In this document: piece after piece, positions 1-64,000 of the stretch | How the letters are laid out: each line of letters starts with the position of its first letter | How positions within the stretch are numbered: position 1 is the stretch's first letter | Origin: a virus | Taxonomy: Duplodnaviria; Caudoviricetes | Virus record (IMG/VR): IMGVR_UViG_3300033121_001553 | Coordinates: 32,001-96,000 of that record | Reading direction: 5' to 3' (one strand) | DNA: 64,000 nt | Position numbers and translations under genes: made by a program | Notes under the pieces: generated by a model | Told to the model about the DNA's origin: nothing | Seen by the model: the letters and a program-made list of their open reading frames with translations, nothing else | Databases searched by the model: none

Positions 1-597
1 AGCAAGAAAATAGTTATAAGCTTTTTTAAGTTTGAGATCTTTGCACAGACGAAGAGCGATGACTATCTCGCCGTACGTATTTCCAAGACAGAAGTTTATG
101 ATCAATGTTGCGATCGACGCGATCTTAGCAGATGTTTGTTCGACGGCTTGATTGTACGAATCGACAAACATCTCTTTATCTGTAAAGTTAACAGCATCTT
201 TTTTAAGCTTATTCTTGATCCATATCTTGTATTTTTGCAGAGCGTACATAAGAACATAATTGAACGCTGTTGTCGAGCTATTTTTGTAGATCGGTTCAAA
301 CGGTTGCGCGAATACGTCGCCGGGATCGTCGCTCATATGCTTAGCGCTGTACTCAGCAAAGTCAACTGCAAAAATCAACAACTCAGCCGCTGTTGCGTAG
401 TCAACAGAAAATTCTATGCATATCCTCAACGCAGCTGTTCTTATGATTATTCTACAGATCAGCAAATAGTCATTAAACGAAAAAACATTTTCGCTCTCAT
501 GTTGAACTATCATCCTCCCAGCTTCAACAATAGACTTGTAATGTTTTCGTAGCTGTACTATGTAAATTCTAATTATTTCGTCAACAAATTTATCCAT
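1..597 (-). CDS. Alpha-helical hypothetical protein, paralog family (runs off the left end of the window)
   Basis: Not in the ORF track because it has no stop in the window. ATG at 597, open to base 1 (MDKFVDEIIRIY...ELLIFAVDFAE...LRLCKDLKLKKAYNYFLA). Shares ELLxxxxD(Y/F)xE and LxRxxxxLKLxxA motifs with 1036..2172 and 2188..3333. Confidence 0.85.
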   Translation of the reverse strand, partial: MDKFVDEIIRIYIVQLRKHYKSIVEAGRMIVQHESENVFSFNDYLLICRIIIRTAALRICIEFSVDYATAAELLIFAVDFAEYSAKHMSDDPGDVFAQPFEPIYKNSSTTAFNYVLMYALQKYKIWIKNKLKKDAVNFTDKEMFVDSYNQAVEQTSAKIASIATLIINFCLGNTYGEIVIALRLCKDLKLKKAYNYFLA

Positions 598-598
598 A

Positions 599-1009
599 TC
601 AACCGTTATGCTGTCTTATGTAGCTTCTAACAAGCATACGTGTTTCAATACTTTCATCTGAAAATTCTCTGCTTATCGCTCTCGTTAGCTGTAGTCCAGA
701 CCCACCTGCTTTTTCGATCGCTACCCACGCAAAACGCCGCAGCATATCTGCCATCATCGTTCTGAAGTCTTCGTTAGACGTTATGTTTTTGTAGCCGTAC
801 TTTGCGCCTTCTTGCTCGGCGAGAATAACTGTTCTAACAAACAAATACCTAAATCTTTGCCCGACTACGCCAGCGACTTCACCGAACTTTCCACTTACAA
901 CAAATTCATCAAGCATACTGTCCACTTGCGCAGATGCTTCGTCCAAGAATGCATCATTTTCAATAGCTTCGCTAATGATCTCTTTTAGTTCGCTGAGTCG
1001 TATCTTCAT
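599..1009 (-). CDS. Hypothetical protein with N-terminal propeptide-like helix (possible virion protein)
   Basis: Starts MKIRLSELKEIISE; TATTTA motif just upstream. Confidence 0.75.
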   Translation of the reverse strand: MKIRLSELKEIISEAIENDAFLDEASAQVDSMLDEFVVSGKFGEVAGVVGQRFRYLFVRTVILAEQEGAKYGYKNITSNEDFRTMMADMLRRFAWVAIEKAGGSGLQLTRAISREFSDESIETRMLVRSYIRQHNG

Positions 1010-1014
1010 ACGCG

Positions 1015-1020
1015 TAAATA
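1015..1020 (-). promoter_or_regulatory. Candidate late-promoter motif TA(T/G)TTA (representative copy)
   Basis: TATTTA also at 5403, 7523, 11904, 13411, 16373 and 63064; TAGTTA at 22661, 52874, 54597 and 58753. Mostly 5-35 nt upstream of virion- or lysis-type starts. Confidence 0.55.
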
Positions 1021-1035
1021 TGCGAAGTGCCGCGC

Positions 1036-2172
1036 TTATTTTCTTTTAAGCTCATCTGCGTACTCTTTGCAGATCTCATTGTACGTTTTTATTATGTCAC
1101 TTTTGTGATCAAACCAGTACGTTGTTATAGCTTCACTAACATTTTCTTTAAACTTTGCGAAATTTCCCATTTTAGTGTAGTCAATGTACTGCAGCGCATA
1201 TTCTATCATCTGCTTTGCAACATAAAACATGTATCTGCCAAGCACACGACGCGCATTCAAGCCATTGACTCTGTTCCGATTTATTATATCAATGGCAACT
1301 GAATACAGCCAACTCGACTTTCCAGCTATTATATTGGCGATTTCTACATTTTTTCTGCCCGTCAAACCAAGCTCTGTATAGTCAGGTACGTCTTGTTGAA
1401 CAAAGTCGCTAATGAGTACACGAACGTTCTTCTCAACGAGCTTAAAAAAATCAACATACGAATCGTAGCTACGTGAGCTGTCGACGTTTGACGTAATGTA
1501 GCGTTTTGCATGTTTTAGCTTGAGACTGTCGCATATTCGAATGAGCTGCGTAGTTGCAGACGTAAAAAGTTCATCGTCAGCTTCATCGCTCTGCTCGAAT
1601 ATGCTTGATATCGCTTTGTTCATCTCATCATCAATGTTTTCAACAACACCTTCGTACGCCTGCTTCAACATATGTTCAGCATCTGCTCCTTGATGAAAAT
1701 GCAGCGTATGCTTGGTCTCGTAGTACTCTTGAACGTACGATTCAAAACTCATTGTAGCTTCTAGACTGGAAAAGATGCTGTTGACTATGTTGCTTTCATC
1801 GTCAGCTTCATCTGATAGCTCAGCGTAGTCTTGAACAGCAACAAGTAGTTCATCTACGACGTTAACGTTATCAAGCAGCGATTTTTCTGCGCGTCTTCGT
1901 ATTGCTTCATTAACGAAATGCGTAAACTGCTTCGCGAACTGAGCGTAGCTGAAATTATTTTTGACATCTTTAAGCGTTTTTTCTAGTCTAACGACTGCTT
2001 GCATGTTTAGCTTTGTCGTTTCTTCGTCGCCGCTTTCTTCGCTTTCTTCTGCTGCTGTATTCGCGTATGACAATTTGTCGTCAATGTCATCTATTACTCC
2101 TACTCGAATATTCTTATAGAAGTCAGCAACTTTTTTGTGATACGCTTGAAAAATTAGTTTTGTAAATTTCAT
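1036..2172 (-). CDS. Alpha-helical hypothetical protein, paralog family
   Basis: 378-aa ORF; DELLVAVQDYAE and LIRICDSLKLKHA motifs shared with neighbours. Confidence 0.85.
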   Translation of the reverse strand: MKFTKLIFQAYHKKVADFYKNIRVGVIDDIDDKLSYANTAAEESEESGDEETTKLNMQAVVRLEKTLKDVKNNFSYAQFAKQFTHFVNEAIRRRAEKSLLDNVNVVDELLVAVQDYAELSDEADDESNIVNSIFSSLEATMSFESYVQEYYETKHTLHFHQGADAEHMLKQAYEGVVENIDDEMNKAISSIFEQSDEADDELFTSATTQLIRICDSLKLKHAKRYITSNVDSSRSYDSYVDFFKLVEKNVRVLISDFVQQDVPDYTELGLTGRKNVEIANIIAGKSSWLYSVAIDIINRNRVNGLNARRVLGRYMFYVAKQMIEYALQYIDYTKMGNFAKFKENVSEAITTYWFDHKSDIIKTYNEICKEYADELKRK

Positions 2173-2187
2173 GTCTTGTCTTTCTTG

Positions 2188-3333
2188 TTAGCGTCTCGTT
2201 GCGTAGACATAGTCAGCGATTATTTCTGTAACAATATCATAAAAATCTGTTCTATCGATGAAGTCTTTGACGATATTCAAAATTCTATGGAAGAATTCAG
2301 TATGTTCTGCTGTACGTGCTGAATGGGAGACTTTTTTGTTCTCTCCATCTTCGGGTGAATACAACATGTCAGATGATAGTTCTCTGATTTGTTCTGGATC
2401 AACGTTTGCTTTAACGTAGTCAGCAGCTTCATACGCGTATTTTCGTAGCACTGGCTTAAGCTCTTGCATCACGTCATGCGCGATAACTACGTTATGATGA
2501 AGCGCGAGTTCTTTTACGACAATCGTAAGCGCACCTTGACTTCCAACAATCGCTGCTGCAATGACGAATGGAGCAGAATTGTAAGTCACCGGTGACTCAA
2601 GATAGTTTTCCAAAATTTCGTTTATAAGTTGTTTGACGTTGGCAAAAAAACTATTTTTCTTATTTGAGTGATAAGCTTTCGTAGAAGTAACTGGCGAATG
2701 CGCTATAAGAAAAGACTCTGCTTTATGCAGTTTCAAGCTACGGGCGTACCTAATCAGTACAGTCGAAAAATACTCAGCAGATGCGAATGAATTGAGCAAT
2801 TTCTTAACGTTATCGATAAGATCATTTTTGATCGTATCGATAGCGCTCATTTTTCTTCTGATCGTATCGGCTCTTATCTGTGTCCATTCATATACATCGA
2901 CGACACGTGCCTTCACAGAAGATTCTATTGCGCCAGCGATGCTAATCTCAACGTATGGTCTTTCTATTACGTCTACTATAGACTTGATAGAAACATCTTC
3001 TTTGTTGCTCTCTGACTCGCTGTAGTCTTGCGCAAGTATGAACAATTCATCCGTTGTGTTAAAGTCGGCTCCAAGATACTGCGCACGATCAATGATCGCA
3101 TTCGTTATCGCAATTTCGTAGTATTCAAGAACATCTTCGTAACTCACTTTACTAATGAGCTTTTTTGCTTCTTCATGCATACGCTCATTTGCTTCTTCAT
3201 CATACGAAAGTTCTACGCCATCCAAGCAATCTGCAAGCTGCTCAGCAACCCTTCTGTAAAGATCGCGCAGTTCGCGATGATACGCACTCTTTACAAGCTT
3301 ATAGTATTCTGAGCTTGTCTTACCACGCTTCAT
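2188..3333 (-). CDS. Alpha-helical hypothetical protein, paralog family
   Basis: 381-aa ORF; DELFILAQDYSE and LIRYARSLKLHKA motifs. Confidence 0.85.
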   Translation of the reverse strand: MKRGKTSSEYYKLVKSAYHRELRDLYRRVAEQLADCLDGVELSYDEEANERMHEEAKKLISKVSYEDVLEYYEIAITNAIIDRAQYLGADFNTTDELFILAQDYSESESNKEDVSIKSIVDVIERPYVEISIAGAIESSVKARVVDVYEWTQIRADTIRRKMSAIDTIKNDLIDNVKKLLNSFASAEYFSTVLIRYARSLKLHKAESFLIAHSPVTSTKAYHSNKKNSFFANVKQLINEILENYLESPVTYNSAPFVIAAAIVGSQGALTIVVKELALHHNVVIAHDVMQELKPVLRKYAYEAADYVKANVDPEQIRELSSDMLYSPEDGENKKVSHSARTAEHTEFFHRILNIVKDFIDRTDFYDIVTEIIADYVYATRR

Positions 3334-4354
3334 CGTCTTCTTCTTCTTTCTTTGGAAAATCAGCGTTGCTGTAGTAACGTCTCGTCAGATCTTCTACGTA
3401 TCGTAGCATTTCATTGCGAATAACATTGCTGTAGATGTCACCGTACGCGTTGCCAACAGCACGCTCAATGTTTTCTGTGACATCATCTTCTAGCTGTTCA
3501 TACGTCATTATCTCTGATAGAAAAGAAAACTGTTGCATTACGTGATACGCGAAGATACTAACGAACCGTACGTAGTCATCAGTCGAATGTTTGTCTGAGA
3601 GTCTCTTGAAAATCTTCGTAATACCGTTCTTGACATTGCTAACGTACTTTTCAATGTTGCGATGCGACAGATCCATACCGGCTGTCGCACGAGAACGAGA
3701 GCGTTCGTCAGCGCCGTACAGCTTCATCAGATAACTTCTAATTTTTTTCGGTAGCTCGCGCATAATGTACCCGGCTTCAATATCGTTGTTCTTCGTATAC
3801 TGACGGGCGAGCACAGAAATATTCGTCAAAATACTGTCGTTTTCTTCTGTAACACTATTAATAACGAATGAGGCTACAACGCTATCCAACGTATAATGAT
3901 CATGATGTTCACGATGCATATCATTGTACACGCTAAGAATCCAGCCCTTCGCGGTCTTAACGAGCTTTTCGTACTCATCTGAGAACAGATACGTTGTGTC
4001 GAATTCATTTAGTAGCATCTCGCTTTGATCAGAGTACGTACTCATGAAATAGAGGATTGACTCTGCTGTCCTTTCAGCAAAGTCAATGTATATGCTGTAT
4101 TCGTGACTGTCGACTTTGCTATCGTGCTCGTAGCACATTTGTATGTACTCGTTTACTGGAAAGCCTGGCATGTAGTACTGCAGCTCTGGACCGAGCATTG
4201 AAACAAAATTATGCCACGTTTTTTTAATAACATCTTCAAGCATCTCGTCAGCTTGCACTGGGTAGGTAATTTTAAACAGCTTAACTGTAGCGTCACCGCT
4301 CAGCATTTTTTTTATTCGCTTGACATGAGACTCATTTGGTTCGTAAAATTTCAT
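3320..4354 (-). CDS. Alpha-helical hypothetical protein (possibly a distant member of the same family)
   Basis: 344-aa ORF of similar size and composition, coupled to neighbours; family motifs not clear. Confidence 0.8.
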   Translation of the reverse strand: MKFYEPNESHVKRIKKMLSGDATVKLFKITYPVQADEMLEDVIKKTWHNFVSMLGPELQYYMPGFPVNEYIQMCYEHDSKVDSHEYSIYIDFAERTAESILYFMSTYSDQSEMLLNEFDTTYLFSDEYEKLVKTAKGWILSVYNDMHREHHDHYTLDSVVASFVINSVTEENDSILTNISVLARQYTKNNDIEAGYIMRELPKKIRSYLMKLYGADERSRSRATAGMDLSHRNIEKYVSNVKNGITKIFKRLSDKHSTDDYVRFVSIFAYHVMQQFSFLSEIMTYEQLEDDVTENIERAVGNAYGDIYSNVIRNEMLRYVEDLTRRYYSNADFPKKEEEDDEAW

Positions 4355-5385
4355 TTCGTTCTCTTGAAAAATGATAGTATGAATTCAACTATACGTTCGA
4401 ACAACGTTAGTTCACGTACAACGATAACTGGCACGGGCGGTGGCGGTGGAACAGGCTCATCCACGTACACTGGTACTACAGGCGTTGGCGTCGGTTGATC
4501 TACTGGCGTAACTTCCCATGTTTGTAGTTCATCAGCTGTCGCAGGTATCGTAACATTCCACAGTTTCATAACAAGTGGTGCAAGCTTATCGTAACGTTTT
4601 GGGTATATCCCAATGCCTGGTCCAAAAGTCAGCTTTTTGATCAACGATATGCACCAGTCTTGGCTCCACTTCGTGTACGCCGAACCGTCTATGTGCTGCT
4701 TTAGCTGCGTGTGCGCTGTCGCTGGAATGTTAGCTGCGAATGATATGTAAATCGCTCTAACAGCAAGCGTCCAGTCGTCGTTACGCTGTTCTGTGAATAG
4801 CTGTTCTTGCGCATACTGCGTAGCGAAACTGAGCAGTCGTTTCTTTGTGAATTCCCGCTGAACTGTTTGAGCTCTCTGATCTGAGAAGATGCTTGCGATA
4901 CAAGCAGCCCATGTCTTTGCACGCTCTTTTGCTTCTGGAGTCCATGCTCCTGTCCTTCCGCTGCATCCAAGAAAAAGCTGTTTTTGCTGTTCAAGAGTTT
5001 TTACCTCTACACCGTCAACAAAAAATCTCCATTGATCAGTCGAATTCTTCTTGAAAACAGCACCAGTCATATCAAGTGCTGGACGTAGCTCTGACTCTAG
5101 CCAGTCTGTTCCAACAGCGACAGCAACACCTCCGAGCATATTCGATACGCTACATTGTATAGCTTCTCCCCACTGTATAGCGCCAACAGATATTATCATG
5201 CGATCGTACATATTGATCGCAGCGTAGTTAGAACCTTCAGTGACAGCTACAACTTGCAAATACTTATCAAGAGTATCTGCTTTTACTGGCAAAGATACTC
5301 TTGATAGATGATTTCCAGCGTAATATGGACCTTCGTAGCCGCCATAAGAGCCCCATCCAATATCTTTTACGGTAACAGCTGGCAT
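4351..5385 (-). CDS. Putative endolysin / lysozyme-fold muramidase
   Basis: EGSNYAAINMYD..IISVGAIQW resembles a lysozyme-superfamily catalytic Glu plus beta-hairpin. Pro-rich linker and C-terminal amphipathic helix LFERIVEFILSFFKR. Confidence 0.55.
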   Translation of the reverse strand: MPAVTVKDIGWGSYGGYEGPYYAGNHLSRVSLPVKADTLDKYLQVVAVTEGSNYAAINMYDRMIISVGAIQWGEAIQCSVSNMLGGVAVAVGTDWLESELRPALDMTGAVFKKNSTDQWRFFVDGVEVKTLEQQKQLFLGCSGRTGAWTPEAKERAKTWAACIASIFSDQRAQTVQREFTKKRLLSFATQYAQEQLFTEQRNDDWTLAVRAIYISFAANIPATAHTQLKQHIDGSAYTKWSQDWCISLIKKLTFGPGIGIYPKRYDKLAPLVMKLWNVTIPATADELQTWEVTPVDQPTPTPVVPVYVDEPVPPPPPVPVIVVRELTLFERIVEFILSFFKRTK

Positions 5386-5424
5386 TCATACACCTCGTAC
5401 CGTAAATATCTACGACGCTACTAC

Positions 5425-5895
5425 TAATTTTTTGTTTGTCTTCACGTTCTCAAGCATCGTTTCAGCGGGACCTTTAAGAACAAGCTTTGCTTTTGTGCCG
5501 TCATCAAGCATGACATAAGTCGGTTGTTCAACATGCTGAATTTCGGCTTCATTCACATTTTGATATGAACTTTGTACATTCTGTAGTCGATACTTCTCCG
5601 TTCTATCACCAATTTCAGCGATATAAGCATCGATAACGTTATTCATGCGTTTCTGGAGTTCGTCTCCGACTTGTGGTATTGACGTGTAAATAACACAGTT
5701 CGATGACAGCTCTTCTAGAACTTCTCTATTCGACGAAATGACACCGTCTTTGCTGATTTCTGCATAAACATGACGCTTCTTTTGACCATCAAGCGCAACA
5801 GTAATGTTAATCTCTACTATGGCAACAACCTTTATCACAAGTTTGCTACCAACAGACAGCAAATACAGTATCTGTCCAACGTTGTAGTCATTCAT
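5425..5895 (-). CDS. Hypothetical protein
   Basis: Start MNDYNVGQ overlaps the upstream stop region. Ends ...TNKK-TTA at 5425-5427 (standard-code stop 5410). Confidence 0.75.
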
Positions 5896-6187
5896 CTTGT
5901 TCTGATTCACTTCCATCATCAGCATCGCTATTATACTTTACGATGTTGATCGAGTACATCTGACTCATGCTTATCGCGTGATCTGGCGCTTCATCAATTG
6001 GAACATTAGCCGCTTTGCACAATTTTACGAGTTTGTTCCAAATTTTTGAATCTTGCTTCGCATCCATGAGTTTGCTTACTGGATCTGATACTTGTGAATT
6101 CGACACGACTATCGTAACGCCCATAAGCGCTCGCAGATGCTCAAGCTCATCACGACTCAACTTCAAATCGTATGTTTTTGTGGCCAT
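5888..6187 (-). CDS. Hypothetical protein
   Basis: 99-aa ORF; its ATG overlaps the TTA of the upstream gene (TTATG). Confidence 0.75.
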   Translation of the reverse strand: MATKTYDLKLSRDELEHLRALMGVTIVVSNSQVSDPVSKLMDAKQDSKIWNKLVKLCKAANVPIDEAPDHAISMSQMYSINIVKYNSDADDGSESEQDE

Positions 6188-6435
6188 AATTCATCACCGA
6201 GCAAAGCGTAAAATTCATCGTACGTATTTTTGTTATCAACAGACTCTACTATCTTTTTAACTCTCATTACTGCTTTAAGAGTTTTCATGTCGATTTTATC
6301 AGAGAACTCTTGGATGAGTTCCTTCCGCGACTCCGAGAGCTCAGCGAGCTCTTGTTCAAGTGCAGTGTAACGTTCAACAAACTCTTTGACATCATTCGGC
6401 TCATTCAAAACTTTATCTTCGTTTTTCTTCTTCAT
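6187..6435 (-). CDS. Small dsDNA-binding protein, GapR/DUF2312/T4 DsbA-like
   Basis: VKEFVERYTALEQE..ELSESRKELIQE....DMKTLKAVMRVKK pattern. Ends ...LGDE-TTA (standard stop 6163). Confidence 0.6.
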
Positions 6436-7517
6436 TATTTCGCTCCTGATGTTATATTTTGCACAGCTGCGTCGTACTTAGCAAGTAGATTTGAATTTAC
6501 ACCAGCACCGGCAAGTTGTTCACGCCTTTTTTTGATAGCTGACACGCAAGCATTTACAGCAGCAGCACGTATTTGCTGAAGCGAGACTTGCAGAAACTCT
6601 TGTTGAACTTCTTGCGGTAGCTTCGCCGCTTCAGCCTTGAGCTGAGGGAACTTTGAAAGATCTTTTATCGATGCTGCTTCACGTGCAGGCTGAAGCAACG
6701 CAGCAACGTCTCTATCGATAAAAGCTGTTGCGTCTGACATCATTGACTGCGCGCGCTTTGAGCTTGAAATCTTTTTTTGAACGTACGCAAGCACTTTATC
6801 GACTTTCTGCGCTGTTGCATCGTCTGCTTCAAGCAGCGTTGCACCGCTACGTGAACGCGAGTCATGCACGTCTATCCAAGCATGTCTGTTGAAATACTGC
6901 GATGCGTACTTTGATACGACATTTGGAGCTTCATGCTCGTACACTCCATCTAGAAATTTCGTTATTTTGCCGATGTTGGGTTCTTCACCCAACAATGCCC
7001 CAATGATACCAGTGATAGCGCCAGGCGCTTTACGAAAAAATTGAGTTGTAACAAAAGCAGTGGGATTGCTAATAAACGCAAAGAAGATAAAGTCATTATT
7101 TTCCCAAAGCGCCTTATCTGTTGATCTGTATACATCTTCGTACTTTTTTTCTATCGTATCAAGCAATTTATCTTGTTCATCGAATATCTGCTTGTACTTC
7201 GTCGAATAGAACGGTAGCACAACGCTTTTGACAACTTCGAATGCTGTCTTGACAGCGCCACGTGCGCGTACAAGCGTTTTCTGCCCTTCACCCGCTGCTG
7301 TCTGTATAACATCGACAAACGGTTTTACGAATGCTTTATAGATTCCCGACTGTTTAAAGTCAGTATCAATTTTGCCCCATGTGAAGCCTTGACCAGTGTG
7401 TACTCCACCCGTAGAGTCAAATGAAGCGCCACCACCTCCGCCGCCCTCGTCTTCAAGCAAAACGAGTCGTACATACTCTTGTATCAGGCGACGCTCAGTG
7501 TTAGTCAATTTTTTCAT
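6435..7517 (-). CDS. Hypothetical protein with propeptide-like N-terminus (possible virion protein)
   Basis: Start moved to ATG 7517 (MKKLTNTERRLIQEYVRLVLLE-DEGGGGG), after a TATTTA motif. The track's upstream extension contains an in-frame TTA. Confidence 0.75.
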   Translation of the reverse strand: MKKLTNTERRLIQEYVRLVLLEDEGGGGGGASFDSTGGVHTGQGFTWGKIDTDFKQSGIYKAFVKPFVDVIQTAAGEGQKTLVRARGAVKTAFEVVKSVVLPFYSTKYKQIFDEQDKLLDTIEKKYEDVYRSTDKALWENNDFIFFAFISNPTAFVTTQFFRKAPGAITGIIGALLGEEPNIGKITKFLDGVYEHEAPNVVSKYASQYFNRHAWIDVHDSRSRSGATLLEADDATAQKVDKVLAYVQKKISSSKRAQSMMSDATAFIDRDVAALLQPAREAASIKDLSKFPQLKAEAAKLPQEVQQEFLQVSLQQIRAAAVNACVSAIKKRREQLAGAGVNSNLLAKYDAAVQNITSGAK

Positions 7518-7521
7518 AGAC

Positions 7522-8187
7522 TTAAATAAGAGTTGTGCCGCTGATTCTTTGCCACTCTTTGAGTATCTCTGTCTCAACGTAGTTAAAAGTTTCGTATGAA
7601 TCTATCTTTGTGTGATCGTAACACGAGAAAAAACGTCTGCCAACAGTTGGTAGCCTGTACATCATCTCACGTCTTACTGTCTTTGGATCTGTAATATCGC
7701 TTCCTATAGACATCATTGTCATTGGTATGGTTGCTCTAATAAATTCTGGAAGCTTGTAGCCATCACCGTTCATATAGCATCTTACCAGATCAACAGTATT
7801 TCTAATGTGGTACTGTATGTTCGGCAAGTCATCTATATCACGTAGTTCAGTCCAACCGTACCTCGTCTCACGCGGTTCGTAGTCATCTATCTCGACTACA
7901 TAGTACCAGCACATACGATTTGGGTGTGTTGGCTTTGTTCTCATGACCCACGGTATCGGCAAAATACCTTTGCATTTGACGTCTGCAAACTTTTTACCAA
8001 AAAGTTCATAGCAGATATCGTCAACAGCTGTCTCAGTCGTATCGCTAAGCTCATTTTTGTCGCGCGGGTAGATCCAGTCATCGCTACCAGCTTTATGGCA
8101 TACAAGCAGCTTGTTCTTGCTATATGCGATGAGCCCTATCGTATAAATAATGCCCTTTTCAAAAAATTCTTGCTTTCGCTTCATCAA
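7522..8187 (-). CDS. Degenerate Nudix-fold protein
   Basis: LLVCHK...WIYPRDKNELSDTTETAVDDICYELFG has Nudix-box spacing but lacks G and REUxEE. Confidence 0.4.
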   Translation of the reverse strand: MMKRKQEFFEKGIIYTIGLIAYSKNKLLVCHKAGSDDWIYPRDKNELSDTTETAVDDICYELFGKKFADVKCKGILPIPWVMRTKPTHPNRMCWYYVVEIDDYEPRETRYGWTELRDIDDLPNIQYHIRNTVDLVRCYMNGDGYKLPEFIRATIPMTMMSIGSDITDPKTVRREMMYRLPTVGRRFFSCYDHTKIDSYETFNYVETEILKEWQRISGTTLI

Positions 8188-8196
8188 CCAAGATTA

Positions 8197-9699
8197 TAAG
8201 ACTTCTAGATAAAACTTTGGTCTAAAATTCATCGACACACCGTAGAATTTTAGATACGTTTGTATCGCGTTGTGCGTAAAGAGATAGAAGCCTTCTTCTG
8301 TAATGACAACGAGCGCCGTTGAACCAACAAATGCATTACCAACATTGAGTCTATCATTGATTTCTGTTATATACGATGTTGGATCAGCGTACTCAGTTCC
8401 AACTGCTGCTACTGCATCTGCTAGACTTACGATGCCATCTTCGTACGTGTATTCTGACTTGCTACCGAGTAGCTTCGCAAGTTTAACGAGTTTCGCTGTT
8501 TCAAGTTCACGCAGTTCATACGCTATATCTGGATCTATGTTGAGTAGCGTCTCTATCGCTGTTGTTCTTGCATCGAACATCTTGTACGGAAAAAGTTTTG
8601 TAAGCTCCCACATCGCGCGCATAATACCGTGTATGTTCGATATGAATGGCTCTGTTAGGGTTCCGCTGCTAAATGTCTTTTCGTAATGACTAATGAAATT
8701 TTTTGCGTACTCTGAAATCTTTATGATTTTTTCTATATTTGGAAGCTTTGCTATTGCTGAACGTGGTATCGAGCTGTAGACACTAACGTAACGTTTTATC
8801 GTGTTGAATATCTTAGAATACTCGACGTACACAGTTGAAGTAAACTCGCTTGATCCATGCACACCTGCGCGTATTACTGGACCGCTACTTCTTGTTATGC
8901 TTTTTACTTCGAGCTTCTGTCCGCCAGGTAGCAGCACATCGTACGTAAATGTATCAGAGCTTGATCTCTGACCGTTGAAAAGTGCGGCGACGAGCATCTC
9001 GCCGTCAGCGTCATCTTTCGATATGCGCAGCGAACGTGCATCGTAGTATTTCTCGTTACCGTCAGCGTCAACGTACGGTACACGATTCCACGGGACAAGT
9101 TCGTTATCATTGTGCAATGTGATGAACGACTCGTACGTTACGGGTGAACCGTAACTGCGTGTTGCCGACTTATCAAACTTCTGCTCTTTCTCAACTGCGC
9201 TAACAATCGCGTAGTCACTCATCTCAGGAAACATCATCGAGATACGTCGCTGTAGAACAGCAGGTATCGATGGACGCTTCTTTAGGAGCGCTGCTATGTT
9301 TCGTCCAACAGAGTCTTGCGTAGTTTCATATTCGCTATCAAATGCCAGCTTATACGCATCAGAAGTATCTATTGTTGTACCATCTGACAGCTTTACATCT
9401 GTATGAAATGAAAGATACGAAGCAACAAGCTCATTAAACGCATCACGTTGTTCTTCGTTGGCAGTTTTAAGAACATCGTGTATTACAGTAGCACCGATCT
9501 TTCTATTACTACCTGGCTTTAGTATCTTAGTCGCTGACGTAAGAAATTTTTGTGTATCTTCATTTTCGTGAAACAGGTCCCACAAGCCAATGAGCGCGTT
9601 TATTTTTGCGAATTCTTTAACACGCTTATCAAGCAAACCTTCATACAGCAAAAATTCATTCGCTATATTTTCTTTTAGCTGGCTTAGCCTCATTCTCAT
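8197..9699 (-). CDS. Propeptide-bearing protein with PD-(D/E)xK nuclease-like motif
   Basis: N-terminus MRMRLSQLKENIANE; internal GEMLVAALF...YDVLL...LEVKS; ends TTA-TAA. Confidence 0.55.
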
Positions 9700-10304
9700 A
9701 TTTTTGGAGTTATTGGTAGAGGTGCTGGTGACTTTTCTTTTTGCGATGATGTAGCAGCTGGTTTAACTTGCGGTTTCTGTTCACCTGCTCCCTGCTGATC
9801 ATTTTCTTTTTTCTCTGCGTACGCAAAAGTTATTCCAGGCTTTGGCATGTTGCCTGGTGCTATAGCGAGTTCACCGGGCAACTCTCCAGTGACGATCTGA
9901 CCGATACCCTTAAAGAACGAAATCATCGCAAGTTTTTCCATTGGAGAGAGCGCGTTGATATACTTCGTCAGCTGAGCTTTTACTTTATCGTCTTTGAACG
10001 ACTTGCCTGCTCGTATAACGTTCAGCTTCGCGATAATGTTCTCTATGCTGATGTTATTTACGTCTGCAAGTGCAGACACCATCACGCGTTGTTTCATCGC
10101 GTCGTTCATAGCGTTTACGTCAGTGCCAGGTGGAAGACCAGCTGCCTGCTGATTCGCTGCTGCATTTGCTGGTGGCTGTGAAGCGTCTGCCTGCGGCTGA
10201 GCTGGAACTGGTAGTTCGTCTGCTTCTCTCAATGACTTCTTTTTTGCGACTGTTTCGTTAATGACAGAAGCAAAAAGTGAATTAACATTTATTTTCTCAT
10301 TCAT
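9696..10304 (-). CDS. Hypothetical protein (Pro/Ala/Gln-rich linker, possible head-internal protein)
   Basis: 202-aa ORF; N-terminal ...VINE and LREA sites followed by low-complexity sequence. Confidence 0.75.
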   Translation of the reverse strand: MNEKINVNSLFASVINETVAKKKSLREADELPVPAQPQADASQPPANAAANQQAAGLPPGTDVNAMNDAMKQRVMVSALADVNNISIENIIAKLNVIRAGKSFKDDKVKAQLTKYINALSPMEKLAMISFFKGIGQIVTGELPGELAIAPGNMPKPGITFAYAEKKENDQQGAGEQKPQVKPAATSSQKEKSPAPLPITPKI

Positions 10305-10492
10305 TTCTTGACACCGTAGTAAGTTCTACCAGCTGGTCTCTCGTGATGCAGTCTCATGTAACGCTTGTAAGGATGCTCAGCGTCTTCAGAGACCGTTCCT
10401 GTTAGCTTCTTTGATGTTTCATTCGCTATTGCAGCGTCAACAAATTTATCAAAGTAACCGCCTGTTTCATTATCTTCTTTTTCGTCGCTCAT
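10301..10492 (-). CDS. Small hypothetical protein
   Basis: 63-aa ORF, tightly packed with neighbours. Confidence 0.7.
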   Translation of the reverse strand: MSDEKEDNETGGYFDKFVDAAIANETSKKLTGTVSEDAEHPYKRYMRLHHERPAGRTYYGVKK

Positions 10493-10493
10493 A

Positions 10494-10907
10494 TCAACCT
10501 CTAAAACTAACTACAATCGTCGCGCCGTTATCGTCGATACTATGCAATGCAGCATCAATAGGTATACAGCTGTTACATTCGTAAATCACGCTATCTTCAT
10601 TGTACGCGAACAGCACGCTAAACATCTTACCGCTTAGAAATGATTTCACAATTTCAACAGCAGACTCAACACTGTTTATTCTGAAACTGAATTCTAGTTT
10701 CTTTGATGTATTTATCGAAGACGCGTCAAATGAGTCTACGCTTACAGTTACATCGATATCTTCGTTGCTAAATGAAAGAAACGGTCGAAACTTTGCTGTA
10801 ACGCTTAGCTTCGCCGTTTCACGATCAGAGTAGTCAGCTATCTGATCTGCTATTTCTTCTGATGCTAGATAGACTTCGTCTTCATTGTCTTTCGTCAACG
10901 ATCTCAT
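10494..10907 (-). CDS. Hypothetical protein
   Basis: ATG 10907 preferred; the track's TTG start at 10925 is followed by an in-frame TTA. Confidence 0.7.
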   Translation of the reverse strand: MRSLTKDNEDEVYLASEEIADQIADYSDRETAKLSVTAKFRPFLSFSNEDIDVTVSVDSFDASSINTSKKLEFSFRINSVESAVEIVKSFLSGKMFSVLFAYNEDSVIYECNSCIPIDAALHSIDDNGATIVVSFRG

Positions 10908-11232
10908 AAGCGTTGATTGTAACAATTTCTTTGTAAACTTTATCGATATAATTCGTTGCAGTCACAGTTGACTGTTCTGGCTTCGTTCCACTTGGCGCTG
11001 ATGTTCCGACTCTCACGAATACGCTTCTGCCTGCGTAAGTCACTTCTATGTCTGTTGCATCGCGTTGTTCAAATGTTAGCAGCGAAACAATAAATTCATT
11101 TCTTAGTTGAAGATCAGCGAAGTCGTATGTTCGATACATAATCGAATTGCTGACTTCCCACTTTTGCATTGCTGCAATTGGGAATTTCTTAACAGGATTT
11201 TTATTTACTTTTATCGCCGCTACGTTTATCAC
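10882..11232 (-). CDS. Pterin-4a-carbinolamine dehydratase (PCD)-like protein, degenerate
   Basis: KWEV....MYRTYDFAD....EFI pattern and length fit the PCD fold; the catalytic HHP is absent. Confidence 0.5.
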   Translation of the reverse strand: MINVAAIKVNKNPVKKFPIAAMQKWEVSNSIMYRTYDFADLQLRNEFIVSLLTFEQRDATDIEVTYAGRSVFVRVGTSAPSGTKPEQSTVTATNYIDKVYKEIVTINAYEIVDERQ

Positions 11233-11242
11233 AAAATTACCT

Positions 11243-11893
11243 TTATTTTTTCTTTGTGCCCATTGTCAGGTCACCAGGGCCAGTGCCCCAAGCACGTTTT
11301 CCACCAATCGCACCAGATCCGCCACCAAGCTTTAGATCACCAGAAGAAAAACCAGATCCGCCGCCGCCAGTTCCTGCGAATGGACTGCTACCGTGCGCTG
11401 ATGACATCGAACCTCTGAAGCCTTTCACATTTTCGCGTGCAACGAACTTGAATCCTATCTTAAGCAGTTCTGCTTTGATGTCTTTCGTCAATGTTGTTGA
11501 CGCTTTTTCGACATTACGTCCTGCTATAGCTGACTGGTAATTCCTTGCCAACGCTTGGAGCTCAGCAGCGCTGAACTCTTCTTCATCGTTATCAAGCTTG
11601 TAGTTGACAAAATTTTCGAAACTCTCAAATTCAGGCATCGCACGAAGTTCTTCGATCTCTTCATCGAATGCGTTGTCTTCAACTTTGCTGTAGTGCCCGT
11701 GGCTAGCACCGCGTTTGATGCTATGCTTACGCTCAAGCTTATCTTCATCATCTTCAAGGTACTTTAGATCTGTCGGTGTAAGATCTGTAAAACCAGGCGG
11801 TAGATCAAAAAATCCTTTTGGCTTTGGCGTTGCTTCTAGCACAAGAAGATGTTTTACATAGCTTTCGATAAGAAACTTGAAATTTGAATTCAT
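11243..11893 (-). CDS. Hypothetical protein with propeptide-like N-terminus and Gly-rich C-terminus
   Basis: C-terminal half of track ORF 11243..12724. Has its own ATG (MNSNFKFLIESYVKHLLVLE) after TATTTA and is separated from the nitrilase by four in-frame TTA codons. Confidence 0.75.
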   Translation of the reverse strand: MNSNFKFLIESYVKHLLVLEATPKPKGFFDLPPGFTDLTPTDLKYLEDDEDKLERKHSIKRGASHGHYSKVEDNAFDEEIEELRAMPEFESFENFVNYKLDNDEEEFSAAELQALARNYQSAIAGRNVEKASTTLTKDIKAELLKIGFKFVARENVKGFRGSMSSAHGSSPFAGTGGGGSGFSSGDLKLGGGSGAIGGKRAWGTGPGDLTMGTKKK

Positions 11894-11977
11894 AGCGCAT
11901 GCATAAATACACATCGCTAAGCAAGTTAATACTACGAATATCTCTAATCTAACTCCCCGTCTCAGATGAGGATTTAG

Positions 11978-12724
11978 TAAAACTTTAACAAGAAGTATCG
12001 ACTGTGATGAGTCTGACGTTGACTGAACATTTAGTCTTCTGTCAATAATCGTGCTGCTTCCAAAACAGTCTTCTCCTTCGTTAACGTTTCCTATTCTATT
12101 TGCAACGATAACAGCAGCGTCGAGTTCTTCTGCGAGTTGTATCCACTCATCTAGCGGACCAGCTGTTTTACCAGTTGCAGAACATGGTACGGCAACGATA
12201 TCAACAGAACCCTTCTTATAGAATTGAACATTTCGTTTGCCGTAGAACGGATGCGATTCACGGTAAAGATTTCTGCTATCACCAGAGATAAGCAAACCAA
12301 CTCGACCAAACGGCGTCATCGCAACTGGTGAAGGATCATCGCCAGGCATCGCCCAAACATGCTCATTACGATGAAGATTGTGTTTACGTGTTTTTGCTAC
12401 AATACTTCCCGCTGGATCAACGAGAGCTGCTGAGTCGTATATACCTCCCTCATTCAGCTCTACGTATCCAAACGCGATATAGCACGCGTTGTCTAGCGCA
12501 AGCTCAGATATGAACTGCAGCTCGCTGCTATCGCTCGTTTGCGCGTGTTCTATCGCTTCGTCTATGGTTGAGATCTTGCTACCGTTGAACGAACGTTCTG
12601 GCAAAACGATGAGCTTTGCGCCGCCAAGCGCAGCAGCACGAACCATCGCTGCGATCTTTTTCTTCATTTGATCTTGCGACTTCTCATCCCTATACTGCAG
12701 CGCAGCTACTTTCACAGAGCTCAT
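11978..12724 (-). CDS. Carbon-nitrogen hydrolase (nitrilase superfamily)
   Basis: KVAALQ, AKLIVLPE, RKHNL, GRVGLLISGD, VANRIG and FGSSTIID motifs. Domain ends ILLVKV, then TTA at 11978-11980. Confidence 0.85.
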
Positions 12725-12728
12725 CGTT

Positions 12729-13394
12729 TTATACTCCTATTTGTAATACAGCACCACGTGCAATGTCGCTCTTAAGTCTTGACATATCGCGTGGAGAAGC
12801 TGTGTATCCAAGCATATCAGCCTTCTTACGACCAATAGACTTTGCATCTTTTACTACCTGATCAGCAAGCTCTTCCCACGTTTCATCTTCGCTTGGGCCT
12901 TGGCGCATGTAGAAATCATTGAAGGCAGCTGATGTTGCCATAACTTCAGACTGATTTTCGATAAGAAAATTTATTTCATCGTCAGTTGGCGGATCTTCGC
13001 TTGACTTAAGCATCGACAGATAGTCAAAAAATGCTTCATCAAGTATGTCTTTGATCTTCTCGATATGCTCTTCTGTGATTCCAAGAAATACATACGGATT
13101 GTTAAGCTTCTCAAGCGTTACGAATTCGATCCTCTTAACGCCGCTAACTGTTAGGCCAAGCGCATCAGCAACGTCTTCAAGCTTTTTGCCGCCTTCAAGC
13201 GATCTGTAACGACGTCTCTCAGCGTCTTCCTGATCATCTTCAAGCTCATCTTCACGTGTCCAACGACCGCCTGGCGCGTATGTATCGTCGATCTCGTTTA
13301 GTCTCTGTGACTTTTTGTTTGCAGCTTCAGCAAGCTTTCTGCTGATTATCTTGCGTACTTGTGAACGAATGACTTTTTCTAGTTGCTTATCCAT
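12729..13394 (-). CDS. Propeptide-bearing protein with sigma-70 region-4-like HTH
   Basis: KKLEDVADALGLTVSGVKRIEFVTLEKL matches the region 4.2 HTH pattern; N-terminus MDKQLEKVIRSQVRKII..KLAE. Confidence 0.6.
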   Translation of the reverse strand: MDKQLEKVIRSQVRKIISRKLAEAANKKSQRLNEIDDTYAPGGRWTREDELEDDQEDAERRRYRSLEGGKKLEDVADALGLTVSGVKRIEFVTLEKLNNPYVFLGITEEHIEKIKDILDEAFFDYLSMLKSSEDPPTDDEINFLIENQSEVMATSAAFNDFYMRQGPSEDETWEELADQVVKDAKSIGRKKADMLGYTASPRDMSRLKSDIARGAVLQIGV

Positions 13395-13420
13395 TTTTGC
13401 TGTCCCCGCTTAAATAGCAT

Positions 13421-13717
13421 TAATTTTTCTTGAGTCGCTGTAACGTTTGGATTACCAAAACGCGCATCAGTCCAGCGTCTACCAAAATATAGCCCAAGCA
13501 GCGGTACAAAATACGCTGTTGCTGCTGTTGAATCGAATTGTCTTATGTTCACTGGACCGATTTTTTCAAATATGCTTAGCATGTAAGCAAGTGTTGTTAC
13601 CCAAAACGATATGGTTACAAACGTAACAGTGATGCTAGGGTATCCAGCGCTGTCTTTTATCCATAGCCAACTTGCTGCTGGCGTGATCTCTTTTGACTCA
13701 TTATTTTCGTTAGCCAT
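13421..13717 (-). CDS. Putative holin (small two-TM protein)
   Basis: Two hydrophobic segments; adjacent to spanin-like genes. Ends TQEK-TTA (the standard stop at 13379 overlaps the next gene). Confidence 0.5.
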
Positions 13718-13721
13718 AAGA

Positions 13722-14165
13722 CTATTTAGCTATCAGCGCTACTATCGCTGCACCAATACCAGCACCAACTGCGATTGCTGCTATGTGTGTTACGTAAAAA
13801 AGCGCAGATGGTTTCGACGCTTCAACAGCAAGTCTTTCGGCCGCAATAGCACGTTCTTCAGCTGCTGTTTTTGTCGCTGTCAAAATTCGTACTTCACGTT
13901 CGTGTTCTGCGTCTCGCTGCATGAAATTTTTCTCATATTCAAGCTGCAGACGTTTACGTTCTTGTTCTAGCGCAAGCTGCATTTTATTCTGCTGGTACGT
14001 TGCGTCAGCTATCATTGTCGCTGCGGCGGCTTGATTCAGCAATGTGCCTGGCCACGGCGCAGTATCTCCCTGTTTCAAGTACGTTACTGCTGGTTTGTCC
14101 TGCGCATAAGATACTGACGTTATAAACAACGTTCCTATAACTGTAACAGTCCAAAGCTTTTTCAT
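13722..14165 (-). CDS. Secreted coiled-coil protein with C-terminal TM (spanin-like partner)
   Basis: Signal peptide MKK-hydrophobic-SYA/QD, coiled coil, C-terminal hydrophobic GxxxG helix; ends TAG. Confidence 0.5.
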   Translation of the reverse strand: MKKLWTVTVIGTLFITSVSYAQDKPAVTYLKQGDTAPWPGTLLNQAAAATMIADATYQQNKMQLALEQERKRLQLEYEKNFMQRDAEHEREVRILTATKTAAEERAIAAERLAVEASKPSALFYVTHIAAIAVGAGIGAAIVALIAK

Positions 14166-14551
14166 CTTTTCGCCTCAAAGTCAGCGCCAATAACATCAGC
14201 AAGCTTACGTGCAAGCTCTTCTGGTGAGTCATTTGACTCTTTTATGATTTTTTCAATCTCATCGCGCTTTCGTTTCTCTAGTTCATCAAGCGAAATCTTA
14301 TACTGCTGCTCAAGCTGCGCAAGCTTATCTTGATACTCTCGTTCTGCCGTCTCTCGCTTTCGTTGTTCTTCTTCATACGCTCGTTTTGTCTCGTCTATCT
14401 CGCGTTGACGTATCTTTCTTTCTTCGCTAAGAAGTTCTATCTGCTGAGACAACGAATGTTGACGACCAAAAAATACCCATGCGATAACTGCACCGATGAT
14501 CGCAAATCCCCAACCGATCCATGCAAATGCTTTTTTAATTTTTTCGATCAT
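14162..14551 (-). CDS. Putative i-spanin-like protein (N-terminal TM plus coiled coil)
   Basis: AWIGWGFAIIGAVIAWVFFG followed by a long E/K/R/Q coiled coil. Confidence 0.55.
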   Translation of the reverse strand: MIEKIKKAFAWIGWGFAIIGAVIAWVFFGRQHSLSQQIELLSEERKIRQREIDETKRAYEEEQRKRETAEREYQDKLAQLEQQYKISLDELEKRKRDEIEKIIKESNDSPEELARKLADVIGADFEAKR

Positions 14552-14745
14552 AACTTTCTTCTGTTATCCAACGAATTTGATATTCTTGTAAGTTTTCTAT
14601 TGACATCATCGATGCCAGACAGCACTGACTGCTGACGCAAAGAAACGTCTGCAAGACCAGCCCACAGACGTTTTATCTCATCAGAGTCTTGTATCGATTC
14701 TGTAACAAGACGCGCTATTATTTTCTTTATGTAAGCTCTTATCAT
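14551..14745 (-). CDS. Small hypothetical protein with propeptide-like N-terminus
   Basis: MIRAYIKKIIARLVTE; ends RRK-TTA overlapping the next ATG (TTATGA). Confidence 0.6.
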
Positions 14746-15106
14746 CAGACAAGATTTTCTCATAAATCTCGTCGATGTTTATGCCATTTTCATTTTTTTC
14801 TACTTGTTTTTCTTTGCGCTGCTCAGACACAGTCATTTGATCAAGAATACGTTGCGCTTCTATTTCTTGAAATGATTTTTCACCTCTGTGTATAAGCGAA
14901 ACCGCTGCTTCATCACCAGAACAAAATTTATCGATGAATACAGCAACAATTTTTTCTAGACTCATACGATGCAACTTGGCTGCATCTCTCCCGCGACACA
15001 AAAGATCTGTTGGCACAAATATTGTTGTGTCGCCTGCATCAACATGTTTTAGATAAAGATTTGACCATATTCTATTTTTGAGCTTCATTCTATTTTTGAG
15101 CTTCAA
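14732..15106 (-). CDS. Hypothetical protein
   Basis: Start TTG 15106 or ATG 15088. Ends ILSDDKS-TTA at 14732-14734 (the standard stop at 14681 gives a 65-nt overlap). Confidence 0.7.
15070..15105. repeat. Perfect 18-bp tandem duplication
   Basis: ttctatttttgagcttca twice (15070-15087, 15088-15105), encoding KLKNR twice. Confidence 0.95.
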
Positions 15107-15666
15107 GCTTCTCCAGACTCGCCCGCTCTATCTGCATTCGGTGCTGTGAACGAAGCATCGCGTTCAGCGCGCGAAACACCGATCTTGTACCCATGATTCT
15201 TCATTGTCGCTTGAAAAGAATCGCGTATTTCAGCGCTGTAATTTTCAAGTCGCTTCAGCGCTCTTCTGTGAAGCGTGTTTCTGTACTCAAGCAGACCTTC
15301 GTGATTCTCTATGAGACGTATAACATCACTTGCGAATGACTCAACATCGAACGTCTGTTCAGAGTCGTCTCCATCTTCAGTGAGCGCATTCGTTTCAGCT
15401 TTTGTAAAGTACGAGTCAACTTGCGAGTCAAGCGAGTCACCTGGTGATGAAGACTTTTTTTCTTTTTTCTTATCATCTTCTTTATCACCATCATCTTCTG
15501 ATTTTTCTGTACCATCTGTAGGTGGCTTCGGAGGTTCACCAGCTGGTGGAGCAGCGCCTCCTGTTGGCTGCGAAGGAGCACCAAGCCCAGCAAGCGGGTC
15601 TTGATCTGCTTCAGCAAGCAGAGAGAGCACGATTCTTCTGCGTAGTTCGCTTAGTCGCATCTTCAT
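15103..15666 (-). CDS. Hypothetical protein with propeptide-like N-terminus
   Basis: MKMRLSELRRRIVLSLLAE, then a Pro/Gly/acidic low-complexity linker. Confidence 0.8.
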   Translation of the reverse strand: MKMRLSELRRRIVLSLLAEADQDPLAGLGAPSQPTGGAAPPAGEPPKPPTDGTEKSEDDGDKEDDKKKEKKSSSPGDSLDSQVDSYFTKAETNALTEDGDDSEQTFDVESFASDVIRLIENHEGLLEYRNTLHRRALKRLENYSAEIRDSFQATMKNHGYKIGVSRAERDASFTAPNADRAGESGEA

Positions 15667-16364
15667 CGCATTACCCTCGCGATCGTCTCAGTGCGTTCAA
15701 ATCGTGATTCGATCACTTTCCAGTTTAGCTCTTTCATTTGAGCAACTACGTAAGACTTTTTATCGTCTAGGTAGTCTTTGTAGTAAGCATGCGACCACAT
15801 ATCGATAACAACAACTGGTATAAGCCCTACCATAACACCGTACGAATGCTCGTCAATTATCACGTTGACGTAACGTTTCAACGGTACGCTGTATCCAGTT
15901 ACGACCCAACCTTCTCTTGCTGATAGGGCACACGCTAGAAGATCAGCTTGCCACTTTGAAAAGTCACCGAAGTCTCTCTCGAGCCTCATGTACGCTTTCG
16001 TATCAACGTGTATTTCGCTACGTGGATCGAAGCAATTTTCAAAGTAAAGTTCATGAAGGTAGACTGCATTCGCATTGCGCGCTTCATCTAGCTTCAAAGA
16101 ACGAAAGTCGTATCTATTCGGGTTAGCTTCTACTTTCGTTGCTGTATCCAGCTCAGCAGACGTTTTGTTAAGCGCGTCTATGTACCCTTTGTACAGTCGC
16201 GTATGCGCATCCTTCGTTTTCTGCGAAACGAATTCTGTTGTCTGCTTAAACGTTTGTTGCTGCAAAGCGTAGGCTTCCGTCGTTACAGCTTCTTTCGACG
16301 CTTCACCTTTCGCTGCAGCAATAATGTTAATTATTTTGCGTTGCGCAGATTCACTAAGTTTCAT
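15663..16364 (-). CDS. sod: Fe/Mn superoxide dismutase family protein with N-terminal extension
   Basis: HTRLYKGYIDALN, LHELYFEN, GWVV and DMWSHAYYKDY carry the H/H/D/H metal ligands. Start moved to ATG 16364 after TATTTA. Confidence 0.85.
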   Translation of the reverse strand: MKLSESAQRKIINIIAAAKGEASKEAVTTEAYALQQQTFKQTTEFVSQKTKDAHTRLYKGYIDALNKTSAELDTATKVEANPNRYDFRSLKLDEARNANAVYLHELYFENCFDPRSEIHVDTKAYMRLERDFGDFSKWQADLLACALSAREGWVVTGYSVPLKRYVNVIIDEHSYGVMVGLIPVVVIDMWSHAYYKDYLDDKKSYVVAQMKELNWKVIESRFERTETIARVMR

Positions 16365-16380
16365 ATCGTATCTAAATACA

Positions 16381-16938
16381 TCAGAGCCTAACCTTTGGAT
16401 GACATTTATAGCAGCGCGACTCGTAAATGTCGAGCCCACCAACTTTGATGTCTTCGTTATCATCAAGCTTCTTATACGTGTAGTGCGCTTCATCTCCGCA
16501 AGATACGCAGACAGCTGTACACTTAACAACTTCTGTTGCCCACTGATACAATGAAGTTATTCTTTGAAACTGCTTACAACTAGCTGTCATGTCCAACGAA
16601 GCTACAGAGATAGATACGCCTGTTCTATAAAGCGATACAAGCGCTTCTCCAATATCTTCAATCATAAACGCTTCATCAACAGCAATATGCTGAGGTACAG
16701 ACGTTTCATTTATGATTGAATGCAAAATATCGTTACCACTTGTAACTGGTGTAGCAAGCAGTCGCTTTCCGTCATGTGTTACAATCTCATGTACGTTGCT
16801 GTACCTATCGTCGATCTTTGGCTTGAAGAGCATCACACGCTTTTTTGCTATAACACTTCTTTTTGCGTCTTCAAGCAAGCGTGTCGTTTTTCCGCTTGCC
16901 ATTGGACCAACATAAAGCTTGAAAAACGGTCTAATCAT
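16381..16938 (-). CDS. tdk: Thymidine kinase
   Basis: GPMASGKTT, FKPKIDDRY, VDEA, KCTAVC..CG and VGG..YESRC..C motifs; ATG 16938. Confidence 0.93.
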   Translation of the reverse strand: MIRPFFKLYVGPMASGKTTRLLEDAKRSVIAKKRVMLFKPKIDDRYSNVHEIVTHDGKRLLATPVTSGNDILHSIINETSVPQHIAVDEAFMIEDIGEALVSLYRTGVSISVASLDMTASCKQFQRITSLYQWATEVVKCTAVCVSCGDEAHYTYKKLDDNEDIKVGGLDIYESRCYKCHPKVRL

Positions 16939-16942
16939 TATT

Positions 16943-17914
16943 TCACTCCAAGAAGTATTCCCATGCATTATCATAATGAGACGATGAAGTAAGTTCACGT
17001 TTAATATCAGTGTACGCATCGATTTCTTTTGCATGACGCAGTACGAGCTGAACTGCGAAGTTGTAACAACACGTATTTTCCCATCGCTTCGCGAACTTCA
17101 TCATACGTTCACGTCCCGCGAATACCAAATTCGATGCATCAATAAAAAATTCGTTCCACAACGTTCTACCAGAACCGAGATTAAGATCTTTCATCGAACG
17201 CATTGGAAAATTCAACGGCGGAAATTCTTCTGCAATACGAGCTAGCATACCGTAGTGTTTCTCGTAAACATGCAAGCTATCGCTAATGTGGTAATACTGT
17301 CCAACACCAACATTAAGCTCGTTTGCCATTGCTTCTTGAAACAGAGTAAACGCTGGCACATCGTAGACAAGTCCAAGAATAATATCAGACGATCTCATGT
17401 GCACCATCAAGTCAAGCGCACCGTTTCTTATCATGAAGTGCAAACTAAGCGTGCAAGGAACATCTTTCGACTCGACGAGAGAATCATTCATTGTACGAAT
17501 ATGAATAACAGCTCGTCTGCTGTCTGGATCCTTCATCAGTTCTTCAACAACGTACTTCCACTGATCTACACCAGCTTTAAGCGAAGGATGAATACCGTAT
17601 ATTCTTGCACCGTAAGCCGACTCTGCGATATCGTTGCCATTCGAGATGCCAGACCAGAACTTCGCGTAGTCGCTTATCCACTTAGTTGAATAGCATCCAG
17701 CGGCGTACCAAGTAAATTCTGCCGCCAAGTAAGAAGGCGATAGATTTCTTGACTTGAAACGTGGCAGTCTATCAAGCGGATTTTCAATACAGAACGATTT
17801 GAAAATCAACTCTTTCGTTTTCTGCCCTCTTGGACATGTTTCTGCACCGTCACGTAGCAACTCATTTGCAAGTGCACCGTATGCTGCTGTAAAACTATTA
17901 TACGTTTTCATCAA
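16943..17914 (-). CDS. Thymidylate-synthase-fold enzyme, probably dCMP hydroxymethylase/modifier
   Basis: YGAR, DPDSRRAVI, PC, MRSSDIILGLVYD and SLHVY motifs; Asp at the position of E. coli ThyA Asn177. Confidence 0.8.
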   Translation of the reverse strand: MMKTYNSFTAAYGALANELLRDGAETCPRGQKTKELIFKSFCIENPLDRLPRFKSRNLSPSYLAAEFTWYAAGCYSTKWISDYAKFWSGISNGNDIAESAYGARIYGIHPSLKAGVDQWKYVVEELMKDPDSRRAVIHIRTMNDSLVESKDVPCTLSLHFMIRNGALDLMVHMRSSDIILGLVYDVPAFTLFQEAMANELNVGVGQYYHISDSLHVYEKHYGMLARIAEEFPPLNFPMRSMKDLNLGSGRTLWNEFFIDASNLVFAGRERMMKFAKRWENTCCYNFAVQLVLRHAKEIDAYTDIKRELTSSSHYDNAWEYFLE

Positions 17915-18870
17915 AACAGCTCCGACTTCATTGCCCAGTCATACGTAAGTTTCAAGCCATCCTTCAACGCTACTGTCGGCTTATAACCGATCAGTTTGAT
18001 CTTATCGATAGAAGCGCATGTACGTTCAACATCGCCAGGACGTTTTGGCGCAACGTGCATCTTTACGTTGCTGCGAAGTGCGCAAAGTTCGGTCATAATT
18101 TCGTTATTCGAAACATCTGTCCCAGTTCCGACATTGTAGTTCTCAGCTATCGGAGACCACGCATGTGATCTTGCTGTTAGCAGTCTTTTGATCGCTATAG
18201 CATTAGCTTGTACAACGTCTTCAACGAAAACCATATCTCGTCTTTGCTCTCCCGTACCGTCCATTCTGCACGACTGATCTCTCTTCACTCTATGAAGCCA
18301 TGAAGATATCGCTGTCGAGTACGCTGAGTTGCCTAGCTGATTTGGTCCATAAACGTTAAAATATCGCAATGAAATTGAATAAAGCCCGTAAAGTCGTGAA
18401 TACAGCTCAAGGTACTGTTCGCAAACGTACTTATGAAGCCCGTACGGGCTATTTTGTAGCTTATGACAGTCTTCTTGCGTTGGAATCTGCAACGCATCAC
18501 CATAAACTGCGCTTGAGCTTGCAAAAACAACAGGAGTTTTGCTTTTTGCAGCTGCGTGAAATAGAATCAAAGACTTATTAACGTTTTCTTCGTGCGACTC
18601 ATATGGATGCTGAACGCTGTACTCAACACGCGGTACTGCAGCTTGATGACAGATCAACGCATATTTTGAGTTCTCAACGTCTTGCACAACCGATGTATCA
18701 GAAAAGTCAGCAACTCGTACATCAGAATTTACAGGTATGAATTCTCTCACACCAGCAGAAAGATTATCTACTACAGTGATATCGTATTCGCTGCTTAGCT
18801 TGTTGTAAATGTTGCTACCGATAAACCCGCAGCCGCCAGTTAGAAGTATTTTCTTTTTCATTGTTTTCAT
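17911..18870 (-). CDS. NAD-dependent NDP-sugar epimerase/dehydratase
   Basis: TGGCGFIG, ASSSAVYG, YGLHK, LRYFNVYGP and RPGDV motifs. Confidence 0.92.
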   Translation of the reverse strand: MKTMKKKILLTGGCGFIGSNIYNKLSSEYDITVVDNLSAGVREFIPVNSDVRVADFSDTSVVQDVENSKYALICHQAAVPRVEYSVQHPYESHEENVNKSLILFHAAAKSKTPVVFASSSAVYGDALQIPTQEDCHKLQNSPYGLHKYVCEQYLELYSRLYGLYSISLRYFNVYGPNQLGNSAYSTAISSWLHRVKRDQSCRMDGTGEQRRDMVFVEDVVQANAIAIKRLLTARSHAWSPIAENYNVGTGTDVSNNEIMTELCALRSNVKMHVAPKRPGDVERTCASIDKIKLIGYKPTVALKDGLKLTYDWAMKSELF

Positions 18871-19406
18871 TCGAATATATCAGGGAACTGAGTTCTTATT
18901 TGTGATATCTCGTTTCTAAGATTTTCATCGTCTACATTTACGAATGCTACTTTGCATTTCGTGAAATGCTTAGCAAAGTATTCGTATGCATCATCGATAT
19001 TACGCATAACGTACTCGTCGATCACATCGAACTGATCGTCTGACATACCGATGTAAGACGATCTCTTGCATATGATGATGCGTGCATCAAGCTGAGCGTA
19101 GACTTCATCTACTCTGCGAAGTAGCTCTATATCTGTGTTACGACTAAACACTGAAGAGTACGCATATTCGGACGGGTAACATCTATCCATTATAACAGAT
19201 GCACGTGTTTGTACGAGATAGCTTGCGAAGTATGGTTCAACGAATTTTGTTGAAGTCGCAAAGTCAGTTCCACCCATATTTCTAAAGTGGATTTTTTCTG
19301 CTTCATTCTTGAAGTACGGTACACCAGTTATTCGTGATAGTTCCTTTGAGATCTCTGTTTTGCCACATCGATCTGGGCCTTCGAATAGAATAACTTTTTG
19401 TTTCAT
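18867..19406 (-). CDS. Deoxynucleoside monophosphate kinase (thymidylate-kinase-like)
   Basis: EGPDRCGKT P-loop and MDRCYPSEYAY motif. Confidence 0.85.
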   Translation of the reverse strand: MKQKVILFEGPDRCGKTEISKELSRITGVPYFKNEAEKIHFRNMGGTDFATSTKFVEPYFASYLVQTRASVIMDRCYPSEYAYSSVFSRNTDIELLRRVDEVYAQLDARIIICKRSSYIGMSDDQFDVIDEYVMRNIDDAYEYFAKHFTKCKVAFVNVDDENLRNEISQIRTQFPDIFE

Positions 19407-20473
19407 AGCACATCCAAAAATTGATCAACAGCACTTACAACATCGAAAGTAAGCCCATGGGCGTTACCAAACTTCAACAGCTCATATTCTTGCGCCTCAA
19501 CAACTTCAGATCTCCATATCATCTGTTCGCTATGGACACGAACTTTCTTGATCAGATCTGATGTTGAGTCAGCAACGCTTGACGCACCGAGTATTTCGCT
19601 GTAAGCAAACTCATGAGGAACTATTGCTGGTACATTCGCTGCAATTGCTTCCATGTAACGTGCTGTAACGAATCCGTGCTTTGAGTACTCATCTTTTGCA
19701 ATATGCGTCGTACATATGCAAGATGACAAGAAATTCATCGACTGCTTAAAGTCAAGTCTATCACCAAACATAACGTTCGGGTACGACTGGATCAGCAAAC
19801 TTGGATCAAATCTCTCTTTTGAACGTTGCAGCCAATTTCCGTTAACACGCGTTTGAATTCCTATCGATCTGAGCGATCCGGCTGGAAACGCGTAGTACTT
19901 TTCAAACTGTAGTGCACGTTCGTAGTTATTTCCAACGTATCCATACGTGTACGAATAACCTGGATGCTTGCACCAGCTAAACTTTTTCCCAGGCTTGAAA
20001 AAGAAAGGGTACGGTATTCTTGTCATTCCAGCAACTGTACGTGGACTAATGCATGGATCGAATATCGTAATGTTATCGTACTTATTAAGTATTTTTTCGT
20101 CTTCGATCGTCATCTTCATGTCCATATCCCAGATGACGACTGGTATGTTGCCGCAGTAATGTTCAAGCAGCTCTTTCTGTCGTAGATAGTCTGGTTCGTC
20201 GCCGAGTAGAACATCTCCGTATACAGAATTTTTATGTGTAATCCATCGCCACTCGACGAGCAACGCATCTATTTCTGGAAGATCATTGCTATACGTAACA
20301 CCAGGGTATGGCGTTTCTTCACGTCTTTGTTGAAGAGCAATTACTTCATGACCACGCGCGATCAGCTCATCAACCATAAGTGGTCGACCAAATCTGTGAC
20401 CATCTGGTGTAGCAGAAGCTTTTGCGTCTTCCCACTTTTCAAGGTATCCCCAGTAACTAATTCCAATTTTCAA
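19403..20473 (-). CDS. GT-B fold glycosyltransferase, candidate DNA-base glycosyltransferase
   Basis: LIARGHEVIAL N-terminal motif, YVGN, and RYMEAIAANVPAIV C-terminal motif; lies between two sugar epimerases. Confidence 0.7.
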   Translation of the reverse strand: MKIGISYWGYLEKWEDAKASATPDGHRFGRPLMVDELIARGHEVIALQQRREETPYPGVTYSNDLPEIDALLVEWRWITHKNSVYGDVLLGDEPDYLRQKELLEHYCGNIPVVIWDMDMKMTIEDEKILNKYDNITIFDPCISPRTVAGMTRIPYPFFFKPGKKFSWCKHPGYSYTYGYVGNNYERALQFEKYYAFPAGSLRSIGIQTRVNGNWLQRSKERFDPSLLIQSYPNVMFGDRLDFKQSMNFLSSCICTTHIAKDEYSKHGFVTARYMEAIAANVPAIVPHEFAYSEILGASSVADSTSDLIKKVRVHSEQMIWRSEVVEAQEYELLKFGNAHGLTFDVVSAVDQFLDVL

Positions 20474-21492
20474 AATAGTCGCTCCTTCCAGCTTCTTGGT
20501 ATATTCAGCGGTGAGTTATAAACTTCTATCGGCGTATGATAAACAAAGTTACGTGTACCACGCTTACGAATGTAAGCAACTACTGAATTAATATTCTCTT
20601 CTAGAGAAATCGTTTGTTTGAAATTGAAACGTTGCTTGATTTTATCGCTGCTGCACATACTAAGCTTTACTTCTGTCGGTCTTGGCTCTATGTACAGTGG
20701 ATCAAGTGACTTGAATCCTACACTGTCTGCTATCATAGATGCTAGACGATTCACAGTAACAAATTCTTTTGGATCATCTGGACCAATGTTGAATACCTCG
20801 CCGTGCTCGATCCTAGCATCAAGCAGCATCACAAGCGTTTGAATGTTATCTCTTACATCGCAGAATCCACGTGCTTGCTGACCGTCACCGTAGATAATCG
20901 GTTGACGTCCTTGAAGCATCATGTTAGCCATGATGCTCATAACATTTCTGAACGGATCATCGTATCTTTGCCTTGGTCCATTAACATTGTGCGGTACAAC
21001 GTGGCACACTTCTACATCGTGTAGTTTGCCAACGAGATTCATCTGCTGCTCAGCGAACAGCTTTGCTTGCCCGTATGGATCAACGGGTGATGGTACGCTT
21101 GACTCTCTGTACGGTAGCGTACCATGACCGTAACGCGCCATTGAAGACATATTAACAACTCGCTTTACGCGAGCATTAGCAGCAGCTGTGATAACAGCCG
21201 TAGACGAGCCAACTATGTTCTGTGTTATTGCGGTTGGCGCGAACACAGAATAACCTTCGTACGCAGCCGCTGCAGCATGATAAACAAAGTCAACGCCAAC
21301 AAAGCAGTCAACAAGTTTTGTATAGTCTTCAAGGCTACGATTAACAAATTGAAAGTTCTTATGAACTGGAATGTTATCAGCATAACCACTTGATAGATTG
21401 TCTATTCCGACTACGTTGTGCCCAAGCTCGAGAAGAGCATCGCACAACCAGCTACCGATCAAACCGGCGCAGCCAGTTACAATGATTTTCAT
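20470..21492 (-). CDS. NAD-dependent NDP-sugar epimerase/dehydratase
   Basis: TGCAGLIG, SSMARYG, YGQAK, HNVNGP and GDGQQAR motifs. Confidence 0.92.
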   Translation of the reverse strand: MKIIVTGCAGLIGSWLCDALLELGHNVVGIDNLSSGYADNIPVHKNFQFVNRSLEDYTKLVDCFVGVDFVYHAAAAAYEGYSVFAPTAITQNIVGSSTAVITAAANARVKRVVNMSSMARYGHGTLPYRESSVPSPVDPYGQAKLFAEQQMNLVGKLHDVEVCHVVPHNVNGPRQRYDDPFRNVMSIMANMMLQGRQPIIYGDGQQARGFCDVRDNIQTLVMLLDARIEHGEVFNIGPDDPKEFVTVNRLASMIADSVGFKSLDPLYIEPRPTEVKLSMCSSDKIKQRFNFKQTISLEENINSVVAYIRKRGTRNFVYHTPIEVYNSPLNIPRSWKERLF

Positions 21493-21548
21493 ATGATGAA
21501 TTATATGAATTTTATGGCTATGTTACAACTTGTAGAATTGCAACAAAT

Positions 21549-21752
21549 TAATTTTTTACCAACAACTATGTTGAAACGACAATGTACAATATCGTCATGA
21601 CCAGAAGACGCAGACACAAAAGTTGGACAGGCTCCATCTCCAACGTCTGCTAGTTGTTTTACAAGACAAGCAATTGCTTGAGCTGCCTCTTCTCGTGACA
21701 GCTCAAGCATAAATTCAGTAGTGTCTTTTGACAGCTTATGCAACTTTGCCAT
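21549..21752 (-). CDS. Small hypothetical protein
   Basis: Ends VVGKK-TTA at 21549-21551; the standard-code tail (to 21501) is AT-rich and intergenic-like. Confidence 0.65.
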
Positions 21753-21792
21753 AAAAACAAAATTACATAAATTGAAATATTGCTACAAAAGA

Positions 21793-22389
21793 TAAAACAA
21801 GCGCAGACTTCTTTAGTCTTTGCTGCAGAAGATAGCAGCTTGACTCATGCTCATCTTCTATGCCAGCAAGCATATTGTCAACACCACGCGTCAAAGTACC
21901 GCTTTCTTTCATGCAGTCTGCTGCTGATGCACAAAATGCCATGAACGTAACCTCAGCTTTGAGTGCCATTGACGCAAGCTGCTCTGCTGACGCACCTGTT
22001 GCCGAAGCGCCATCGCACATTACTTCAAACGCGTCTTGCACTAGTTCAGCGTGAGTTACGCAACTCACGATCGAAGAGTCGCCGCTGGTGCCAACAGCTT
22101 TTTCTGCGAGAACGTCAACATTACCGTCTGCCGTACCATACAACCGTGAGAATAGTTCATGATCTGCGTAAAACTGTTGACCCATCGTCTGCCAATGACA
22201 CGTCTGCAGTATCATAGCAAGAGCACGTGCACACGCAGCAAGAACGGCAAGCTCGCACGACTTTGAGCCACCAAGCTTTTCGCACATATTTTCAAAAATA
22301 AGCGCGTAGTTCGTTTGTCCAAGCAAAAGAACAAACGTAGCTTCATCAAGCTTACGATGCTTAGATGAAGAGGAAGTTATTTTTCTCAA
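21793..22389 (-). CDS. Dps/ferritin-like protein
   Basis: HWQTMG..FYADHELFSRLY...VDVLAEK and DEHE...YLLQQR motifs. Start may be ATG 22287. Ends KSALV-TTA (standard stop 21763). Confidence 0.8.
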
Positions 22390-22654
22390 GTTCTATTCTC
22401 CTCTGTTCCATTTCATCTGCGTGCTTTACAACTTCAGCATACAACTTTTTACGATCCCATTCCATTCCAAAGCTTTTACGTGCTTTAACATACTGAACGA
22501 CCGCAGCTGACTCCCAGCCACGGTCGAGCGTTCTGCGTCCGTACATCTCATAAATGTCACGTGCAGCATTGAAATAGTCGTACTTCGTTGGATCATCTGG
22601 AGCTTTGACAGCTTCAGACAGAAGTTTTTTTAGTTCAGATTTCCTAATTCTCAC
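22361..22654 (-). CDS. Hypothetical protein with propeptide-like N-terminus
   Basis: MRIRKSELKKLLSE; TAGTTA motif upstream. Confidence 0.75.
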   Translation of the reverse strand: MRIRKSELKKLLSEAVKAPDDPTKYDYFNAARDIYEMYGRRTLDRGWESAAVVQYVKARKSFGMEWDRKKLYAEVVKHADEMEQRRIELEKNNFLFI

Positions 22655-22663
22655 GTTACATAA

Positions 22664-23224
22664 CTATACATCTGTTATGTAACTCGACCATGACTCGTGC
22701 CATCCATGCACATCTGATCTACGCACGTATTTGCTTATGAAATGATAACGATCAGGAATCTTTGGCTTCGCGAACTTCATCGTGAGACCTGATTCTTCGA
22801 GTGTGCTTGCCCCTTTCTTCGCATTGCATGGCAGGCAAGAAGTAATACAGTTCAGCCATGAATTTTCCCCGCCAAGCGAACGAGGTTTTATATGGTCAAT
22901 TGTAGCTGACTTACTATTCACTGGATCACCACAGTAAGCGCATCTCCACTTGTCTCTGTTGAAAATAACATTTTTACTGAACTGTAGTCTTGACGGCATG
23001 AATCTGCTTCTGTCTTCTCTTAGGCGCAAGACAGCTGGCAAAACGTGCTTCGAACCTTTAGACGGCCATGTGTCTATCAAGTCAACGACACCACGTCTAT
23101 GCAAGCTTATAGCTCTCTGGTACGATACAAATCGTAGCGGTCTCCACGCTGTATCAAGCAACAAACAGTCATTCTCGTAATTCGTTTTATTTCTTTTTGA
23201 CATCGTCGTGCGCTCCCGTAGCAT
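22664..23224 (-). CDS. HNH endonuclease (McrA-like)
   Basis: RDKWRCAYCG, TIDHIKPRSLGG, W.NCITSCLPCNAKKG motifs. Confidence 0.92.
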   Translation of the reverse strand: MLRERTTMSKRNKTNYENDCLLLDTAWRPLRFVSYQRAISLHRRGVVDLIDTWPSKGSKHVLPAVLRLREDRSRFMPSRLQFSKNVIFNRDKWRCAYCGDPVNSKSATIDHIKPRSLGGENSWLNCITSCLPCNAKKGASTLEESGLTMKFAKPKIPDRYHFISKYVRRSDVHGWHESWSSYITDV

Positions 23225-23226
23225 TT

Positions 23227-26200
23227 TAACACAAGTCGTCTTGTTTTGTACGCTGATGTGCTGATGCCTCTTTCATCTCTTGCAAGTTCTGCGATATAGA
23301 TTGAGCCAACTGTTATGGTCTCTGTTGGCTTTAGTCCCCAACAGAAAAATCTTTGAACAATTCCTGCATAACCCAACCCATCAATAACAGCAAAATCTTT
23401 ACCTGTTTTTGTCTTTTTTACACGTACTTCTGTCGTCAGAAACCAGCATAGCCTTGTCTCACCAATCTGCAAATCATCGATAGACAGTATACCACGTTGT
23501 TCCAGTCTCTCTTGGATATGCGATGGTATAAGCTGATTTGTATCGAACTTCCCAAGTAGCTCTGTCATATGCTCGATTTTTTCTGGAATGCTCCAGTCTT
23601 CATCAGACTGACTTACCATCAAATCGACGAGCATGTTCTTACCATTCTTCTTTTTTAGCTTATCGTAGTTACCGATTATGATGCTATGCATAGAAGCGTA
23701 CGACTTGAATGCGCACGGATCGCTACTATCAACAATTTTCATTGACTCAAAAGCGCCAACTTTGATCAAATTCTCGAACACTCTTTTGTTGAACTTGCTG
23801 TGTTTCCATGTACCATCATCGTTCCACAGCAACTCAAAAAGAGAGTTATAGGGTCGATTTTCCAGTATCTCTTCGATAGCTGCTGAGCCGACACCCTTTA
23901 CTGTTTTAAACGATGGAATAAGTAGCTTTTCGTCGTGTGAGCTCACGCTCCACTCTGCTGTAGACTCGTTGATATCAACACTACCGATCTTGTAGCCAAG
24001 CGAACGTATCTCGTTCATTGCTACGATGCGTGACTCTGGATCTCCAAGCATTGTTTCTGCGTACGCGCACAGCCACTCGGGCGCGTAGTACGTCAGTAGA
24101 TACGCGCACATATACGAGTCAACTGAGTACGCGACTGCATGCGATGAGTTGAACGCGTAGCTTGCGAACGCCGCCAAGTCATCGAAGAGTCTACGTGCCT
24201 TGTCTTCAGCGAGACCATTCGCAACAGCACCAGTGATAAACTTCTCTTCGAGGATCTGAATTGCCGACTTTTGTCCACTTTGACCAGAAACGCTGCGCTT
24301 CAAAATATTCTTGCGAAGCTTATCGCAGTCATCTTCGTTCATGCCTGATAGCTCAGCTGCTAGCTGCATGAGCTGCTCTTGAAATATGCAGAAACCATAC
24401 GTTTTACCGAGTACTTTTTCTATCGCAGGATGATCGTACTTCTTGACAAAGCCAGCTTCAGCAGCGTTCTTTGCCTCGATGTACTTCTTATCAACATCAG
24501 CCGCGAGCGGACCGGGCCTGTAGATCGACGTTGCAACAGATAGGTCATATATGCTACGCGGCTTGAAGTTCATGATGAAACGCTGCGTATGCTTCGCTGT
24601 AAATTGAAATATGCCAGCGAAGTTACCGTTGTGAAACACGTTTTCGTAAACATGCTGATCGTCCATCGCATTCACGTCTGGATGCAACGTTTCTTCGATC
24701 CACTTTTTGACGTTCGGCCATGAAACATGAACGTACCCATGACGACGTTTCAATATGAGTTCAACTGCACGCTCAATGATACGCAACGTTTCAAGACCAA
24801 GAAGATCGAACTTAATGAGCCCGTAGACCTCGAGATCTTTTCTATTCATGCCCTCTGTCCACGGCGTACGCAGCTCGCCTTGAGCAGCTATGATCGGCAT
24901 CGCTCTGTCAGCATCTTCAGTTACAATCACACCGCCAGCATGCTTACCGATGCTACGTAGCTGCCTGTACAAGATTCTCGTAGGCGACTCAATCTGCGGG
25001 TACTTTTCGATAAAGGTACGAAACTTATCGCTATACTTCATGCAGTCGTCGAACTTTAGCATGAAGAGCGACTTGTTTTCGCCGTCTGGCATAGCCTTCG
25101 GTCTGACTTCTTCGTCAAGAAAACGTGTTGCTTCGTTAACTTCAGCAAAGTCAATCCCGTAAAATCGTGAGATGTCTTTCACCAGAGACTTAAGCTGCAG
25201 CGTGTTGTAGTTGACAATCGGATAAACATTTTCGTTACCAAACTGCTCACGCATCATCTCGATCAACGTTTCTCTGTTTGAAACGTCTGTGTCAACGTCT
25301 GGTGGATCCTTACGAGATGCACTAATGAATCTGCTGAACAGTAGATTATGCTTCAGTGGATCAAGCTGCGTTATTCCAAGTATGTAGTTCACAAGTGAAC
25401 CACAACCAGATCCACGCCCTGGTCCAACGAGTCCAACGCCGTCTGCAATATCGATGATCGACTTCATCGTAATGAAGTAAAGTGAGAAGTCTTTCTCGCG
25501 AATCATCTTTAGTTCTGTCTTAAGCCTATCGATGTACTCAGGCTTGTCTTGTATCTTGCGTTTCTTCATGCCAGCTTTGCACAGTTCGACAAGATAACCG
25601 AACGGATCCATGCCAGCTGGCACCAAAAAACGTGGCAACTTCATCGTTGTATCTGGTTGCACATCTCCTATCATTTCATGAGCTATGCTCCACGTATCTT
25701 CTATCGCTTTTGAGATGACATCATCTTCGTAAAACGACATACCATCGCAGTAGTCTTTATAAGACCGCCACATCTGCTCAGCGTTCTTCGGATAAAGCTC
25801 GCACTTGAGAGCAGACTGATCTTGCGGTAGCATTGACGGATCTATCTGCTCGTAGTTAAGCCGTCCAAGACGTTTGTAAAGCTCACGCTCTCTCCACAGC
25901 TCAGGTCTGCAGTAGTGTGAGTCTGCTGTCGCGATTGGGCTTAGACCATTACGTTTGCAAAATTCAAGCAAAGCTCTGTTAACGAGATGCTGTTCTTCGA
26001 GTTTGTTGAACTGAATCTCGTGAAATACGTTCTCAGCGCCAACAGCGTCTACAAGCTGATCGTGCGTATTACCGATCGCACGAAGAACTTTTTCCATCTT
26101 CGTTGGATCATCTAGCACTTTCCAGTTAAGCTGACTCTTATCTAGATCTGAGAGCGAATAGAAAGTATCGTACGCAAAAGGTCCACCGATGCAAGCTGAA

Positions 26201-26736
26201 CTTACTATTACGTCTTTTCCATATTCTTTAAGCATTGCTCTGTCAATGCGAGGAAACTTATAGAACCCTCGCTTGTTAGACAGCGAAACAAGCTTAAAAA
26301 TATTCTTCAGTCCTTCAGACGACTTCGCTAGCAGCACAAGATGATGTCGACGCTTTACAGGATTGAACCACTTGCTTGCATCTTTTGTCTCTTCTTCGTT
26401 CTCTATTGTGCTGCCGTCATCTTCATCTGACTTTTTCTTCTTTTCTCGCATCTCTTCTAGATGCGCTTCGTAGTGTGCACGCCATTCAGTCAAGTCGGGA
26501 TGATAGTACGCTTCAACGCCGGGAAGAAATTTGAATTTCTTCCCCGCTTTGTTCATGGCAACTGAATTTTGATGCGCATGCGGAAACATGTTCATATTTC
26601 CATGATCTGTAAGTGCAAGCGCATCCATGCCATTCTCAAAAGCGAAGTTCTGATGCTCGTCTGGATACCCAAGCCCGTCCATCATCGAGCCAACAGAATG
26701 CGCATGCAGTCCAACGAATTTTTTTGGAGCGTTCAT
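23227..26736 (-). CDS. dnaE: DNA polymerase III alpha subunit (family C)
   Basis: PHP domain (LHAHS, TDHGN), GPGRGSG, PPDVDTD, KHAGGV, KFDLLGL and YAFNSSHA motifs. Ends RRLV-TTA 2 nt before the next ATG (the standard stop at 23107 overlaps the HNH gene by 118 nt). Confidence 0.95.
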
Positions 26737-26738
26737 CT

Positions 26739-26963
26739 TTATTTGCTTTCGTCAGCAACAACTACACCGTTGCTAAGACACATATTACATTTGTAGTGTT
26801 TATGTGGAATTACTATATCGCAGCTTCCACAGAATATCATCTCAATGATATTTTGCTTGCTGCCATAACAAACATAGCTGTCTACGTAGCGTGAATTACG
26901 TAGACAGCTATGACATGTCGTTACTTCGCAAGCAAGCAAAGAGCTCAACGAACAGAGCTTCAA
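26739..26963 (-). CDS. Small Cys-rich (zinc-ribbon-like) protein
   Basis: Three CxxC motifs; fills the gap between neighbours; start uncertain. Confidence 0.5.
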   Translation of the reverse strand: MKLCSLSSLLACEVTTCHSCLRNSRYVDSYVCYGSKQNIIEMIFCGSCDIVIPHKHYKCNMCLSNGVVVADESK

Positions 26964-27283
26964 GTTTTTCTCAGACGGTTAAAAAATCTCTCAGCAGAAC
27001 GCATCGCGTGTTTGATGTACGCAGATCCAGTTGGATTCGAAGAGTGAACATCCCACTCTGGAAATCCATTTAGCTTTCCAAGAGCAGCGAGCTTTTCTAT
27101 GTAACACGCGACAACATAACCGCTTGCTGACTTTTCACCGAGATCGTGATCGAAAGAGATGTGTGTTACATCACCGCGTTTGATCAGTCTACAAGCTTGC
27201 AGCGCAGTTTCGCAGCCGATCCATCCAGCCGGTGTTCTACGATCGCAGTCTTCGTTGCACTTATCATCAAGCCAGACTTTCAT
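26960..27283 (-). CDS. Cyclic-phosphate-processing receiver-like (cREC) domain protein
   Basis: VWLDD...R.PAGW, ISFDHDLG, GY and HSSNPTG motifs; ATG 27283. Confidence 0.75.
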   Translation of the reverse strand: MKVWLDDKCNEDCDRRTPAGWIGCETALQACRLIKRGDVTHISFDHDLGEKSASGYVVACYIEKLAALGKLNGFPEWDVHSSNPTGSAYIKHAMRSAERFFNRLRKT

Positions 27284-27683
27284 TTTTAACCTCGGCGGGA
27301 GCAAAGCAGAATTGCTTTCCGCAGCTGAAGCATGAAATCGTGAAGTGTTCGAACGGGTGCAGTTCGCATTTCTTTACGATCATGTTTTTCTTTATGACGA
27401 AAATCGTTTCAAGACCGCAAAACTTGCATGTGAATTTGTGCGTATATCCGTCTTCCGTGCATCGCATTCGGTATTTGTTGATCGGCAACAAATTGTTGCG
27501 CTGCGCTTCGAGGTCACGTTTTTCAGATGTTCTGTACGTTTCTCTGCACGTTTCCGGAAACCCCTTTGCATCATCGTCTTTACTTTTGAACTTCGATTGT
27601 ACGCACGTAGTCAAAAGTACAACCACAGTCATCGCCCAAGGAAGAAACAACAAAACGATGAAGGTCATTTTATCGATCGACAT
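27267..27683 (-). CDS. Membrane-anchored zinc-finger-like hypothetical protein
   Basis: C-terminal part of track ORF 27267..28526. Has its own ATG, an N-terminal TM, and CKFC and CFSC motifs. Confidence 0.7.
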   Translation of the reverse strand: MSIDKMTFIVLLFLPWAMTVVVLLTTCVQSKFKSKDDDAKGFPETCRETYRTSEKRDLEAQRNNLLPINKYRMRCTEDGYTHKFTCKFCGLETIFVIKKNMIVKKCELHPFEHFTISCFSCGKQFCFAPAEVKNESLA

Positions 27684-27698
27684 GATCAAATTTGCGCG

Positions 27699-28526
27699 TA
27701 ATATCTCAAACACAAACTGCACTTTTGGATCACCGTAGTCAGCGTCACCAACGTTCACAAGTACATTCTTCATTTCAAGATGCCTGCATCGACCATGCGT
27801 ATGACCGCTGTATATCTCGAACAGAACATTTTCGTGTTCTTCGGCACGTTCGGATATGAGAGCGCCAAGCGAAGCATTACAGTACCATGGAAGAAATCCA
27901 GTACCTGACTTCGTTCCTCTGTACATACAAGCATCAACGTAAGGCGGCACATGCGTAGCGATGATGATTTTTTTCGCACCATCAGCAAGCGCTGTATCAA
28001 TTTTATTGATAAGCGCATTGTTATCATCACGCGCTATTTGCTTCGCGCATCGAGCGACAACATCTTTCATTGTGTTAAGAATCTGCGGCGACAGCACACC
28101 GCCTGTCGTCATCATGAATTCTTCTATTGAACGCCAGTCGTTCATGACAAAGTTAGCTGCGTTGTAGTTACCAGCCAACGTATCGTACCAGCCGTCGCAT
28201 CCAACAAGCGCAACATCACCAAAACGTATTGGCGTAGACTGCGTTAGATAAACAAGATCTTCCAGCTTCGACAACGCAGGAAAAACTTTTTTACGCATCT
28301 GTTTGATGCTGCCACCGTAGTAGTCGTGGTTGCCAGCAACGTAATAAATCGGCAGCAATGTCAGCTGCTGTAGTTGCGTTAGATGACTAGCGAAGTCTAT
28401 CGAGTTTGAGATATCGCCCGTGAGCAACACAGCATCAGCGTCTTCACACGATATGCGAGACGCCAGCTTAAGTGCGCAGTCACGGGCACTATCGAGGTGA
28501 ACATCGGTGCACCATGCTATCTTCAT
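27699..28526 (-). CDS. Calcineurin-like metallophosphoesterase
   Basis: TDVH, TGDI, GNHD, THVPP and GHTH motifs. Domain ends QFVFEI, then TTA at 27699-27701. Confidence 0.9.
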
Positions 28527-28567
28527 GTATTAATAATACTTCATTTACATGGTGCATTGCACACATT

Positions 28568-29050
28568 TAATTTAACTTCAATCTTTATTGACTTTTCTAG
28601 CTTTTTATTCACTCGAACAACTAGTAGTCCGTCTTCGTAAGTTGCGCTGAATGATTTTACATCAATATCTTCTGGAAGAAGAAGCACACAAGTGCTTTTA
28701 TCTTTCTTCTGCTTCTGCTTGCATGCGATATTGAGATATCTTTTTTGCTTTTGTGTTTCAACGCTTAGCTCAATGCTATCTTTTTGCGCTCCAGCAATTT
28801 CATGTTCAAGCACATAGCCGCCGTCTCGCTCTTTAAAGCATGACTGTGTATATTCGTCAATAAATGACGTAATCATCAACTGTCCCGTCGTTTGCGGGTA
28901 GATTCTATCATCGTACGGAATGTACGGGTACGGAAACACATTATACTTTTGAAGTTTTTGTCGATCAAACGTTATTGTGTTTGGCGAGACAACATAGTCA
29001 CTGTCATCAAGAATACCATTCATGTTATTAAGAATTTTCTCTAGCATCAT
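28568..29050 (-). CDS. Small heat-shock protein (HSP20/alpha-crystallin)
   Basis: LPEDID...SATYEDGLLVVRV motif and terminal IxI/V motif (IKIEVK) immediately followed by TTA (standard stop 28541). Confidence 0.85.
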
Positions 29051-29095
29051 TTCCTGTTACCTCGAAACTTGTATTTATGCATTCAACGAAAAAAG

Positions 29096-29479
29096 TAAAT
29101 AGCCCTGTTCTATTCTTTTCACATTTACTTTGCCCTTGTTGATATACGCATCGTATAGCTCTTCAGCGCTTATACCAGACGCAATAACAATTTCAAAATA
29201 ATAATGAAGTACATCAACAAGCTCTTCAAGATACAGCCCGTGATCTATCTCATTCGTATCTGTCAGACGATGTCTCTTCGAGTTACGAAGATGCTGTATC
29301 GCTTCGAATAGTTCCCCAACTGTCTCATAAGAGATTTCCTTCAAAAATCTTTGACCATCTTTTGATGATAGATCAACTGGAAAATTTGGAAATCCGCGTT
29401 TCTTCTGCAGCAAGAACATAAATTCCCGTTGCTGCTCCATCATCACATCAAGCTTATCTTTCACCGCTGCTTCATGCAT
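29096..29479 (-). CDS. All-alpha NTP pyrophosphatase (dimeric dUTPase/dCTPase-like)
   Basis: ELFEA, EELVDVLHY and Y..K..VN..R...GY motifs; the terminal GY is followed by TTA (standard stop 29075). Confidence 0.8.
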
Positions 29480-29705
29480 TCTTATCACCGCTAAGTCTCT
29501 TAGCTTCTGCTAGAAGATGCTCAAGATGAGCGACAACCATCTTATCATATTCAGCCGTTTGCACGACTTCTTCATCGTTGTCTGCTATTTCAACACGAAT
29601 TGCCATCATAAGCTCTGTAACATCTGTTCCTGTCATCATAGCTTCTTGCAAAAGCTGCACAATTCGCATAATAAGCTTCGTTGAAAATCTATATTCTTTC
29701 TTCAT
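29472..29705 (-). CDS. Small hypothetical protein
   Basis: ATG 29705 (MKKEYRFS); tightly packed. Confidence 0.7.
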   Translation of the reverse strand: MKKEYRFSTKLIMRIVQLLQEAMMTGTDVTELMMAIRVEIADNDEEVVQTAEYDKMVVAHLEHLLAEAKRLSGDKNA

Positions 29706-29716
29706 AATTTCCAATT

Positions 29717-30415
29717 TAACTTGAAAGGTTCAGCAATACAACCATTTGAGTTAATAAGAGCAAAAGCCTCCAACGATAGTCTAAAATTACCGTTTGCAAC
29801 AAGTTGCTCTATCATCTTTCTTGCAAGCTCACGTACTTCGTACTGCGCGTGTACTGAGTAACGCAACTTCACAAAATGCACAAAACTACGAAAATTGAAC
29901 ATCACATCAGCTTTTATTTGATTACCGTACGGTAGATAAAATCTTGCTGACTCTTTTGCTCTCTTACGGGAGATGCCAGACGCAACTAGTCTATCGAGAC
30001 AGCTGTGATATCTGCTCAACGACTCTTCCATATGCGAGATATACAGCAACTGTTCTTCTTCGCTCCAGTCTGATGGAACATAGAATTTATCATCCTTCAG
30101 CTCTTTATAACGTGCTGACTCTGTGTTGACTGAAACGCCTATGCGATGCTTCAGTATATGAATATGCGTTGCTATGTCTGTCGTCACGATAAAATGAATC
30201 GAGCTTTTTTCGAAAGGCGTTTCGTGACCATTGCTAGCAAGCATCGTAAGCAGCTGACCTACACGTCCACGTTTATCATCAGTTAGCTCTCTCGACGTTG
30301 ATGTCCACGCTGACAACGCGTGTGTTTCATCACCGCCGTAAGTGCCAACAAGCTCTATTTTATTATCGTACAACTCATTTGTATTTTTCAACGATATACT
30401 CCACGAATAGATCAT
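29717..30415 (-). CDS. thyX: Flavin-dependent thymidylate synthase
   Basis: GHETPFE, KHR...NTESARY, ESARFYLP, NFRS...F..LR and HAQYEVR motifs. Ends EPFK-TTA (standard stop 29702); start uncertain. Confidence 0.92.
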
Positions 30416-30812
30416 TACACATTGCGCTGCGACGTCTAGACTGAACGTGTTCCACGGCTTGCTTGCCTGTCATTCCAGTCAGCTTACACAATGTCATACA
30501 TACGATTATTCCAGATCTGTTGTAGCCAGATATGCATGTAACAAGAACGTTCTTGCCACTTTCAACTTCTTGCGCAACAAGTTCAGCGGCAGATTCCCAC
30601 ATCTGGACGTAGTTTTTAAGGTCTTTAGCGATCGTCGTATCTTCACCGGGCGCAAGAATGATCTTTACACCACTGTATATCGATGCATCGGCGTTTTCTT
30701 TCGCAGCGAGCACAAGTGTATCAACGCCCGCATCAGAGAGTATTCTACCACCGGGCGGTGTACCGCCCTGGTAGAGACCATCGTACATCTTTGTTGCTTC
30801 ATATACTGCCAT
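30375..30812 (-). CDS. Dual-specificity/tyrosine phosphatase family protein
   Basis: VLVTCISGYNRSG (CX5R motif). Confidence 0.85.
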   Translation of the reverse strand: MAVYEATKMYDGLYQGGTPPGGRILSDAGVDTLVLAAKENADASIYSGVKIILAPGEDTTIAKDLKNYVQMWESAAELVAQEVESGKNVLVTCISGYNRSGIIVCMTLCKLTGMTGKQAVEHVQSRRRSAMCNDLFVEYIVEKYK

Positions 30813-30815
30813 TTT

Positions 30816-33800
30816 TTATCCGCACTTAGACCAAGAACAGTGCTTACAGCTAACACAGCCCTGTGAATAGAAAAGTTCTGTTGAACCGCAACCTTCGCAT
30901 TTCTTCATTGACGATGGCTTTGTACCATCGGCGATGTACTTCTTAAGCACTCTGCTTAGCGCTCTTGAAAATGAATGCATATCGCCGTTATCATCACGCT
31001 GTAGCTGTTCAACTATGAACTGCACAGGTACACCGTGTCTAAGCGACATTGATACAACGCGTGTAAATGCTCCTCCAGTTGGATCGTTGAAATGTTCCAC
31101 GATATTTCGTATCCTGATCGTTTTATCTGGATCACCGGAAGCATCCATGTCCATGATAAGATCGTACCTCGAGGATGACTTAGATTTATTTTTCTGTATC
31201 TTGCAGCTTGCATACCTCTTTGGCAAGATAACATTTTCAGACAAACCGCAGAAAATTTCGTACGGTCTTCCTTCCAACAAACCGATAAGAACAGTCCACT
31301 GCTGCGTCTGCTTCGTACCATCGTCGAGCGTTACACGAATATTCTGCCTGTGCACGTCGCAGTCAAGCAGCTCAGGTCGCTTTGGCGCATGATTATCAAC
31401 GATCTTACCAGCGTCTGAATTTGCTTCTTGACCGCTTTGAACGATCACACCAGTTCTAGAACCTTCTCTGTAGATCGTAAATCCTTTACAACCTGTACGC
31501 CATGCTTCGATGTACAACTCGCCAACTGTCTCCTTCGAGACATTCTGCGGTAGATTACACGTTTTTGAGATCGAGTGATCGATCCACTTTTGAGCTGCAG
31601 CTTGTATCAGAACAGAACCGATTGGATCGATCTCTGTAGCTGTCGAACCGTAGTACGGTGACTGGGTCACATCAGTGTTTCCTGTAACATTCATCCACTG
31701 CTTTAGACCATGATGCGTTATGTCAAACTCGATCCACGCATCACCGTTCTGATCGACGAAGTCTGGCTTCGTTCCTTCTGACGTTGCGTTGATCTTCTTA
31801 CGACGTTTGTACGACAGATAGATCGCTGGCTCTATACCACTCGTCGTCATCGTCATCGTTGATATCGTGCCGACGGGCGCTGTTGTCATCATCGCGATGT
31901 TACGTCTTCCGTATTTCTCATATCGCTTCTTGATATCAGGATTTTCGTTGAACACCCTAGCGATGTAAGGATGATCAGCTTCACGTTCGTAATCGTAGAT
32001 CGGAAACGCACCACGCTGTTCTGCAAGCAGAGTTGTCATGTTCGCGCAACCGAGCGCAGCCGTCTTGTAAAGACTCTCAACAAAGTCAACTGACTCCTTT
32101 CCGTAGCTGTATCCCATCATCGCGATAGCATCACCTACACCAGTGAGGCCGCAACCGCAACGTCGTCCATTGATATTTGCTTCAAGAATCTTGTACCATA
32201 GTTCAATCTCTCTTTCAAGATCGGCTACTTTGATACTTCTGTCGCTCTCATTCTCAATCTTTGAGATAATTTTACGTATTGCTTCAATTTCAAGATCGAT
32301 GATATCGTCCAAAAAGCGCAACATCATACCGCATTCTTCGTAAAAACTATCGTAGTCAAACGTAGCATTTGGAAGAAAGGGATTAAGGACAAATTTTGAA
32401 GCATTTACGACGCATAGTCTGCACGCGTCGTACGATGAAAGTGGGATTTCACCGCAATTCTTTACGCAGATACCAGAACATGTTACGTATTTTTCATCTT
32501 GTGTCGATGTTATAACATGATAGTTGTGATTATCATCAACAGTAATGTTATATACATCTGCGTATCCACAGTGTTTAACAGATACAACTTTGTGATTATC
32601 TGATACTTGATTTGCGAAATTTTCCCATGTTCCAAATCTAAAATCATTTGAAAGATGCTGTGGAAGTTCTTTTTCTTTTGCGTACTCGATCCAATCTTTT
32701 TTGGTAATCTTACCGTTTTTCTTAAAAAGCTTTTTGCCATGCTCAAGCAGTTGTTCATTTGTAAATCCACTGTATCTACCATTTTTATCACCAAGATGTA
32801 CAGCAAATTTTGTTTTCCATTCTTGGCTCATTTTGTGATAAGGATTTTTGCTACCTAGCATATTTTCTGTATGCAATTTTCTATGCTCTTCATGTGTCAT
32901 TACACAAAGATTATCGTAAGCATCATTTGTAGAGCAACAATCGCTGTGATGAATTGCATAAGCAGCTGAGTCTACGACTTCACCGCTATAAAATTCGTGG
33001 ATAAGTCTATATTGACGTCTATTTCTACGATGTCCATTCGTCATTTTTTGACCAGACATCGCAATTTGTCTATACCCATTATTCATAAACGAATAAAAAG
33101 GAAAAATAGAATCGCCTTCTTTTAGATCTTTCAATTCTACATAACGCAAATCACGTAGCAAAATTTTATGATCAGGCGTTGCAGTAAATTTTGTTCCATC
33201 ATCAAGTTCAAGACACCAAATTTCTGCATTACGTTTTGTTAGACGTGGATTTCTACCAAATTTTATTTCAACTTTACCAGTTGCTGTATTAGTTGAATAA
33301 ACAGGCACATCGCGTCCTTCGTCAGCAAGCTGTTTTATTGTTACAGCATTACGTCCATCTGCTACAGCAATAAGTGTATCACCGGTTATGCACGGATTTG
33401 TGCTAATTGTGCGATAACCATGATCAGCGTATAGATCAGCCGGACTATTCTTTATGATAGTATCCCAGAATAGAACACCAGGTTCTGCGCTTTGATGCGC
33501 CGCATCTATGATCGCATCCCACACTTCTCTTGCACGAACAAAATTCTTGATCTTTGGGTTAGCGCTGTCAACTGGCCAACGCTGCTCGTACAGCTCGTCA
33601 GCAACAACAGCTTTCATAAACTCATCTGTGCAGCGTATCGAAACATTAGCGCCTGTGACCTTCTCACGATTACGCTTAATGTTGATGAACGTCATTATCT
33701 CTGGATGATGACACGAAATCGTTATCATCAATGCGCCGCGTCGACCGTCTTGACCGACTTCTCTGCACGTATTTGAATAACGTTCCATGAATACGCCAAT

Positions 33801-34274
33801 GCCAGCTGTCGTACGAGCTGCATTCGACGTAAACATTCCTTGCGGTCTGATATTCGAGATATCAACACCAACGCCACCACGACGTTTCATGATCTGAGCA
33901 AGATGTTCATCTGCTCTCATGATACCGCCGTAAGTGTCAGACGGAGAGTCAACAACAAAACAGTTCGAAAGCGACTGAATTTGATATTTGTTACCAATAG
34001 CAGACAGCGGACTTCCCTGCGGAACAATGATCCACTTTGAAATACGATCGTAGATATTTTCGTAGCTAACAGGCTCAGGATATTTCTTTTCAATACGAGC
34101 GATCTCTCTCGCAACGCGTGCAAACATATCTGCTGGAGTTTTTTCAACGAACTCGCCATTTTCATTCTTAAGAGCATACTTTTTGACGAAATTGTCAGTT
34201 GCAAATTCATCACCATTAAAATACTCAAGCGAAGCTGCGTATACTTCTTCTTTTGTGTATGTTTGCTTACTCAT
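30816..34274 (-). CDS. nrdJ: Class II (B12-dependent) ribonucleotide reductase with intein
   Basis: SLSNCFV, GGVG, RRGALM, TNPC/GEIPL, APVGTIS, SISKTCN and C-terminal Zn ribbon; no small subunit nearby. Confidence 0.92.
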   Translation of the reverse strand: MSKQTYTKEEVYAASLEYFNGDEFATDNFVKKYALKNENGEFVEKTPADMFARVAREIARIEKKYPEPVSYENIYDRISKWIIVPQGSPLSAIGNKYQIQSLSNCFVVDSPSDTYGGIMRADEHLAQIMKRRGGVGVDISNIRPQGMFTSNAARTTAGIGVFMERYSNTCREVGQDGRRGALMITISCHHPEIMTFINIKRNREKVTGANVSIRCTDEFMKAVVADELYEQRWPVDSANPKIKNFVRAREVWDAIIDAAHQSAEPGVLFWDTIIKNSPADLYADHGYRTISTNPCITGDTLIAVADGRNAVTIKQLADEGRDVPVYSTNTATGKVEIKFGRNPRLTKRNAEIWCLELDDGTKFTATPDHKILLRDLRYVELKDLKEGDSIFPFYSFMNNGYRQIAMSGQKMTNGHRRNRRQYRLIHEFYSGEVVDSAAYAIHHSDCCSTNDAYDNLCVMTHEEHRKLHTENMLGSKNPYHKMSQEWKTKFAVHLGDKNGRYSGFTNEQLLEHGKKLFKKNGKITKKDWIEYAKEKELPQHLSNDFRFGTWENFANQVSDNHKVVSVKHCGYADVYNITVDDNHNYHVITSTQDEKYVTCSGICVKNCGEIPLSSYDACRLCVVNASKFVLNPFLPNATFDYDSFYEECGMMLRFLDDIIDLEIEAIRKIISKIENESDRSIKVADLEREIELWYKILEANINGRRCGCGLTGVGDAIAMMGYSYGKESVDFVESLYKTAALGCANMTTLLAEQRGAFPIYDYEREADHPYIARVFNENPDIKKRYEKYGRRNIAMMTTAPVGTISTMTMTTSGIEPAIYLSYKRRKKINATSEGTKPDFVDQNGDAWIEFDITHHGLKQWMNVTGNTDVTQSPYYGSTATEIDPIGSVLIQAAAQKWIDHSISKTCNLPQNVSKETVGELYIEAWRTGCKGFTIYREGSRTGVIVQSGQEANSDAGKIVDNHAPKRPELLDCDVHRQNIRVTLDDGTKQTQQWTVLIGLLEGRPYEIFCGLSENVILPKRYASCKIQKNKSKSSSRYDLIMDMDASGDPDKTIRIRNIVEHFNDPTGGAFTRVVSMSLRHGVPVQFIVEQLQRDDNGDMHSFSRALSRVLKKYIADGTKPSSMKKCEGCGSTELFYSQGCVSCKHCSWSKCG
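32457..33392 (-). mobile_element. Intein (312 aa) with HNH-type homing endonuclease
   Basis: Inserted at NP/CGE. Begins CITGDT; block B ATPDHK; central IHH..N....NL....EH..LH; block F VYNITV; ends VKN/C. More AT-rich than the flanks. Confidence 0.92.
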
Positions 34275-35124
34275 TTTCTGTCTGTCCCTCTATCATAAGC
34301 CGGTAGTTGTAGTTTTTAAACCTTGTCTTCATTACCTCGATCGCCTGAGGATTTTGATCTATTAGCACAGAGTCTCTTGAATGAAGCTCAGCTGACTCTC
34401 CTAGCGTTCCGCTACCTGCAAAAAAGTCAAGCAGCTTATCGCCGGGTTTCGAATGCACTTTTACGATTCTGTTTATGACTCCAAGCGGTTTTTGCGTCGG
34501 ATACCCAGTTTTCTCTTTGCTGTTTGGCGATACAATAGTATGCCACCATGTGTCTGTAAGCGTCTTGCCACGCTCTGCTTTCTCTGCTCCAACGAGCGAT
34601 GGTGCCATGTACGGTATACGCTCAACTTCATCGTAGTTGAAGCAGTAGTCATTTGGATCTTTCGCATACCAAAGTATATTGTTATGCTTTACAGACCATC
34701 TGCTTGTTGATCTAGCGCCGTAGTCGTAAGCCCATACAATTTCGTTTATAAATGACTCACGACCAAAAATTTCATCACAAAGCACTTTTACATAGTGAAC
34801 TTCTCTGTAGTCGAGATGCACAAAGATGCTACCGTTCGACTTTAGAATTCTTTTTGCTTCGACGAGTCTCTTTGATATGAAGTCGATGTATTCGTCGTAA
34901 CCAAATTTATCATCGTATTCATTTACGACATCTGACTTTACAGTCTTGTATTTTCTTCCGCCGTATCCAACGCGATCCCCGTCTTTATCTGATACTGTTT
35001 TTATCGTAGAACGTTTCTGTTTTACGCCAGTGTTGAACGGCGGATCTATGTAAATCAAGCTGAATTCTTCATCTTTGAAGGACTTCAGCAAAGACAGGTT
35101 ATCGCCCTGATAAACTGTTATCAT
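34267..35124 (-). CDS. DNA methyltransferase, N6-A/N4-C beta class
   Basis: IYIDPPF before YPTQKP and DFFAGSGT. Confidence 0.93.
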   Translation of the reverse strand: MITVYQGDNLSLLKSFKDEEFSLIYIDPPFNTGVKQKRSTIKTVSDKDGDRVGYGGRKYKTVKSDVVNEYDDKFGYDEYIDFISKRLVEAKRILKSNGSIFVHLDYREVHYVKVLCDEIFGRESFINEIVWAYDYGARSTSRWSVKHNNILWYAKDPNDYCFNYDEVERIPYMAPSLVGAEKAERGKTLTDTWWHTIVSPNSKEKTGYPTQKPLGVINRIVKVHSKPGDKLLDFFAGSGTLGESAELHSRDSVLIDQNPQAIEVMKTRFKNYNYRLMIEGQTENE

Positions 35125-36605
35125 CTCTTTTCGCCTGCCAACGTTTCAAGCTTTACACCTTCGTCTGACATTTCTTTCCACTTTGCACGAAGTTTTGACT
35201 TCATGTCTTCTTCGTCAGACTGTCTCACCATCTCAGGTGTCACGTTCTCACCAACTACTGCGAACTTTGAATGCGCTGTATCGATAGAAACATTCCACAA
35301 AAGCCCATCGCGGCCTGCACGATTTTTCGCTATAAACATCCTACCAGTGCCAAGTGACTTCTCAGCAGATTTTCTTGAAAGTGAAATAACAACATCTGTG
35401 ATGAAAGCTTTGCTATACGACTCTGACATGTTGGTCAGATCGATAACATCAGCGTTGCTGCCGTCTCTGTTGGACTGCGAAGCTGTAATAACTGGCACTC
35501 TTTGCTCAACAGCAAGACCGCGCAGCTCTTGATAGATAAGCGCAAGCTCATGTCGAAGCGCATCGTACTGTCTGGTGCTACGCATGATATCTGCGTAGTC
35601 AACGATGATAACATCGGGTACAAAACCCTTTAGCGCGAGTCTTTCGATGTGAGAACGTAGCGTAAATACGCTCGCAGTATTCGGTGGGTAGCTCGCTATC
35701 TTCAAAGATCCAAGTGAAGCAGCATTCTCTGCGTAGTACTGCTTAACAACGTCTTTATTTTCAATGATGTCATCGCAAGCGATTCCAGTAAGGTTCGCAT
35801 CGTAACGCAAACCGATCTGCTCAGCGCTAAGCTCAAATGTAAAATGAAGCACATTTTTCTTTTGCTTCAATGCATTTGCGCCAAAAAAAGTCATAAAGTG
35901 CGACTTGCCAGCGCCAGACGGTGCAATGATAACAATAATCTCGCCCCTTCCAAGGCCACCATTTAGCACGCCCTTTGCATCAAGTTCTGGCATGCCTGTG
36001 CAGATACATTCGCGCTTCATAGCAACGAATCTGCTGTCCATGTCTTCTATCAAGTCGTGACCAAGACTTGACGGCGAACCAACAACAACTGCGCGCTTTA
36101 CAACATCAACGATAGACTCGTACTTATCGACATCCATCAAGTCAACAGCTTTTTCAAGCGCAGACTTAAGTGCCTGTTTCTTGCAAAAGTCTCTTGACTT
36201 GTCTTTAACATAAGCAAGATCTGAAGGATCTGGATTCTGCTTGATACGCTGAACATAGTCGATGACATTATCTCTCATCGCAATGTCAACTGTTGTACGT
36301 AGCTCATCAGCAACGATTGTAATGAGCAGCGGAAGCGTTGGAAATGTCTTGTATTTCCTGTAATGAGAGAAGTACCTCTCGACAAGATAACGAAGATACT
36401 TTAGCTCGAAGTGCTCATGCGTCATCACCTCGATCATCTCGCTTGCCCACTGTCTATCGGCGAAAAGCGCTTGGACAGTTTTTTCTTGAAATGTTTTACC
36501 GTACTGTCCAAGCGTAGCTACTGTTGTAGTCACTTCGTCTTCTGTCGAAACTTCAGCAGGAGATGTATCTTCAATTTCGTATTCTGTCACGCTAACTGCT
36601 CCCAT
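35121..36605 (-). CDS. dnaB: Replicative DnaB/T4 gp41-like helicase
   Basis: APSGAGKS, FELS, IVDYAD, TASQSNR and AKNRAG motifs. Confidence 0.9.
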   Translation of the reverse strand: MGAVSVTEYEIEDTSPAEVSTEDEVTTTVATLGQYGKTFQEKTVQALFADRQWASEMIEVMTHEHFELKYLRYLVERYFSHYRKYKTFPTLPLLITIVADELRTTVDIAMRDNVIDYVQRIKQNPDPSDLAYVKDKSRDFCKKQALKSALEKAVDLMDVDKYESIVDVVKRAVVVGSPSSLGHDLIEDMDSRFVAMKRECICTGMPELDAKGVLNGGLGRGEIIVIIAPSGAGKSHFMTFFGANALKQKKNVLHFTFELSAEQIGLRYDANLTGIACDDIIENKDVVKQYYAENAASLGSLKIASYPPNTASVFTLRSHIERLALKGFVPDVIIVDYADIMRSTRQYDALRHELALIYQELRGLAVEQRVPVITASQSNRDGSNADVIDLTNMSESYSKAFITDVVISLSRKSAEKSLGTGRMFIAKNRAGRDGLLWNVSIDTAHSKFAVVGENVTPEMVRQSDEEDMKSKLRAKWKEMSDEGVKLETLAGEKR

Positions 36606-37540
36606 TTTCCACCTTTAATTCCTGCAAGCGATTGAAAAAAACTATCCGCTTCAAACACACCAGCGCCCAACGATACAAGCAACTTGATAAATTCAAGCTT
36701 GTTAAATGTACCATCATATAGTTCTATAGAGTCGTCTATTTTTTTTATTTGCGAATGCGTTAGCATCGAGCCGTCGAGCTTCACAAGTCTCAAATTAAGC
36801 TCAACCTTGTTCCACTCGTCTATAACACGTTTGTAAAGCGCGCTATCATCGCTGTGCGACATGCTGTAAAGCTTTATTTCATTAAGCGAACATTCGTTAT
36901 CTGTTGTTACGATTGGAAACAACTTTGTGAATGTCTTGTAGCCAAGTCCACGCACACCTTGAACATTGTCTGATGTGTCTCCGCACATAGCTTTAAGCAC
37001 AGCAAAATTTTTCGAATGCACGCGAAAACGTTCGTAAACTTCAGCGTCTGTTACGAAGCTTTTCTTCTTTATATTGTAAACACGCGTTTTTTCGTCTATC
37101 AGCTGGTAGTAGTCCATATCTGACGAAGCAATGATCTTTTCTTCATCGCGAAAATTAAACGCTAGACGTGCAATTATGTCGTCTCCTTCGCAATCTTCAA
37201 CATAAACTTGCATAATTGGAACGCAACGAAGCATTCTTATGAGATGCGAAAGCTGCCAGTCACGATTTTCCTTCGTTTCTGGTATGTCATCTTCATAAAA
37301 ACGATTCAATTTTTGTGGTTTACGCGTCATCTTGTAGCCGCCATCTAGATTACGACGACGTCTTGAACCGCCGCTCTCCCACGCAACTGCTATTCTTGTT
37401 GGGTGCGTTTCATTTATGATCTTTGAAAGCATCTTCAAAAATCCAACTGTACCACCCATATGCTGCCCAGTAGTTGACACATTTGGAAATGCAGAAAATG
37501 CTGTGCAGAACAGATTCAGTCCATCGATAAGAAGAATCAT
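36593..37540 (-). CDS. 5'-3' exonuclease / RNase H (FEN family)
   Basis: LLIDG, YK..R, EGDD, SSDMD and GDTSDNVQGVRGLG motifs. ATG 37540; TTA two codons before the TGA at 36587. Confidence 0.9.
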
Positions 37541-37595
37541 GCAATGTAATTTACGTGTAACCCTATGGCATGTCAAACAGACAGACTGGTGACAG

Positions 37596-37649
37596 TTCGA
37601 GCTTGGCATGTAGCTCATGTATGTATGCACGAGTCATGCCAAGCTCGAA
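37596..37649. repeat. Perfect 15-bp inverted repeat (24-nt spacer)
   Basis: TTCGAGCTTGGCATG (37596-37610) and CATGCCAAGCTCGAA (37635-37649). Confidence 0.95.
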
Positions 37650-37657
37650 AGATTTTT

Positions 37658-38131
37658 TAACGTTCCTGAAGAACCGAGTCCGCCGATACCACGAATTCCG
37701 TTGGATCCGCCAGAGTAATCAGTAGATGTAATGTTCTCTCTGTACCATTCCAGTGATCGATGAACTATATCAATCTTTTCGTACACTTGCGGTATCATCT
37801 GCGCGATACGATCACCTTTTGCAACGCGTAGCTCTTTATTTGTAACGTTTCTAAGTGCTACGATTATTTCTCCTGTGTAGCCAGGATCGATAACTCCTCC
37901 AACAGCGATCAACCCGCGTGCCGCCATTGAAGAACGAGACTCAATCTTCATGTAAAAATTCCCATTGACAACAATCGTTCTTATGCCAGTGTTGATCTTT
38001 TCACATTCAAATGGTCTGATGACATAGTCATCAAGCGCGTACAAGTCATACCCAACATCGTTATGATACGCTTTCGTTGGAACGATGGCTGAATCGTTCG
38101 TGACAACAATGATGAATGACTTTTCATTCAT
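37658..38131 (-). CDS. dut: Trimeric dUTPase
   Basis: GYDL, SRSS, GVIDPGYTGEI, GDRIAQ and RGIGGLGSSG motifs; motif 5 is followed by T then TTA (standard stop 37634). ATG 38131. Confidence 0.93.
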
Positions 38132-39314
38132 TCTCTGGGTCCTTTTCATCATCAACTGATCCAGCGTTCTCGTTAGAGGGATCGACAAAGCTATTCGCGT
38201 AAGCGGCATCGATTGCTTCGTCAATGAACAACGAGTACTCTGGATCTTTAATGATAGTATCAAAATCAGCTTTATGAAACTTCTTTTCAACAAGATGCTC
38301 GCCAGTTTGATTACTTGTTACGAGCAACTGCTTCCATGCTTGCTCGCCTTCGATCCTGATCTCGTAGTCCTTTGACTTCACAGGTCCATGCTGACGTAGA
38401 ACATCAAAAATTTGCTCGTGCTCAACGATGCCCTTGCCAAAGTGTATCTCAAAGCTAACTTTTCGATAGGGAGCTGAGATCTTATTCTTTTTGATGAAGG
38501 CATTAACTTCAATGCCGTAAATCTCTCCTGTCTTTGGATGTTTGAGATGACCGCCGCCTGTCAAGCTGATTCTCACGGAAGCGTGGAACGGTATGGCCAT
38601 ACCTCCCGGTGTGACGTTTGGATCACCGTACATAACACCGATCTTTTGTCTTATCTGGTTACAACAAAACATCAATGCGTTTGTATCACCAATGATGCCA
38701 GTTATCTTGCGCATCCCCTTGGAGATCGTACGCGCCTGTAGGCCTATTGTGCTTGAGTCGTAGTCACCCTCAAGCTCAGCTTTTGGAGACGTAGCTGCGA
38801 CAGAGTCCCAAACAACGAGTATTGGTGCTTTCGATGTACTGGCGAGATCTTTTGCTTTCAGTACTGTCTTCTCAGCTATCGTAAAAACTTCTTCTGTACA
38901 ATGGGTATCGCAGTACACAAATCGCTTCGATACATCGATACCCATCATCTTTAGCTTTTCGATAGACGTTGCGTTCTCGGTATCGATATAAACAACAAGA
39001 CCGCCCATATTCTGTATGTTTTGGGCAGAAGCATACGCTATATGCGACTTACCAATGCTCGGCGGGCCAAAAATCTCAACGATTCTTCCCACAGGAAGCC
39101 CTCCGCCAGATCGACCTGCGATTGCGTAGTCAAGCTGACGAGAACCTGTTGACACCCACTGCTTCACTACAGTTGGAGCTTCATCTGACGATAGGTTGAA
39201 TGCAACACGCTGACCCATGTCTTTGTTGAGACTAGAGATCAGCTCGGCCGTGAAATCCTCAACGGGCTTCACGGCCGAATCTGTTGCATCCTCCCGCTTT
39301 TTACGAGGAGGCAT
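38124..39314 (-). CDS. recA: RecA/UvsX-family recombinase
   Basis: GGLPVGRIVEIFGPPSIGKS, YIDTE, WDSVAA, NQIR, TPGG and KNK motifs. Confidence 0.93.
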   Translation of the reverse strand: MPPRKKREDATDSAVKPVEDFTAELISSLNKDMGQRVAFNLSSDEAPTVVKQWVSTGSRQLDYAIAGRSGGGLPVGRIVEIFGPPSIGKSHIAYASAQNIQNMGGLVVYIDTENATSIEKLKMMGIDVSKRFVYCDTHCTEEVFTIAEKTVLKAKDLASTSKAPILVVWDSVAATSPKAELEGDYDSSTIGLQARTISKGMRKITGIIGDTNALMFCCNQIRQKIGVMYGDPNVTPGGMAIPFHASVRISLTGGGHLKHPKTGEIYGIEVNAFIKKNKISAPYRKVSFEIHFGKGIVEHEQIFDVLRQHGPVKSKDYEIRIEGEQAWKQLLVTSNQTGEHLVEKKFHKADFDTIIKDPEYSLFIDEAIDAAYANSFVDPSNENAGSVDDEKDPENE

Positions 39315-39341
39315 GCATTTTCCTTTCTTCTAAATTAGCTT

Positions 39342-40142
39342 TAAGCTATTTCCACCAAGCTCTGCTAGAGCAGCATCAAGATCAGAAACTGTCTTCTGCT
39401 TCTCAGCCGGTGCACGTGCAGTCACAGCAAGATCAGCGACAACCTTATCAAGGCTATCAACTTGGGAACCTGCACGCTCGGTTGTCTCCTCTGACGGAGA
39501 CATCCAACGCTCAAGCAGTTCCTTGAGCTCTTCGTACGTTGGATACGTAACAATATCGGACGTTTGCGGCATATTTTCAAGCCACTTCTTTTCTTTTGCT
39601 TGATCTTTCGTAAGAACAGAAGGCTTACGTGCTGCATCGACAACAACATCAAGCGTCTGCTTACCTTGCCACACTCTGCCTGAAGGCTTCAGTGTGACAG
39701 TCAAGTCATACCCTTCCTTCTGATGAGTGAAGTCACCGATTTCTTCATTCGTGAAGAATGAAAGCAAGCGATCATAAACGTTCCTATTGAACGACCACAA
39801 CATCCAACCGGCGTCTTCATTCGCTCGATCAATGATCAAAGCGTATGTTGTCATCTTCGGATAGAGTTGCTTGCACAGTTCTCTATCTTCTGGTCTACCT
39901 GTCTTTTGAAGCTTCACGATAAAGTCATGAATTGGATCAGGCTTGCCAAGCTGGTGGAGCGTTGCCTTTCTACGCTCTTTACCAATATAGTAATAATGAA
40001 CCTCACGAAATGGAAGCCCATTTTCAAACCACGGAAGCACACGAACTTTGTATTCACCCTGCTCTGGTTTCCAGAGCGGAACACTAGAGCGATTATTCAA
40101 CGAGTTGATCTTCTTCTTAACTGCTTCGAGATCTAGCGGCAT
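39342..40142 (-). CDS. ssDNA-binding protein (gp32-like)
   Basis: WKP..G..KVRVLP, DPI and GYDL motifs, DLDAAL tail, position next to recA. Ends GGNS-TTA (standard stop 39330). Confidence 0.75.
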
Positions 40143-40305
40143 TTTTTCTTTTCTTTCTTTTACTTTTTAGTTGTTTCGGTTTTTCGTTTACAAGTTCTTC
40201 GGATGAGTAACCAAGCGGAGCAGTAAATCCAGCTACAGCTGCCGTTGTGGTAAATTCATCTATCACAGCTTCAACAAATAGCTTGATTAGTTGCTCTTGA
40301 TTCAT
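40117..40305 (-). CDS. Small protein with propeptide-like N-terminus and basic C-terminus
   Basis: MNQEQLIKLFVEAVIDE/FTTTAAVAGFTAPLG...KSKRKKRK. Confidence 0.65.
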   Translation of the reverse strand: MNQEQLIKLFVEAVIDEFTTTAAVAGFTAPLGYSSEELVNEKPKQLKSKRKKRKNAARSRSS

Positions 40306-40341
40306 ATTACAATGTTTCCCAAGTGGTTACAACTTTTTTAA

Positions 40342-41517
40342 TTATTCGATAACGCTAACTTTCAACGGAAAATTGAACTTGTAGCCAGGAATTTTTACGC
40401 CATTTGTTGCCATTGCTGTCAACGGTTCAATGTCATCGTTAGAAGCATCAATAATGATCGCATCGTGTATGATCGCAATTGGGGCTGAATTTTTTGCTGA
40501 TGATAGCAGCTCGATGTAACCGTATAGAGCGGCATCTGCTGCTGTACTTTGAGCGTAGTAGCTAGCGCACAATGCTGCACTTGCGTTGTCTTCTGACTCA
40601 AATTTGCAAACACGACCGAACTTATTCTTTATCGTGCTATCATCTTTCATGTCAGAGTAATCGTCGATCTTGAATATCGACTTTGTTTTTGCAACTATAT
40701 TCGCTGCTGTATTTTTTTGCATTCCAGCAAGAATAGCGACTGTTTCTACAGATGCACCGTAAACAATCGGATTGAATATAGCTTTCGCTACATCGCGCGA
40801 AAGATCAACACCGAGCATTTTTACGAACTGCGTGTATATGTCAGACTGAGGTACGATATCTGCTTCTTGAGCAAGAACTCGCGGCTCTATCGAGCTGTAG
40901 TCTACGTACAATAGCTTATCACGCTTTGGCACCAGAATATGTCTGACTTCTTTTGGAAGCGTCATATATCTTGGGCCTGAAACAATCTTTGTCCTACCAG
41001 TAGATGTCTCTGTTCTATTGTACTTCGGCACTTCAAGAAGACAGCTTTTGTCTCTCGGCAAAAATGTCTTGAGCACGTTTGCGTTAGAGTCATTCAACGC
41101 TGCTCTCATACGCTGAATGTTTACTTTGCCCGGCTCTAGCATATCGAAGATGCTATTTGAGTCAGAATAAAATCCGTTGTAGTACTTTATTGCACCATCA
41201 TGAATAACGTCTACGCATTGCAAGAAAAAATGCTGAAGTACTTCTATGTACTTTGCTTTTGGCAAAGCCATGCTGGGTATGAATTTTGTATCGAAGAACG
41301 CGTACGGCTTTTTGTATTTTGCGTCAATTACGATCTCTGGAACAGAGAGACCTGAGACTTGCGCAAGACTTCGTACGCATCCAGAATTAAAATTCTTACT
41401 AGAGATAATCCAGTCGTACTTGAGATCTTCTTGATAAATCTTAATTCTAGCAGACTGATCATCGTAAAGTACACTCTTGTCTTCATTAATGAATTCTTCC
41501 TTTGCGAGGATCAACAA
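40342..41517 (-). CDS. Short family-A DNA polymerase-like protein
   Basis: TSTGR, motif A VDYSSIEPR, motif B RDVAK...VYG, QSTAAD, motif C IHDA; no recognisable exonuclease motifs. Confidence 0.8.
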   Translation of the reverse strand: MLILAKEEFINEDKSVLYDDQSARIKIYQEDLKYDWIISSKNFNSGCVRSLAQVSGLSVPEIVIDAKYKKPYAFFDTKFIPSMALPKAKYIEVLQHFFLQCVDVIHDGAIKYYNGFYSDSNSIFDMLEPGKVNIQRMRAALNDSNANVLKTFLPRDKSCLLEVPKYNRTETSTGRTKIVSGPRYMTLPKEVRHILVPKRDKLLYVDYSSIEPRVLAQEADIVPQSDIYTQFVKMLGVDLSRDVAKAIFNPIVYGASVETVAILAGMQKNTAANIVAKTKSIFKIDDYSDMKDDSTIKNKFGRVCKFESEDNASAALCASYYAQSTAADAALYGYIELLSSAKNSAPIAIIHDAIIIDASNDDIEPLTAMATNGVKIPGYKFNFPLKVSVIE

Positions 41518-41550
41518 GATAATTGTATTTTAATTTAACCAGCGATCAAG

Positions 41551-44331
41551 TCACTTTACAGCACTTTTAAGATCTTCATTAACACGCTGAATTGCTCTAA
41601 CGAACGACGTGTAACGTGGATACGCATCATTGAAACTTAGTTTCCACGACGTTTCGAATTTTCCAGACGCTATCGTATGGCTCAATGACGTAACGATGTA
41701 CATGTTGTCAAGCGTGGTACCAGTTCCAAAGTCGAAAAAGAATTTTTGTGCAAATGAGACAAGCGGACATCCAACTGTTACCATCGTAAGTTCACCTGGA
41801 TACACAAGCATGGGCACACCGCCAACACCAGAACCGTTTGGCTCAACAGGGTTGCTACGTCCTTGAGACTTCATATTACCAGCTGCAATAAGCTGATTCT
41901 GCTGCGACGATACGCTTATCGACTTGATCATTGAATTATTCGTTCCCCACGTGATAGTTGGAACAATTTGCGTTATTGCGCGTTTTATGACGTCAATGTT
42001 ACCATCGACGTGAACGTACTCTGCGCCGTCGCCACCAGTCTTTGTTTCGATCTTGACATCAAAGCCGCCAGACGAGAGTTTCTCGCTTAGTTCTTTTATC
42101 TTTGCGATGAATGGTCCACGTTGCTCCTTCAACGCTCCATCAGACACGAAAGCATCTGGCTTAAGCGTAAGCTGCTTCAGTATGTGGTCTACGGGACCGT
42201 ACGGTTGCATCTGCTTATCGAATACATGCAACCGTAGTATCTTACTTCCCTCGTATACTGTCGATCCGCTATCAGCGATGCGCATTCTTGGAAGCGTTTC
42301 AAGATGCATGTGAACAACTGGAAACGCAAACGTGCCACCATACTGCTTCAGTTTTTCATCAAGTGCGCTTGTAAAGGCTTTGGTATCTTTATACTTTTTC
42401 TTATCAACAGCTGGTTCACGTTGTTTAGCAGTACGTGGCATGTACAGTTCTGCAAGACCGTATCCATCGCTTCTGTAGTCTTTGAGAAAGTTGTCGCTTA
42501 CGAATGTAAGAAAGTCGTATATCGACATATCAGACGCTCCGCTATCTTTAAGCCTCTCAGAGAACAGTTCTTTGAATAGTCCAACGTCTATCGGAAAGTC
42601 ACCGATATTTCTTGAGCTTGCCGCACCGCACGTAGAACCGAACGTGTAGAAGAACAGCTGCGCTTCTTCGATACCATCGTACTGCGATACAGCAGGACCA
42701 AGAACAAAAACGGACATCACTTGAGAAAGAGAAACGTACTTCAAAGGTTTTCCAGCAACGTTTTGTTCGTAGAATTTCTCGAATCCTGGCGCGTCTGCCG
42801 GCGACTTAACGTAAGCGTCTTTATTAAGCAAATCTAGTTTGTTACTGATACGTCTCTTTATATGCTGAGCATGTCTTTCCTTCAGCGAAAGAACTTTTTT
42901 CTTGTCTTTGTCGTCAGGGTCTAGGCTGAATGCTTCTGTGATTTTATCAGATAGCTGTTTTGCAGCTTCATTTATTTGGCCTGTCGCAGGTTGCCCTTTA
43001 CCATTATCAGACTTCCCATCAGGGCTCTTACCAGCAAGCACATTCTTCAATTTCTGTACAGCTTCTTGTAGCTTATTGCCTTCCAGATCAGATGGCAGCT
43101 CTCCGCGAGATGCTGCTTCAAGCAGCTGAGATGCGCGCAAGTCTGGCATGAAGTCAAGCTTCATTTGCGTACGCACCTCCTTTGAAAGCTCAGTTATCTC
43201 CTCAAGCACATTTTGAAGATTAGTAGTGCCACCAACTTTTATTGCATGAGTCTCCGTTGCGCCTTTCATCGCAAGATCCAGAGAAATCTTTATCTGACCG
43301 GCTGGATCCAATGCATAAGTTGCTGATTTTACGCCATAAATCTCACGGCATTTTAGTGTATTCATGAATTCACCATAAACGCTTGAGTTGACATCGTTGT
43401 CAGGATGCTGCCAACCGTACTCTATATCGATGCTTGTTTTCGCGTAAAAGTCTGGCTTGATCAAATCTGCAATCTCGGTCAATCTTGAACGATCATGCAG
43501 TATGATTTCAAGCTTTGCAGTTTTGTACGCAAGAGGACCAGTCATCGACACAACATTAACGCTAAAATTTTCTATAGACATCAGCGGACGTGTCTTGTCA
43601 AGAACAGGAACGTATCTGTTCGACGGTACGTAAACCTCGTCAAGGTTCAACAGCGTTTGCGGTGATGTGAATAGATCCATAGCTGTCTGCGTGACATCGA
43701 TCGCTTTTTTTCCAATCAACGCTTGCTTTTTTACGCCAGCAAGCAATTTATCAGCCGACTTTTGATCGACAGGCGCGCCGCCAGAGAAAAATTTGATAAG
43801 TGACGTCCCGACAGCACGACCCATGTGATCGAGCGGAGCGCGTGGCAGCTGCATTCGTACATCTATGTACGGCATACACCTAGCGAGTTCTATCGACGGT
43901 ATCGCTTTCATGAACGTTGTTATCTTGTTTACGTTTCTAACGTTCATTGATAGATACGGTACATCACATTTCACAACGCAAGATTTTCTAGATAGCGGTA
44001 CATTAATACCAATAGCTACGGCAGTTTCATATACCTCAGTTCCAAGTCCTTGCACTATTCCAACAGAAGTATAACAACGTAGATACTTCTTGAGATTTTT
44101 ACCATCATCAGATCTAGCAAATTCTTCTATCTGACTCTTTATGTCGTCTGAACCTGCGACGCCGTCTGAACGTGAATGAACCAATAGCTCAAGCAAGAAT
44201 TCAAGCGCACCGTCGCTACGATTTTTTGACGGATCTGCATTGAGCTGTGTTACAGCGGGATCGTCTACAAACTGCGTTAGATCTTTTGGTCTAAGATAGT
44301 TGTAGAATCTTTCTAGAGAGCCAGCAGGCAT
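41551..44331 (-). CDS. Putative baseplate hub protein
   Basis: 926 aa; IEYGW motif and C-terminal YIVTSLSHTI..GKFETS typical of gp27/gpD-type hubs; follows the LysM gene. Confidence 0.6.
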   Translation of the reverse strand: MPAGSLERFYNYLRPKDLTQFVDDPAVTQLNADPSKNRSDGALEFLLELLVHSRSDGVAGSDDIKSQIEEFARSDDGKNLKKYLRCYTSVGIVQGLGTEVYETAVAIGINVPLSRKSCVVKCDVPYLSMNVRNVNKITTFMKAIPSIELARCMPYIDVRMQLPRAPLDHMGRAVGTSLIKFFSGGAPVDQKSADKLLAGVKKQALIGKKAIDVTQTAMDLFTSPQTLLNLDEVYVPSNRYVPVLDKTRPLMSIENFSVNVVSMTGPLAYKTAKLEIILHDRSRLTEIADLIKPDFYAKTSIDIEYGWQHPDNDVNSSVYGEFMNTLKCREIYGVKSATYALDPAGQIKISLDLAMKGATETHAIKVGGTTNLQNVLEEITELSKEVRTQMKLDFMPDLRASQLLEAASRGELPSDLEGNKLQEAVQKLKNVLAGKSPDGKSDNGKGQPATGQINEAAKQLSDKITEAFSLDPDDKDKKKVLSLKERHAQHIKRRISNKLDLLNKDAYVKSPADAPGFEKFYEQNVAGKPLKYVSLSQVMSVFVLGPAVSQYDGIEEAQLFFYTFGSTCGAASSRNIGDFPIDVGLFKELFSERLKDSGASDMSIYDFLTFVSDNFLKDYRSDGYGLAELYMPRTAKQREPAVDKKKYKDTKAFTSALDEKLKQYGGTFAFPVVHMHLETLPRMRIADSGSTVYEGSKILRLHVFDKQMQPYGPVDHILKQLTLKPDAFVSDGALKEQRGPFIAKIKELSEKLSSGGFDVKIETKTGGDGAEYVHVDGNIDVIKRAITQIVPTITWGTNNSMIKSISVSSQQNQLIAAGNMKSQGRSNPVEPNGSGVGGVPMLVYPGELTMVTVGCPLVSFAQKFFFDFGTGTTLDNMYIVTSLSHTIASGKFETSWKLSFNDAYPRYTSFVRAIQRVNEDLKSAVK

Positions 44332-44624
44332 TATCCAACGTACTCCGCTACTTGATTAATGTCGGGTATAATAATGACTGTTCCGGGCGGAACTTGAATG
44401 CCCCAACCGATTCCGCTAGCTGCTGCGATGACCCACCAGTAACGTCCGTCGCCGTAAACTTTTCCAGCAATCGTATCAAGTCGTTCACCTTCTTGCAGCA
44501 CACTTTCGCTATACGCGATCGTTCCATCTCTCACGGCGCGCCATATAGCGCTTGAAGCACGTGAGATTCCAATTGCGTTTCCGCCATCGATTCTTGATGA
44601 TCTGCTGTATCTGCTAAAAGGCAT
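44331..44624 (-). CDS. LysM-domain baseplate wedge protein (gp53/tail X-like)
   Basis: GERLDTIAGKVYGDGRYWWVIAAAS...VPPGTVIIIP. Confidence 0.85.
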   Translation of the reverse strand: MPFSRYSRSSRIDGGNAIGISRASSAIWRAVRDGTIAYSESVLQEGERLDTIAGKVYGDGRYWWVIAAASGIGWGIQVPPGTVIIIPDINQVAEYVG

Positions 44625-44627
44625 TTA

Positions 44628-47624
44628 TCAACTCTTCTTGTCATCCGGTGGAACACTCTTTCCAGCCATATTACCAACTGGATACACAAATGCTCTGTTG
44701 AAACCATTATGATCGATACCTGGCGCGATGTCGTGGATCGGAGAGATATCCATCGTTACTTTAACGCTCATTGGACCGCGTGATCCCGGCGTAACGCTGA
44801 ATGTTCTTCCTCCGTCGCCTACGCCCCAGTCGAATGCAAGCGACTCTATCACGCATGCGAGTCCTTCACCACCAGCCGATCTGAATGATCTAACGATAGC
44901 ATTCTTCTCATGTGAGAAAAAATCTTTGATCTTCTCAGATGCTTCTTGACCTGACTTCTTTGTATCGAAAAATTTAGGCGTCCATTTTATAAATCTCAAC
45001 GGAATACGATATTTTGTATTGTAAGCTCCCTCTATCGCATTCTCAAGATCTTTAAAACGTCCTTTGTACTGTTTCTTTACTCTAATTTTCGCATCATAGC
45101 TGTAATTCCCATTTGTAGTAATACCAATGTCGCTTACAGCAACATCAGTTAGCTCAATAAACTGTATCCAATGACCTTTAATATTGAGCTCAGACTTATC
45201 TTCTTTGCTGACACCTGGGATAGAAGGCATACTTACGCCTATTCCACCTTCTGACGGTTGAAATGTTACACCGCTCGCATTTTCTTTCAATTCAACGTAA
45301 TAATCATTACTATTTATGTTATTAAGCAAAACATCACTTTGCTCTTGAAAGTCTTTGGCTGCTGTAGCAGCGTCTAGTTTTTCGCCTTCGATTGCAAAGT
45401 CTTTCATACCAGCGCCAAACAAACGTGCGAGAGCAAACTTTGTGTAGTTTGAGCGTATCAAGTCGCCAAAACGTATGCGTACAAGCGGTCCTGTAGCTGG
45501 TACTTGCGTAAATGGTTGTACTATCGTTGTTTTGTCACTTGATGATAGTACATCACCCTTTGTCCACTGCGGATAAACAAGTGTTGTAAGCTTGTTTATC
45601 TTCAGCCACATCTCGTCAAAGTCTGACTCGCTTGTTGCAACGATCCAAAATGACATATTGATTTTTCGTGCTGTTGTTTTGTATATCTTCACAGAGTCAA
45701 CACGTCCGTACATATCATTTGATTCGTACTGAGCTGCGTATGAGTCTGTCAACGACGTAACAAAAGCATGAAATGACATTATCTCGTTTGTGCGTAGATC
45801 GTGAAAATAGAATGGAAAATAATGAGAATCAAGCTCTTTTTCCATTGCTTCACGTGTTTCTACATCGATTCGTGTTACTTCATCTTTAACTCTTTGAACA
45901 AGAACAGATGAGTTATTTCGCGCGCCAGCTTCCTTCAAAGCGACAAGCTCTGGTGAAATCCCACCAATACCACGCAGTAGTACACCAGCGCCAAGCACAG
46001 CTTGTGGCATCAAGTAAATTGCTGCAGCACGTTTCTGAGCCCACGCGAGCGTGTGTCCATCTCGCAGATAGCTCTTAGCAACGTGCTGAGCTCCATCATC
46101 GTACCTATTTACGTCCCACGAAACGCTCTTCAACGAATCCTTATTACGCTCAAGCTCAGCATCACCAACTTTACCGAAGATGTTTATCACAGCGATTATC
46201 TTCGATGACTTGATAACGTTCATGATAGCGCCGATGCCTTCAACAATTCCAAGTGGATCTGTGATGCTGAAGCTATCTGCTATATTACCAATTGACGTGC
46301 CTATCTGATTTGCAGATCTGAACAACATTCTGAAGAATACGATGTAGTAGCCAGGATTGTTTGCAATAGAGTCTGCTCTTGGCTTCGTTAGCGGAATAGG
46401 CAACTGACCAAGTGGATTCAGCAATTCTATCAAGCTGTCCATACCAAACGTTGCAGCCATACCTTTCTCTACGGCTTTATCAAGAGGATTAACAGTAGGC
46501 GTAATACCGATCGCATTTAGTATTGAACTTGATAGCTTGAAACCACTGTACACTTCAGGCTGCACATTTTCGCCAAGTGGTCTACGACCTATTCGTGTAA
46601 TATCTCTTTTTTCCCACTTGGAACCGCCACCGTTCGCAGGTATCAAAGAAAGTATTTTTGTAAGAACGAAGATAGATACTACAGAACCAAGCAACAATGC
46701 GTACGCAAGAGTAGCTTGCGCGATTGGCACAAGACCGTCGAACGGTTCTTCCGTCGTATTCATCGATCCGTAAGAATCGCTATTGTACGAAGTAAGACTG
46801 TCTGGATCTTTCGGGCTAACCTGTCCCTGCTGCTCAGCGTTATATAGCCTTGCAAGTGCTTCTTTAGCATTGAAGTTATCAACATTCGCTTTCAAGATAC
46901 CCATTTGAACAGCGCCCGGCAACAAGTTGCCTGCGGAGTTCGCTTCTGGATCGTATCCGTATTCGTTTGAGTCGAGTTTACCAGCAGCACGCTGCGACAG
47001 CAAGCTACCGATTTTTAGCATTGTATTTTGACGTATTGGCGTTGGGCGTGTCAAGAAGTTAGACACTGTCGACTCAATGCCGAGCGTTGGATCTTTATCG
47101 CGCTTTGTAAGCTCGTCTACGCCAGAGCGTCCAGTAATGTTCGTAAAATGAAGCGCTGGATTTTCATCAACGCCGCGAGCGATGTCGGGTCTATAAACGT
47201 TTGCTCCAGACTTCAACAGCTGATCAACGTATTTCGTCCCATCGGGCTCGTCTGCTATAACCTTCGATGCTGGAACTTTACCAGCATCACCAGTACGTTC
47301 TCTATCGATCGTTCCTGGATAGCCAAGCCTGTTGTACGATTCGTGTTGCTGAAGTCTTGCAACGTCCACGTACGCACCTTCGCCAGCGAATGTTCCGTAT
47401 ACAGTCGAAGTCTCTATATTCGTTTCCATTGTAAATACGCTCGGTTTGTACTGATTTACCTTCAGTTTTGTCTTTATGTAAGAACCGATCGTTTCACGTG
47501 TCTTTTTACTTATGTCGTCGCCTTGAACGACACTTACAGCAGCGCGCTCTTCATTGCTACGATCTGCCCCAGTATCGAAAACAATCTCTACGGGACCATT
47601 TTCAGTCTCTATTGTTGACGGCAT
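44628..47624 (-). CDS. Putative baseplate/tail-tube initiator protein
   Basis: 998 aa; FHAFVTSLTDSY..YGRVD..YK.T.RKI.MSF tube-like domain; directly after the tape measure gene region. Confidence 0.6.
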   Translation of the reverse strand: MPSTIETENGPVEIVFDTGADRSNEERAAVSVVQGDDISKKTRETIGSYIKTKLKVNQYKPSVFTMETNIETSTVYGTFAGEGAYVDVARLQQHESYNRLGYPGTIDRERTGDAGKVPASKVIADEPDGTKYVDQLLKSGANVYRPDIARGVDENPALHFTNITGRSGVDELTKRDKDPTLGIESTVSNFLTRPTPIRQNTMLKIGSLLSQRAAGKLDSNEYGYDPEANSAGNLLPGAVQMGILKANVDNFNAKEALARLYNAEQQGQVSPKDPDSLTSYNSDSYGSMNTTEEPFDGLVPIAQATLAYALLLGSVVSIFVLTKILSLIPANGGGSKWEKRDITRIGRRPLGENVQPEVYSGFKLSSSILNAIGITPTVNPLDKAVEKGMAATFGMDSLIELLNPLGQLPIPLTKPRADSIANNPGYYIVFFRMLFRSANQIGTSIGNIADSFSITDPLGIVEGIGAIMNVIKSSKIIAVINIFGKVGDAELERNKDSLKSVSWDVNRYDDGAQHVAKSYLRDGHTLAWAQKRAAAIYLMPQAVLGAGVLLRGIGGISPELVALKEAGARNNSSVLVQRVKDEVTRIDVETREAMEKELDSHYFPFYFHDLRTNEIMSFHAFVTSLTDSYAAQYESNDMYGRVDSVKIYKTTARKINMSFWIVATSESDFDEMWLKINKLTTLVYPQWTKGDVLSSSDKTTIVQPFTQVPATGPLVRIRFGDLIRSNYTKFALARLFGAGMKDFAIEGEKLDAATAAKDFQEQSDVLLNNINSNDYYVELKENASGVTFQPSEGGIGVSMPSIPGVSKEDKSELNIKGHWIQFIELTDVAVSDIGITTNGNYSYDAKIRVKKQYKGRFKDLENAIEGAYNTKYRIPLRFIKWTPKFFDTKKSGQEASEKIKDFFSHEKNAIVRSFRSAGGEGLACVIESLAFDWGVGDGGRTFSVTPGSRGPMSVKVTMDISPIHDIAPGIDHNGFNRAFVYPVGNMAGKSVPPDDKKS

Positions 47625-47856
47625 TGCTTGCTTGGATAACTAGTTCATCTTTATTTTTTCCAGTTAGACGAGATGCAACATCAGCAAGTGGCATAATCCC
47701 GTTGTTAACCATCTGCGCAACGTAGCTACGCAAAGCTGAGACGACTTTTTCTTGCTCTTCGTTGTTTAGCTCTGCAAGCTTTGGCTTTAGCGCTACAAGA
47801 ACGTGTTCAACGATACTATCGATCGCAACTTCATTCGACTGTTTTTTAAACTTCAT
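47602..47856 (-). CDS. Small hypothetical protein
   Basis: 84-aa ORF between tape measure and baseplate genes. Confidence 0.65.
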   Translation of the reverse strand: MKFKKQSNEVAIDSIVEHVLVALKPKLAELNNEEQEKVVSALRSYVAQMVNNGIMPLADVASRLTGKNKDELVIQASNAVNNRD

Positions 47857-47874
47857 CGTGTTAGATAATAATCA

Positions 47875-50800
47875 TCAGTCGGGCAACGAACCTTCATTCT
47901 TCAGATCTGTTGCTGGGAATCCTTCTTTCGTTTCGTACGCTGCATTCACTAGGTGCTGACGTATCACGGAAGACTTACGCTTGATGATCACGTTTTCGAC
48001 CTTACCAGCTTCCATCGTAACGTTCAAATTGACGTTTATAACAACGTCTTTGTTCTGTATCTGGTAGTTGAACTTACCACCGAGCCCAACACCTTTTGCG
48101 ACGGCTTCAAGCTTCGCTGGAACATTGATCGTGTTGAGCTTTCCATCAGCTAGAGTATCATTAAGCTCATTTACTCGCTTAATCATATCAGAAACTGCAG
48201 AAAGCGAACGTTCAATACCACCAGACTTTATCGCATTACCAATCTTCGTCAGTTTCTCAGACGCAGAGATGATGTCAGCTGCGAATGAATCACTAAGAGT
48301 GAACGAAATTATCTTGATGTTATCAGACATCATTGCAAATGAGCTTGTATCAACTTGAGTCATTTGCACCGTTGCTACTTCTCCCATCGCAGATGCGAGA
48401 TTACGCATTGAAAGCAACGCATCTGATACGCTGGTAGAAATTTGCTTGACTGTCTGAACTGTGCTTTCAAGCGTACCAACAACACCGCTTGACTGCGAGA
48501 ATAGCTCGAATACGTTCATCTTTGACGTAAGCGTGCTAATGAATCCTTCAATAGACGATGAGATACCCATCAAAACATCACCTATGCTAGTGAATGCTGT
48601 ATCTGCATTGTCTACGTTCTTTGGAACGCTCTTTGTCGCAGAGCTCATCGAAGAAATAAATCCACCGAACGATGTAATGGCTTTCGAGATAGCATCGATT
48701 TTTGAGATATCTTTGCTCGTAAGCTGTTCTGCACCAGCGATAAGCGAATTTATGATCCCGCCAGTCATCGCCGGTAGCAGCTCTTTCATACCTTCAAGAT
48801 ACGTTGATATAAACTTACCAGCCGCACCGATCGCATTAGGATCGATGCCTGCTGCAAGCGCGCCGCCGCCAACAGAAGACTTCAGCGTTTCAAGCATCTT
48901 ATCAGATGGCATGATAGACTTCAAAACATTAGCGAAGCTTGACATGATAGAACCCATGCGTTCCATCTTCGTCAAGTTTTCGTCTGTGATCTTTGCAAAT
49001 TCAGGCGAGTTCATACGTCCGATGATCAAGTCGATAACTGTGCCGATCTTTTGTATCATCGAGCCAGCGAAGTACCCAACTTCTTCAAGCGTGTTTATTC
49101 CAGCAAGTTTTGGAAGAACTGACTTTGCGCCATCGATGATTTCACCGCTTGGCGTCAAAGCTTTCATTATCTCCGACGTTGCACGAAGTGAACTTGTCAA
49201 AAAGTTCATCGACTTCTCAAGCTCAGCAGTTACATTGAGCTCTGACGCTTTCTTTACAATCGTGTCTATCGTAAACTGCAGCGCAGATATTGTAGTACCA
49301 ACGAATGTGCCGATCTCGCTCAACGTATCAGTGAAGCTAGGTCCTATGAGACCGTATAGTTGACCCAAACCAGGCTTCGCAAGCTCGATGACAGATACCA
49401 TCGAAGATGAAAACTTACTAAATGTGTCTACAACATCAACGAAAATTTTAACTTTTGGACCTATTACGGATGGCTCCGGAAGCTGTTCTATCTTTGTAAG
49501 AAGATTTTTAACTTGCTCTACCATCTGCTCGCTAAATGCAGACACTGCTTTTATGCCAACGACTATTGATACAAAAGTGAACGGATTCATCGTTAGCAGA
49601 CCGACACCAGACATTGCGATAATAGAAAGTCCCAGTGCACCAAGCGTTACAGCTAGACTGCGCATCAACGATGTACCACGCTCTATTTTACTAATTTCGT
49701 CATCTTTCATGTCTTTGAAGACAGCGCCAATCATCGTAATCCCAATGGCGAATACTCCAATCGTTGCTGCAATACCAGCGAGTGCTCCACCAATCACGCC
49801 AGCGATCGCCGCTCCACCGACACCAGACTGAACAGCAACAGCTATGATACCGCCTATCACACCAACGACTGCCGTCATTGGCACCATTGCAAGAGCAAGC
49901 TTAGCCATGATGCCAACTCCCTTAGAAAGTGTATCAGGGCTTACGCCCATCGCATCTATCGCTTTCATCGCAACGCCAATGATAAACATATTTGTGCTAA
50001 ACGTCAACGTGATACCCGCGATAGTGAGCAATGCAGTACCGATATCTTTCGCTGAGGTGTCTTTCATACGTTTAGCAAGTTCATTAAGCGCTGCCATACC
50101 AACGATCATACCGCCAAGCGTTATCATCGTTTTCGTAAGACTACTGAAAGATACATCTTTCAAAATATCTGCAGCTTCTTTTACACGCTTTGCTAGTGGT
50201 ACAAGCCCGATGTATATCACTATGCCGACAGCAGCAAGTTTCATTGCCATCGTTGCTGCTTCTGCAGCGCCGAACTTTACCTTGCTCATAGCACTTTGGG
50301 CCTTTGCAGTTTGTTGAACTGCTGTAGCTGCAGCTGGCAAATCCTTTGCTTGCTCAGCAAGATCTTTTGCAGTTGATCCTGCATTTGCCGCTGCTGTTGC
50401 AGCCGACCCAGCTTTTTTAGCAACTGCCTCTTGTTTTTTTGTCGCAATCAAATTAACAATACCGGTCGCAAATGCACCAGCGCCTGCAGCAAATACAGAC
50501 TGCATAACAGCCGGACCAAACATTGCCAAGCTAAGGTAGATCATTGCTTTTTTGATCTTTGACTGCACGCTTGGCTTATTGAAATAATCGCCTATTTTAT
50601 CTGTTATGATGTCAAACAAACTCGTAAATGCATCCCAGAGTCCACGCCAAGCATCACTCTTTATAAGCTTGATGATCGGATCAAGTATCTGCATCAAGAT
50701 ACCTTGCGCACCAGACGTATCAAGTGAAAAATCACCTGTCTTAATGAAGTCTATAAGTTTACGAATACCTTCAGTAAGTGTACGTGCGCCCCACTCAAGA

Positions 50801-52758
50801 CCAGAAGCAAAAACTTTCATAAAGCTGATTGCTATCGTCTTTCCAGACTCAAGCAGTTTATTAACTGCTGGTGACTTGTCGGAGAAGACCTTCTGGAAGA
50901 CAGCGTACAAACCGCCGTTTTGATCTCCGATGAGATCTTTAAGGTTTAGCGTAACAAAAAATTTCTTGAATACATCTCTCACGTCACCGAGCATCTGCTG
51001 AAATTTCTTTTTATCGAAAATTTCTATGAAAGACTTCAGCGCTGTCTTTACTGCTCCGCCACCGAAAGTATCGACGAATATGCGTCCAACCTCACGTCCC
51101 ATAAGAAACGTCTGATTTAGAGTTGTACGAATCGATATCATTAGCTCTCTAAATTCTTTAGTGCTCTTGATACCAGCAATGAAACCCTGGAAAAACCTGT
51201 CTACGAATCCACCACTTCCAAGCATCTGACCGTCTTTTACGAGACGCTCGATCTGATCAGCAACGCGCTTCAATGCTTCACCAGTAGAGATCTGCTGCGC
51301 AGCGCTCTTAGCTGCTTCTTTCTTTACATCATCGTAAGACTTCGACAAGCCGTCTTGACTAAATGCGAGTCGCAATGAAGCATCGTCCATCTTCAACGTG
51401 TCTGCTAGCGCTTTTCTTTGAAACTTATTCATTGACTCGTAGCTATAGCCAGCTTCTGCTATTGACTTTTGAATCATGCTGAACTGCGCTGCAGGATCTT
51501 CTTCCATCATCAACGAATACGCGTCTACTGACGCGCCGAATGCTTGCGCGAGCTTCGATGCTGCTTCTGCACCGCCCTCGATCGAATCGAACTGATCAAG
51601 CGTACTCTTCAGCTGTTCGGCTGACAGACCAAGTCGTTGCATTTGCGCTGCAGCTGATGCGATTGTTTTTGTATCAAGGTAGTTTGGCCCAAACTGCTTC
51701 TGGATCACTGCCATCTCGCGTGAGACCATCTTCGCCGACAGCCCCCAACCCTTGTTTGCATCAGTCATTCCGCGCGAAACTTTAGCCCAGTCAGCCTGCA
51801 TCTTCACGAGTGTTGTACCGCTTGACTTAGCGTGCACAGCCATGAGCTTCATCTCTTCGGCAGAGTGCCCAAGCGCTTTTCCGAAGCCAAGCACGTAGCC
51901 AGACGTATCACGAAATTCATTCTGTATTACGTTAAAAACAGCACCGAACTTATCAGCTACCTCACGTATGTAGTTCAACTGTTCGGCCATATCGCCGAAC
52001 ACTTGCATAACGCCAAGACCAGAGTCTTTAAAGGTGTTATTTAGCGTTTTGAAACCAGTTATGACAGCTGACGCAGGGCCCTGCTGAAAGCTGCCAAACA
52101 CCTTTCGCACTTCTTCGTAAGCGCGTGCAAGCTCGTTCCCGCCACCACCCTCCTCTGCGAGAGAGATAAGACCTTCAAGCATCTTGAATGGTATCGAAAT
52201 TATCGCTTTACCAATATTGAATATACTTTCGACAAATCCACCAACTGCGCCAAGTCCAACACGTAGAATTGCAGATGTATTCTTTATGCCCTCATAAAGA
52301 CCTTTTGCTCCACCAGTTGCAGCTGCGGCTCCAATTGCCATATCGCCATATTCATCGTTCAACTGCTTCAAAACATCGATCTTTCGAAGCATGCTGCGTG
52401 AAAGAATATTGAAGATCGCATGTTGCTCTTTAGAACGTCCCGTTGAACGCACTTGCGCTGCCGATAGAAGATCTGAAGCTGATGTCGCTTTCTCGCTTGC
52501 CTCAGCTAGAGCTTCATTCGCTGCTTGTGTATCATTTATGCCAATGCGTGCATCGCGCATTGCAGATGTAAGAGACTTAGCGCTTGCTGCGACATTATCC
52601 AAGCCTGCACCAGACTTTGCGTAAGCGTTCATCGTTTCACGCATCGCGTCAAGCAAGTCTCTCTGAGAACTTATTGAATTTGCAATCTGCTCTTGCAAAC
52701 GAAGTTGATTCTCAAGCAGAGCATTTATCTGTTTTGTTATCTCAAGATTATCTGCCAT
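47875..52758 (-). CDS. Tape measure protein
   Basis: 1627 aa, Ala/Gly-rich helical with a hydrophobic central region; canonical position after tube and chaperone. Confidence 0.85.
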   Translation of the reverse strand: MADNLEITKQINALLENQLRLQEQIANSISSQRDLLDAMRETMNAYAKSGAGLDNVAASAKSLTSAMRDARIGINDTQAANEALAEASEKATSASDLLSAAQVRSTGRSKEQHAIFNILSRSMLRKIDVLKQLNDEYGDMAIGAAAATGGAKGLYEGIKNTSAILRVGLGAVGGFVESIFNIGKAIISIPFKMLEGLISLAEEGGGGNELARAYEEVRKVFGSFQQGPASAVITGFKTLNNTFKDSGLGVMQVFGDMAEQLNYIREVADKFGAVFNVIQNEFRDTSGYVLGFGKALGHSAEEMKLMAVHAKSSGTTLVKMQADWAKVSRGMTDANKGWGLSAKMVSREMAVIQKQFGPNYLDTKTIASAAAQMQRLGLSAEQLKSTLDQFDSIEGGAEAASKLAQAFGASVDAYSLMMEEDPAAQFSMIQKSIAEAGYSYESMNKFQRKALADTLKMDDASLRLAFSQDGLSKSYDDVKKEAAKSAAQQISTGEALKRVADQIERLVKDGQMLGSGGFVDRFFQGFIAGIKSTKEFRELMISIRTTLNQTFLMGREVGRIFVDTFGGGAVKTALKSFIEIFDKKKFQQMLGDVRDVFKKFFVTLNLKDLIGDQNGGLYAVFQKVFSDKSPAVNKLLESGKTIAISFMKVFASGLEWGARTLTEGIRKLIDFIKTGDFSLDTSGAQGILMQILDPIIKLIKSDAWRGLWDAFTSLFDIITDKIGDYFNKPSVQSKIKKAMIYLSLAMFGPAVMQSVFAAGAGAFATGIVNLIATKKQEAVAKKAGSAATAAANAGSTAKDLAEQAKDLPAAATAVQQTAKAQSAMSKVKFGAAEAATMAMKLAAVGIVIYIGLVPLAKRVKEAADILKDVSFSSLTKTMITLGGMIVGMAALNELAKRMKDTSAKDIGTALLTIAGITLTFSTNMFIIGVAMKAIDAMGVSPDTLSKGVGIMAKLALAMVPMTAVVGVIGGIIAVAVQSGVGGAAIAGVIGGALAGIAATIGVFAIGITMIGAVFKDMKDDEISKIERGTSLMRSLAVTLGALGLSIIAMSGVGLLTMNPFTFVSIVVGIKAVSAFSEQMVEQVKNLLTKIEQLPEPSVIGPKVKIFVDVVDTFSKFSSSMVSVIELAKPGLGQLYGLIGPSFTDTLSEIGTFVGTTISALQFTIDTIVKKASELNVTAELEKSMNFLTSSLRATSEIMKALTPSGEIIDGAKSVLPKLAGINTLEEVGYFAGSMIQKIGTVIDLIIGRMNSPEFAKITDENLTKMERMGSIMSSFANVLKSIMPSDKMLETLKSSVGGGALAAGIDPNAIGAAGKFISTYLEGMKELLPAMTGGIINSLIAGAEQLTSKDISKIDAISKAITSFGGFISSMSSATKSVPKNVDNADTAFTSIGDVLMGISSSIEGFISTLTSKMNVFELFSQSSGVVGTLESTVQTVKQISTSVSDALLSMRNLASAMGEVATVQMTQVDTSSFAMMSDNIKIISFTLSDSFAADIISASEKLTKIGNAIKSGGIERSLSAVSDMIKRVNELNDTLADGKLNTINVPAKLEAVAKGVGLGGKFNYQIQNKDVVINVNLNVTMEAGKVENVIIKRKSSVIRQHLVNAAYETKEGFPATDLKNEGSLPD

Positions 52759-52786
52759 GGCCCACCAGTAACACCAGAATGCGTAT

Positions 52787-52835
52787 AAAAAAAACTTCTT
52801 CGCCCGGTAACGGTTTTTATTGACCGTCCGGGCGA
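52787..52835 (-). terminator. Hairpin plus U-tract in the leader of the tape measure gene
   Basis: Outer stem TCGCCCGG/CCGGGCGA (52800-52835), inner ACGGT/ACCGT, T8 run 5 nt downstream on the minus strand. Confidence 0.55.
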
Positions 52836-52876
52836 GATTTTTGAAAATTTCGTTCTGCAGCTCACCGCATAAGTAA

Positions 52877-53152
52877 CTAGGTGAATCTGCGTGTTCTCGT
52901 TGGCGCGTGAGGATTTGTCATTCCCTGAAGTGCTCTTACGTCTGGACTATTCTGATGTGCTGCACGTGTTCTTGCGCCGCCATCATCACCATTTTTATTT
53001 ATCTCTTTGTTGATTCTTTCAATCCACCATTGCTTCATAACAATTGGCATATTGTAACCTTCGATGTACGAGAACCCACCGTAGTACATGAGATTGAAGA
53101 TGGGCTCCCATATAAGGCTAGCTTTATTTTCTGGCTGATGGCCAAAGAAAGT
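52877..53152 (-). CDS. Second tail-assembly chaperone ORF (candidate frameshift extension of 53124..53981)
   Basis: Frame is open from 53152 (TFFGHQPENKASLIWEPIFNL) but the first ATG is at 53089; ends TAG. Confidence 0.6.
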   Translation of the reverse strand, partial: TFFGHQPENKASLIWEPIFNLMYYGGFSYIEGYNMPIVMKQWWIERINKEINKNGDDGGARTRAAHQNSPDVRALQGMTNPHAPTRTRRFT

Positions 53153-53981
53153 TTATTCCGATTGGAATGCTAACCTCCTGATCGGCTCCACACTTCGAGC
53201 ACGTACAGTTCTGTTTTGTGTCTACGCCAGGTTCGTTCGAGTCAATAAACTCGCGCAATGCCAAACTATCTCGTGCAGGCATGTTTTTTATGAAGCTGAC
53301 TGTGTGATGACCAGCCTGCACACCAGCTATTGATGTTACGCATGATACAAGCTTTGTTGTAACGTTGCTATCGATGCGTGATCCAAGCTTTTTTGCTGCT
53401 TCTTGCGTCTTCGTAATATTGTCTTCATCGTAGCCAGTCAGAAACTTGAACATTACATCTCTTTTCGTAACCGGTAGAGTAAATTTAAACTCGTTTACTC
53501 CTTGTGTTACTGGCTCGATCATGAGACGCTTCAGACCGAGCTGCGCTAGATCAAATACATATTCGAATTTTTCTGAGCATTCGTTGCATGTGATCTCAGC
53601 TGAATAGTCGGCGCCGTAGCCAGTAATTCGCACTGCGAACATGAGCGCAGTTTTATCACCAGAGAGCATGCTATTCACGTCTATTCGCTTGTCAACAAGA
53701 CAACTCTTAATGAGCTCGTTAATGACAGTGCCCTTCTTCAGCAACGCTCTGCTCGTAAGAATGTCTTCTTCTCTTGTCGTCATAGGCCTAATGTCGACAG
53801 TCTCGCACATGTGTAGAGCATTATCAGGTGAATAGATAACGCCTCTGCTTGGAATCGGTACGGTCTCTTGCGGTATGTCCAAACCAAGCTCAGCGAGCAG
53901 TTCATCGTTTGACTTCGTTTTTACGTTATTTGCTTGAGCGCTTTGTAGAACAGCTGGATTTATTCTATCTGATGACATCAT
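53124..53981 (-). CDS. Tail/baseplate-hub assembly chaperone (T4 gp26/gp51-like)
   Basis: IPSRG, RPMTTREEDIL, two CxxC motifs and C-terminal FLWP; lies between tube and tape measure genes. Confidence 0.75.
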   Translation of the reverse strand: MMSSDRINPAVLQSAQANNVKTKSNDELLAELGLDIPQETVPIPSRGVIYSPDNALHMCETVDIRPMTTREEDILTSRALLKKGTVINELIKSCLVDKRIDVNSMLSGDKTALMFAVRITGYGADYSAEITCNECSEKFEYVFDLAQLGLKRLMIEPVTQGVNEFKFTLPVTKRDVMFKFLTGYDEDNITKTQEAAKKLGSRIDSNVTTKLVSCVTSIAGVQAGHHTVSFIKNMPARDSLALREFIDSNEPGVDTKQNCTCSKCGADQEVSIPIGINFLWPSARK

Positions 53982-54014
53982 TCACATAATAAAATTTACG
54001 ACTTCGTAGTAAAC

Positions 54015-54042
54015 AAAAAAAGGGGCCCTTGCGTGACCCCTT
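54015..54042 (-). terminator. Rho-independent terminator after the tail tube gene
   Basis: Minus strand AAGGGGTC-ACGCAAG-GGCCCCTT followed by a T run. Confidence 0.8.
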
Positions 54043-54069
54043 CAAAATGCGAATGTTACAATGCAAAAA

Positions 54070-54561
54070 TCAATACTGAAGTATGCAGTTATCGAATCTG
54101 ATAGAAAGAGAAATTTCCATTGGCGCTGCGTCTGCGCTGTAGTCGAGATCACCAAACGCTACGCTTGTAAGCATTGCGCCCTTGATATCCCAGAGCTCGA
54201 TAACGTTACCGATCGGATCAAGCATCTTCAGCTGAACATCTCGTTTGTAAAAGTCAGCGTACCCAGCGCGACCGGACACAGACTCGTAATGCAGTCTAAT
54301 CCACTCCATCACCTGCTGCGCTCCAGACGGTGCTATCGCATCCGTGATGACAACTTCCATTGGTTCGAACGTTGTTTTCCCAGCGATGTAACGCGTTGCA
54401 TTGATCCAAGATATCGTATGCTCAACGGTTGTGTACTTTGGACGCGCTGATTTCTTAATCAGAAATGCGTCGATACCTTCAATGCTAAGAACCCAACGCG
54501 TATTGCGCTTTGGCTCAAACTTATTTGGGAGCATTGAGGTTACGTCTAGGGTCTCAGCCAT
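54070..54561 (-). CDS. Tail tube protein (T4 gp19-like)
   Basis: FEPKR..RW, AGK, YKRDVQLKMLDPIG.VIE.W.IKGA...FGDLDY motifs; strong RBS (AGAGGA). Confidence 0.9.
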   Translation of the reverse strand: MAETLDVTSMLPNKFEPKRNTRWVLSIEGIDAFLIKKSARPKYTTVEHTISWINATRYIAGKTTFEPMEVVITDAIAPSGAQQVMEWIRLHYESVSGRAGYADFYKRDVQLKMLDPIGNVIELWDIKGAMLTSVAFGDLDYSADAAPMEISLSIRFDNCILQY

Positions 54562-54629
54562 TTTCTCTTTCCTCTGTTACTTTCTTCAACTAGAACTAAC
54601 TATGCGTATTCTTTCGTTCAACGCAAAAT

Positions 54630-54971
54630 TTATAGCGGACTCCACTTTGACGTTTGCTTCGTAAAACGCATTGGCTTATAGCCACGTACTCTTGGCACAG
54701 CTTCAATGTAATTTGTTCCATCATCATCAAATTCATTTTTGAGATGATAAAAGTCCAGCACCTTGTCGCTTGGTATATTAAGCTCCTTAGCGAGAGATGC
54801 AGCTGCATCAGCGTTTTGTCTCTGCTCGGCGTCTTGTCTACCGACATTGTACTTTGTGCTGCCAGCACTGCTTGGAGCACCGCCTGTGATACCAAGATTG
54901 CCGATTTCGCTTAGTACTTCTCTGATTATTCTTTTTACGTCTTCTTCTCTAACAAATCTTTTTGACTTCAT
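54630..54971 (-). CDS. Hypothetical protein with propeptide-like N-terminus
   Basis: MKSKRFVREEDVKRIIREVLSE. Confidence 0.75.
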   Translation of the reverse strand: MKSKRFVREEDVKRIIREVLSEIGNLGITGGAPSSAGSTKYNVGRQDAEQRQNADAAASLAKELNIPSDKVLDFYHLKNEFDDDGTNYIEAVPRVRGYKPMRFTKQTSKWSPL

Positions 54972-55237
54972 AATGATCTCCAGGTCCTTGCAACAGGATC
55001 CCAGCTAAGTGAATTCATAGCATTCTCTCGTGAACGTGCGTACAACGCTCCATCTTCAAGCGTTAGTCTATACTCTGCTTCAAGCTTATCTTTCGGTAGA
55101 TTGAGCGTCTTTTGCAATGCTAGATACGCACCAAAAAATTCTCTATCAACTTCGCCTTTCGTAAGTTCTTTAATGGCTTCTTCTGTAAGCAAAGCGCTCG
55201 CAATGTAAGCCCGAAGTTCAGAAAGGCGAAATTTCAT
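54971..55237 (-). CDS. Hypothetical protein with propeptide-like N-terminus
   Basis: MKFRLSELRAYIASALLTE (ATG 55237); ends WRS-TTA overlapping the next ATG. Confidence 0.75.
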
Positions 55238-55719
55238 TCTCCAACCCAAGCAGGAATCTTAGCAGCAGCTGCAGTTACATACTTTAGTATGCTTTGAAGC
55301 GCAACGTAAGCATCTCTTGAATGCGCAAGATTCGTTTCTTTTGACTTATCGTATTTTGCTGCTGTACTAACAACAATCATGAAGATGTCTTTGAAAGCTT
55401 TCAGCTCGGCTGCCGCTTTCGCATTATCTGAAATCTGATCGATATCCATAACGCTTTGAGACAGCTGAACAAGAATAGTTTTCGCAGCAGTTAGCAACTG
55501 AAACATTTCTTCTGGCGTTTTATCTTCGCCAGAAGCAGGATTGTAATTTGCTGTTTTCGCTGCAAGCAGCTTTTTTAGCTGATACAATTTGTACGTTACG
55601 TTACGCAGTACGGCTTTTGCCTGTTCTTGCGTGAATGTACCTTCCTGCAGGAGCAAACGATCTCTGTACTCCTGCAAGATTAGATTACGTATTTGTTTTG
55701 GTGTTAGCTTGTATACCAT
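55234..55719 (-). CDS. Hypothetical protein with propeptide-like N-terminus
   Basis: MVYKLTPKQIRNLILQEYRDRLLLQE. Confidence 0.75.
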   Translation of the reverse strand: MVYKLTPKQIRNLILQEYRDRLLLQEGTFTQEQAKAVLRNVTYKLYQLKKLLAAKTANYNPASGEDKTPEEMFQLLTAAKTILVQLSQSVMDIDQISDNAKAAAELKAFKDIFMIVVSTAAKYDKSKETNLAHSRDAYVALQSILKYVTAAAAKIPAWVGE

Positions 55720-55737
55720 GATGTCCTGCTGTGATTA

Positions 55738-58700
55738 TAACGCTGGGATGCTGTTCGATACGACGAACTCAAGCGAAACGAACTCAATAGAACGCGTTGG
55801 TTGCACGTAGATCTTGCCACGAATCGTGTTGTTCTCTACGTCTGCTTGCGTTGTTGTCGTTGTGTCAATCTTTACGAGGTAGCGATCGACACCCGCGTTC
55901 TTCTTTGCTTTATCGAGGATTGGCTCAACAGCAGAAGCGAATCTTGCGAGCGTTGCATCTCTATTTGGCTCGAACAAGAATGTTCTTGCAACGTTTCTTA
56001 CGTCTCTTCTGAGAGAGATGAGCAAACGTCTTACGTTCACGCGATCGAGCGCTGACTGCGCTGCGAGCAGCGTCTTCTGTCCCCATACGACGGGTGCCTG
56101 TCCTGGGAACGAAACGATTGGGTTGATGTCTGCATCGTACAACACGTTCATGTTGTCCTTCGACAGCTTGACAGCAACGTTGACTGTCGTATTGAGCGCG
56201 CCACGCGTAAAGCCAGCTGGAGCGAACCATGGGAACGCGAGTCTATCATTCAACGCAAGCGCGCCGAGTACAGCGACAGATGGCGGGCACTGCACATTCG
56301 AATTTGTCGTTGGGTCTGTTATCACGACGTCTGGGAAGTACGCTGCACCGAACGAAGAGTCGAGACCACGGTTCAAGAACTCCTGCGACGTGTTGTTGAC
56401 GCTTGGGAGCTGAGCTGATGATGTAACAACAAAGTTGCTGCTGTCTCTCTCTTCGACGTCCATGATGTACAAAGCGTCGAATCTGTCTTCCGTTGCAAGC
56501 AACGCAGCGTCAGTAACAACTGAGTGTCTGATGCCTGGGATCGCGATTATCTGCGCATCGATATTCGTTACTTCCTTCACGATATCAATTGCCTTTATGT
56601 ACGATCTTACAGAAGGGCCAAGGTTAGTTCCGCGACCGTTACCGCTCTCCATATCCTGCGTTACGGCAATGTTGCTGATCTTTGACTCTTCTTCGTTGAA
56701 GATATTGACACCATCAAATCCGCCCTGCATGAAGAAGCTGAACTTGATGTATTTCTTATTTGGAGTTGTCAAGTCTGACGTTGACAACGCACGTGTCTTC
56801 GCTGTGTCGTCAGCTGTGATCGAACCGTTACGAACGTAGACAGCTTCGTTCCACTTCGTAGAGTCTGCGTACGTATTCGATGCTGTCGTCACCTTGATGT
56901 TTTCTAGCGAGAATACGTTCATGCAGTAACGATCTGCGTCGAGGATACCGTTTGCAGCTGTATCAGCCACACCCTGGTTATCAGCAGCAACAACATTCAT
57001 ATTTGTGCTGTAGAAATTTGGCATGTAACGAGCGTATCCGTCGAATGAACGATTACGTGCAACGCTAGAATTTAGCTCGTTTACATTCGCGCTGTGCTCG
57101 AACTTCACGCCCCAGTAAAACAACGGTTGGACTGTCTGTTTCTGACCCGTTCCGAGCGTAATGTTCTGACGTAGCGGAACAGGTGGTGTAAGCGTACGCT
57201 TTGCGCATAGCAACGAGTCAAGTTGCGAACTTGTAACTGCTTGCAGCGGAGCAGAACCGCTTGTGACAAGATGAGCAATGCCACGTATACCCATTGGCAA
57301 TGCAGTTGCATCGATTTCGCCATTTTCGACTGTTGTCGATACTTCTACTCTTACGTAACGTGACTTCTGCGGATAGTTACCAGCTGTCACAAGCTTCTGC
57401 GACTTCTCTACACGATTCCAGTCATAGTACGTGTAAAGATCACCGATTGCCTTTGCAACGTAACGATCAGAGCTTGGATCGAGCGAGAGACCTCTGAACT
57501 GCTCGAGTATCTTTACGTCAGTATCTCTATCAGTAATGTCTCTGATAATCAGATCGAATGTACCGTACTGGTACGCCGTGTCTGACGACGGTGTAAGATT
57601 TTCAATAGAGAACTTGATCTTGTTTGCCGTGCTTTCGCCGTCATCGATCGCATGCAGTCTAAAGAGGTTCTTGGCAACGCCACCGAACTTCTGAGATACG
57701 ATCCAAGGCGTCTTTGCAGCGCTGTATCGATCTTCAAAGTTCTCGTAGTTTGGCACAGTTGTCGAACCCGCATTGCGCCCAAGGGAGCTTGTTAGCAAGA
57801 ACGCAGCAGACTCAGCGCCAACAAGCGGTGCTGTAGAAGTTGCGCCCGCACCGCTCAATACGCTAACATAACCTGCACCCGTTACAACAGCGACAGCGCT
57901 ATGCACATCCCAGCTTGCGTAGAGATAATGACCAGCTTGCTGAAGTTTGAATGGATCAGTATTGAAAACATTCGCAAAGTAGTTTGGCGCCGTTATGTCA
58001 AATGACGCCGTAATGCAGTTAGGATACTTTGCGTCTGTACCCTTGTGACCATTCAGCAGCATTACGAATTCTTGCTTTGAAACGCCGCCAGCCGTTAGAA
58101 CAACTGTGCCAACAGCTGAACCTCTAGCAGAGGCGTCATCTGCGATAAGAGATGAAACTGGCTTGACGCTATTCTCAACAGATGAAGACAGTCTGAGCAG
58201 AACACCAGATGCCGCCATAAGTACGCCTCTTATGATCGGTACAGAGCTTGAGATATCTGGCGTTATACCGCCAGTTCCCTGAAGTCCTGCGCTGGAGAAG
58301 AACGTCGAACCATTGCTCTCAGACATCAGACATCCCAGGAAATATGTTCTTCCTGGAACACCATTTGTATTTGCATACGGATTCGACGTTATTGTACCAA
58401 CAGTCGACGGTTGATTTTCGCCAACAACAAAACCTGCTGCTGCAACTGTATCATCAGTCTCACGTTTCTTACCCTGACCAACGCCAAGAACACGCAAGTA
58501 AGTGGCTGCTGACGCATTATTCAGCCACTCACGCACTGCGAGTGGACCGAACTTCTTACCGTCAGTTTTACCGAAGACTCCCTGGAAGTCGTTGAAGTTA
58601 CCAAACGTTGTTGGAACAAACGCTGGTCCTTTCTGCGACGTACCAATGATGACTGCGGGTATTCCAGTAACTTCTGCTGCTACAGGAGCCGATAGATCTT

Positions 58701-58740
58701 TTTCGCTTGCGTTAACACCGCCGCTGCCGTTTTTTGCCAT
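55738..58740 (-). CDS. Tail sheath protein, copy 2
   Basis: KGPAFVP, PWFAPAGFTRG, INPI, WGQKTL, DRVNVRRL and FEPN motifs; ends PA-TTA-TAA. Confidence 0.93.
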
Positions 58741-58782
58741 TTTCTCTTTACCTAACTAGCATTGCAGACGCTATTCTTCGTA

Positions 58783-61773
58783 TCAAACGAACTCAACGCC
58801 CGAATTTGTGATGATGAAGTCAAGCGAGATGTATTCAGCTGCTCTGATCGGCACAACAATGATTGCGCCGTTAAGCCTTTGTGCTTCAACATCTACTTGC
58901 GAGTTATTTGTGCTATCCATGATTATCTTGAACGACTTGATACCAGTCTGCGCCTGGATCAGTCCAAGCTGCAGTGTTGCGTCTGCCTTGAACTTATCTC
59001 TTGTCGTCTGCGTATTCTGCTCAAATACCATACGTGTCGCGATATCGATAATCGTACGCTTCACTTCTAGCATCAGTCTTCTTACGTTCACTCTATCGAG
59101 CGCCGAAGGATTGAGCTGAAGTGTCTTCTGACCGAAGATCACGTAACCTGTACGTGGAAGATTTGCGATTGGATTGATACGAACATCTTGCAGACGATCT
59201 CTGTCTGCGACGCTCAAACGTGTTCTTGCATTCTTCACGAAATCAAGCGATGTTCTGTTGAAACCCGCAGGAGCAAACCATGGCTGGCTCAACTTGTCGT
59301 TCAAACCTATCGCAGCGAATGCTGCGACTGATGCTGGGACGAGAACGCGTCGCTTGTTCACGGTATCCTCTGCGTACACATCTGGGAAGTATGTGCTACC
59401 GTAGTTGTTGTCTATCACACGTCCATCGAACAGACTCGTCGTCTTATCAACGTCTGGTGGCGATGTCGAGTCATCGTACAGGCGGTTACCAGAGTCGTCA
59501 TAAGATGGAATATCCATGATGTAAAGCGCCATGGCGTATTCCTTCGTCTTCTTCAGCGCATAGTCAGTCATGTAAGACTCACGTATGCCTGGAATGACAA
59601 GCAGGTTCGTTCTAACTTCCATTGGATCTGTCATAACATCTACTGCTTTGATGTATGAGTTTACAGTATTGTTGTCTTTACCAACGCCACCGCAATTGTA
59701 GAGCAAGCCAGGACTTACATACGAACTCTCTGCGCCACCATTCGTATCGAACGACGATGCCTTATCGTTCATTCTTCTTGCATTTCTGTCGAGCGTATTG
59801 AAACCATCGAAACCGCCAGCCAAGAATGTTGAGAACTTCGCGAATCCAGAGAATCTGTTGAAGTCAGCTGAGCTTGTCTGTGCGACGAGCGTTGCAAGCG
59901 TTATTCTGCTTCCGAACGTACCATCGTTGATTCTGTAGTCAGATCCGTTGATAACGCCATCACGCAGATACGCCGCTGTTTTCATGTGATCGCTGACAGA
60001 GCCAGTCAGATCAGCAACTGCGCCGTTAGCAAATGCAACCTTTGCAAGTGTAAACTTATTGTCGTTCTGTGTATCAACGCCAGATCCCGTTAGAACAGCA
60101 TCAAGCAGCCCGATCCCGACAAACTTTGAGTACGCTTCAACAACAGCATTCTTCTCAGACGAGATATTTGGGTTGAGTGGATCGTTATTGCGTTCAAACT
60201 TCACACCCCAGCAGTAGTTCTGATTCACAACTTCAAGTGATCCTGCTGCACCTGGGAATGATGGAGAAGTTGGCGAATCGCCCTTTGTCACCTTGAACCT
60301 GAACGGAAGCGGTGGAACAATCGAGTTAGCAAGCAAACCAACTCCGGTGCCCGCGAGTCTTGTAGTCGTATTATCATCTGTTAGCGCATCGTTTGTCTTC
60401 AGCGATGAAAAACCTCTGAAGCCGAATGGTAGCGAACGAGCTGGTACAAGAGCGCGTTTTACTGCGTCTGTTACGTTTACTCTTATGTACTTCGATCTGT
60501 TCTTGTAGTTGCCAGTCGTGATAAGACGTCTGTCTGAGTCAAATGTTGAGTCGAAGTTGTAGTAAGACTTCTGATCGCCTATCAAACGTGCGATGAATCT
60601 TTCTGACGAAGGATCTAGCGAGCAGTTAGGGAACTGCTCTAGCACATTTTGATTTGCGTCGTTATCATCCCAGCTACGAACAAGAACCGTAAATGTTCCA
60701 TATGGTTTTGACTCATCTGGCGACATTTTCAAGTTGGTTATCGTAATCTTGTAAAGATTATTCGCGTATTCGCCATCATCAAGCGCTTCAAACGAGAACA
60801 AGTCGTACTCAGTACCACCAAATGGCTGCGAAATGAACATCGTTGTCGATGGAGTTGAGTAGCGAACGTCGAAATGACCGTACGCATCTCTGAAGATCAT
60901 CGTTGTGTCACCACTTGTCGTAGACGTGCTCGCAGAACCCGACAGTACAGCGACAGCGTCAGCAGACGCAACTTCATCATCTACTGCGTAGTCTGCCCAT
61001 AGCAGATGCTGCTCCTCGACAAACTTATCTGGATCGCGGTTCAACAGCTTGCCGATATAGTTCTTGCTACCCGGATTCAGAGATGCTGAGAACACCTTCA
61101 CGCCAGCACGACCATCTGCATTTGACCATGACGAACCAAGACTTGACGAGATAACAAGCTTAAACAGCCCGCTTGACATCGCAGCGTAGTCATCGACAGC
61201 AGTGTTCAGACCAGCTGGCATCGCCTCAGCGCCGCCAAGAACCATCAGTCTTGCGCCAGATGGCATGAGCACCATAGCTCTAATGATGCTGCCTGTCGTT
61301 GGTCCCCATGACGTATTGTCTGTGAACATCGGCATACCAGCTGCTTCATTCGCAGAAAATGTATGCGACGCTGCAATAAACTGTACTGCGCCTTTGTGTC
61401 TGTTATCTCCAGACCCTACTGATGTGCCTGTAACAACAAATCCTGCATTCTTTACCTGACCAGTTCTAAGCGTTTTTTCAATTTCGCCAGTTGATGAATT
61501 GGCTCCAGCGCCAAGCACTCTACAGTACGTAAGCGACGGTCTGTTCTTCAGGTACTCTGTTGCGGCGTACGTACCGTACATCTTTGGATCAACGTTGCCA
61601 AATACGCCGACGTACTGATCCAAGCTGCCAACTGTCGTTGGTACGAAAGCAGGACCTTTCTTGCTTGTTCCAATAACGCCCGCTGGGGTACCTGCAGGCG
61701 AAGCCTCAGCTGGCGCCGATAGATCTATCTCACGTTCGTAGTAGTTCGGCGATTTATACGTCTGTTCAGGCAT
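58783..61773 (-). CDS. Tail sheath protein, copy 1
   Basis: SPNYYEREIDLS, KGPAFVP, PWFAPAGFNR, FGQKTL and DRVNVRRL motifs. Confidence 0.93.
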   Translation of the reverse strand: MPEQTYKSPNYYEREIDLSAPAEASPAGTPAGVIGTSKKGPAFVPTTVGSLDQYVGVFGNVDPKMYGTYAATEYLKNRPSLTYCRVLGAGANSSTGEIEKTLRTGQVKNAGFVVTGTSVGSGDNRHKGAVQFIAASHTFSANEAAGMPMFTDNTSWGPTTGSIIRAMVLMPSGARLMVLGGAEAMPAGLNTAVDDYAAMSSGLFKLVISSSLGSSWSNADGRAGVKVFSASLNPGSKNYIGKLLNRDPDKFVEEQHLLWADYAVDDEVASADAVAVLSGSASTSTTSGDTTMIFRDAYGHFDVRYSTPSTTMFISQPFGGTEYDLFSFEALDDGEYANNLYKITITNLKMSPDESKPYGTFTVLVRSWDDNDANQNVLEQFPNCSLDPSSERFIARLIGDQKSYYNFDSTFDSDRRLITTGNYKNRSKYIRVNVTDAVKRALVPARSLPFGFRGFSSLKTNDALTDDNTTTRLAGTGVGLLANSIVPPLPFRFKVTKGDSPTSPSFPGAAGSLEVVNQNYCWGVKFERNNDPLNPNISSEKNAVVEAYSKFVGIGLLDAVLTGSGVDTQNDNKFTLAKVAFANGAVADLTGSVSDHMKTAAYLRDGVINGSDYRINDGTFGSRITLATLVAQTSSADFNRFSGFAKFSTFLAGGFDGFNTLDRNARRMNDKASSFDTNGGAESSYVSPGLLYNCGGVGKDNNTVNSYIKAVDVMTDPMEVRTNLLVIPGIRESYMTDYALKKTKEYAMALYIMDIPSYDDSGNRLYDDSTSPPDVDKTTSLFDGRVIDNNYGSTYFPDVYAEDTVNKRRVLVPASVAAFAAIGLNDKLSQPWFAPAGFNRTSLDFVKNARTRLSVADRDRLQDVRINPIANLPRTGYVIFGQKTLQLNPSALDRVNVRRLMLEVKRTIIDIATRMVFEQNTQTTRDKFKADATLQLGLIQAQTGIKSFKIIMDSTNNSQVDVEAQRLNGAIIVVPIRAAEYISLDFIITNSGVEFV

Positions 61774-61811
61774 TTTTAATTTATCTCCATCTAGGCTTTC
61801 AGCAATCGCTA

Positions 61812-63056
61812 TTACGATTTGTTACTAGCTCGAATAATTACACCGCTCTCAAGCCGAAACACGCGTTCGCCAAAGTTACGTGATGTTATTCTGCTTCTTA
61901 CAAATGTTCCATTGACGTACGTGCCTCTGTAAGGTGATGCAGCATACGGATCAGACGGATTCAAAAACTTTTTTTTCTTTGGATCGTTATAAAGTTGATC
62001 GTATTTTGAAAGACGAGGCAAAGTTGGATCTTGCGCGTAATAGTTTGGATCGATCAGCTCTTCTAGCTTCTCATTTTCTTCACGCTCACCAGCTTCTGAC
62101 GCATCGATATCAAACCCTATGTACGCAGGCGACACAAAACTACGTGTTGCAACGGGTGCGCCAGGTTCATCTCCTGGTATATGATACGCAGGTACGCTTA
62201 GCTGAAATTTGTATTTCACGATTCTTTCAGCTTTCTTCATATCATCAAAGTTATTTTCTGGATCGTACGCTTCAGACACATAAGCAACGAACCAGTAACC
62301 TTTGCTTGTTGAAATTCTTATCGTTCTCTCGCCTGTCGGCAAGTAAGATGCAAACAACTGCTGCATCATCTGATTCATATGAGTTACATACTGTGTCCAA
62401 AAAACAACTTCGTAGTTAGCTGTGTAGAACTGTGGTGATGGTAGCTGCACGTACTCCCACACACGATTAGTATCATCAGTTCTAATAAACGCTCCATCGA
62501 CAACATCGCTGTCAGACTTATTCATATGCGCAAGTTCATCGTCTGACGCAAGCATGTACTGATCGATCTGCGATGGTTCTACGGCTAGCGATTTATCATT
62601 TGGTATCGCATCTCTGTTCATCGGTCTTTGCGTATTAACGTCTGCTTGCGAAAGCAAACGTTTAATAACAAAATTGCCAGTCGACTGATTCATACCACGC
62701 CCAGTAATATCTTTTACTGGATCTTGAACGATACCTGTTCGTCTTATAGAAATAAGCGGAAGTATGAGATTACCGTTCTTGTCTCGAACTCCGAGATCGC
62801 GTTTCATCATTGCCCAACGCTCTCCGCTTGCAAAAACAACGGGAACTTTTTTAGCATTAGACGTATTCGTGCCAATAACTGTGAATCTGATGCCTTCGTC
62901 AAATGCTGTAGCAACAGCAACGTCAACATCTTCTATACCACACGACGGAACATTGACAGACGCTAGCTGTCCAGCGTAGCCAGACGGCGTTCCATCGCTG
63001 CTACCAGCTTCGTACCGTGTTACTGTGTCTGTGCTGGGGCCGCGTGTCGTTGGCAT
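61812..63056 (-). CDS. Tail completion/terminator protein (gp15-like)
   Basis: KVPV....ERW, LPLISIRR and MNQM motifs; position between neck and sheath genes. Confidence 0.6.
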   Translation of the reverse strand: MPTTRGPSTDTVTRYEAGSSDGTPSGYAGQLASVNVPSCGIEDVDVAVATAFDEGIRFTVIGTNTSNAKKVPVVFASGERWAMMKRDLGVRDKNGNLILPLISIRRTGIVQDPVKDITGRGMNQSTGNFVIKRLLSQADVNTQRPMNRDAIPNDKSLAVEPSQIDQYMLASDDELAHMNKSDSDVVDGAFIRTDDTNRVWEYVQLPSPQFYTANYEVVFWTQYVTHMNQMMQQLFASYLPTGERTIRISTSKGYWFVAYVSEAYDPENNFDDMKKAERIVKYKFQLSVPAYHIPGDEPGAPVATRSFVSPAYIGFDIDASEAGEREENEKLEELIDPNYYAQDPTLPRLSKYDQLYNDPKKKKFLNPSDPYAASPYRGTYVNGTFVRSRITSRNFGERVFRLESGVIIRASNKS

Positions 63057-63067
63057 CTAAACGTAAA

Positions 63068-63727
63068 TAACTCGTCGTAAAACGTGTTACCAGCAGTGGT
63101 GCTATTTTTATCCGAAATTTCTCTCTGACCTTCTATCGGTGGATCCAACGTACCATTTTCCTGGAGCTCTCTCTTGTCACCAGTCATACCCTCTTTGTTC
63201 TCTGGCAGGCCACGCTGTTGAACAAATGTTTTTTGAACAGCGTCTGGATCTGTGTATCTCTCGTCTGTTGGACCAAATATCTTTGTCTTGAAGTTAGACT
63301 CGCGTGCTGTTACGCCAATAAGCTTCACGCCGTCTGTGCGCTCTACCTGACCGTAGATGGCACGCATGTACGTAATTTCTGTTACTTCAAAGAACAAAGA
63401 ACCGTAAGAGAAAAAATCTCCAATTGACAGCTCTATCTGCTTGTCAAGCATATCTCTGTAATGCAGATACGCCTCTATCGTGTACGTATTTTCGTAGCTG
63501 AATGTGTCGATCTTTGCGTCACGTTCTGGTTGACCGACGATCGCATCAAGCACGATCGGATTCTCAAAAATTTTCTCCGGACTTTCGTTGTAGACAGAAT
63601 TTGCGCGCGTCTTGACTTCAGATATCGAATAGTAGTAGATCTTCTGACCGACGACATCTTTGATGTACTCTTTTGTTATATCGCTTATGAAATTAATTTC
63701 ACGTTCAGTTACAAATAGTCTTGCCAT
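63068..63727 (-). CDS. Neck/head-closure protein (gp14-like)
   Basis: GQKIYYY, VYNE...K.F and IGDF..Y...FFEV motifs. Ends FYDE-TTA 11 nt before the next ATG (the standard stop at 63020 overlaps the next gene). Confidence 0.7.
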
Positions 63728-63730
63728 CTG

Positions 63731-64000
63731 TCATCCTATAAAGATCGGTTTTGCGATCGGCACGTAGGCAAGCTGTTTTGCAATATTCTCAGCTCGTAGC
63801 GCTTCTTTTTCTTGCAGCTTATCGCTCGTAAGCTCCTTCAGCCACTCTACGATTGTGTCTACAAGCTTTGTTTTGTCTTCACGCGCTTGCGCTATCAGCT
63901 CTGCTCCATTCAGCTTCAAGTCTGCGCCCGGTATTGGGATTGTTTCAAGCTTCGTGCGTACAATGCCGAGCAGCTCTTTGCACAATGCTAGACAGTACTC
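63731..64000 (-). CDS. Neck protein (gp13-like), C-terminal part
   Basis: Frame open to the window edge: EYCLALCKELLG.VR.K...IP.PG....LNG.EL...A, ending P.FIG. Confidence 0.75.
   Translation of the reverse strand, partial: EYCLALCKELLGIVRTKLETIPIPGADLKLNGAELIAQAREDKTKLVDTIVEWLKELTSDKLQEKEALRAENIAKQLAYVPIAKPIFIG

Follow-up and report, generated by a model that had tools for sequence, protein, structure and literature searches.

Codes in which UUA has passed from leucine to stop are established in organelles: NCBI translation table 23 applies to the mitochondria of Thraustochytrium, with other labyrinthulean mitochondria, and the plastids of peDinoflagellates use UUA and UCA as stops (PMC12574857). 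These tiny genomes lack sense UUA, carry UUA where the encoded proteins are expected to end (more than half of all gene ends in two of the three peDinoflagellate plastomes) and do not encode the cognate tRNA(UAA); reading by an RF2-type factor has been proposed, the nuclear-encoded RF2 having its conserved Ser204 substituted (PMC12574857). In two green-algal mitochondrial lineages, Marsupiomonadales and Pseudoscourfieldia (Pycnococcus), both UUA and UUG have become stops, by way of a modified mtRF1a (PMC12574857). The original prediction for the phage DNA discussed here, which knew UUA as a stop from table 23 only, was too narrow in this respect. Among phages, reassignments are on record for stop codons, as in crAss-like and Lak phages, where TAG is read as Gln or TGA as Trp (PMC7886860, PMC6784885).

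The window, meaning the whole 64-kb stretch (64,000 nucleotides) that was analysed, is part of a 187-kb contig with a GC content of 44%, and what is observed of TTA in the window holds throughout that contig. As in the organelles, the same codon appears to have gone from leucine to stop, with no sense UUA, UUA at the expected protein ends (here one third of gene ends) and no cognate tRNA(UAA) encoded. The setting is different, however: a phage with over 200 genes in a genome exceeding 237 kb, presumably with a bacterial host, in which TAG is also nearly unused and for which no altered release factor was found in roughly 237 kb. With the green-algal mitochondria it has in common that a UUR leucine codon has turned from sense to stop, but those mitochondria stop at UUG as well as UUA and the factor implicated is of RF1 type, whereas in the phage UUG stays leucine and an RF2-like reader is indicated. 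Like the recoded crAss-like and Lak phages, it differs in code from its relatives and has a large tRNA set including an anticodon CUA, although the change runs in the opposite direction, from sense to stop, and none of its genes is interrupted by TAG or TGA. Stop-codon-recoded phages were reportedly also described by Ivanova in 2014 and Borges in 2022.

The starting point was a list of 20 sites at which TTA had been proposed to act as a fourth stop codon. Each is an in-frame TTA on the minus strand, which is the coding one, and appears as TAA on the plus strand. The sequence contexts also show the five peptides given as C-termini before TTA (GSSGT, KIEVK, IEQGY, LLVKV and FVFEI) and the six cases of TTA after a Lys codon. 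An independent gene model, in which TTA was added as a fourth stop and overlaps were settled by a greedy rule, recovers 19 of the 20 as gene ends, while at 37658 the TTA is in frame but its gene was dropped by the overlap rule. The TTA ends in the window are these:

5425..5427, minus strand, end of gene 5425..5925, 5 codons before the standard stop
6187..6189, minus strand, end of gene 6187..6435, overlapping the ATG of the next gene (TTATG junction; context GAA TTA TGG)
8197..8199, minus strand, end of gene 8197..9699 in the four-stop model, TAA directly after
11978..11980, minus strand, end of the nitrilase (CN_hydrolase) gene 11978..12724, codon 249; CN_hydrolase match ends at residue 245
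12744..12746, minus strand, end of gene 12744..13394, in frame, 5 codons before the standard stop; absent from the original list
13421..13423, minus strand, end of gene 13421..13717, 14 codons before the standard stop; kept in L059 and L060
14551..14553, minus strand, end of gene 14551..14763, TTATG junction with gene 14162..14551
14732..14734, minus strand, end of gene 14732..15106, 17 codons before the standard stop; kept in L059 and L060
21549..21551, minus strand, end of gene 21549..21752, 16 codons before the standard stop; kept in L059 and L060
21793..21795, minus strand, end of gene 21793..22389, codon 199; homolog stops project to 197 (n=8)
23227..23229, minus strand, end of the DnaE (Pol III alpha) gene 23227..26736, codon 1170
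27699..27701, minus strand, end of the metallophosphoesterase gene 27699..28526, codon 276; homolog stops project to 277 (n=5)
28568..28570, minus strand, end of the HSP20 gene 28568..29050, codon 161; HSP20 profile ends at residue 158 (profile position 100/102)
29096..29098, minus strand, end of the all-alpha dUTPase_2-type pyrophosphatase gene 29096..29488, codon 131
29717..29719, minus strand, end of the ThyX gene 29717..30415, codon 233; homolog stops project to 230 (n=4)
36593..36595, minus strand, end of the 5'-3' exonuclease gene 36593..37540, codon 346; homolog stops at 343 (n=11)
37658..37660, minus strand, end of the trimeric dUTPase (ORF 37634..38293, Pfam dUTPase match), in frame, 8 codons before TGA
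39342..39344, minus strand, end of the gp32-like ssDNA-binding gene 39342..40142 in the four-stop model, 4 codons before the standard stop
54971..54973, minus strand, end of gene 54971..55249, TTATG junction with gene 54630..54971
55738..55740, minus strand, end of the tail-sheath gene 55738..58740, TAA directly after
63068..63070, minus strand, end of gene 63068..63727, 16 codons before the standard stop; removes an overlap with gene 61812..63056

Under the four-stop model 22 of the 70 genes in the window end in TTA, and across the whole contig TTA ends 68 of 210, beside TGA (97), TAA (39) and TAG (6). That the canonical stops remain in use, as had been claimed, is borne out for TAA and TGA but hardly for TAG, which ends two genes in the window and 2.9% of genes genome-wide, against 19% in relatives (p = 1.4e-10).

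The model has no in-frame TTA in its 60,611 body codons, a zero that arises by construction. Long standard-code ORFs, which do not depend on the model, contain 17 TTAs in 34,011 interior codons, all 17 of them within fused or antisense ORFs, as against 817 and 364 when the two alternative frames are counted. No long gene in the window has an interior TTA (the ORFs of 1627, 1209, 1152, 998, 996, 1001 and 926 aa among them), while spurious ORFs and the two alternative frames commonly contain it there. In relatives of similar GC the interior share of TTA is about 1-2% (47-94 per roughly 4,500-4,900 codons), and from such phages some 600-1,200 sense TTAs would be expected in the contig. Base composition fails to account for the loss, because A-ending codons are otherwise favoured in the same interiors (CTA 523, ATA 771). 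UUG is a common leucine codon (474 of the 34,011), and TTG and CTN codons align with leucines of homologs. By these counts sense positions are purged of TTA, all of them, and a check of DnaE, RNR, the sheaths and other genes with homologs finds no TTA at a conserved interior leucine; the few TTAs that do align to homologs either coincide with the final residue of the alignment or precede the true start.

It is at gene ends that the codon accumulates, as had been proposed: TTA is enriched 13-fold over the final 20 codons of standard-code ORFs relative to their bodies (Fisher p = 9e-37), the next-highest codon reaching 2 times. Counting TTA as a stop also reduces the overlapping bases between re-predicted genes from 2,523 to 1,365, in line with the original prediction.

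Comparison with homologs places the codon more exactly. In six genes with homologs TTA lies 0-3 residues from the projected homolog stop codon. For DnaE the median projected stop is 1171 over 51 homologs, and among the listed matches (at least 120 database homologs) coverage ends at about residue 1169, so that the tail after TTA is not conserved; the standard code would add a tail of 39 aa overlapping the HNH gene, and in two fellow members of the 90% cluster a standard stop shortens this tail to 6 aa. For the dUTPase_2-type pyrophosphatase the projected stops of 30 homologs fall on 131 (interquartile range 131-131) and the Pfam profile ends at residue 130. The Pfam Metallophos match stops at residue 244 of the metallophosphoesterase, whose ortholog in L061 carries TTA in the corresponding position, and the next gene (~27267..27695) follows in the same frame. 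Three further in-frame TTAs come within 20 codons of the nitrilase end (the four have indices 252, 263, 269 and 272 in the stop-to-stop ORF), and downstream of them lies a separate gene in the same frame (~11243..11920), the last TTA being followed by 225 TTA-free codons. In ThyX a second TTA, 4 codons downstream, overlaps an ATG (TTATGA) that may start the next gene; the other TTA of the exonuclease ORF is at codon 28, upstream of the conserved N-terminus MILLIDGLNL. The trimeric dUTPase has TTA directly after its C-terminal GSSGT motif (context GGT TCT TCA GGA ACG TTA), and the PHROG tail-sheath match extends to residue 997/1001.

What lies 3' of TTA looks non-coding in its composition. These tails contain 15 further TTAs in 838 codons (1.8%, as dense as off frame), the frequency of G as first codon base drops from 33.7% to 20% (p = 5e-18), the share of rare codons doubles, and tail length differs among strains of the same 90% cluster. 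TTAs alone separate a scaffold-like gene from the gene for the Gp23 major capsid protein, which itself ends in TTA, and the TTA ends of a convergent gene pair flank a perfect terminator hairpin, through which ORFs under the standard code would run. It might be supposed that TTA is still leucine, extremely disfavoured and tolerated in dispensable C-terminal extensions, with the true ends at the next TAA, TGA or TAG; rare codons may indeed cluster near gene ends, and CGG is almost as rare in gene bodies (16 against 17 per 34,011). The end enrichment of CGG is only 2-fold, however, the tails have lost the coding signature, and this reading would fuse scaffold with capsid, and nitrilase and metallophosphoesterase each with the next gene, and would put the hairpin inside ORFs. 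It is contradicted by the end enrichment, the non-coding tails, the homolog stops, the implied fusions and the variation in tail length between near-identical strains, and is very improbable.

A frameshift at a hungry codon, of the kind once proposed for AGA/AGG in human mitochondria, would have the ribosome pause at UUA, slip by one base and meet a standard stop out of frame. The next base is A or G at 27 of the 68 TTA ends, where a +1 slip gives TAA or TAG immediately, but at the other 41 it yields TAT or TAC; a -1 slip yields NTT, never a stop, and neither a slippery or stimulatory motif nor any other flanking motif is found around the 68 sites. This explanation too has very little probability.

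An artefact, whether of sequencing, assembly or base modification, or an edited sequence, is hardly credible. Sequencing error cannot generate a pattern specific to one reading frame, and the same TTAs recur in JGI, Logan and ENA assemblies of different samples. A strain 98.76% identical, present in one JGI and one Logan assembly from other samples, keeps the TTA at all 11 sites compared, and its substitutions (2.5% at third codon positions but 0.37% at first and second) are those of natural variation under purifying selection; another strain, about 94% identical, is present in an ENA assembly. The trait is shared, moreover, with a second lineage 45% divergent at DnaE. In this lineage, L061/L062 (DnaE 55% identical), a single TTA is present among 3,238 interior codons, TTA occurs close to ORF ends and there are no TAG ends; the lineage forms one group with this phage (SH-aLRT 100), the sister groups are standard-code, and about 130 other relatives read TTA as leucine. 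On this distribution the TTA trait is inherited within a clade that includes two or more phage lineages.

As originally predicted, we infer that TTA very probably ends translation in cells infected by this phage, and there remains the matter of how. The phage encodes 32 tRNAs, among which Leu(UAG), Leu(GAG) and Leu(CAA) cover five of the leucine codons, and no tRNA-Leu(UAA) was found among the 32; the standard-code relatives G004 (98% complete) and G002 have 7-8 tRNAs each, with Leu(UAA) as their sole Leu tRNA. Taken alone the missing Leu(UAA) is weak evidence, because AGA and other used codons also lack a decoder in the set. The variable regions of the three Leu tRNAs are unusually short, and Leu(CAA) reads UUG only. 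The tRNA set of the phage says nothing about the host's own tRNAs.

If UUA does terminate, the responsible factor is somewhat more probably than otherwise of RF2 type. With a relaxed requirement at the middle base, a class-I release factor of this type would recognise U-[A/G/U]-A, and UUA would be open to capture by it because no tRNA-Leu(UAA) competes; the factor may come from the host or from an unsequenced part of the phage genome. It is the set of stops in use (TGA, TTA and TAA, with TAG rare) that indicates an RF2-like reader. About 237 kb of sequence, made up of the 187-kb contig and about 50 kb of flanks from sister strains, yielded no release-factor gene: the contig has no RF-1 or eRF1 domain and a PCRF match of only 18 bits, below threshold, and the flanks contain no RF-like GGQ motif. 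Five standard-code relatives are likewise without release-factor genes.

Sense codons that are unassigned or terminator-like have precedents in AGA/AGG of vertebrate mitochondria, CGG of Mycoplasma capricolum and AGA/AUA of Micrococcus luteus, which arose under extreme compositional bias and account for few gene ends or none (the mitochondrial ones end a few genes). UUA could similarly have no decoder, because the host lacks tRNA-Leu(UAA) or the phage inactivates it, and genes would still end at TTA through stalling and codon-independent release, either by peptidyl-tRNA drop-off with hydrolysis by a phage Pth2-like enzyme or by a rescue factor of ArfB/ICT1 type. The absence of a release factor from the available sequence would fit this, as would the phage Pth2 gene adjoining the amber-reading tRNA(CUA) and the phage's own Leu(CAA), Leu(UAG) and Leu(GAG), which the phage would require with the Leu tRNAs of its host disabled; small ORFs of early type, too, avoid sense TTA and seldom end on it (6/45 against 68/210, p = 0.011). 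Yet, unlike the precedents, with which it shares a sense codon without decoder, TTA ends a third of the genes here, the major capsid gene included, in a composition favouring A-ending codons, and such use fits slow stall-and-rescue or tmRNA tagging poorly. Stop-start junctions of the form TTATG (7 of 68 TTA ends) are as frequent as TAATG (4 of 39 TAA ends), which suggests normal coupling of termination to reinitiation; backup stops are no nearer after TTA than after TGA or TAA, and Pth2 occurs also in L063 and L064, relatives that read TTA as leucine. An unassigned UUA is therefore a possible but rather unlikely account.

Less likely still is that the phage itself makes UUA a stop after infection, by a factor in the virion or the unsequenced part of its genome, so that host mRNAs using UUA are truncated while its own TTA-free genes are immune, tRNA(CUA) likewise disturbing host UAG stops. 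The ancestral state in standard-code relatives, the restriction of the trait to a young phage clade, the near-complete tRNA set (32 against 7-8 in relatives), the avoidance of TAG alongside an amber-reading tRNA and the preference of early-type genes for canonical stops all agree with such a weapon, for which stop-codon-recoded phages on standard-code hosts are a general precedent. But no such factor is seen in about 237 kb, and since sense TTA is avoided even in early-type genes, UUA must be unreadable as soon as infection begins; this idea overlaps, besides, with capture by an RF2-type factor, the sole difference being who supplies it.

The full statement, that ribosomes stop at UUA and that an RF2-type factor reads it, carries moderate confidence. 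No published case of a UUA stop in a phage or bacterium was found in the literature. By the codon usage and gene ends described here, TTA is very probably a true gene-ending codon of this phage alongside TGA and TAA, with TAG nearly abandoned, a change of code that the literature has only for a few mitochondria and plastids.

The original prediction placed 20 in-frame TTA codons at the ends of window genes, and all of these do indeed read as TAA on the plus strand, and hence as in-frame TTA in genes on the minus strand (which bears all of the window genes but one). The long stop-to-stop frames of the window, including ORFs of 1627, 1209, 1152, 998, 996, 1001 and 926 aa, are free of interior TTA; where the codon does occur in frame, it is found either within the last 1–17 codons or in the first few codons of an open frame, ahead of the true start codon, with three exceptions that lie 40, 144 and 245 codons ahead of the standard stop. 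In off-frame and antisense ORFs of the window TTA is abundant. For the contig as a whole (the complete record) the in-frame count is, as had been expected, close to zero: long standard-code ORFs have 34,011 interior codons, of which 17 are TTA, every one of them in a fused, antisense or otherwise spurious ORF; the corresponding counts for the two remaining frames are 817 and 364. Since other A-ending codons are preferred in the same interior set (CTA 523, ATA 771 and GCA 1048 occurrences), base composition cannot account for the loss of TTA; some 600–1,200 sense TTAs would be expected at 44% GC (the value for the window is 43.8%), whereas none are seen.

At gene ends the situation is reversed. 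Codons within the last 20 of a gene include 60 TTAs out of 4,140, as compared with 63 out of 56,278 in gene bodies, a 13-fold excess (p = 9e-37), the next most end-enriched codon reaching only 2-fold. When genes were predicted afresh with TTA as a fourth stop, the number of overlapping bases was about halved, from 2,523 to 1,365, in line with the suggestion that stopping at TTA removes overlaps, and the resulting 210 genes of the whole contig end in TGA (97), TTA (68), TAA (39) or TAG (6). In this gene model 19 of the 20 predicted sites are gene ends, and that at 37658 lies in frame in the dUTPase ORF; the list had missed one site, at window position 12744.

Homologous proteins give an independent indication of where these genes ought to end. 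When the stops of related-locus homologs were projected onto the query sequences, the TTA was found to lie within 0–3 residues of the homolog stop in six genes, bearing out the claim that it falls on recognisable family C-termini:

Projected homolog stops and positions of the TTA codon (residue numbers)
DnaE: homolog stop 1171, TTA 1170 (n = 51)
Metallophosphoesterase: homolog stop 277, TTA 276 (n = 5)
dUTPase_2: homolog stop 131, TTA 131 (n = 30)
Gene 21793..22389: homolog stop 197, TTA 199 (n = 8)
ThyX: homolog stop 230, TTA 233
5'-3' exonuclease: homolog stop 343, TTA 346

In a similar way, the Pfam domains of HSP20, dUTPase_2 and the nitrilase finish just ahead of TTA. For DnaE, where the search space was 5.8 billion proteins and statements rest on the 120 matches listed, these matches cover 85–93% (mostly 90–93%) of residues 700–1209 and reach approximately residue 1169, that is, they end at the TTA, while the C-termini of the homologs (...KRLD, ...KRIKI) match the ...TRRLV that immediately precedes it. 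No TTA aligns to an interior position of a homolog (such an alignment would have told against the prediction); those that align at all are either the last aligned residue or lie upstream of the conserved N-terminus, and TTG and CTN codons align with Leu of homologs as usual.

The sequence that follows a terminal TTA, counted up to the standard stop or gene start that comes next, amounts to 838 codons in all. These tails contain 15 further TTAs (1.8%, which is the off-frame density), G occupies codon position 1 in 20% of tail codons versus 33.7% (p = 5e-18), and rare codons are twice as frequent, so that by its composition the sequence 3' of TTA appears non-coding; tail bases compared between strains come to only 165 nt, with 1 substitution, which is too little to gauge selection by. 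Under the standard code the nitrilase and metallophosphoesterase genes each join the next gene, and outside the window a scaffold-like gene would run into that for the Gp23 capsid protein (an 1127-aa fusion, where stopping at TTA would give a capsid protein of 629 aa); TTA is also the end of the capsid gene. At genome positions 15686–15744 a perfect hairpin with an 11-bp stem, flanked by runs of A and T, separates two convergent genes that both end in TTA; standard-code ORFs would read through this terminator. Stop-start junctions of the form TTATG (7 of 68) are as common as those of the form TAATG (4 of 39). The context around TTA stops is not conserved, amounting to no more than 0.26 bits at any position. 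Frameshifting to a stop at a hungry codon was considered and rejected, as only 27 of the 68 sites would yield a stop after a +1 slip and none after a −1 slip, and there is no flanking motif. Given these independent lines of sequence evidence, it is very probable that TTA ends translation in this phage.

The TTA sites also recur in material assembled independently. DnaE with its false tail is a member of a 90% cluster that spans JGI, Logan and ENA assemblies, and in two members of the cluster a standard stop leaves a tail of 6 residues instead of 39. A 23.6-kb stretch of a sister strain (JGI sample 3300045333; SRR23702518) is 98.76% identical to the window, with 254 substitutions that affect 2.5% of third codon positions as against 0.37% of first and second positions, and all 11 of the TTA sites within it are kept. 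Further strains are present in several other samples, one of them approximately 94% identical. As regards length differences, a short hypervariable patch in the N-terminal part of the HSP20 gene (window 28888–28928) is longer, through insertion of a net 21 nt, in the sister strain that is 98.8% identical, and besides this patch there is one other indel only over the 23.6 kb; strains also vary in an 18-nt direct-repeat indel (TGAAGCTCAAAAATAGAA) at window position 15105, where genes 14732..15106 and 15103..15666 adjoin.

The record itself is linear, 186,819 bp long and about 52% complete as estimated by CheckV. It derives from a large tailed phage with two tail-sheath paralogs of around 1000 aa, a Gp23-type major capsid protein and a DnaE-type polymerase; in a sister strain, public gene calls also list ThyX, ThyA and a ribonucleotide reductase that has an intein. 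As to clues to the host, Shine-Dalgarno motifs give only a weak signal, the sample accessions appear in no paper found, and among isolated phages none was found with DnaE identity above about 31%. In the window, the intein lies in the large subunit of ribonucleotide reductase (30816–34274; Pfam Intein_splicing, public gene call), while relatives have inteins in DnaE, DnaB and ribonucleotide reductase at varying sites, and DnaE of a related lineage (locus L061) is split around a Hint-type domain. About 3.7 kb to the left of the contig start, assemblies from different samples (L065:15180–15255, L069, L070 and L071) break within some 200 nt of one another, at a point that is crossed by a 171-kb sister contig; this shared break could correspond to a repeat, a variable region or a physical end of the genome.

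As to how widely the trait is distributed, the nearest other lineage (loci L061 and L062, from SRR13076530 and SRR13076534; GC 46%), with DnaE 55–56% identical, has 1 TTA per 3,238 interior codons and no TAG ends, and its TTAs lie near ORF ends, including that of the orthologous metallophosphoesterase. A quick DnaE tree unites the window with a sister strain and with L061 (SH-aLRT 100), and places the standard-code lineages L063/L064/L001 and L079/L080 as their neighbours; because the TTA-stop phages make up one group in this tree, one origin suffices. No further TTA-stop lineage was found among 50 IMG/VR and 80 metagenome relatives reached through DnaE (38–54% identity), in which TTA is an ordinary Leu codon; in GC-matched relatives it makes up 1–2% of codons. 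Two sets of candidates were rejected. Loci L001 and L129 (GC 52%) have rare TTAs, but these are interior. The other set was L123 and its clade, at 39–41% DnaE identity: DnaE of loci L104–L119, L123 and L131 (GC3 0.27–0.40) has 0–5 TTAs among some 95 Leu codons, but because neighbouring genes use TTA for 9–23% of their Leu codons, the scarcity in DnaE is attributed to a strong gene-specific avoidance of a codon that these phages go on reading as Leu.

One would naturally wish to know how the codon is handled by tRNAs and release factors. Together, the contig (12) and a sister-strain contig that extends past its right end (20) supply 32 tRNAs. Three of these, Leu(UAG), Leu(GAG) and Leu(CAA), between them read every Leu codon except UUA; Leu(UAA) is absent from these 32 phage tRNAs. 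Rare-codon regulation of the bldA type, in which a dedicated tRNA-Leu(UAA) reads TTA inside a subset of genes, does not fit, as the phage set has no such tRNA and credible genes have no interior TTA. Bacterial tRNA-Leu usually has a long variable arm. The three Leu-anticodon tRNAs of the phage (locus L072, positions 5571–5646, 5822–5895 and 6512–6587) have no long arm: they measure 74–76 nt, and the variable loop is just 5 nt. All three are mutually paralogous, and a CCA is encoded in two of them. Two standard-code relatives (98% and 87% complete) have only 7–8 tRNAs, plus tmRNA, and in both the sole Leu tRNA is a Leu(UAA) of 86–87 nt with a normal long arm. In loci of standard-code relatives, tmRNA (tags ANNNNHFDSVRLAA and ANNNYHYEQRLAA) and tRNA-Leu(UAA) are found at L174:297–382 and 2173–2512, L182:15935–16021 and L181:5354–5720; for the TTA-stop phage, a scan that took in the contig and seven loci from flanks or relatives found no tmRNA.

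The phage also encodes a putative suppressor tRNA with anticodon CUA (genome 154237–154308; L056:16237–16308), 72 nt long with G1:C72, A73 and a short variable loop. It lies 11 nt after a gene for a Pth2-type peptidyl-tRNA hydrolase (L056:15884–16222) that ends in TTA; Pth2 is present also in relatives that read TTA as Leu. TAG ends just 2.9% of genes (6 of 210), compared with 19% in relatives (p = 1.4e-10), and of the credible TAG ends, admittedly a small sample, three have a TTA or TAA within the next 0–3 codons. Reading of TAG as a sense codon was rejected, there being no interior TAG in long genes, and more generally the picture is not that of a phage that has recoded TAG or TGA to an amino acid, its coding density being 96–97% under code 11. 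A separate observation concerns CGG, which in gene bodies is nearly as rare as TTA (16 per 34,011); only 6 CGG codons (from window 23107–26736 and other genes) have homolog columns, with mixed residues, several of them aligning to Glu/Asp or Trp rather than Arg.

Searches of all six frames of the contig with Pfam RF-1 and eRF1_2 yielded no release factor (a single PCRF match, sub-threshold at 18 bits and inside a 712-aa open frame, was dismissed), nor is there an RF-like GGQ site in the contig or in loci L061, L062, L065, L070, L072, L076, L077, L159, L160, L162, L166 and L167; five standard-code relatives likewise have no release-factor gene. Flanks recovered from sister strains extend the contig by about 18 kb on the right and 32 kb on the left (about 50 kb), and all but some 32 kb of the 171-kb sister contig was covered; the two ends do not meet. 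These flanks contain only small ORFs, the 20 additional tRNAs, a helicase and a dCMP deaminase, and in the sparsely called region L166:1–10500 Rfam and tRNA scans gave no matches. Both flanks (L076:1–18000 on the right, L166:1–10000 on the left) have long runs of ORFs of 55–130 aa that lack Pfam matches, as is typical of early genes.

The likeliest mechanism is termination by an RF2-type release factor with relaxed reading of the middle base. Such a factor would recognise U-[G/U/A]-A but not UAG, which matches the stops that the phage employs. The main rival explanation is that UUA is simply an unassigned codon, at which peptides are released in a codon-independent manner; the missing release factor and the phage Pth2 gene both fit this idea, but it sits poorly with the fact that one third of the genes, that for the capsid protein included, end in TTA, and with the existence of TTATG coupling junctions. 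The early-type small ORFs bear on when UUA ceases to be readable: they have no sense TTA, and TTA ends only 6 of 45 of them versus 68 of 210 genes in the rest (p = 0.011). That even early-type genes avoid sense TTA suggests that UUA cannot be read as soon as infection begins, which would favour either a property of the host or a packaged factor. A further proposal, which we regard as rather unlikely, is that the phage itself imposes the code, turning UUA from Leu to stop so as to shut off the host and exclude rivals. UUA decoding would then be removed after infection, with the unusual short Leu tRNAs brought by the phage serving the other five codons, and peptides would be released at UUA by a factor that is either encoded in the unsequenced part of the genome or brought in with the virion. 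Products of host mRNAs and of rival phages with UUA as a Leu codon would be cut short, while the TTA-free phage would be immune.

The nearest known codes are NCBI table 23, that of peDinoflagellate plastids (UUA stops), and those of the mitochondria of Marsupiomonadales and Pseudoscourfieldia (UUA and UUG stops). In two organellar lineages, independently of each other, UUA has become a stop alongside a substitution at Ser204, a conserved residue of RF2 (PMC12574857). Published phage recoding runs from stop to sense, the opposite of what is seen here, and no sense-to-stop codon change in phages or bacteria was found in the literature, the published cases found being from mitochondria and plastids.

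For annotation, the immediate consequence is that standard gene callers add false C-terminal tails, or fusions to the next gene, to about one third of the proteins of this phage (the public records retrieved hold such products, e.g. DnaE of 1209 aa and a metallophosphoesterase of 419 aa), and the same miscalling must affect any other phage or host that uses TTA as a stop. An RF2-like factor that reads UUA, or some other route of release, is predicted, which would be of interest for studies of how release factors choose their codons and for the engineering of genetic firewalls. For the phages themselves, this would be a sense-to-stop change in a virus of a free-living cell, involving more than 200 genes and occurring without base composition working against TTA. 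It shows that even in a large genome a common sense codon can be cleared out and taken over as a stop, and with two TTA-stop lineages and standard-code sister groups the clade offers a tractable setting in which to ask how.

Follow-up and report, generated by a model that had tools for sequence, protein, structure and literature searches.

The locus described here raises the question of what terminates translation at UUA in a phage whose genes commonly end on that codon. The window, by which we mean the whole 64,000-nucleotide stretch that was analysed, spans bases 32001-96000 of a linear 186,819-base virus record that is 52% complete according to CheckV. By its gp23 capsid, gp20 portal, terminase, sheath and gp13/gp15 neck, the phage is a T4-like jumbo myophage, and it also encodes a polymerase of the DnaE type and a ribonucleotide reductase that bears an intein. 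A sequence-only reading of the window had taken TTA to be a stop and offered three explanations, namely a host lineage that itself stops at UUA, a release factor encoded elsewhere by the phage, or a hungry codon resolved by ribosome rescue.

Gene calling with TTA treated as a stop gives 196 genes, which together occupy 95% of the record and end in TGA (93), TTA (63), TAA (36) or TAG (4). The 64 genes of the window end in TGA (28), TTA (20), TAA (14) or TAG (2). In the two arms by which the record was later extended, 31 of 109 gene calls end in TTA. The genes that bear on the use of TTA are as follows.

5425..63070, minus strand: the 20 TTA-ended genes of the window, with stop codons (low coordinate) at 5425, 6187, 8197, 11978, 12744, 13421, 14551, 14732, 21793, 23227, 27699, 28568, 29096, 29717, 36593, 37658, 39342, 54971, 55738 and 63068
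11243..12667, minus strand: apparent table-11 fusion that is split at TTA into two genes
12667-11978, minus strand: 229-aa gene with a TTA stop, probably a carbon-nitrogen hydrolase
11893-11243, minus strand: separate 216-aa gene, the other half of the apparent fusion
23227..26736, minus strand: TTA-ended DnaE-type DNA polymerase (1169 aa), which under table 11 would be 40 codons longer and run into the next frame
30816..34274 (frame 30816-34289), minus strand: ribonucleotide reductase with intein
55738..58740, minus strand: TTA-ended tail sheath protein
63068..63727, minus strand: neck-region gene with a TTA stop
98924-102295 of the genome (numbered so that the window is 32001-96000), outside the window: scaffold and capsid genes, both TTA-ended

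The ends of homologous proteins were compared with the positions of these codons. For the capsid, 78 of 79 homologues have an ordinary stop exactly at the TTA of the phage (offset 0), and the remaining capsid (L009), which is 68% identical, has TTA at the same position. The phage that carries it has no TTA among 417 Leu codons and is placed as the sister of ours (SH-aLRT 98) in a quick capsid tree of 38 rows, from which the more distant 43 loci were left out. All 64 scaffold homologues stop within five codons of the TTA, where read-through would add 644; all 14 homologue ends for g15 fall at TTA; and for the neck-region gene, which read-through would lengthen by 16 codons, 22 of 26 homologues stop no more than one codon away from the TTA. 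As homologue ends sit on TTA, the question of whether it acts as a stop can be regarded as settled. One consequence is that databases hold fused or extended proteins for such genomes, for example a 1127-aa scaffold-capsid call.

Gene spacing leads to the same picture. The distance from a TTA-ended gene to the next start is like that seen for TAA-ended genes, with six one-base stop-start overlaps and none longer than 30 nt, whereas reading through TTA would create an overlap of more than 30 nt with the next gene in 29% of cases (0% with TTA as stop). In long table-11 frames, TTA occurs before the start codon, in the last few dozen codons, or clustered at apparent fusions. A comparison of 57 genes between strains, which are too close to be discriminating, gave no stop-codon polymorphism and no change in read-through tails. 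As TTA recurs in independent assemblies, sequencing error does not explain it.

Since the absence of internal TTA is true by construction in a gene set called with TTA as a stop, codons were counted separately under alignments of relatives' proteins. These covered 10,745 codons, with 822 other Leu codons and four TTA. Three of the four are located at gene ends or beyond them, and the fourth belongs to an alignment in the wrong frame, leaving no in-frame intragenic TTA. In relatives of similar GC3, TTA makes up 1-29% of Leu codons, and typically about 11%. The intein had been described as TTA-free, and this holds, with no in-frame TTA in the 1158 codons of the reductase frame that contains it. 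UCA and UUG remain sense codons. TAG is a stop where this can be checked, as two TAG-ended genes finish where their homologues do, and amber recoding was not found, the sequence being 95% coding with TAG as a stop. TAG is also scarce in many relatives. With 20 of 64 window genes ending in TTA, gene interiors free of it, and homologue ends coinciding with it, the premise of the sequence-only reading is upheld, and we hold it to be nearly certain that TTA is a stop in this phage.

To see the remainder of the genome, we used proteins that are identical in many other assemblies to extend the record by 61 kb leftwards and 18 kb rightwards. The final left extension matched the right end in the same orientation, giving a composite circle of 266,960 bases (the 267-kb genome) that joins several strains, with the joint region 78-90% identical between them. 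A search of IMG/VR for a record of the missing arms found none. Shine-Dalgarno use is weak (30 of 151 genes) and points to no particular host. The genes related to translation all lie outside the window, at these positions in the genome (same numbering as above).

14351-14593: IF1
153911-154308: Pth2 and an adjoining tRNA with a CUA anticodon
179890 to ~189655: array of 31 tRNAs without Leu(UAA), which runs past the end of the record (L100, L101)

In addition, the phage carries an RNA ligase and a PIN-PhoH protein, and the majority of the small genes in the arms belong to no known family. The genome encodes 34 tRNAs, among them 12 kinds with a U34 anticodon that cover all A-ending sense codons except CGA and UUA. 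CGA can be read by an ACG tRNA through inosine wobble. The Leu tRNAs have the anticodons UAG, GAG and CAA, so that UUG, an abundant Leu codon, has its own tRNA, and Leu(UAA) is absent. The window itself had been noted to lack tRNA and tmRNA genes; this is correct but trivial for the tRNAs, which lie elsewhere in the genome, and no tmRNA was found by ARAGORN on the composite or by Rfam on seven loci.

The reported absence of a release factor from the window was confirmed and extends to the whole genome. The RF-1 family (PF00472) has no match in the 187-kb record, where it would also reveal an ArfB/YaeJ-like gene, no called gene in the walked arms matches PF00472 or PF03462, and none of the GGQ tripeptides encountered has a release-factor context. 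An unfiltered search of all six frames of the composite with a bacterial RF1/RF2 profile gave a best E value of 0.03. Two candidates were rejected: the only called window protein with a GGQ tripeptide (8197-9699), which lacks a release-factor context and belongs to no Pfam family, and a PCRF match of 18 bits, below cut-off and inside a 696-aa head-module gene. Four related virus records had no RF-1 match, and no viral contig matched an RF2 pattern with Ala or Gly at Ser204. As the closed genome encodes no RF1/RF2/ArfB-like protein, the proposal of a phage-encoded release factor fails as written, leaving room for a non-homologous cofactor alone. The reader of UUA is not a phage release factor, and since the whole genome is without one, the UUA stop is most likely read by the host.

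The common stops of the phage (TGA, TTA and TAA) are the set of RF2 plus UUA, and TAG, which only RF1 reads, is hardly used. RF2 is thus the probable reader of UUA. We take Ser204 (Thermus numbering) to be the Ser that follows a conserved Thr downstream of SPF. In labyrinthulean mitochondria and peDinoflagellate plastids, the use of UUA as a stop accompanies replacement of RF2 Ser204 by Ala, Gly or Cys, and the plastids have lost the UAA tRNA as well (PMC12574857). The earlier expectation that UUA would need an altered factor agrees with this organellar precedent (PMC12574857). However, many GC-rich bacteria in which TTA encodes Leu have an RF2 with Ala or Gly at this position. As a marker for UUA stops it gave 120 metagenome hits, mostly GC-rich and several with plain internal TTA, and in Labilithrix luteola the change occurs together with two tRNA-Leu(UAA) genes and internal TTA. 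Because the change is common where TTA is Leu, it can predispose to UUA termination at most, and further changes in RF2 would be needed.

The RF2 of L. luteola led us to the Polyangiales, of which 301 genomes were screened; a 13-mer tRNA probe used in this screen misses some true Leu(UAA) genes. Three RF2 variants (an Asn/Thr loop type, a Gly204 type, and a type with SPF changed to SKF or SRF and a three-residue deletion) were rejected, as each sits in genomes with internal Leu-TTA; since all three had looked equally promising, an odd RF2 is no proof of a changed code. A fourth type has both codon-reading elements changed on a Ser204-Ala background. In clade member G279, the helix-5 tip has Val changed to Gln, Ala to Ser, and a conserved Asp to Gly, while the SPF loop has Leu changed to Phe before SPF, Phe to Tyr within it, and three residues changed after Asp. 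The altered loop is common to eight of 383 Polyangiaceae, a tally that, like that of the earlier screen, takes in the unpublished genomes G348 and G180, on which no conclusion here depends; a full RF2 alignment was made for one of the eight, and one of them keeps the Phe in SPF.

We also see that tRNA-Leu(UAA) was detected in none of the eight clade genomes, as against 11 of 16 relatives (Fisher p 0.002, with the eight probably representing one evolutionary event), the eight being fragmented assemblies, in which tRNA genes are often missed. The other Leu tRNA slots of the same eight genomes were filled in 29 of 32 cases. An altered RF2 together with an undetected tRNA-Leu(UAA) is what one would expect to see in a bacterium that stops at UUA, and it echoes the Leu tRNA set of the phage. 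The candidate clade may itself stop at TTA; 6 kb from one of its genomes contained no informative TTA.

Gene content gives hints of a link between the phage and the Polyangiaceae, and one window gene is of interest here.

34267..35124, minus strand: DNA methyltransferase

Full-length orthologues of this protein occur in three Polyangiaceae at 55-61% identity, whereas the matches in one Acidobacteriota and one Bacteroidota control are partial and at 35%, which may be a weak hint to the host. For IF1, the nearest Atlas cluster is commonest in Myxococcota, and identity is 55% to Labilithrix but 42% to clade member G279; this similarity, too, might give a weak hint. The cultured phages whose capsids are most closely related have Flavobacterium and Microcystis as hosts (at most 49% identity over part of the protein). 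When all GTDB species were probed for the rpmJ end plus TTA, a test of low power, a single genuine rpmJ match emerged, and its genome uses TTA normally. Within the ~80 kb tested, neither CRISPR spacers nor prophages linked the phage to the clade. Of the three original explanations, the first, in which the host lineage itself terminates at UUA, now accounts best for the data, and a candidate clade with an altered RF2 can be named for it. That this clade or a similar lineage is the host is our inference, and for this particular clade we judge the chance to be a little short of even.

We consider termination at UUA by an RF2 of the host to be the most likely mechanism, and on balance a probable one. 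On this view the phage has four real stop codons, and the fourth, UUA, is recognised by a release factor of the host, most probably an RF2 whose codon-reading head has been rebuilt. The host would lack tRNA-Leu(UAA), and the phage would follow the code of its host, with a tRNA set that is close to complete but has shed Leu(UAA); a phage that uses its host's code does not need a factor of its own. In a GC-rich host, TTA would be so rare that the change is hidden, and an AT-leaning phage would expose it at a third of its genes.

Next in rank, and unlikely in our estimation, is a stop created during infection. Here the host would read UUA as Leu until the phage removes its tRNA-Leu(UAA), whereupon termination is carried out by a permissive host RF2 (e.g. 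Ser204-Ala) or by one that is retuned by a small non-homologous phage protein. If this were true, host proteins would be truncated too. The near-complete replacement tRNA set without Leu(UAA), accompanied by Pth2, IF1, RNA ligase and the PIN-PhoH protein, is what such a strategy might look like, permissive RF2 forms are widespread in GC-rich bacteria, and the many small arm genes of no known family could include a suitable protein. However, TTA-ended genes are spread over the entire genome, also in the arms with their small genes, so the code would have to be in force already in the first minutes, when no phage product has yet been made. Pfam scans recognised no anticodon nuclease family, and a bacterial clade with the expected signature exists.

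Far less probable is that UUA is an undecoded hungry codon, at which ribosomes are freed by tmRNA, by ArfA/ArfB-type rescue, or by peptidyl-tRNA drop-off with the help of the phage Pth2. The cognate tRNA is indeed missing and the Pth2 gene, itself TTA-ended, is present, but tmRNA marks what it releases for degradation, and Arf factors act where the mRNA is cut or vacant. Neither route suits capsid, sheath and polymerase genes in operons with stop-start overlaps, and the genome has no tmRNA or ArfB. With one in three genes ending in UUA in tight operons, the rescue explanation of the sequence-only reading is a poor fit. Less probable again is a recognisable class-I release factor in an unseen part of the phage genome: a strain-specific gene could be missing from a composite closed across a joint of such divergence, but the searches of the composite, arms, related records and viral contigs all speak against it. 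Least probable of all is that TTA encodes Leu as usual and is avoided except near C-termini, where it is tolerated, since the standard stop that often follows within a few codons (median ~7) makes tails as short as non-coding sequence gives, while homologues end on TTA rather than at the later stop, read-through would fuse scaffold to capsid and run many genes into their neighbours, and the sister phage has TTA at the same capsid end.

New in this work are the closed genome without a release factor, the gap in the tRNA set, the failure of Ser204 as a marker, and an independent examination of a candidate clade. A more far-reaching reading, which we advance tentatively and consider slightly less likely than not, is that UUA became a stop in a free-living Polyangiaceae clade when the codon-reading head of RF2 was rebuilt and tRNA-Leu(UAA) was lost, that this is the first sense-to-stop change outside organelles, and that the phage is its AT-leaning reporter. 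A bacterial or phage case would mean that even a full-size translation system can undergo a sense-to-stop change. It would also supply natural RF2 variants, perhaps able to accept a pyrimidine at codon position 2, that could serve recoding work, and it suggests a rule for host prediction, namely that hosts of TTA-stop phages should lack tRNA-Leu(UAA).

Our search of the literature for UUA stops, which left most subscription journals outside, found them in organelles only. UUA is a stop in labyrinthulean (Thraustochytrium) mitochondria, a code listed as NCBI table 23. As of 2025, sense-to-stop reassignment had been described only in mitochondria and one plastid lineage, the peDinoflagellate plastids, where UUA and UCA are stops (PMC12574857). 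The phage resembles these labyrinthulean and peDinoflagellate systems in that UUA is found only at gene ends where homologues stop, the standard code produces false fusions (PMC12574857), the cognate tRNA-Leu(UAA) is missing, in our case from the phage's own set and undetected in the eight candidate hosts, and RF2 is implicated, in our case as the probable reader. It differs in being a bacteriophage and, by inference, in involving a free-living bacterium, and in keeping UCA and UUG as sense codons; moreover, the change at Ser204 typical of the organellar RF2s is frequent among bacteria in which TTA still encodes Leu. In the mitochondria of Marsupiomonadales and Pseudoscourfieldia, both UUA and UUG are stops (PMC12574857). 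The Leu-to-stop change is likewise attributed there to an altered class-I release factor, but it concerns both UUR codons and mtRF1a, whereas UUG is read as Leu here.

Two further systems invite comparison. In Streptomyces, under control by bldA, UUA is a sense codon inside regulated genes. The rare UUA codon is similarly singled out and avoided there (PMC10732093). In the phage, by contrast, UUA is never internal and aligns with stops. The crAss-like and Lak phages are recoded from stop to sense, often in hosts with the standard code, and may carry suppressor tRNAs or release factors. Like them, our phage is large, has a code that differs from table 11, and breaks gene callers. Unlike them, it has changed in the opposite direction, lacks a factor of its own, and employs the variant across every class of gene.

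Several loci of the T4-like phage genome that lie outside the window were examined, together with related phages and bacterial release factors. They are as follows, with L handles denoting loci:

genome 110089-113286 (L004), single frame of 1065 aa, SbcD-like phosphoesterase at its start
genome 137483-158419 (L006, L007), 20-kb block of glycosyltransferases, UDP-galactopyranose mutase, carbamoyltransferase, radical SAM and sugar dehydrogenase
genome 153911-154308 (L007:1911-2308), Pth2 and a CUA-anticodon tRNA
L100:5381-9953, tRNA array
L100:1-5310, L124:1800-15200 and L268:1-6100, dozens of tandem small genes of 55-100 aa each

The 1065-aa frame contains no internal TTA, and frames of equal length are found in the related phages L275-L277; it is probably a genuine SbcD-SbcC fusion. 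The terminases of these phages are around 50% identical to that of our phage, and their GC content is 51%. In each of them TTA occupies 0 of 194-246 aligned Leu codons, and no TTA-ended genes were seen. The sample that yielded L277 also contains our phage.

The CUA-anticodon tRNA has a good fold and starts 11 bases after Pth2. TAG is scarce in the phage genome, yet is still a stop, and this tRNA may force read-through of TAG-ended host genes. In the array, the Leu tRNAs are just 74-76 nt long and lack the long variable arm, and a UAU-anticodon Ile tRNA stands beside two CAU tRNAs. Clusters of tRNA genes with 72-85% similarity to the array occur in two candidate-host assemblies (G459:C300 and G460:C116); they may be arrays of the host itself or come from phage contigs that were binned with it.

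The gene content of the 20-kb block suggests glycosylation of DNA or of the virion. The tandem small genes, which match no Pfam family, lie where the genome varies most between strains, and those read in L100 all have a short motif resembling GDIE close to their N-terminus.

Among bacteria, RF2 of 15 Polyangiales genomes (L379-L390, L459-L461) carries SKF or SRF in place of SPF, plus a three-residue deletion. In the members checked, TTA is read as Leu and the stops are TGA, TAG and TAA. Separately, the RF1 helix-5 tip is changed from AGTGG to AAEGG or AAAGG in four Polyangiales genomes (L443, L445, L446, L448).

Follow-up and report, generated by a model that had tools for sequence, protein, structure and literature searches.

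TTATG stop/start overlaps in a large uncultured wastewater phage mirror TAATG junctions and are consistent with TTA serving as a fourth stop codon

The DNA described here belongs to a large uncultured wastewater phage (Caudoviricetes) represented by the IMG/VR record IMGVR_UViG_3300033121_001553. The contig that was analyzed is 186,819 bp long, the G+C content of the genome is 43%, and the window, by which we mean the whole 64,000-nucleotide stretch under discussion, corresponds to positions 32001-96000 of that contig. All 68 genes of the window are carried on the minus strand, where they are tightly packed. A second contig of the same phage (L056, a JGI contig of 171,115 bp) reaches, by its coordinates, about 63 kb past the left end of the 186,819-bp contig, from which it follows that the phage genome is at least about 250 kb long. 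Neither a megablast search with 10 kb of the sequence nor a tblastn search with the phage's 1627-aa protein retrieved a match among GenBank phages, and a tblastn search of the same set with PolIII alpha retrieved only relatives of at most 30% identity, so that no cultured relative or host is known. The relatives used for comparison are 51 IMG/VR loci and three Logan contigs, with PolIII identities of 38-55%.

Among the minus-strand genes of the window, the one at 30816-34274 encodes the large subunit of a ribonucleotide reductase (1152 aa), which holds an intein with an HNH endonuclease domain and contains no in-frame TTA. Another HNH endonuclease gene (22664-23203, minus strand) comes after the gene for PolIII alpha, whereas in the loci L053 and L054 it is a PTH2 peptidyl-tRNA hydrolase gene that comes first. 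A gene for a cREC_REC protein (cyclic-phosphate processing receiver; 26960-27283, minus strand) adjoins the gene for a phosphoesterase, and this neighborhood suggests a module similar to those of RNA repair. The 378-aa gene at 1036-2172 (minus strand) is absent from one strain (L060) owing to a 1134-nt deletion, and is thus dispensable in nature. The tandem genes at 1036-5385 and beyond do not make up a clear array of paralogues, as they yielded just two weak pairs.

Gene models were made with TTA treated as a stop codon, and start codons were chosen by coding potential and Shine-Dalgarno score while ignoring the position of the upstream gene. Modeled in this way, the contig has 209 genes, of which 95 end in TGA, 67 (32%) in TTA, 39 in TAA, and 8 in TAG, and the 68 genes of the window end in TGA (29), TTA (21), TAA (15), and TAG (3). 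The TTA stops are evenly distributed along the contig, and for this reason a code with TTA as a stop seems valid for all expression classes.

The earlier note on this DNA had listed three junctions at which the terminal TTA of one gene shares its last A with the ATG of the next gene (TTATG) and two more at which TAA shows the same geometry (TAATG). All of them were recovered on the minus strand (Table 1), and nothing had to be added to the list for the window, since the one-base overlaps in its gene models are exactly these five (three TTATG, two TAATG) together with one TGATG at 17911. For the genes flanking the three TTATG sites, no PHROG family could be assigned, with the exception of the Rz-like spanin.

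Table 1. Stop/start junctions, alternative junction, and genes with a terminal TTA, in window coordinates.
Feature	Position	Strand	Description
TTATG	6185-6189	minus	Plus strand reads CATAA; TTA at 6187..6189, A at 6187 is the first base of ATG 6187-6185
GapR-like DNA-binding protein gene	6187..6435	minus	Pfam PF10073 and homologues; its ATG shares an A with the TAA of the upstream gene
Gene with its ATG inside TTATG, 99 aa	5888..6187	minus	No family match; open reading frame with TTA as stop
TTGA, alternative junction	6163..6166	minus	Standard stop TGA 6165-6163 overlaps in-frame TTG 6166-6164 of the downstream gene
TAATG	6433..6437	minus	Gene 6435..7517 / GapR-like gene
TTATG (TTATGA)	14549..14553	minus	Gene 14551..14763 (70 aa) / Rz-like spanin gene 14162..14551
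TTATG (TTATGA)	54969..54973	minus	Gene 54971..55237 (88 aa) / gene 54630..54971 (113 aa); GGAG upstream
TAATG	44329..44333	minus	Baseplate-wedge-like gene 44331..44624 / gene 41551..44331
CN_hydrolase gene, terminal TTA	11978..11980	minus	248 aa; Pfam domain ends at residue 245
Gene 21793..22389	21793..22389	minus	198 with TTA stop vs 208 standard; relatives end at 194-198
PolIII alpha, terminal TTA	23227..23229	minus	1169 aa vs 1209 standard; relatives end at 1170 (about 40 of 51)
Calcineurin-like phosphoesterase, terminal TTA	27699..27701	minus	275 aa vs 419 standard; relatives end at 276
dUTPase_2-like, terminal TTA	29096..29098	minus	Residue 130 vs 137 standard; relatives end at 130 (21 of 31 exactly)

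At the first of these TTATG junctions, the upstream gene encodes the GapR-like protein, and its 3' end on the minus strand reads ...GGT GAT GAA TTA TGG CCA CAA AAA CAT ACG ATT TGA. If translation stops at the TTA, the protein is 82 aa long and its gene shares a single base with the next one; if the standard code applies, the protein is 90 aa long (TTA plus seven further codons, up to the TGA at 6165-6163) and the two genes overlap by 26 nt. The earlier note had regarded this run into the next gene as independent positional evidence for TTA being a stop. The run into the next gene is indeed there, but its value as evidence is lower than was claimed, since the standard code allows a canonical-looking junction of its own at this place, namely the TTGA overlap, which has no Shine-Dalgarno motif. 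Genome-wide, seven TTATG junctions were found, four of which are TTATGA, while the other three (window position 6187 and genome positions 159768 and 115196) are not and would have standard-code tails of 7, 6, and 27 codons, respectively. We agree with the earlier note that the other two sites in the window, both of them TTATGA, are compatible with either code. Taken alone, the three sites in the window carry little weight, because two of them are TTATGA and the one at 6187 has a TTGA alternative under the standard code.

Comparison with other sequences does not decide the matter at this junction. Residues 15-64 of the GapR-like protein match positions 4-54 of the 72 positions in the PF10073 profile, which places the extrapolated end of the domain near residue 82. 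A word-based homologue search with the GapR-like protein returned only the protein itself, and an exhaustive search returned 95 homologues; the 87 of these with no more than 110 residues were aligned, and their ends fall at positions equivalent to 82-90 of the query (median 85), without discriminating between the codes. Variation among natural strains cannot be used at 6187 either, because it was through an exact match to this very protein that the strains were retrieved, so that the sequence of 6163-6435 is fixed by construction. Finally, no exchange between TTATG and TAATG at an orthologous junction could be shown among the 54 relatives, because even the nearest of them (55% PolIII identity) are without the trait; all 54, IMG/VR loci and Logan contigs alike, have TTA within genes.

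A reading that keeps the standard code, with TTA as a very rare leucine codon found at C-termini and the GapR-like gene ending at the TGA, either with a 26-nt overlap or coupled through TTGA to a TTG start, thus finds some footing at this locus in the TTGA overlap itself and in the homologue ends at 82-90, and it can also point to the fact that no long gene is interrupted under table 11. Nevertheless, we consider it very improbable in view of the genome-wide, comparative, and population evidence given below, on which the reading of TTA as a stop mainly rests, rather than on the three overlaps.

The earlier note had proposed plotting the distance from each terminal TTA to the next start across the genome, with the expectation of a peak at -1 like that of TAA. 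Such a peak was found: on the contig, the next same-strand start lies at -1 after 7 of 58 terminal TTA codons and after 4 of 35 terminal TAA codons, and TGA has its peak at -4 (ATGA, 41 of 91). The spike of seven at offset -1 after TTA compares with about 0.4 expected per offset (Poisson p about 1e-7). Likewise, the dinucleotide TG follows the terminal TTA in 10 of 72 cases (14%) versus a background of 6.8% for all TTA (p = 0.024), and it follows the terminal TAA in 6 of 40 cases (15%) versus a background of 5.8% (p = 0.027).

The possibility has to be weighed that TTA is a stop codon but that the TTATG overlaps have no coupling function, having arisen from gene packing and the easy change of TAATG to TTATG, with the downstream genes relying on ribosome-binding sites of their own. 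Only seven junctions exist genome-wide, the excess of TG after the terminal TTA is modest, and Shine-Dalgarno-like motifs do precede some of the starts (for instance, GGAG before 54971), all of which would suit this explanation. It is harder to reconcile with a spike that sits at exactly -1, far above the neighboring offsets and in agreement with TAA, or with the chain formed under TTA as a stop by genes 6435..7517, 6187..6435, and 5888..6187, which are joined first by TAATG and then by TTATG in two consecutive one-base overlaps. We therefore see this explanation as an unlikely one, albeit the least unlikely of those considered, while noting that actual reinitiation or coupling at the overlaps is inferred from their geometry and has not been shown.

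The distribution of TTA within reading frames was examined in two gene sets. The 43 long ORFs taken from the minus strand of the window comprise 18,590 codons, of which only 22 are TTA, whereas the triplet appears 456 and 180 times when the two alternative frames are read. Genome-wide, the set consisted of 175 non-overlapping ORFs on the contig with a minimum length of 100 aa, and 115 of them have no TTA at all after codon 50, including ORFs of 1627, 1313, 1210, 1152, and 1151 aa. Of the other 60, there are 54 in which the first TTA falls within the last 60 codons (in about half, within the last 10), and the remaining six are apparent fusions, two of which lie in the window and were resolved as two genes each. 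Beyond the first TTA, the codon occurs at a rate of 16 per 1000, and relatives with similar G+C use it within their genes at 10-20 per 1000. Of all in-frame TTA codons, 48% are located in the last 10 codons versus a baseline of 3.4%, and for the rare codons TCC, ACC, CCC, and GGG the corresponding figures are 1.5-5%. If TTA were merely a rare leucine codon, as the standard code would have it, its crowding at gene ends would set it apart from the other rare codons, which are evenly placed. The stretch between a terminal codon and the first standard stop that follows it in frame is as long after TTA (median 6.5 codons) as after TAA (5.5) and TGA (8.5; Mann-Whitney p = 0.98). Absence of the codon from gene interiors is one criterion for a sense-to-stop reassignment of UUA, and it is met in this phage.

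Scarcity is not confined to TTA in this genome. The NCC codons (TCC, CCC, ACC, GCC) and CGG occur in frame at just 0.7-3.8 per 1000 in the minus-strand genes of the window, and they are evenly spread, unlike TTA.

We then compared protein ends with those of the 54 standard-code loci, using tblastn and extending each match to the relative's own stop codon (Table 1). Reading through the terminal TTA of PolIII alpha would add 40 codons and create a 118-nt overlap with the next gene, and all 119 database homologues cover only 93-97% of the 1209-aa ORF that would result. For the calcineurin-like phosphoesterase, L053 and L054 each encode an orthologue of 278 aa, whereas the standard code fuses the window gene to the next one to yield 419 aa. 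In the dUTPase_2-like protein, the terminal TTA corresponds to residue 130 in the numbering of the standard-code ORF, and the last position of the dUTPase_2 Pfam profile falls on the same residue. The Pfam domain of the HSP20 protein ends at 158, compared with a TTA end at 160. Control genes terminated by a standard stop also have ends that agree with those of the relatives. A second criterion for reassignment, that UUA stand where the homologous proteins of standard-code relatives end, is therefore met as well, and the standard-code reading is contradicted by orthologues whose ends coincide with the TTA rather than with the standard stop.

Natural variation provides a further line of evidence. 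The stretch was found in sequencing runs of at least eight studies (on wastewater, activated sludge, estuary, and aquaculture samples), in which 82-100% of the words of a 10-kb stretch were present, and this rules out both an artefact and a construct. Strains were compared by means of ten independent contigs with 98.7-99.95% identity. Over 20 kb, each of the 10 terminal TTA codons is conserved, and no new in-frame TTA was seen in any gene body among the ten. SNPs in gene bodies are distributed over codon positions 1, 2, and 3 as 79/47/247 and affect 1.9% of sites, while those in the tails, i.e., between the terminal TTA and the next standard stop, are distributed as 5/5/5 and affect 10.4% of sites (Fisher p = 2e-7). 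Tails with five times more SNPs and no codon periodicity are at odds with their being translated under the standard code. Indels in gene bodies measure 3, 3, 3, 6, 18, and 1134 nt, all multiples of 3, the one exception being a 5-nt deletion that affects the final codons of a gene located beyond the window.

A further case is the spacer at 11894-11977 (minus strand). Its 84 nt follow the TTA at 11978, contain three more in-frame TTA codons and a GGGGAG motif, and lead to a next gene in the same frame, so that under the standard code they would be a linker within a 493-aa "fusion." Such a linker would have four TTA in 21 codons, compared with none in the preceding 248 codons or in any gene body, and in three strains it carries a frame-breaking 11-nt deletion, upon which standard gene callers split the 493-aa product into two genes. 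With the tail SNPs and this deletion, a third criterion, the absence of coding constraint beyond TTA, is satisfied. Together with the orthologue ends, the same two observations already contradict the standard-code reading.

An artefact can be set aside with even more assurance, whether it be imagined as an assembly or base-calling error, as RNA editing of UUA to UAA, or as an altered or synthetic sequence. Besides the recovery of the stretch across studies, the same terminal TTA codons recur in ten independent contigs, the depletion of TTA is specific to the reading frame, and a metatranscriptome contig set covering 20 kb with 11 terminal TTA codons has no consensus A>T on the plus strand, where editing would appear. 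Nothing was found in favor of an artefact, and what was found contradicts it.

Codon statistics, the ends of orthologs and of domains, and the patterns of SNPs and indels among strains lend independent support, in this window, to the premise that TTA ends translation. Our main reading, which we would put at a probability of roughly 0.8, is that TTA joins TGA, TAA, and the seldom-used TAG as a fourth stop codon, and that the TTATG junctions are stop/start overlaps of the TAATG type. What has been established is that there is no constrained in-frame translation past TTA; that a release factor reads UUA is only inferred, in the absence of protein or ribosome data. If the reading is correct, the ribosome would finish translating the upstream gene at UUA, and the AUG of the gene that follows would begin on the last base of that codon, a one-base geometry that would allow termination to be coupled to reinitiation. 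Release at UUA might be carried out by a protein of the release factor 2 type that tolerates U, A, or G as the second base (UGA, UAA, UUA), an inference drawn from what is described for organelles, and the stops commonly used here, UGA, UAA, and UUA, would fit such a reader with a relaxed second position. The gene for this factor would presumably lie in the host or in phage sequence outside the contig. The more detailed proposal, namely a code with four stops in the phage or its host, a relaxed release factor (U-[G/A/U]-A) that recognizes UUA, and the use of UUAUG for coupling in the same manner as UAAUG, is one toward which we lean, with distinctly less assurance than for the main reading.

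The search for a reader within the phage itself was negative: no RF-1 (GGQ) domain (PF00472) was found in the 187 kb searched. A single match to PF03462 (PCRF) turned up in these 187 kb, and, being 31 positions long, below the cut-off, and located in a 712-aa open frame, it was taken as chance. Twelve phage tRNAs were found, none of them a tRNA-Leu, in the 187 kb available from a genome of at least about 250 kb whose host is unidentified. One of the twelve has the anticodon CUA and lies outside the window at genome positions 154237-154308 (plus strand).

These absences leave room for the explanation that TTA is not a stop codon proper but an unassigned or "hungry" codon for which no usable tRNA-Leu(UAA) exists, so that translation is cut short there through stalling, peptidyl-tRNA drop-off, ribosome rescue, or frameshift without a release factor, and TTATG reflects compaction rather than true termination and reinitiation. 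The lack of a tRNA-Leu among the 12 tRNAs and of a release factor in the contig would be in keeping with this, UUA is known to act in such a way in Streptomyces and its phages (PMC10732093), and our evidence, drawn from sequences, tells only that translation ends at TTA and not how. However, a third of the genes, including those for PolIII alpha and the tail sheath, would then have to depend on an inefficient or degradative pathway, and this reliance on TTA is a first reason for favoring true termination. A +1 frameshift onto TAA or TAG was rejected as a general route, given that the terminal TTA is followed by A or G in only 26 of 59 cases (the +4 base is A in 18, C in 15, T in 18, and G in 8). 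The tails beyond TTA have the same length distribution as those beyond true stops, without an excess of back-up stops, and the peak of starts at -1 equals that of TAA, both of which again favor termination over stalling, as does the placement of UUA by the TTATG overlaps at the position of coupled reinitiation. Finally, TAG terminates just 8 of the 209 genes of this phage, which has a tRNA(CUA), and for two of the three TAG stops in the window the very next in-frame codon is TTA (TAGTTA on the minus strand, at 52874-52879 and 22661-22666), as though the dependable stop were TTA. True termination at TTA is accordingly favored over stalling at an unassigned codon, and the latter appears to us doubtful, more so than an absence of coupling, although it is much better placed than the standard code. 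A four-stop code could also work as a device for host shutoff or superinfection exclusion, since the product of any UUA-containing gene brought in under the standard code would be cut short.

Should TTA be confirmed as a stop, it would be the first case outside organelles of a sense codon reassigned as a stop, the alternative codes described for phages so far all being ones that turn a stop into a sense codon. A literature search for UUA sense-to-stop changes in phages or bacteria returned nothing, the only cases in the papers that could be searched being those of organelles. Standard gene callers would then be wrongly extending or fusing about a third of the genes of this phage; in the window, such false calls comprise the 419-aa and 493-aa fusions and a false tail of 40 residues on PolIII alpha. 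A biochemical question would likewise be raised, namely which factor releases the peptide at UUA on a bacterial ribosome.

The mitochondrial code of Thraustochytrium is NCBI table 23. In organelles, UUA serves as a stop in the mitochondria of labyrinthuleans (Thraustochytrium), together with UCA in peDinoflagellate plastids, and together with UUG in the mitochondria of Marsupiomonadales and Pseudoscourfieldia (PMC12574857). The proposed readers are a release factor 2 with a substitution at Ser204 in labyrinthulean mitochondria and peDinoflagellate plastids and an altered mtRF1a in Marsupiomonadales mitochondria, and the plastid case was termed the first sense-to-stop change outside mitochondria (PMC12574857). 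The phage resembles these systems in that the same codon changes from leucine to stop, is found only at the ends of homologues, and terminates a large share of the genes beside the standard stops. It differs from them in being a bacterial phage with a genome of at least 187 kb and 43% G+C, in having UUG and UCA as ordinary sense codons still, and in that no altered release factor was found in its 187 kb.

Recoding in phages has been described for TAG, read as Gln (code 15), and for TGA, read as Trp (code 4), in crAss-like and Lak phages (PMC9523058, 10.1101/2021.08.26.457843). Non-standard coding, a suppressor-type tRNA(CUA), and the near disuse of TAG as a stop are features that the present phage has in common with them. 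In contrast, the change inferred here runs in the opposite direction, from a sense codon to a stop, and no in-frame TAG or TGA needs to be assumed inside conserved genes, all large conserved genes being open under table 11.

In Streptomyces, UUA is the rare codon associated with bldA, and UUA-induced bypassing has been proposed for Streptomyces phages (PMC10732093). In both settings, UUA is a special codon, dependent on tRNA supply, and in some phage genes it separates two coding segments. There, however, it is an internal leucine codon in high-G+C genomes, whereas here it is never found inside a gene, at 43% G+C, and the segments beyond TTA are separate genes in relatives and in strains of this phage. 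The bldA-type criterion of an internal UUA read as leucine in a high-G+C genome is not met.

The closest likeness in gene arrangement is to the ATGA, TAATG, and TGATG junctions of translational coupling in bacteria and phages, where, in packed co-oriented genes, the last A of the stop codon is the first base of the next ATG. The TTATG junctions of this phage have the same geometry and occur at the -1 position as frequently as TAA does in the same genome, the difference being that the stop in question is a codon which the standard code assigns to leucine.

Follow-up and report, generated by a model that had tools for sequence, protein, structure and literature searches.

An apparent 493-codon nitrilase fusion in a large tailed phage is probably two genes, the first ending at a TTA codon

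Published cases in which UUA is read as a stop are organellar only, and no phage or bacterial case was found in the literature searched. In labyrinthulean mitochondria (NCBI table 23), the stops of the Schizochytrium mitogenome are TAA, TGA or TTA (PMC7799850). Phages with stop recoding read TAG or TGA as an amino acid, e.g. the crAss-like phages treated in PMC7886860. In Streptomyces, TTA is rare and is tied to regulation by the bldA tRNA (a topic of PMC10732093).

The tailed phage analysed here shares some features with each of these systems. As in labyrinthulean mitochondria, TTA appears to close genes beside canonical stops and to be absent from gene bodies. Those mitochondria, however, have small organellar genomes and their own reduced translation system, whereas the present case concerns a large (>187 kb) tailed phage on bacterial ribosomes; also unlike the table 23 case, relatives of this phage at ∼40% protein identity still use TTA as leucine. 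Like the stop-recoding phages, it shows what appears to be a lineage-specific departure from the code, for which standard gene callers give wrong models. The direction is opposite: in those phages a stop becomes sense and the standard bacterial code (table 11) splits genes, whereas here sense would become stop and table 11 would extend or fuse genes. As in Streptomyces, coding sequence contains almost no TTA, and genes with a TTA would depend on one tRNA species for their expression. By contrast, TTA in Streptomyces is decoded as leucine, sits inside genes and is rare by GC-rich composition, while this phage has 43% GC, its other frames are full of TTA, and its in-frame TTAs lie at gene ends with apparently non-coding sequence after them.

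The window is the whole 64,000-nt stretch that was analysed, i.e. bases 32001–96000 of a 186.8-kb virus record (52% complete). On its minus strand, the ORF 11243..12724 runs from ATG 12724 to TAA 11245–11243, and its frame is free of TAA, TAG and TGA over 493 codons. An earlier note on this DNA had read the ORF as two genes separated only by TTA codons, and the elements that it described are all present: an open frame across both halves, four TTAs in ∼29 codons after the nitrilase domain (codons 249, 260, 266 and 269, with 248 codons upstream of the first), a TATTTA motif in the linker and a new ATG at 11893, which is codon 278 (Table 1). In frame, the linker reads GTT TTA CTA AAT ... AGA TTA ... 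GTA TTA ACT TGC TTA GCG ATG TGT ATT TAT GCA TGC GCT ATG. All four TTAs fall within these 29 codons and none in codons 1–248 or 278–493; if TTA were spread evenly over the ORF, the probability of finding 4/4 within 29 of 493 codons would be ∼1e-5. A 28-codon spacer without a canonical stop, on the other hand, has a chance of ∼0.19 (an estimate from base composition). This is not unusual, so the apparent fusion is probably an accident of frame, and the non-random feature of the linker is the TTA distribution rather than the missing canonical stop. Several studies yielded contigs with the identical linker, which rules out assembly error, and at least five contigs are on record with the 493-aa protein. 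Our analyses, which rest on sequence comparison and composition throughout, make it very likely that the 493-codon ORF is an artefact of the standard bacterial code and represents two independent genes, the first ending at UUA.

Table 1. Features of the nitrilase locus, in window positions
Feature	Position	Strand	Remarks
Gene 1, CN-hydrolase (nitrilase superfamily)	11978..12724	minus	248 sense codons + TTA codon 249; PF00795
TTA codon 249, putative terminator of gene 1	11978..11980	minus	kept in all four linker versions; homolog ends align
Spacer between genes	11894..11977	minus	84 nt; three more gene-1-frame TTAs at 11945–11947, 11927–11929 and 11918–11920 (codons 260, 266 and 269)
Hypervariable spacer core	11932..11958	minus	unalignable between window and L001; 11-nt deletion in L014/L015
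Gene 2 conserved leader	11893..11929	minus	36 nt (11894–11929) + A of start codon (11893)
Gene 2, 216 aa, phage family	11243..11893	minus	coding 11893–11246, stop TAA 11245–11243
Downstream gene, 116 aa, Pterin_4a-like homolog	10882..11232	minus	blastp to 124-aa L009 protein, E = 7.6e-7

Residues 1–248 are, as judged from family alignments, a complete CN-hydrolase. A Shine-Dalgarno sequence (AGGAG) lies upstream of the gene 1 ATG, and the Pfam PF00795 match scores 89.6 bits (gathering cut-off 23.2), with residues 5–245 covering profile positions 1–243 of 256. A query of residues 1–248 gave 18 close homologs (E ≤ 1.6e-35), which are stand-alone proteins of 250–259 aa with 37–45% identity. Every CN-hydrolase homolog in a 14-sequence alignment stops 0–2 residues from window codon 249, and a crude projection of the ends of the 18 homologs onto the window places them at 249–253. 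CN-hydrolase matches of 557–615 aa have no bearing on whether the ORF is a fusion, since they are double-nitrilase proteins of bacteria. Between the window and a relative that is 94% identical to it (P0001/L001), gene 1 differs by 49 synonymous and only 7 non-synonymous codons, a ratio that shows strong purifying selection. The catalytic triad is incomplete: E43 and K114 are invariant (alignment A3), while the cysteine position, C in 13/13 homologs, is Ser147 in the window (LLISGD vs LICRD) and also Ser in P0001. No match was found in the GenBank phage collection by blastn and tblastn, and no relative among IMG/VR viral contigs scanned with the nitrilase half.

Three syntenic phage contigs (L006, L008 and L009) show how the region looks in relatives that use the standard code. 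Their gene order is Sod_Fe_C ... nitrilase – Pterin_4a-like gene, their nitrilase stop is a TAA or TGA 0–2 codons from the position of TTA249, and the Pterin_4a-like gene follows directly; TTA is freely used within their genes. In L009, GTT TTA CTG TGA is the counterpart of GTT TTA CTA AAT in the window. Since these relatives run from the nitrilase directly to the Pterin_4a-like gene, gene 2 is a cassette inserted between the two. The missing canonical stop in the nitrilase frame after this insertion would have been tolerated because UUA already terminated translation.

The second half of the ORF, residues 278–493, is by the same kind of evidence also complete, and belongs to a phage family whose proteins mostly stand alone. 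An exhaustive search from M278 gave 87 cluster representatives, mostly stand-alone and of 150–280 aa, with the module at the C-terminus. The closest homolog (P0009; 219 aa) is also stand-alone and is 64% identical over residues 1–216, and the N-terminal start of the family, M...LL(R/K)E(F/Y)I...LxEA, aligns with M278. Homologs of each half therefore occur separately in relatives (CN-hydrolases of 250–259 aa and a 219-aa gene-2 homolog), a point that the earlier note had proposed to check. Gene 2 has codon log-odds of +0.66 bits/codon, and its 32 synonymous to 6 non-synonymous differences from L001 again show strong purifying selection. Searches of gene 2 against Pfam and PHROG gave no match, and its N-terminal motif was found in no other ORF of the genome. 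An AlphaFold model has a mean pLDDT of 71, with a core (residues 65–155) above 90; Foldseek of this model against BFVD and PDB gave no neighbour, and the ESM Atlas search no usable match. The earlier note had called the start of gene 2 propeptide-like. A predicted helix at residues 3–21 holds LIE (residues 9–11) and VLE (18–20), which were compared with the L/I-x-E cleavage motifs in the capsid-targeting propeptides of T4-type internal head proteins, and the genome carries a Peptidase_S77 gene (T4-type prohead protease, 76.8 bits). The lack of the N-terminal motif in other ORFs lends the capsid-targeting idea no further strength.

Gene 2 has a conserved leader of its own. The 36 nt before its ATG are 32/36 identical between the window and L001, and in both sequences a hairpin is predicted that adjoins the gene 2 start codon (11893–11919 in the window); the hairpin-bearing 100-nt stretch of L001 (3735–3834) has z = −3.0. 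The leader element is also recognisable upstream of P0009 in L005, in a plainly intergenic region. No Shine-Dalgarno sequence precedes the gene 2 ATG, which weighs against the two-gene reading. Scans of 11700–12200 for sigma-70 promoters and intrinsic terminators found none, and Rfam gave only a chance lncRNA match (E = 0.28). With a single occurrence of the T4 late-promoter motif TATAAATA in 187 kb, and a leader motif that the genome contains only once, no promoter class can be assigned. Hyperplastic regions of T4-type phages carry modular gene cassettes. The present locus resembles these in that a small gene with its own conserved leader and hairpin sits between conserved neighbours, next to a recombination-prone variable junction, but differs in that the gene 2 leader has no early-promoter consensus and its motif is not found elsewhere in the genome.

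The linker is not coding sequence and appears to be untranslated DNA. With TTA left out, spacer codon usage scores −0.10 bits/codon against 0.454 ± 0.192 in gene bodies, and only 0.26% of 28-codon gene-body windows are as low. In the alignments, the spacer has no counterpart in either the CN-hydrolase family or the gene-2 family. Its length is 84, 78 or 73 nt among near-identical strains, and its first ∼45 nt are unalignable between the window and L001 (10/40 identical, indels of +1 and −7 nt).

The sharpest comparison comes from close strains. We compared contigs of four public runs with the locus; the window linker was confirmed in three studies. In the strain of the X16 run, which has 18 differing positions over 3 kb, the linker is 11 nt shorter and genes 1 and 2 are out of frame; 7/18 substitutions and 4/4 indels in these 3 kb fall at 11914–11958. 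Two further sequences, L014 (from a 171-kb JGI contig) and L015 (from Logan), provide DNA of the out-of-frame form: over 3.9 kb they share 98.5% identity with the window, their spacer is 11 nt shorter and gene 2 is shifted by +1 from the frame of gene 1; TTA249 is retained and gene 2 is undamaged. Read with table 11, their nitrilase would acquire a 54-residue junk extension that overlaps gene 2. TTA249 is thus conserved in the window, L001, L014/L015 and the X16-run strain. This is mirrored in the protein cluster that contains the ORF at 90% identity: 493-aa, 491-aa and 302-aa "amidohydrolase" forms occur beside separate 216-aa proteins, with the 302-aa and 216-aa forms present on several contigs; a 216-aa protein identical to window gene 2 is called as its own gene on up to eight contigs. 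Each of the three strain groups would have a nitrilase product of its own if the standard code applied, whereas a TTA stop would give one 248-aa protein in all of them. Metatranscriptome runs that contain the locus were considered as a sign of transcription and set aside, because they offer contigs only, some tens of kb.

These strain data bear directly on two other readings of the ORF. It could be a genuine bifunctional fusion, with TTA as a very rare leucine codon and the 29 residues as a flexible linker. Two strain groups do have an uninterrupted frame, of 493 and 491 codons, but the out-of-frame strains at 98.5% identity largely refute this reading and exclude a conserved functional fusion, and the linker is non-coding by its codon usage and frame-breaking indels. 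Fusion architecture is not impossible in principle, given that the gene-2 module is truly joined to DnaJ and WGR domains in other, standard-code phages; here, however, each half is a whole family member, the first with its own end and the second with its own start, and the codons CGG and TCC, as rare as TTA, show no end-of-ORF bias of the kind described below. We therefore regard a genuine fusion as highly improbable. Translational bypassing of the T4 gene 60 type, with take-off near codon 248 and landing near the gene-2 start, would skip the spacer in any frame and would thus tolerate spacers of 84, 78 or 73 nt, and the prohead protease is a T4-like feature of this phage. This reading is more doubtful still, to the point of being hardly credible: beside ATG 11893 there is no landing codon to match the take-off codon GTT248, the take-off point coincides with the end of the nitrilase family, and the relatives of gene 2 are separate proteins that start with Met. 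The reading of two genes rather than one nitrilase fusion, as the earlier note had it, is supported by the homologs, codon usage and out-of-frame strains, while the result that the note had named as refuting it, a fusion conserved at full length in relatives with codons other than TTA in the linker, was looked for and not found; strains at 98.5% identity are out of frame and keep TTA249.

We then asked how TTA is used across the genome, counting it in 174 ORFs of ≥80 aa (58.6 k codons). TTA occurs 90 times in frame, compared with 1466 and 657 times in frames 2 and 3. This depletion is specific to one frame, which rules out restriction-site or composition avoidance of TTA. Of the in-frame TTAs, 39 (43%) sit within the final 10 codons of an ORF called with table 11. 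Most of the others are upstream of likely true starts, and 17 of the 90 occur in the first 30 codons of such ORFs. The corresponding share in the last 10 codons is 7.6% for the next most skewed codon and 3% for all codons; CGG and TCC are as rare as TTA, yet have no such bias. In 52 other ORFs, the 655 pooled codons from TTA to the canonical stop score −0.05 bits/codon, compared with +0.43 for the same number of codons just before TTA and +0.39 for the last 10 codons of TTA-free ORFs. The mean tail after TTA is ∼12.6 codons, which equals the random-sequence expectation before a chance stop, and gene-start signals follow TTAs at normal spacing, TTATG overlaps included. In total, 55 of the 174 ORFs (about 3 in 10) end at TTA. 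By these measures, the predicted coding frame is shown to end at TTA both locally and genome-wide, and the two halves of the nitrilase ORF need not be in frame.

The end-of-ORF TTA pattern is present in the 277-kb contig behind L005 and absent in the more distant L006, L008 and L009, which indicates that the trait belongs to a sub-lineage. Across a clade of large phages from wastewater and estuaries, TTA probably serves as a genuine fourth stop codon. This would be a sense-to-stop change outside organelles, and UUA would be the sole termination signal of the nitrilase gene, as the next 245 codons include no canonical stop.

Our proposal for the locus is as follows: (i) translation of gene 1 (12724 to 11981, 248 aa) would end at UUA codon 249; (ii) the 84-nt spacer would remain untranslated, with a hypervariable 5′ half and, in its last 36 nt, the conserved leader with the hairpin by the start codon; (iii) gene 2 (11893 to 11246, 216 aa), as an inserted cassette, would begin at its own AUG; and (iv) release at UUA would be effected by an activity of the release-factor type whose codon recognition is altered, presumably with no tRNA-Leu reading UUA in the cell during infection. 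A UUA stop in a phage on bacterial ribosomes needs an explanation beyond current RF1/RF2 knowledge, and the candidates are an altered release factor, a factor from the phage or the removal of one tRNA-Leu. Searches of the 52%-complete record for RF-1 and PCRF domains gave nothing above cut-off, and an 18-bit PCRF match in a 712-aa frame is probably spurious. As a further likeness to the stop-recoding phages, this phage has a tRNA with a CUA anticodon and rarely uses TAG.

The main mechanistic rival leaves the gene structure as proposed above and changes only the way in which ribosomes leave the message. UUA would be unassigned, i.e. a tRNA-less 'hungry codon', and stalled ribosomes would be freed by tmRNA, ArfA/RF2, ArfB or peptidyl-tRNA drop-off. 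Consistent with this, no dedicated release factor was found in the 52%-complete record and there is no tRNA-Leu among the 12 phage tRNAs. T4 infection cleaves a host leucine tRNA, a precedent for phage-induced loss of a tRNA-Leu isoacceptor. Rescue by tmRNA tags its products for degradation, however, and known rescue factors act at truncated mRNA ends, which makes rescue a poor fit for routine termination where 55/174 ORFs end at TTA. For this reason we rate the rescue mechanism lower and think it unlikely; the TTATG start overlaps also suggest ordinary termination-reinitiation coupling.

Alternatively, UUA may be a leaky or conditional stop, which mostly terminates or does so only after the phage removes the UUA-reading tRNA-Leu, with a minor 493- or 491-aa fusion made in window- and L001-type strains. 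Linkers are in frame in two of the three length classes (net indels of 0 and −6 nt), a hint of tolerated or useful read-through, but the in-frame state has a one-in-three chance per independent indel history. The TTAs here have no in-frame canonical stop as a back-up. Beyond codon 249, the 28 spacer codons contain three more TTAs in frame, where ∼0.4–0.7 are expected from out-of-frame and post-TTA densities, and these resemble back-up terminators; this is only suggestive, and back-up TTAs matter only if a single UUA leaks. Four consecutive TTAs would in any case multiply any leak down to very little, the linker is without coding constraint, and the fusion is dispensable, as judged from the out-of-frame L014/L015. 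We consider leaky termination unlikely, and slightly less probable than ribosome rescue at a tRNA-less UUA; termination at UUA249 by a release-factor-type activity remains our preferred reading.

The two codes make different predictions for the same 1.5-kb fragment: one 55-kDa protein with the standard code, and 27-kDa and 24-kDa proteins with the proposed phage code. The natural frame-shifted strain is a ready control for the locus. If UUA is indeed a stop, the locus and its in-frame and out-of-frame variants would constitute a ready-made reporter for UUA termination and its factor. It would also follow that public databases carry false 493-aa, 491-aa and 302-aa "amidohydrolase" models of gene 1, and that ∼3 in 10 of the phage's ORFs come out extended or fused when called with table 11. 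The earlier note had called this ORF the cleanest single-locus test of TTA termination, which is a fair description, but two more such loci exist: a 1127-codon ORF outside the window and a second stop-less ORF at 27267..28526. The first part of the latter is a metallophosphoesterase with a TTA at codon 276, and 118/119 metallophosphoesterase homologs end at projected residue 275–276, next to this TTA.

Three further reading frames in the window carry an in-frame TTA, the probable extra stop codon of this phage, at or near a gene boundary (see table below). The stop-less 'fusion' ORF opens with a metallophosphoesterase, which makes up its first 275 aa, and 118 of 119 homologs stop at that point; six codons past the TTA, an in-frame ATG begins an ORF of 138 aa that matched no family. 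In the 1209-codon ORF, the ATG of the following gene begins 2 nt past the TTA, and a standard bacterial (table 11) reading would make the two genes overlap by 118 nt. In the gene immediately upstream of the CN-hydrolase (nitrilase) gene, the AGGAG ribosome-binding site of the nitrilase directly follows the TTA, and a 94%-identical relative of the locus (L001) has TAG immediately 3' of the equivalent TTA. Of 174 ORFs, 109 end in TGA, 51 in TAA and 14 in TAG, which makes TAG the least used of the canonical stops; the genome also encodes a tRNA with a CUA anticodon.

Features of the locus and of the phage genome, with related modules in other phages.
Feature	Coordinates	Strand	Remark
Predicted RNA hairpin	window 11893-11919; L001 3800-3826	(-) in window	terminus exactly at gene-2 start codon
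Spacer core	window 11932-11958
Ser codon 147, CN-hydrolase gene	window 12284-12286
TTA codon 217 of 221, gene 12729..13394	window 12744-12746	(-)	upstream of nitrilase
Variable segment	window 12883-12973		within gene 12729..13394
1209-codon ORF, TTA at codon 1170	window 23107-23229	(-)	downstream ATG at 23224
Second stop-less 'fusion' ORF, 419 codons	window 27267-28526	(-)	TTA at codon 276
Prohead protease, T4 gp21 type	genome 103776-104291 (outside window)		Peptidase_S77, 76.8 bits
tRNA, anticodon CUA, amber-suppressor type	genome 154237-154308 (outside window)		ARAGORN call tRNA-Pyl
DnaJ + WGR proteins with gene-2 C-terminal module	L011 5001-6584; L012 5001-6596		other large phages

Two stretches of the locus vary. 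A public sequencing run (X7) identifies a variable segment within the upstream gene, where 98 unrelated letters stand in place of 89 nt (net +9, frame kept). The spacer core between the CN-hydrolase gene and gene 2 exists in at least four versions in strains otherwise 94% to >99% identical; it has changed far more than the flanking genes have at their synonymous positions, and so resembles a hot spot of recombination or indels at the cassette junction. L001 also keeps a predicted hairpin in the gene-2 leader, in a shifted register, and the AGCG...GCGCU ends are found again in L005, a contig with a stand-alone gene-2 homolog.

The last ∼170 aa of the gene-2 protein comprise a helical core and a Gly-rich tail with basic residues at its end, for which no structural neighbour was found. 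The same region also ends 527-564-aa DnaJ + WGR proteins of other large phages, in which TTA encodes Leu, and by this distribution is a portable module.

The CN-hydrolase gene is under purifying selection and its product retains two residues of the triad, Glu and Lys. Ser occupies the position of the catalytic Cys of all 13 aligned homologs, and the aligned stretch reads LLISGD as opposed to LICRD. The protein may have lost its activity as a pseudo-enzyme, or may be a variant that uses Ser as nucleophile.

The phage shares with T4 a prohead protease of the gp21 type, but the T4 late-promoter motif TATAAATA occurs only once in the 187 kb genome record. The signals for late transcription must therefore be unlike those that T4 uses.
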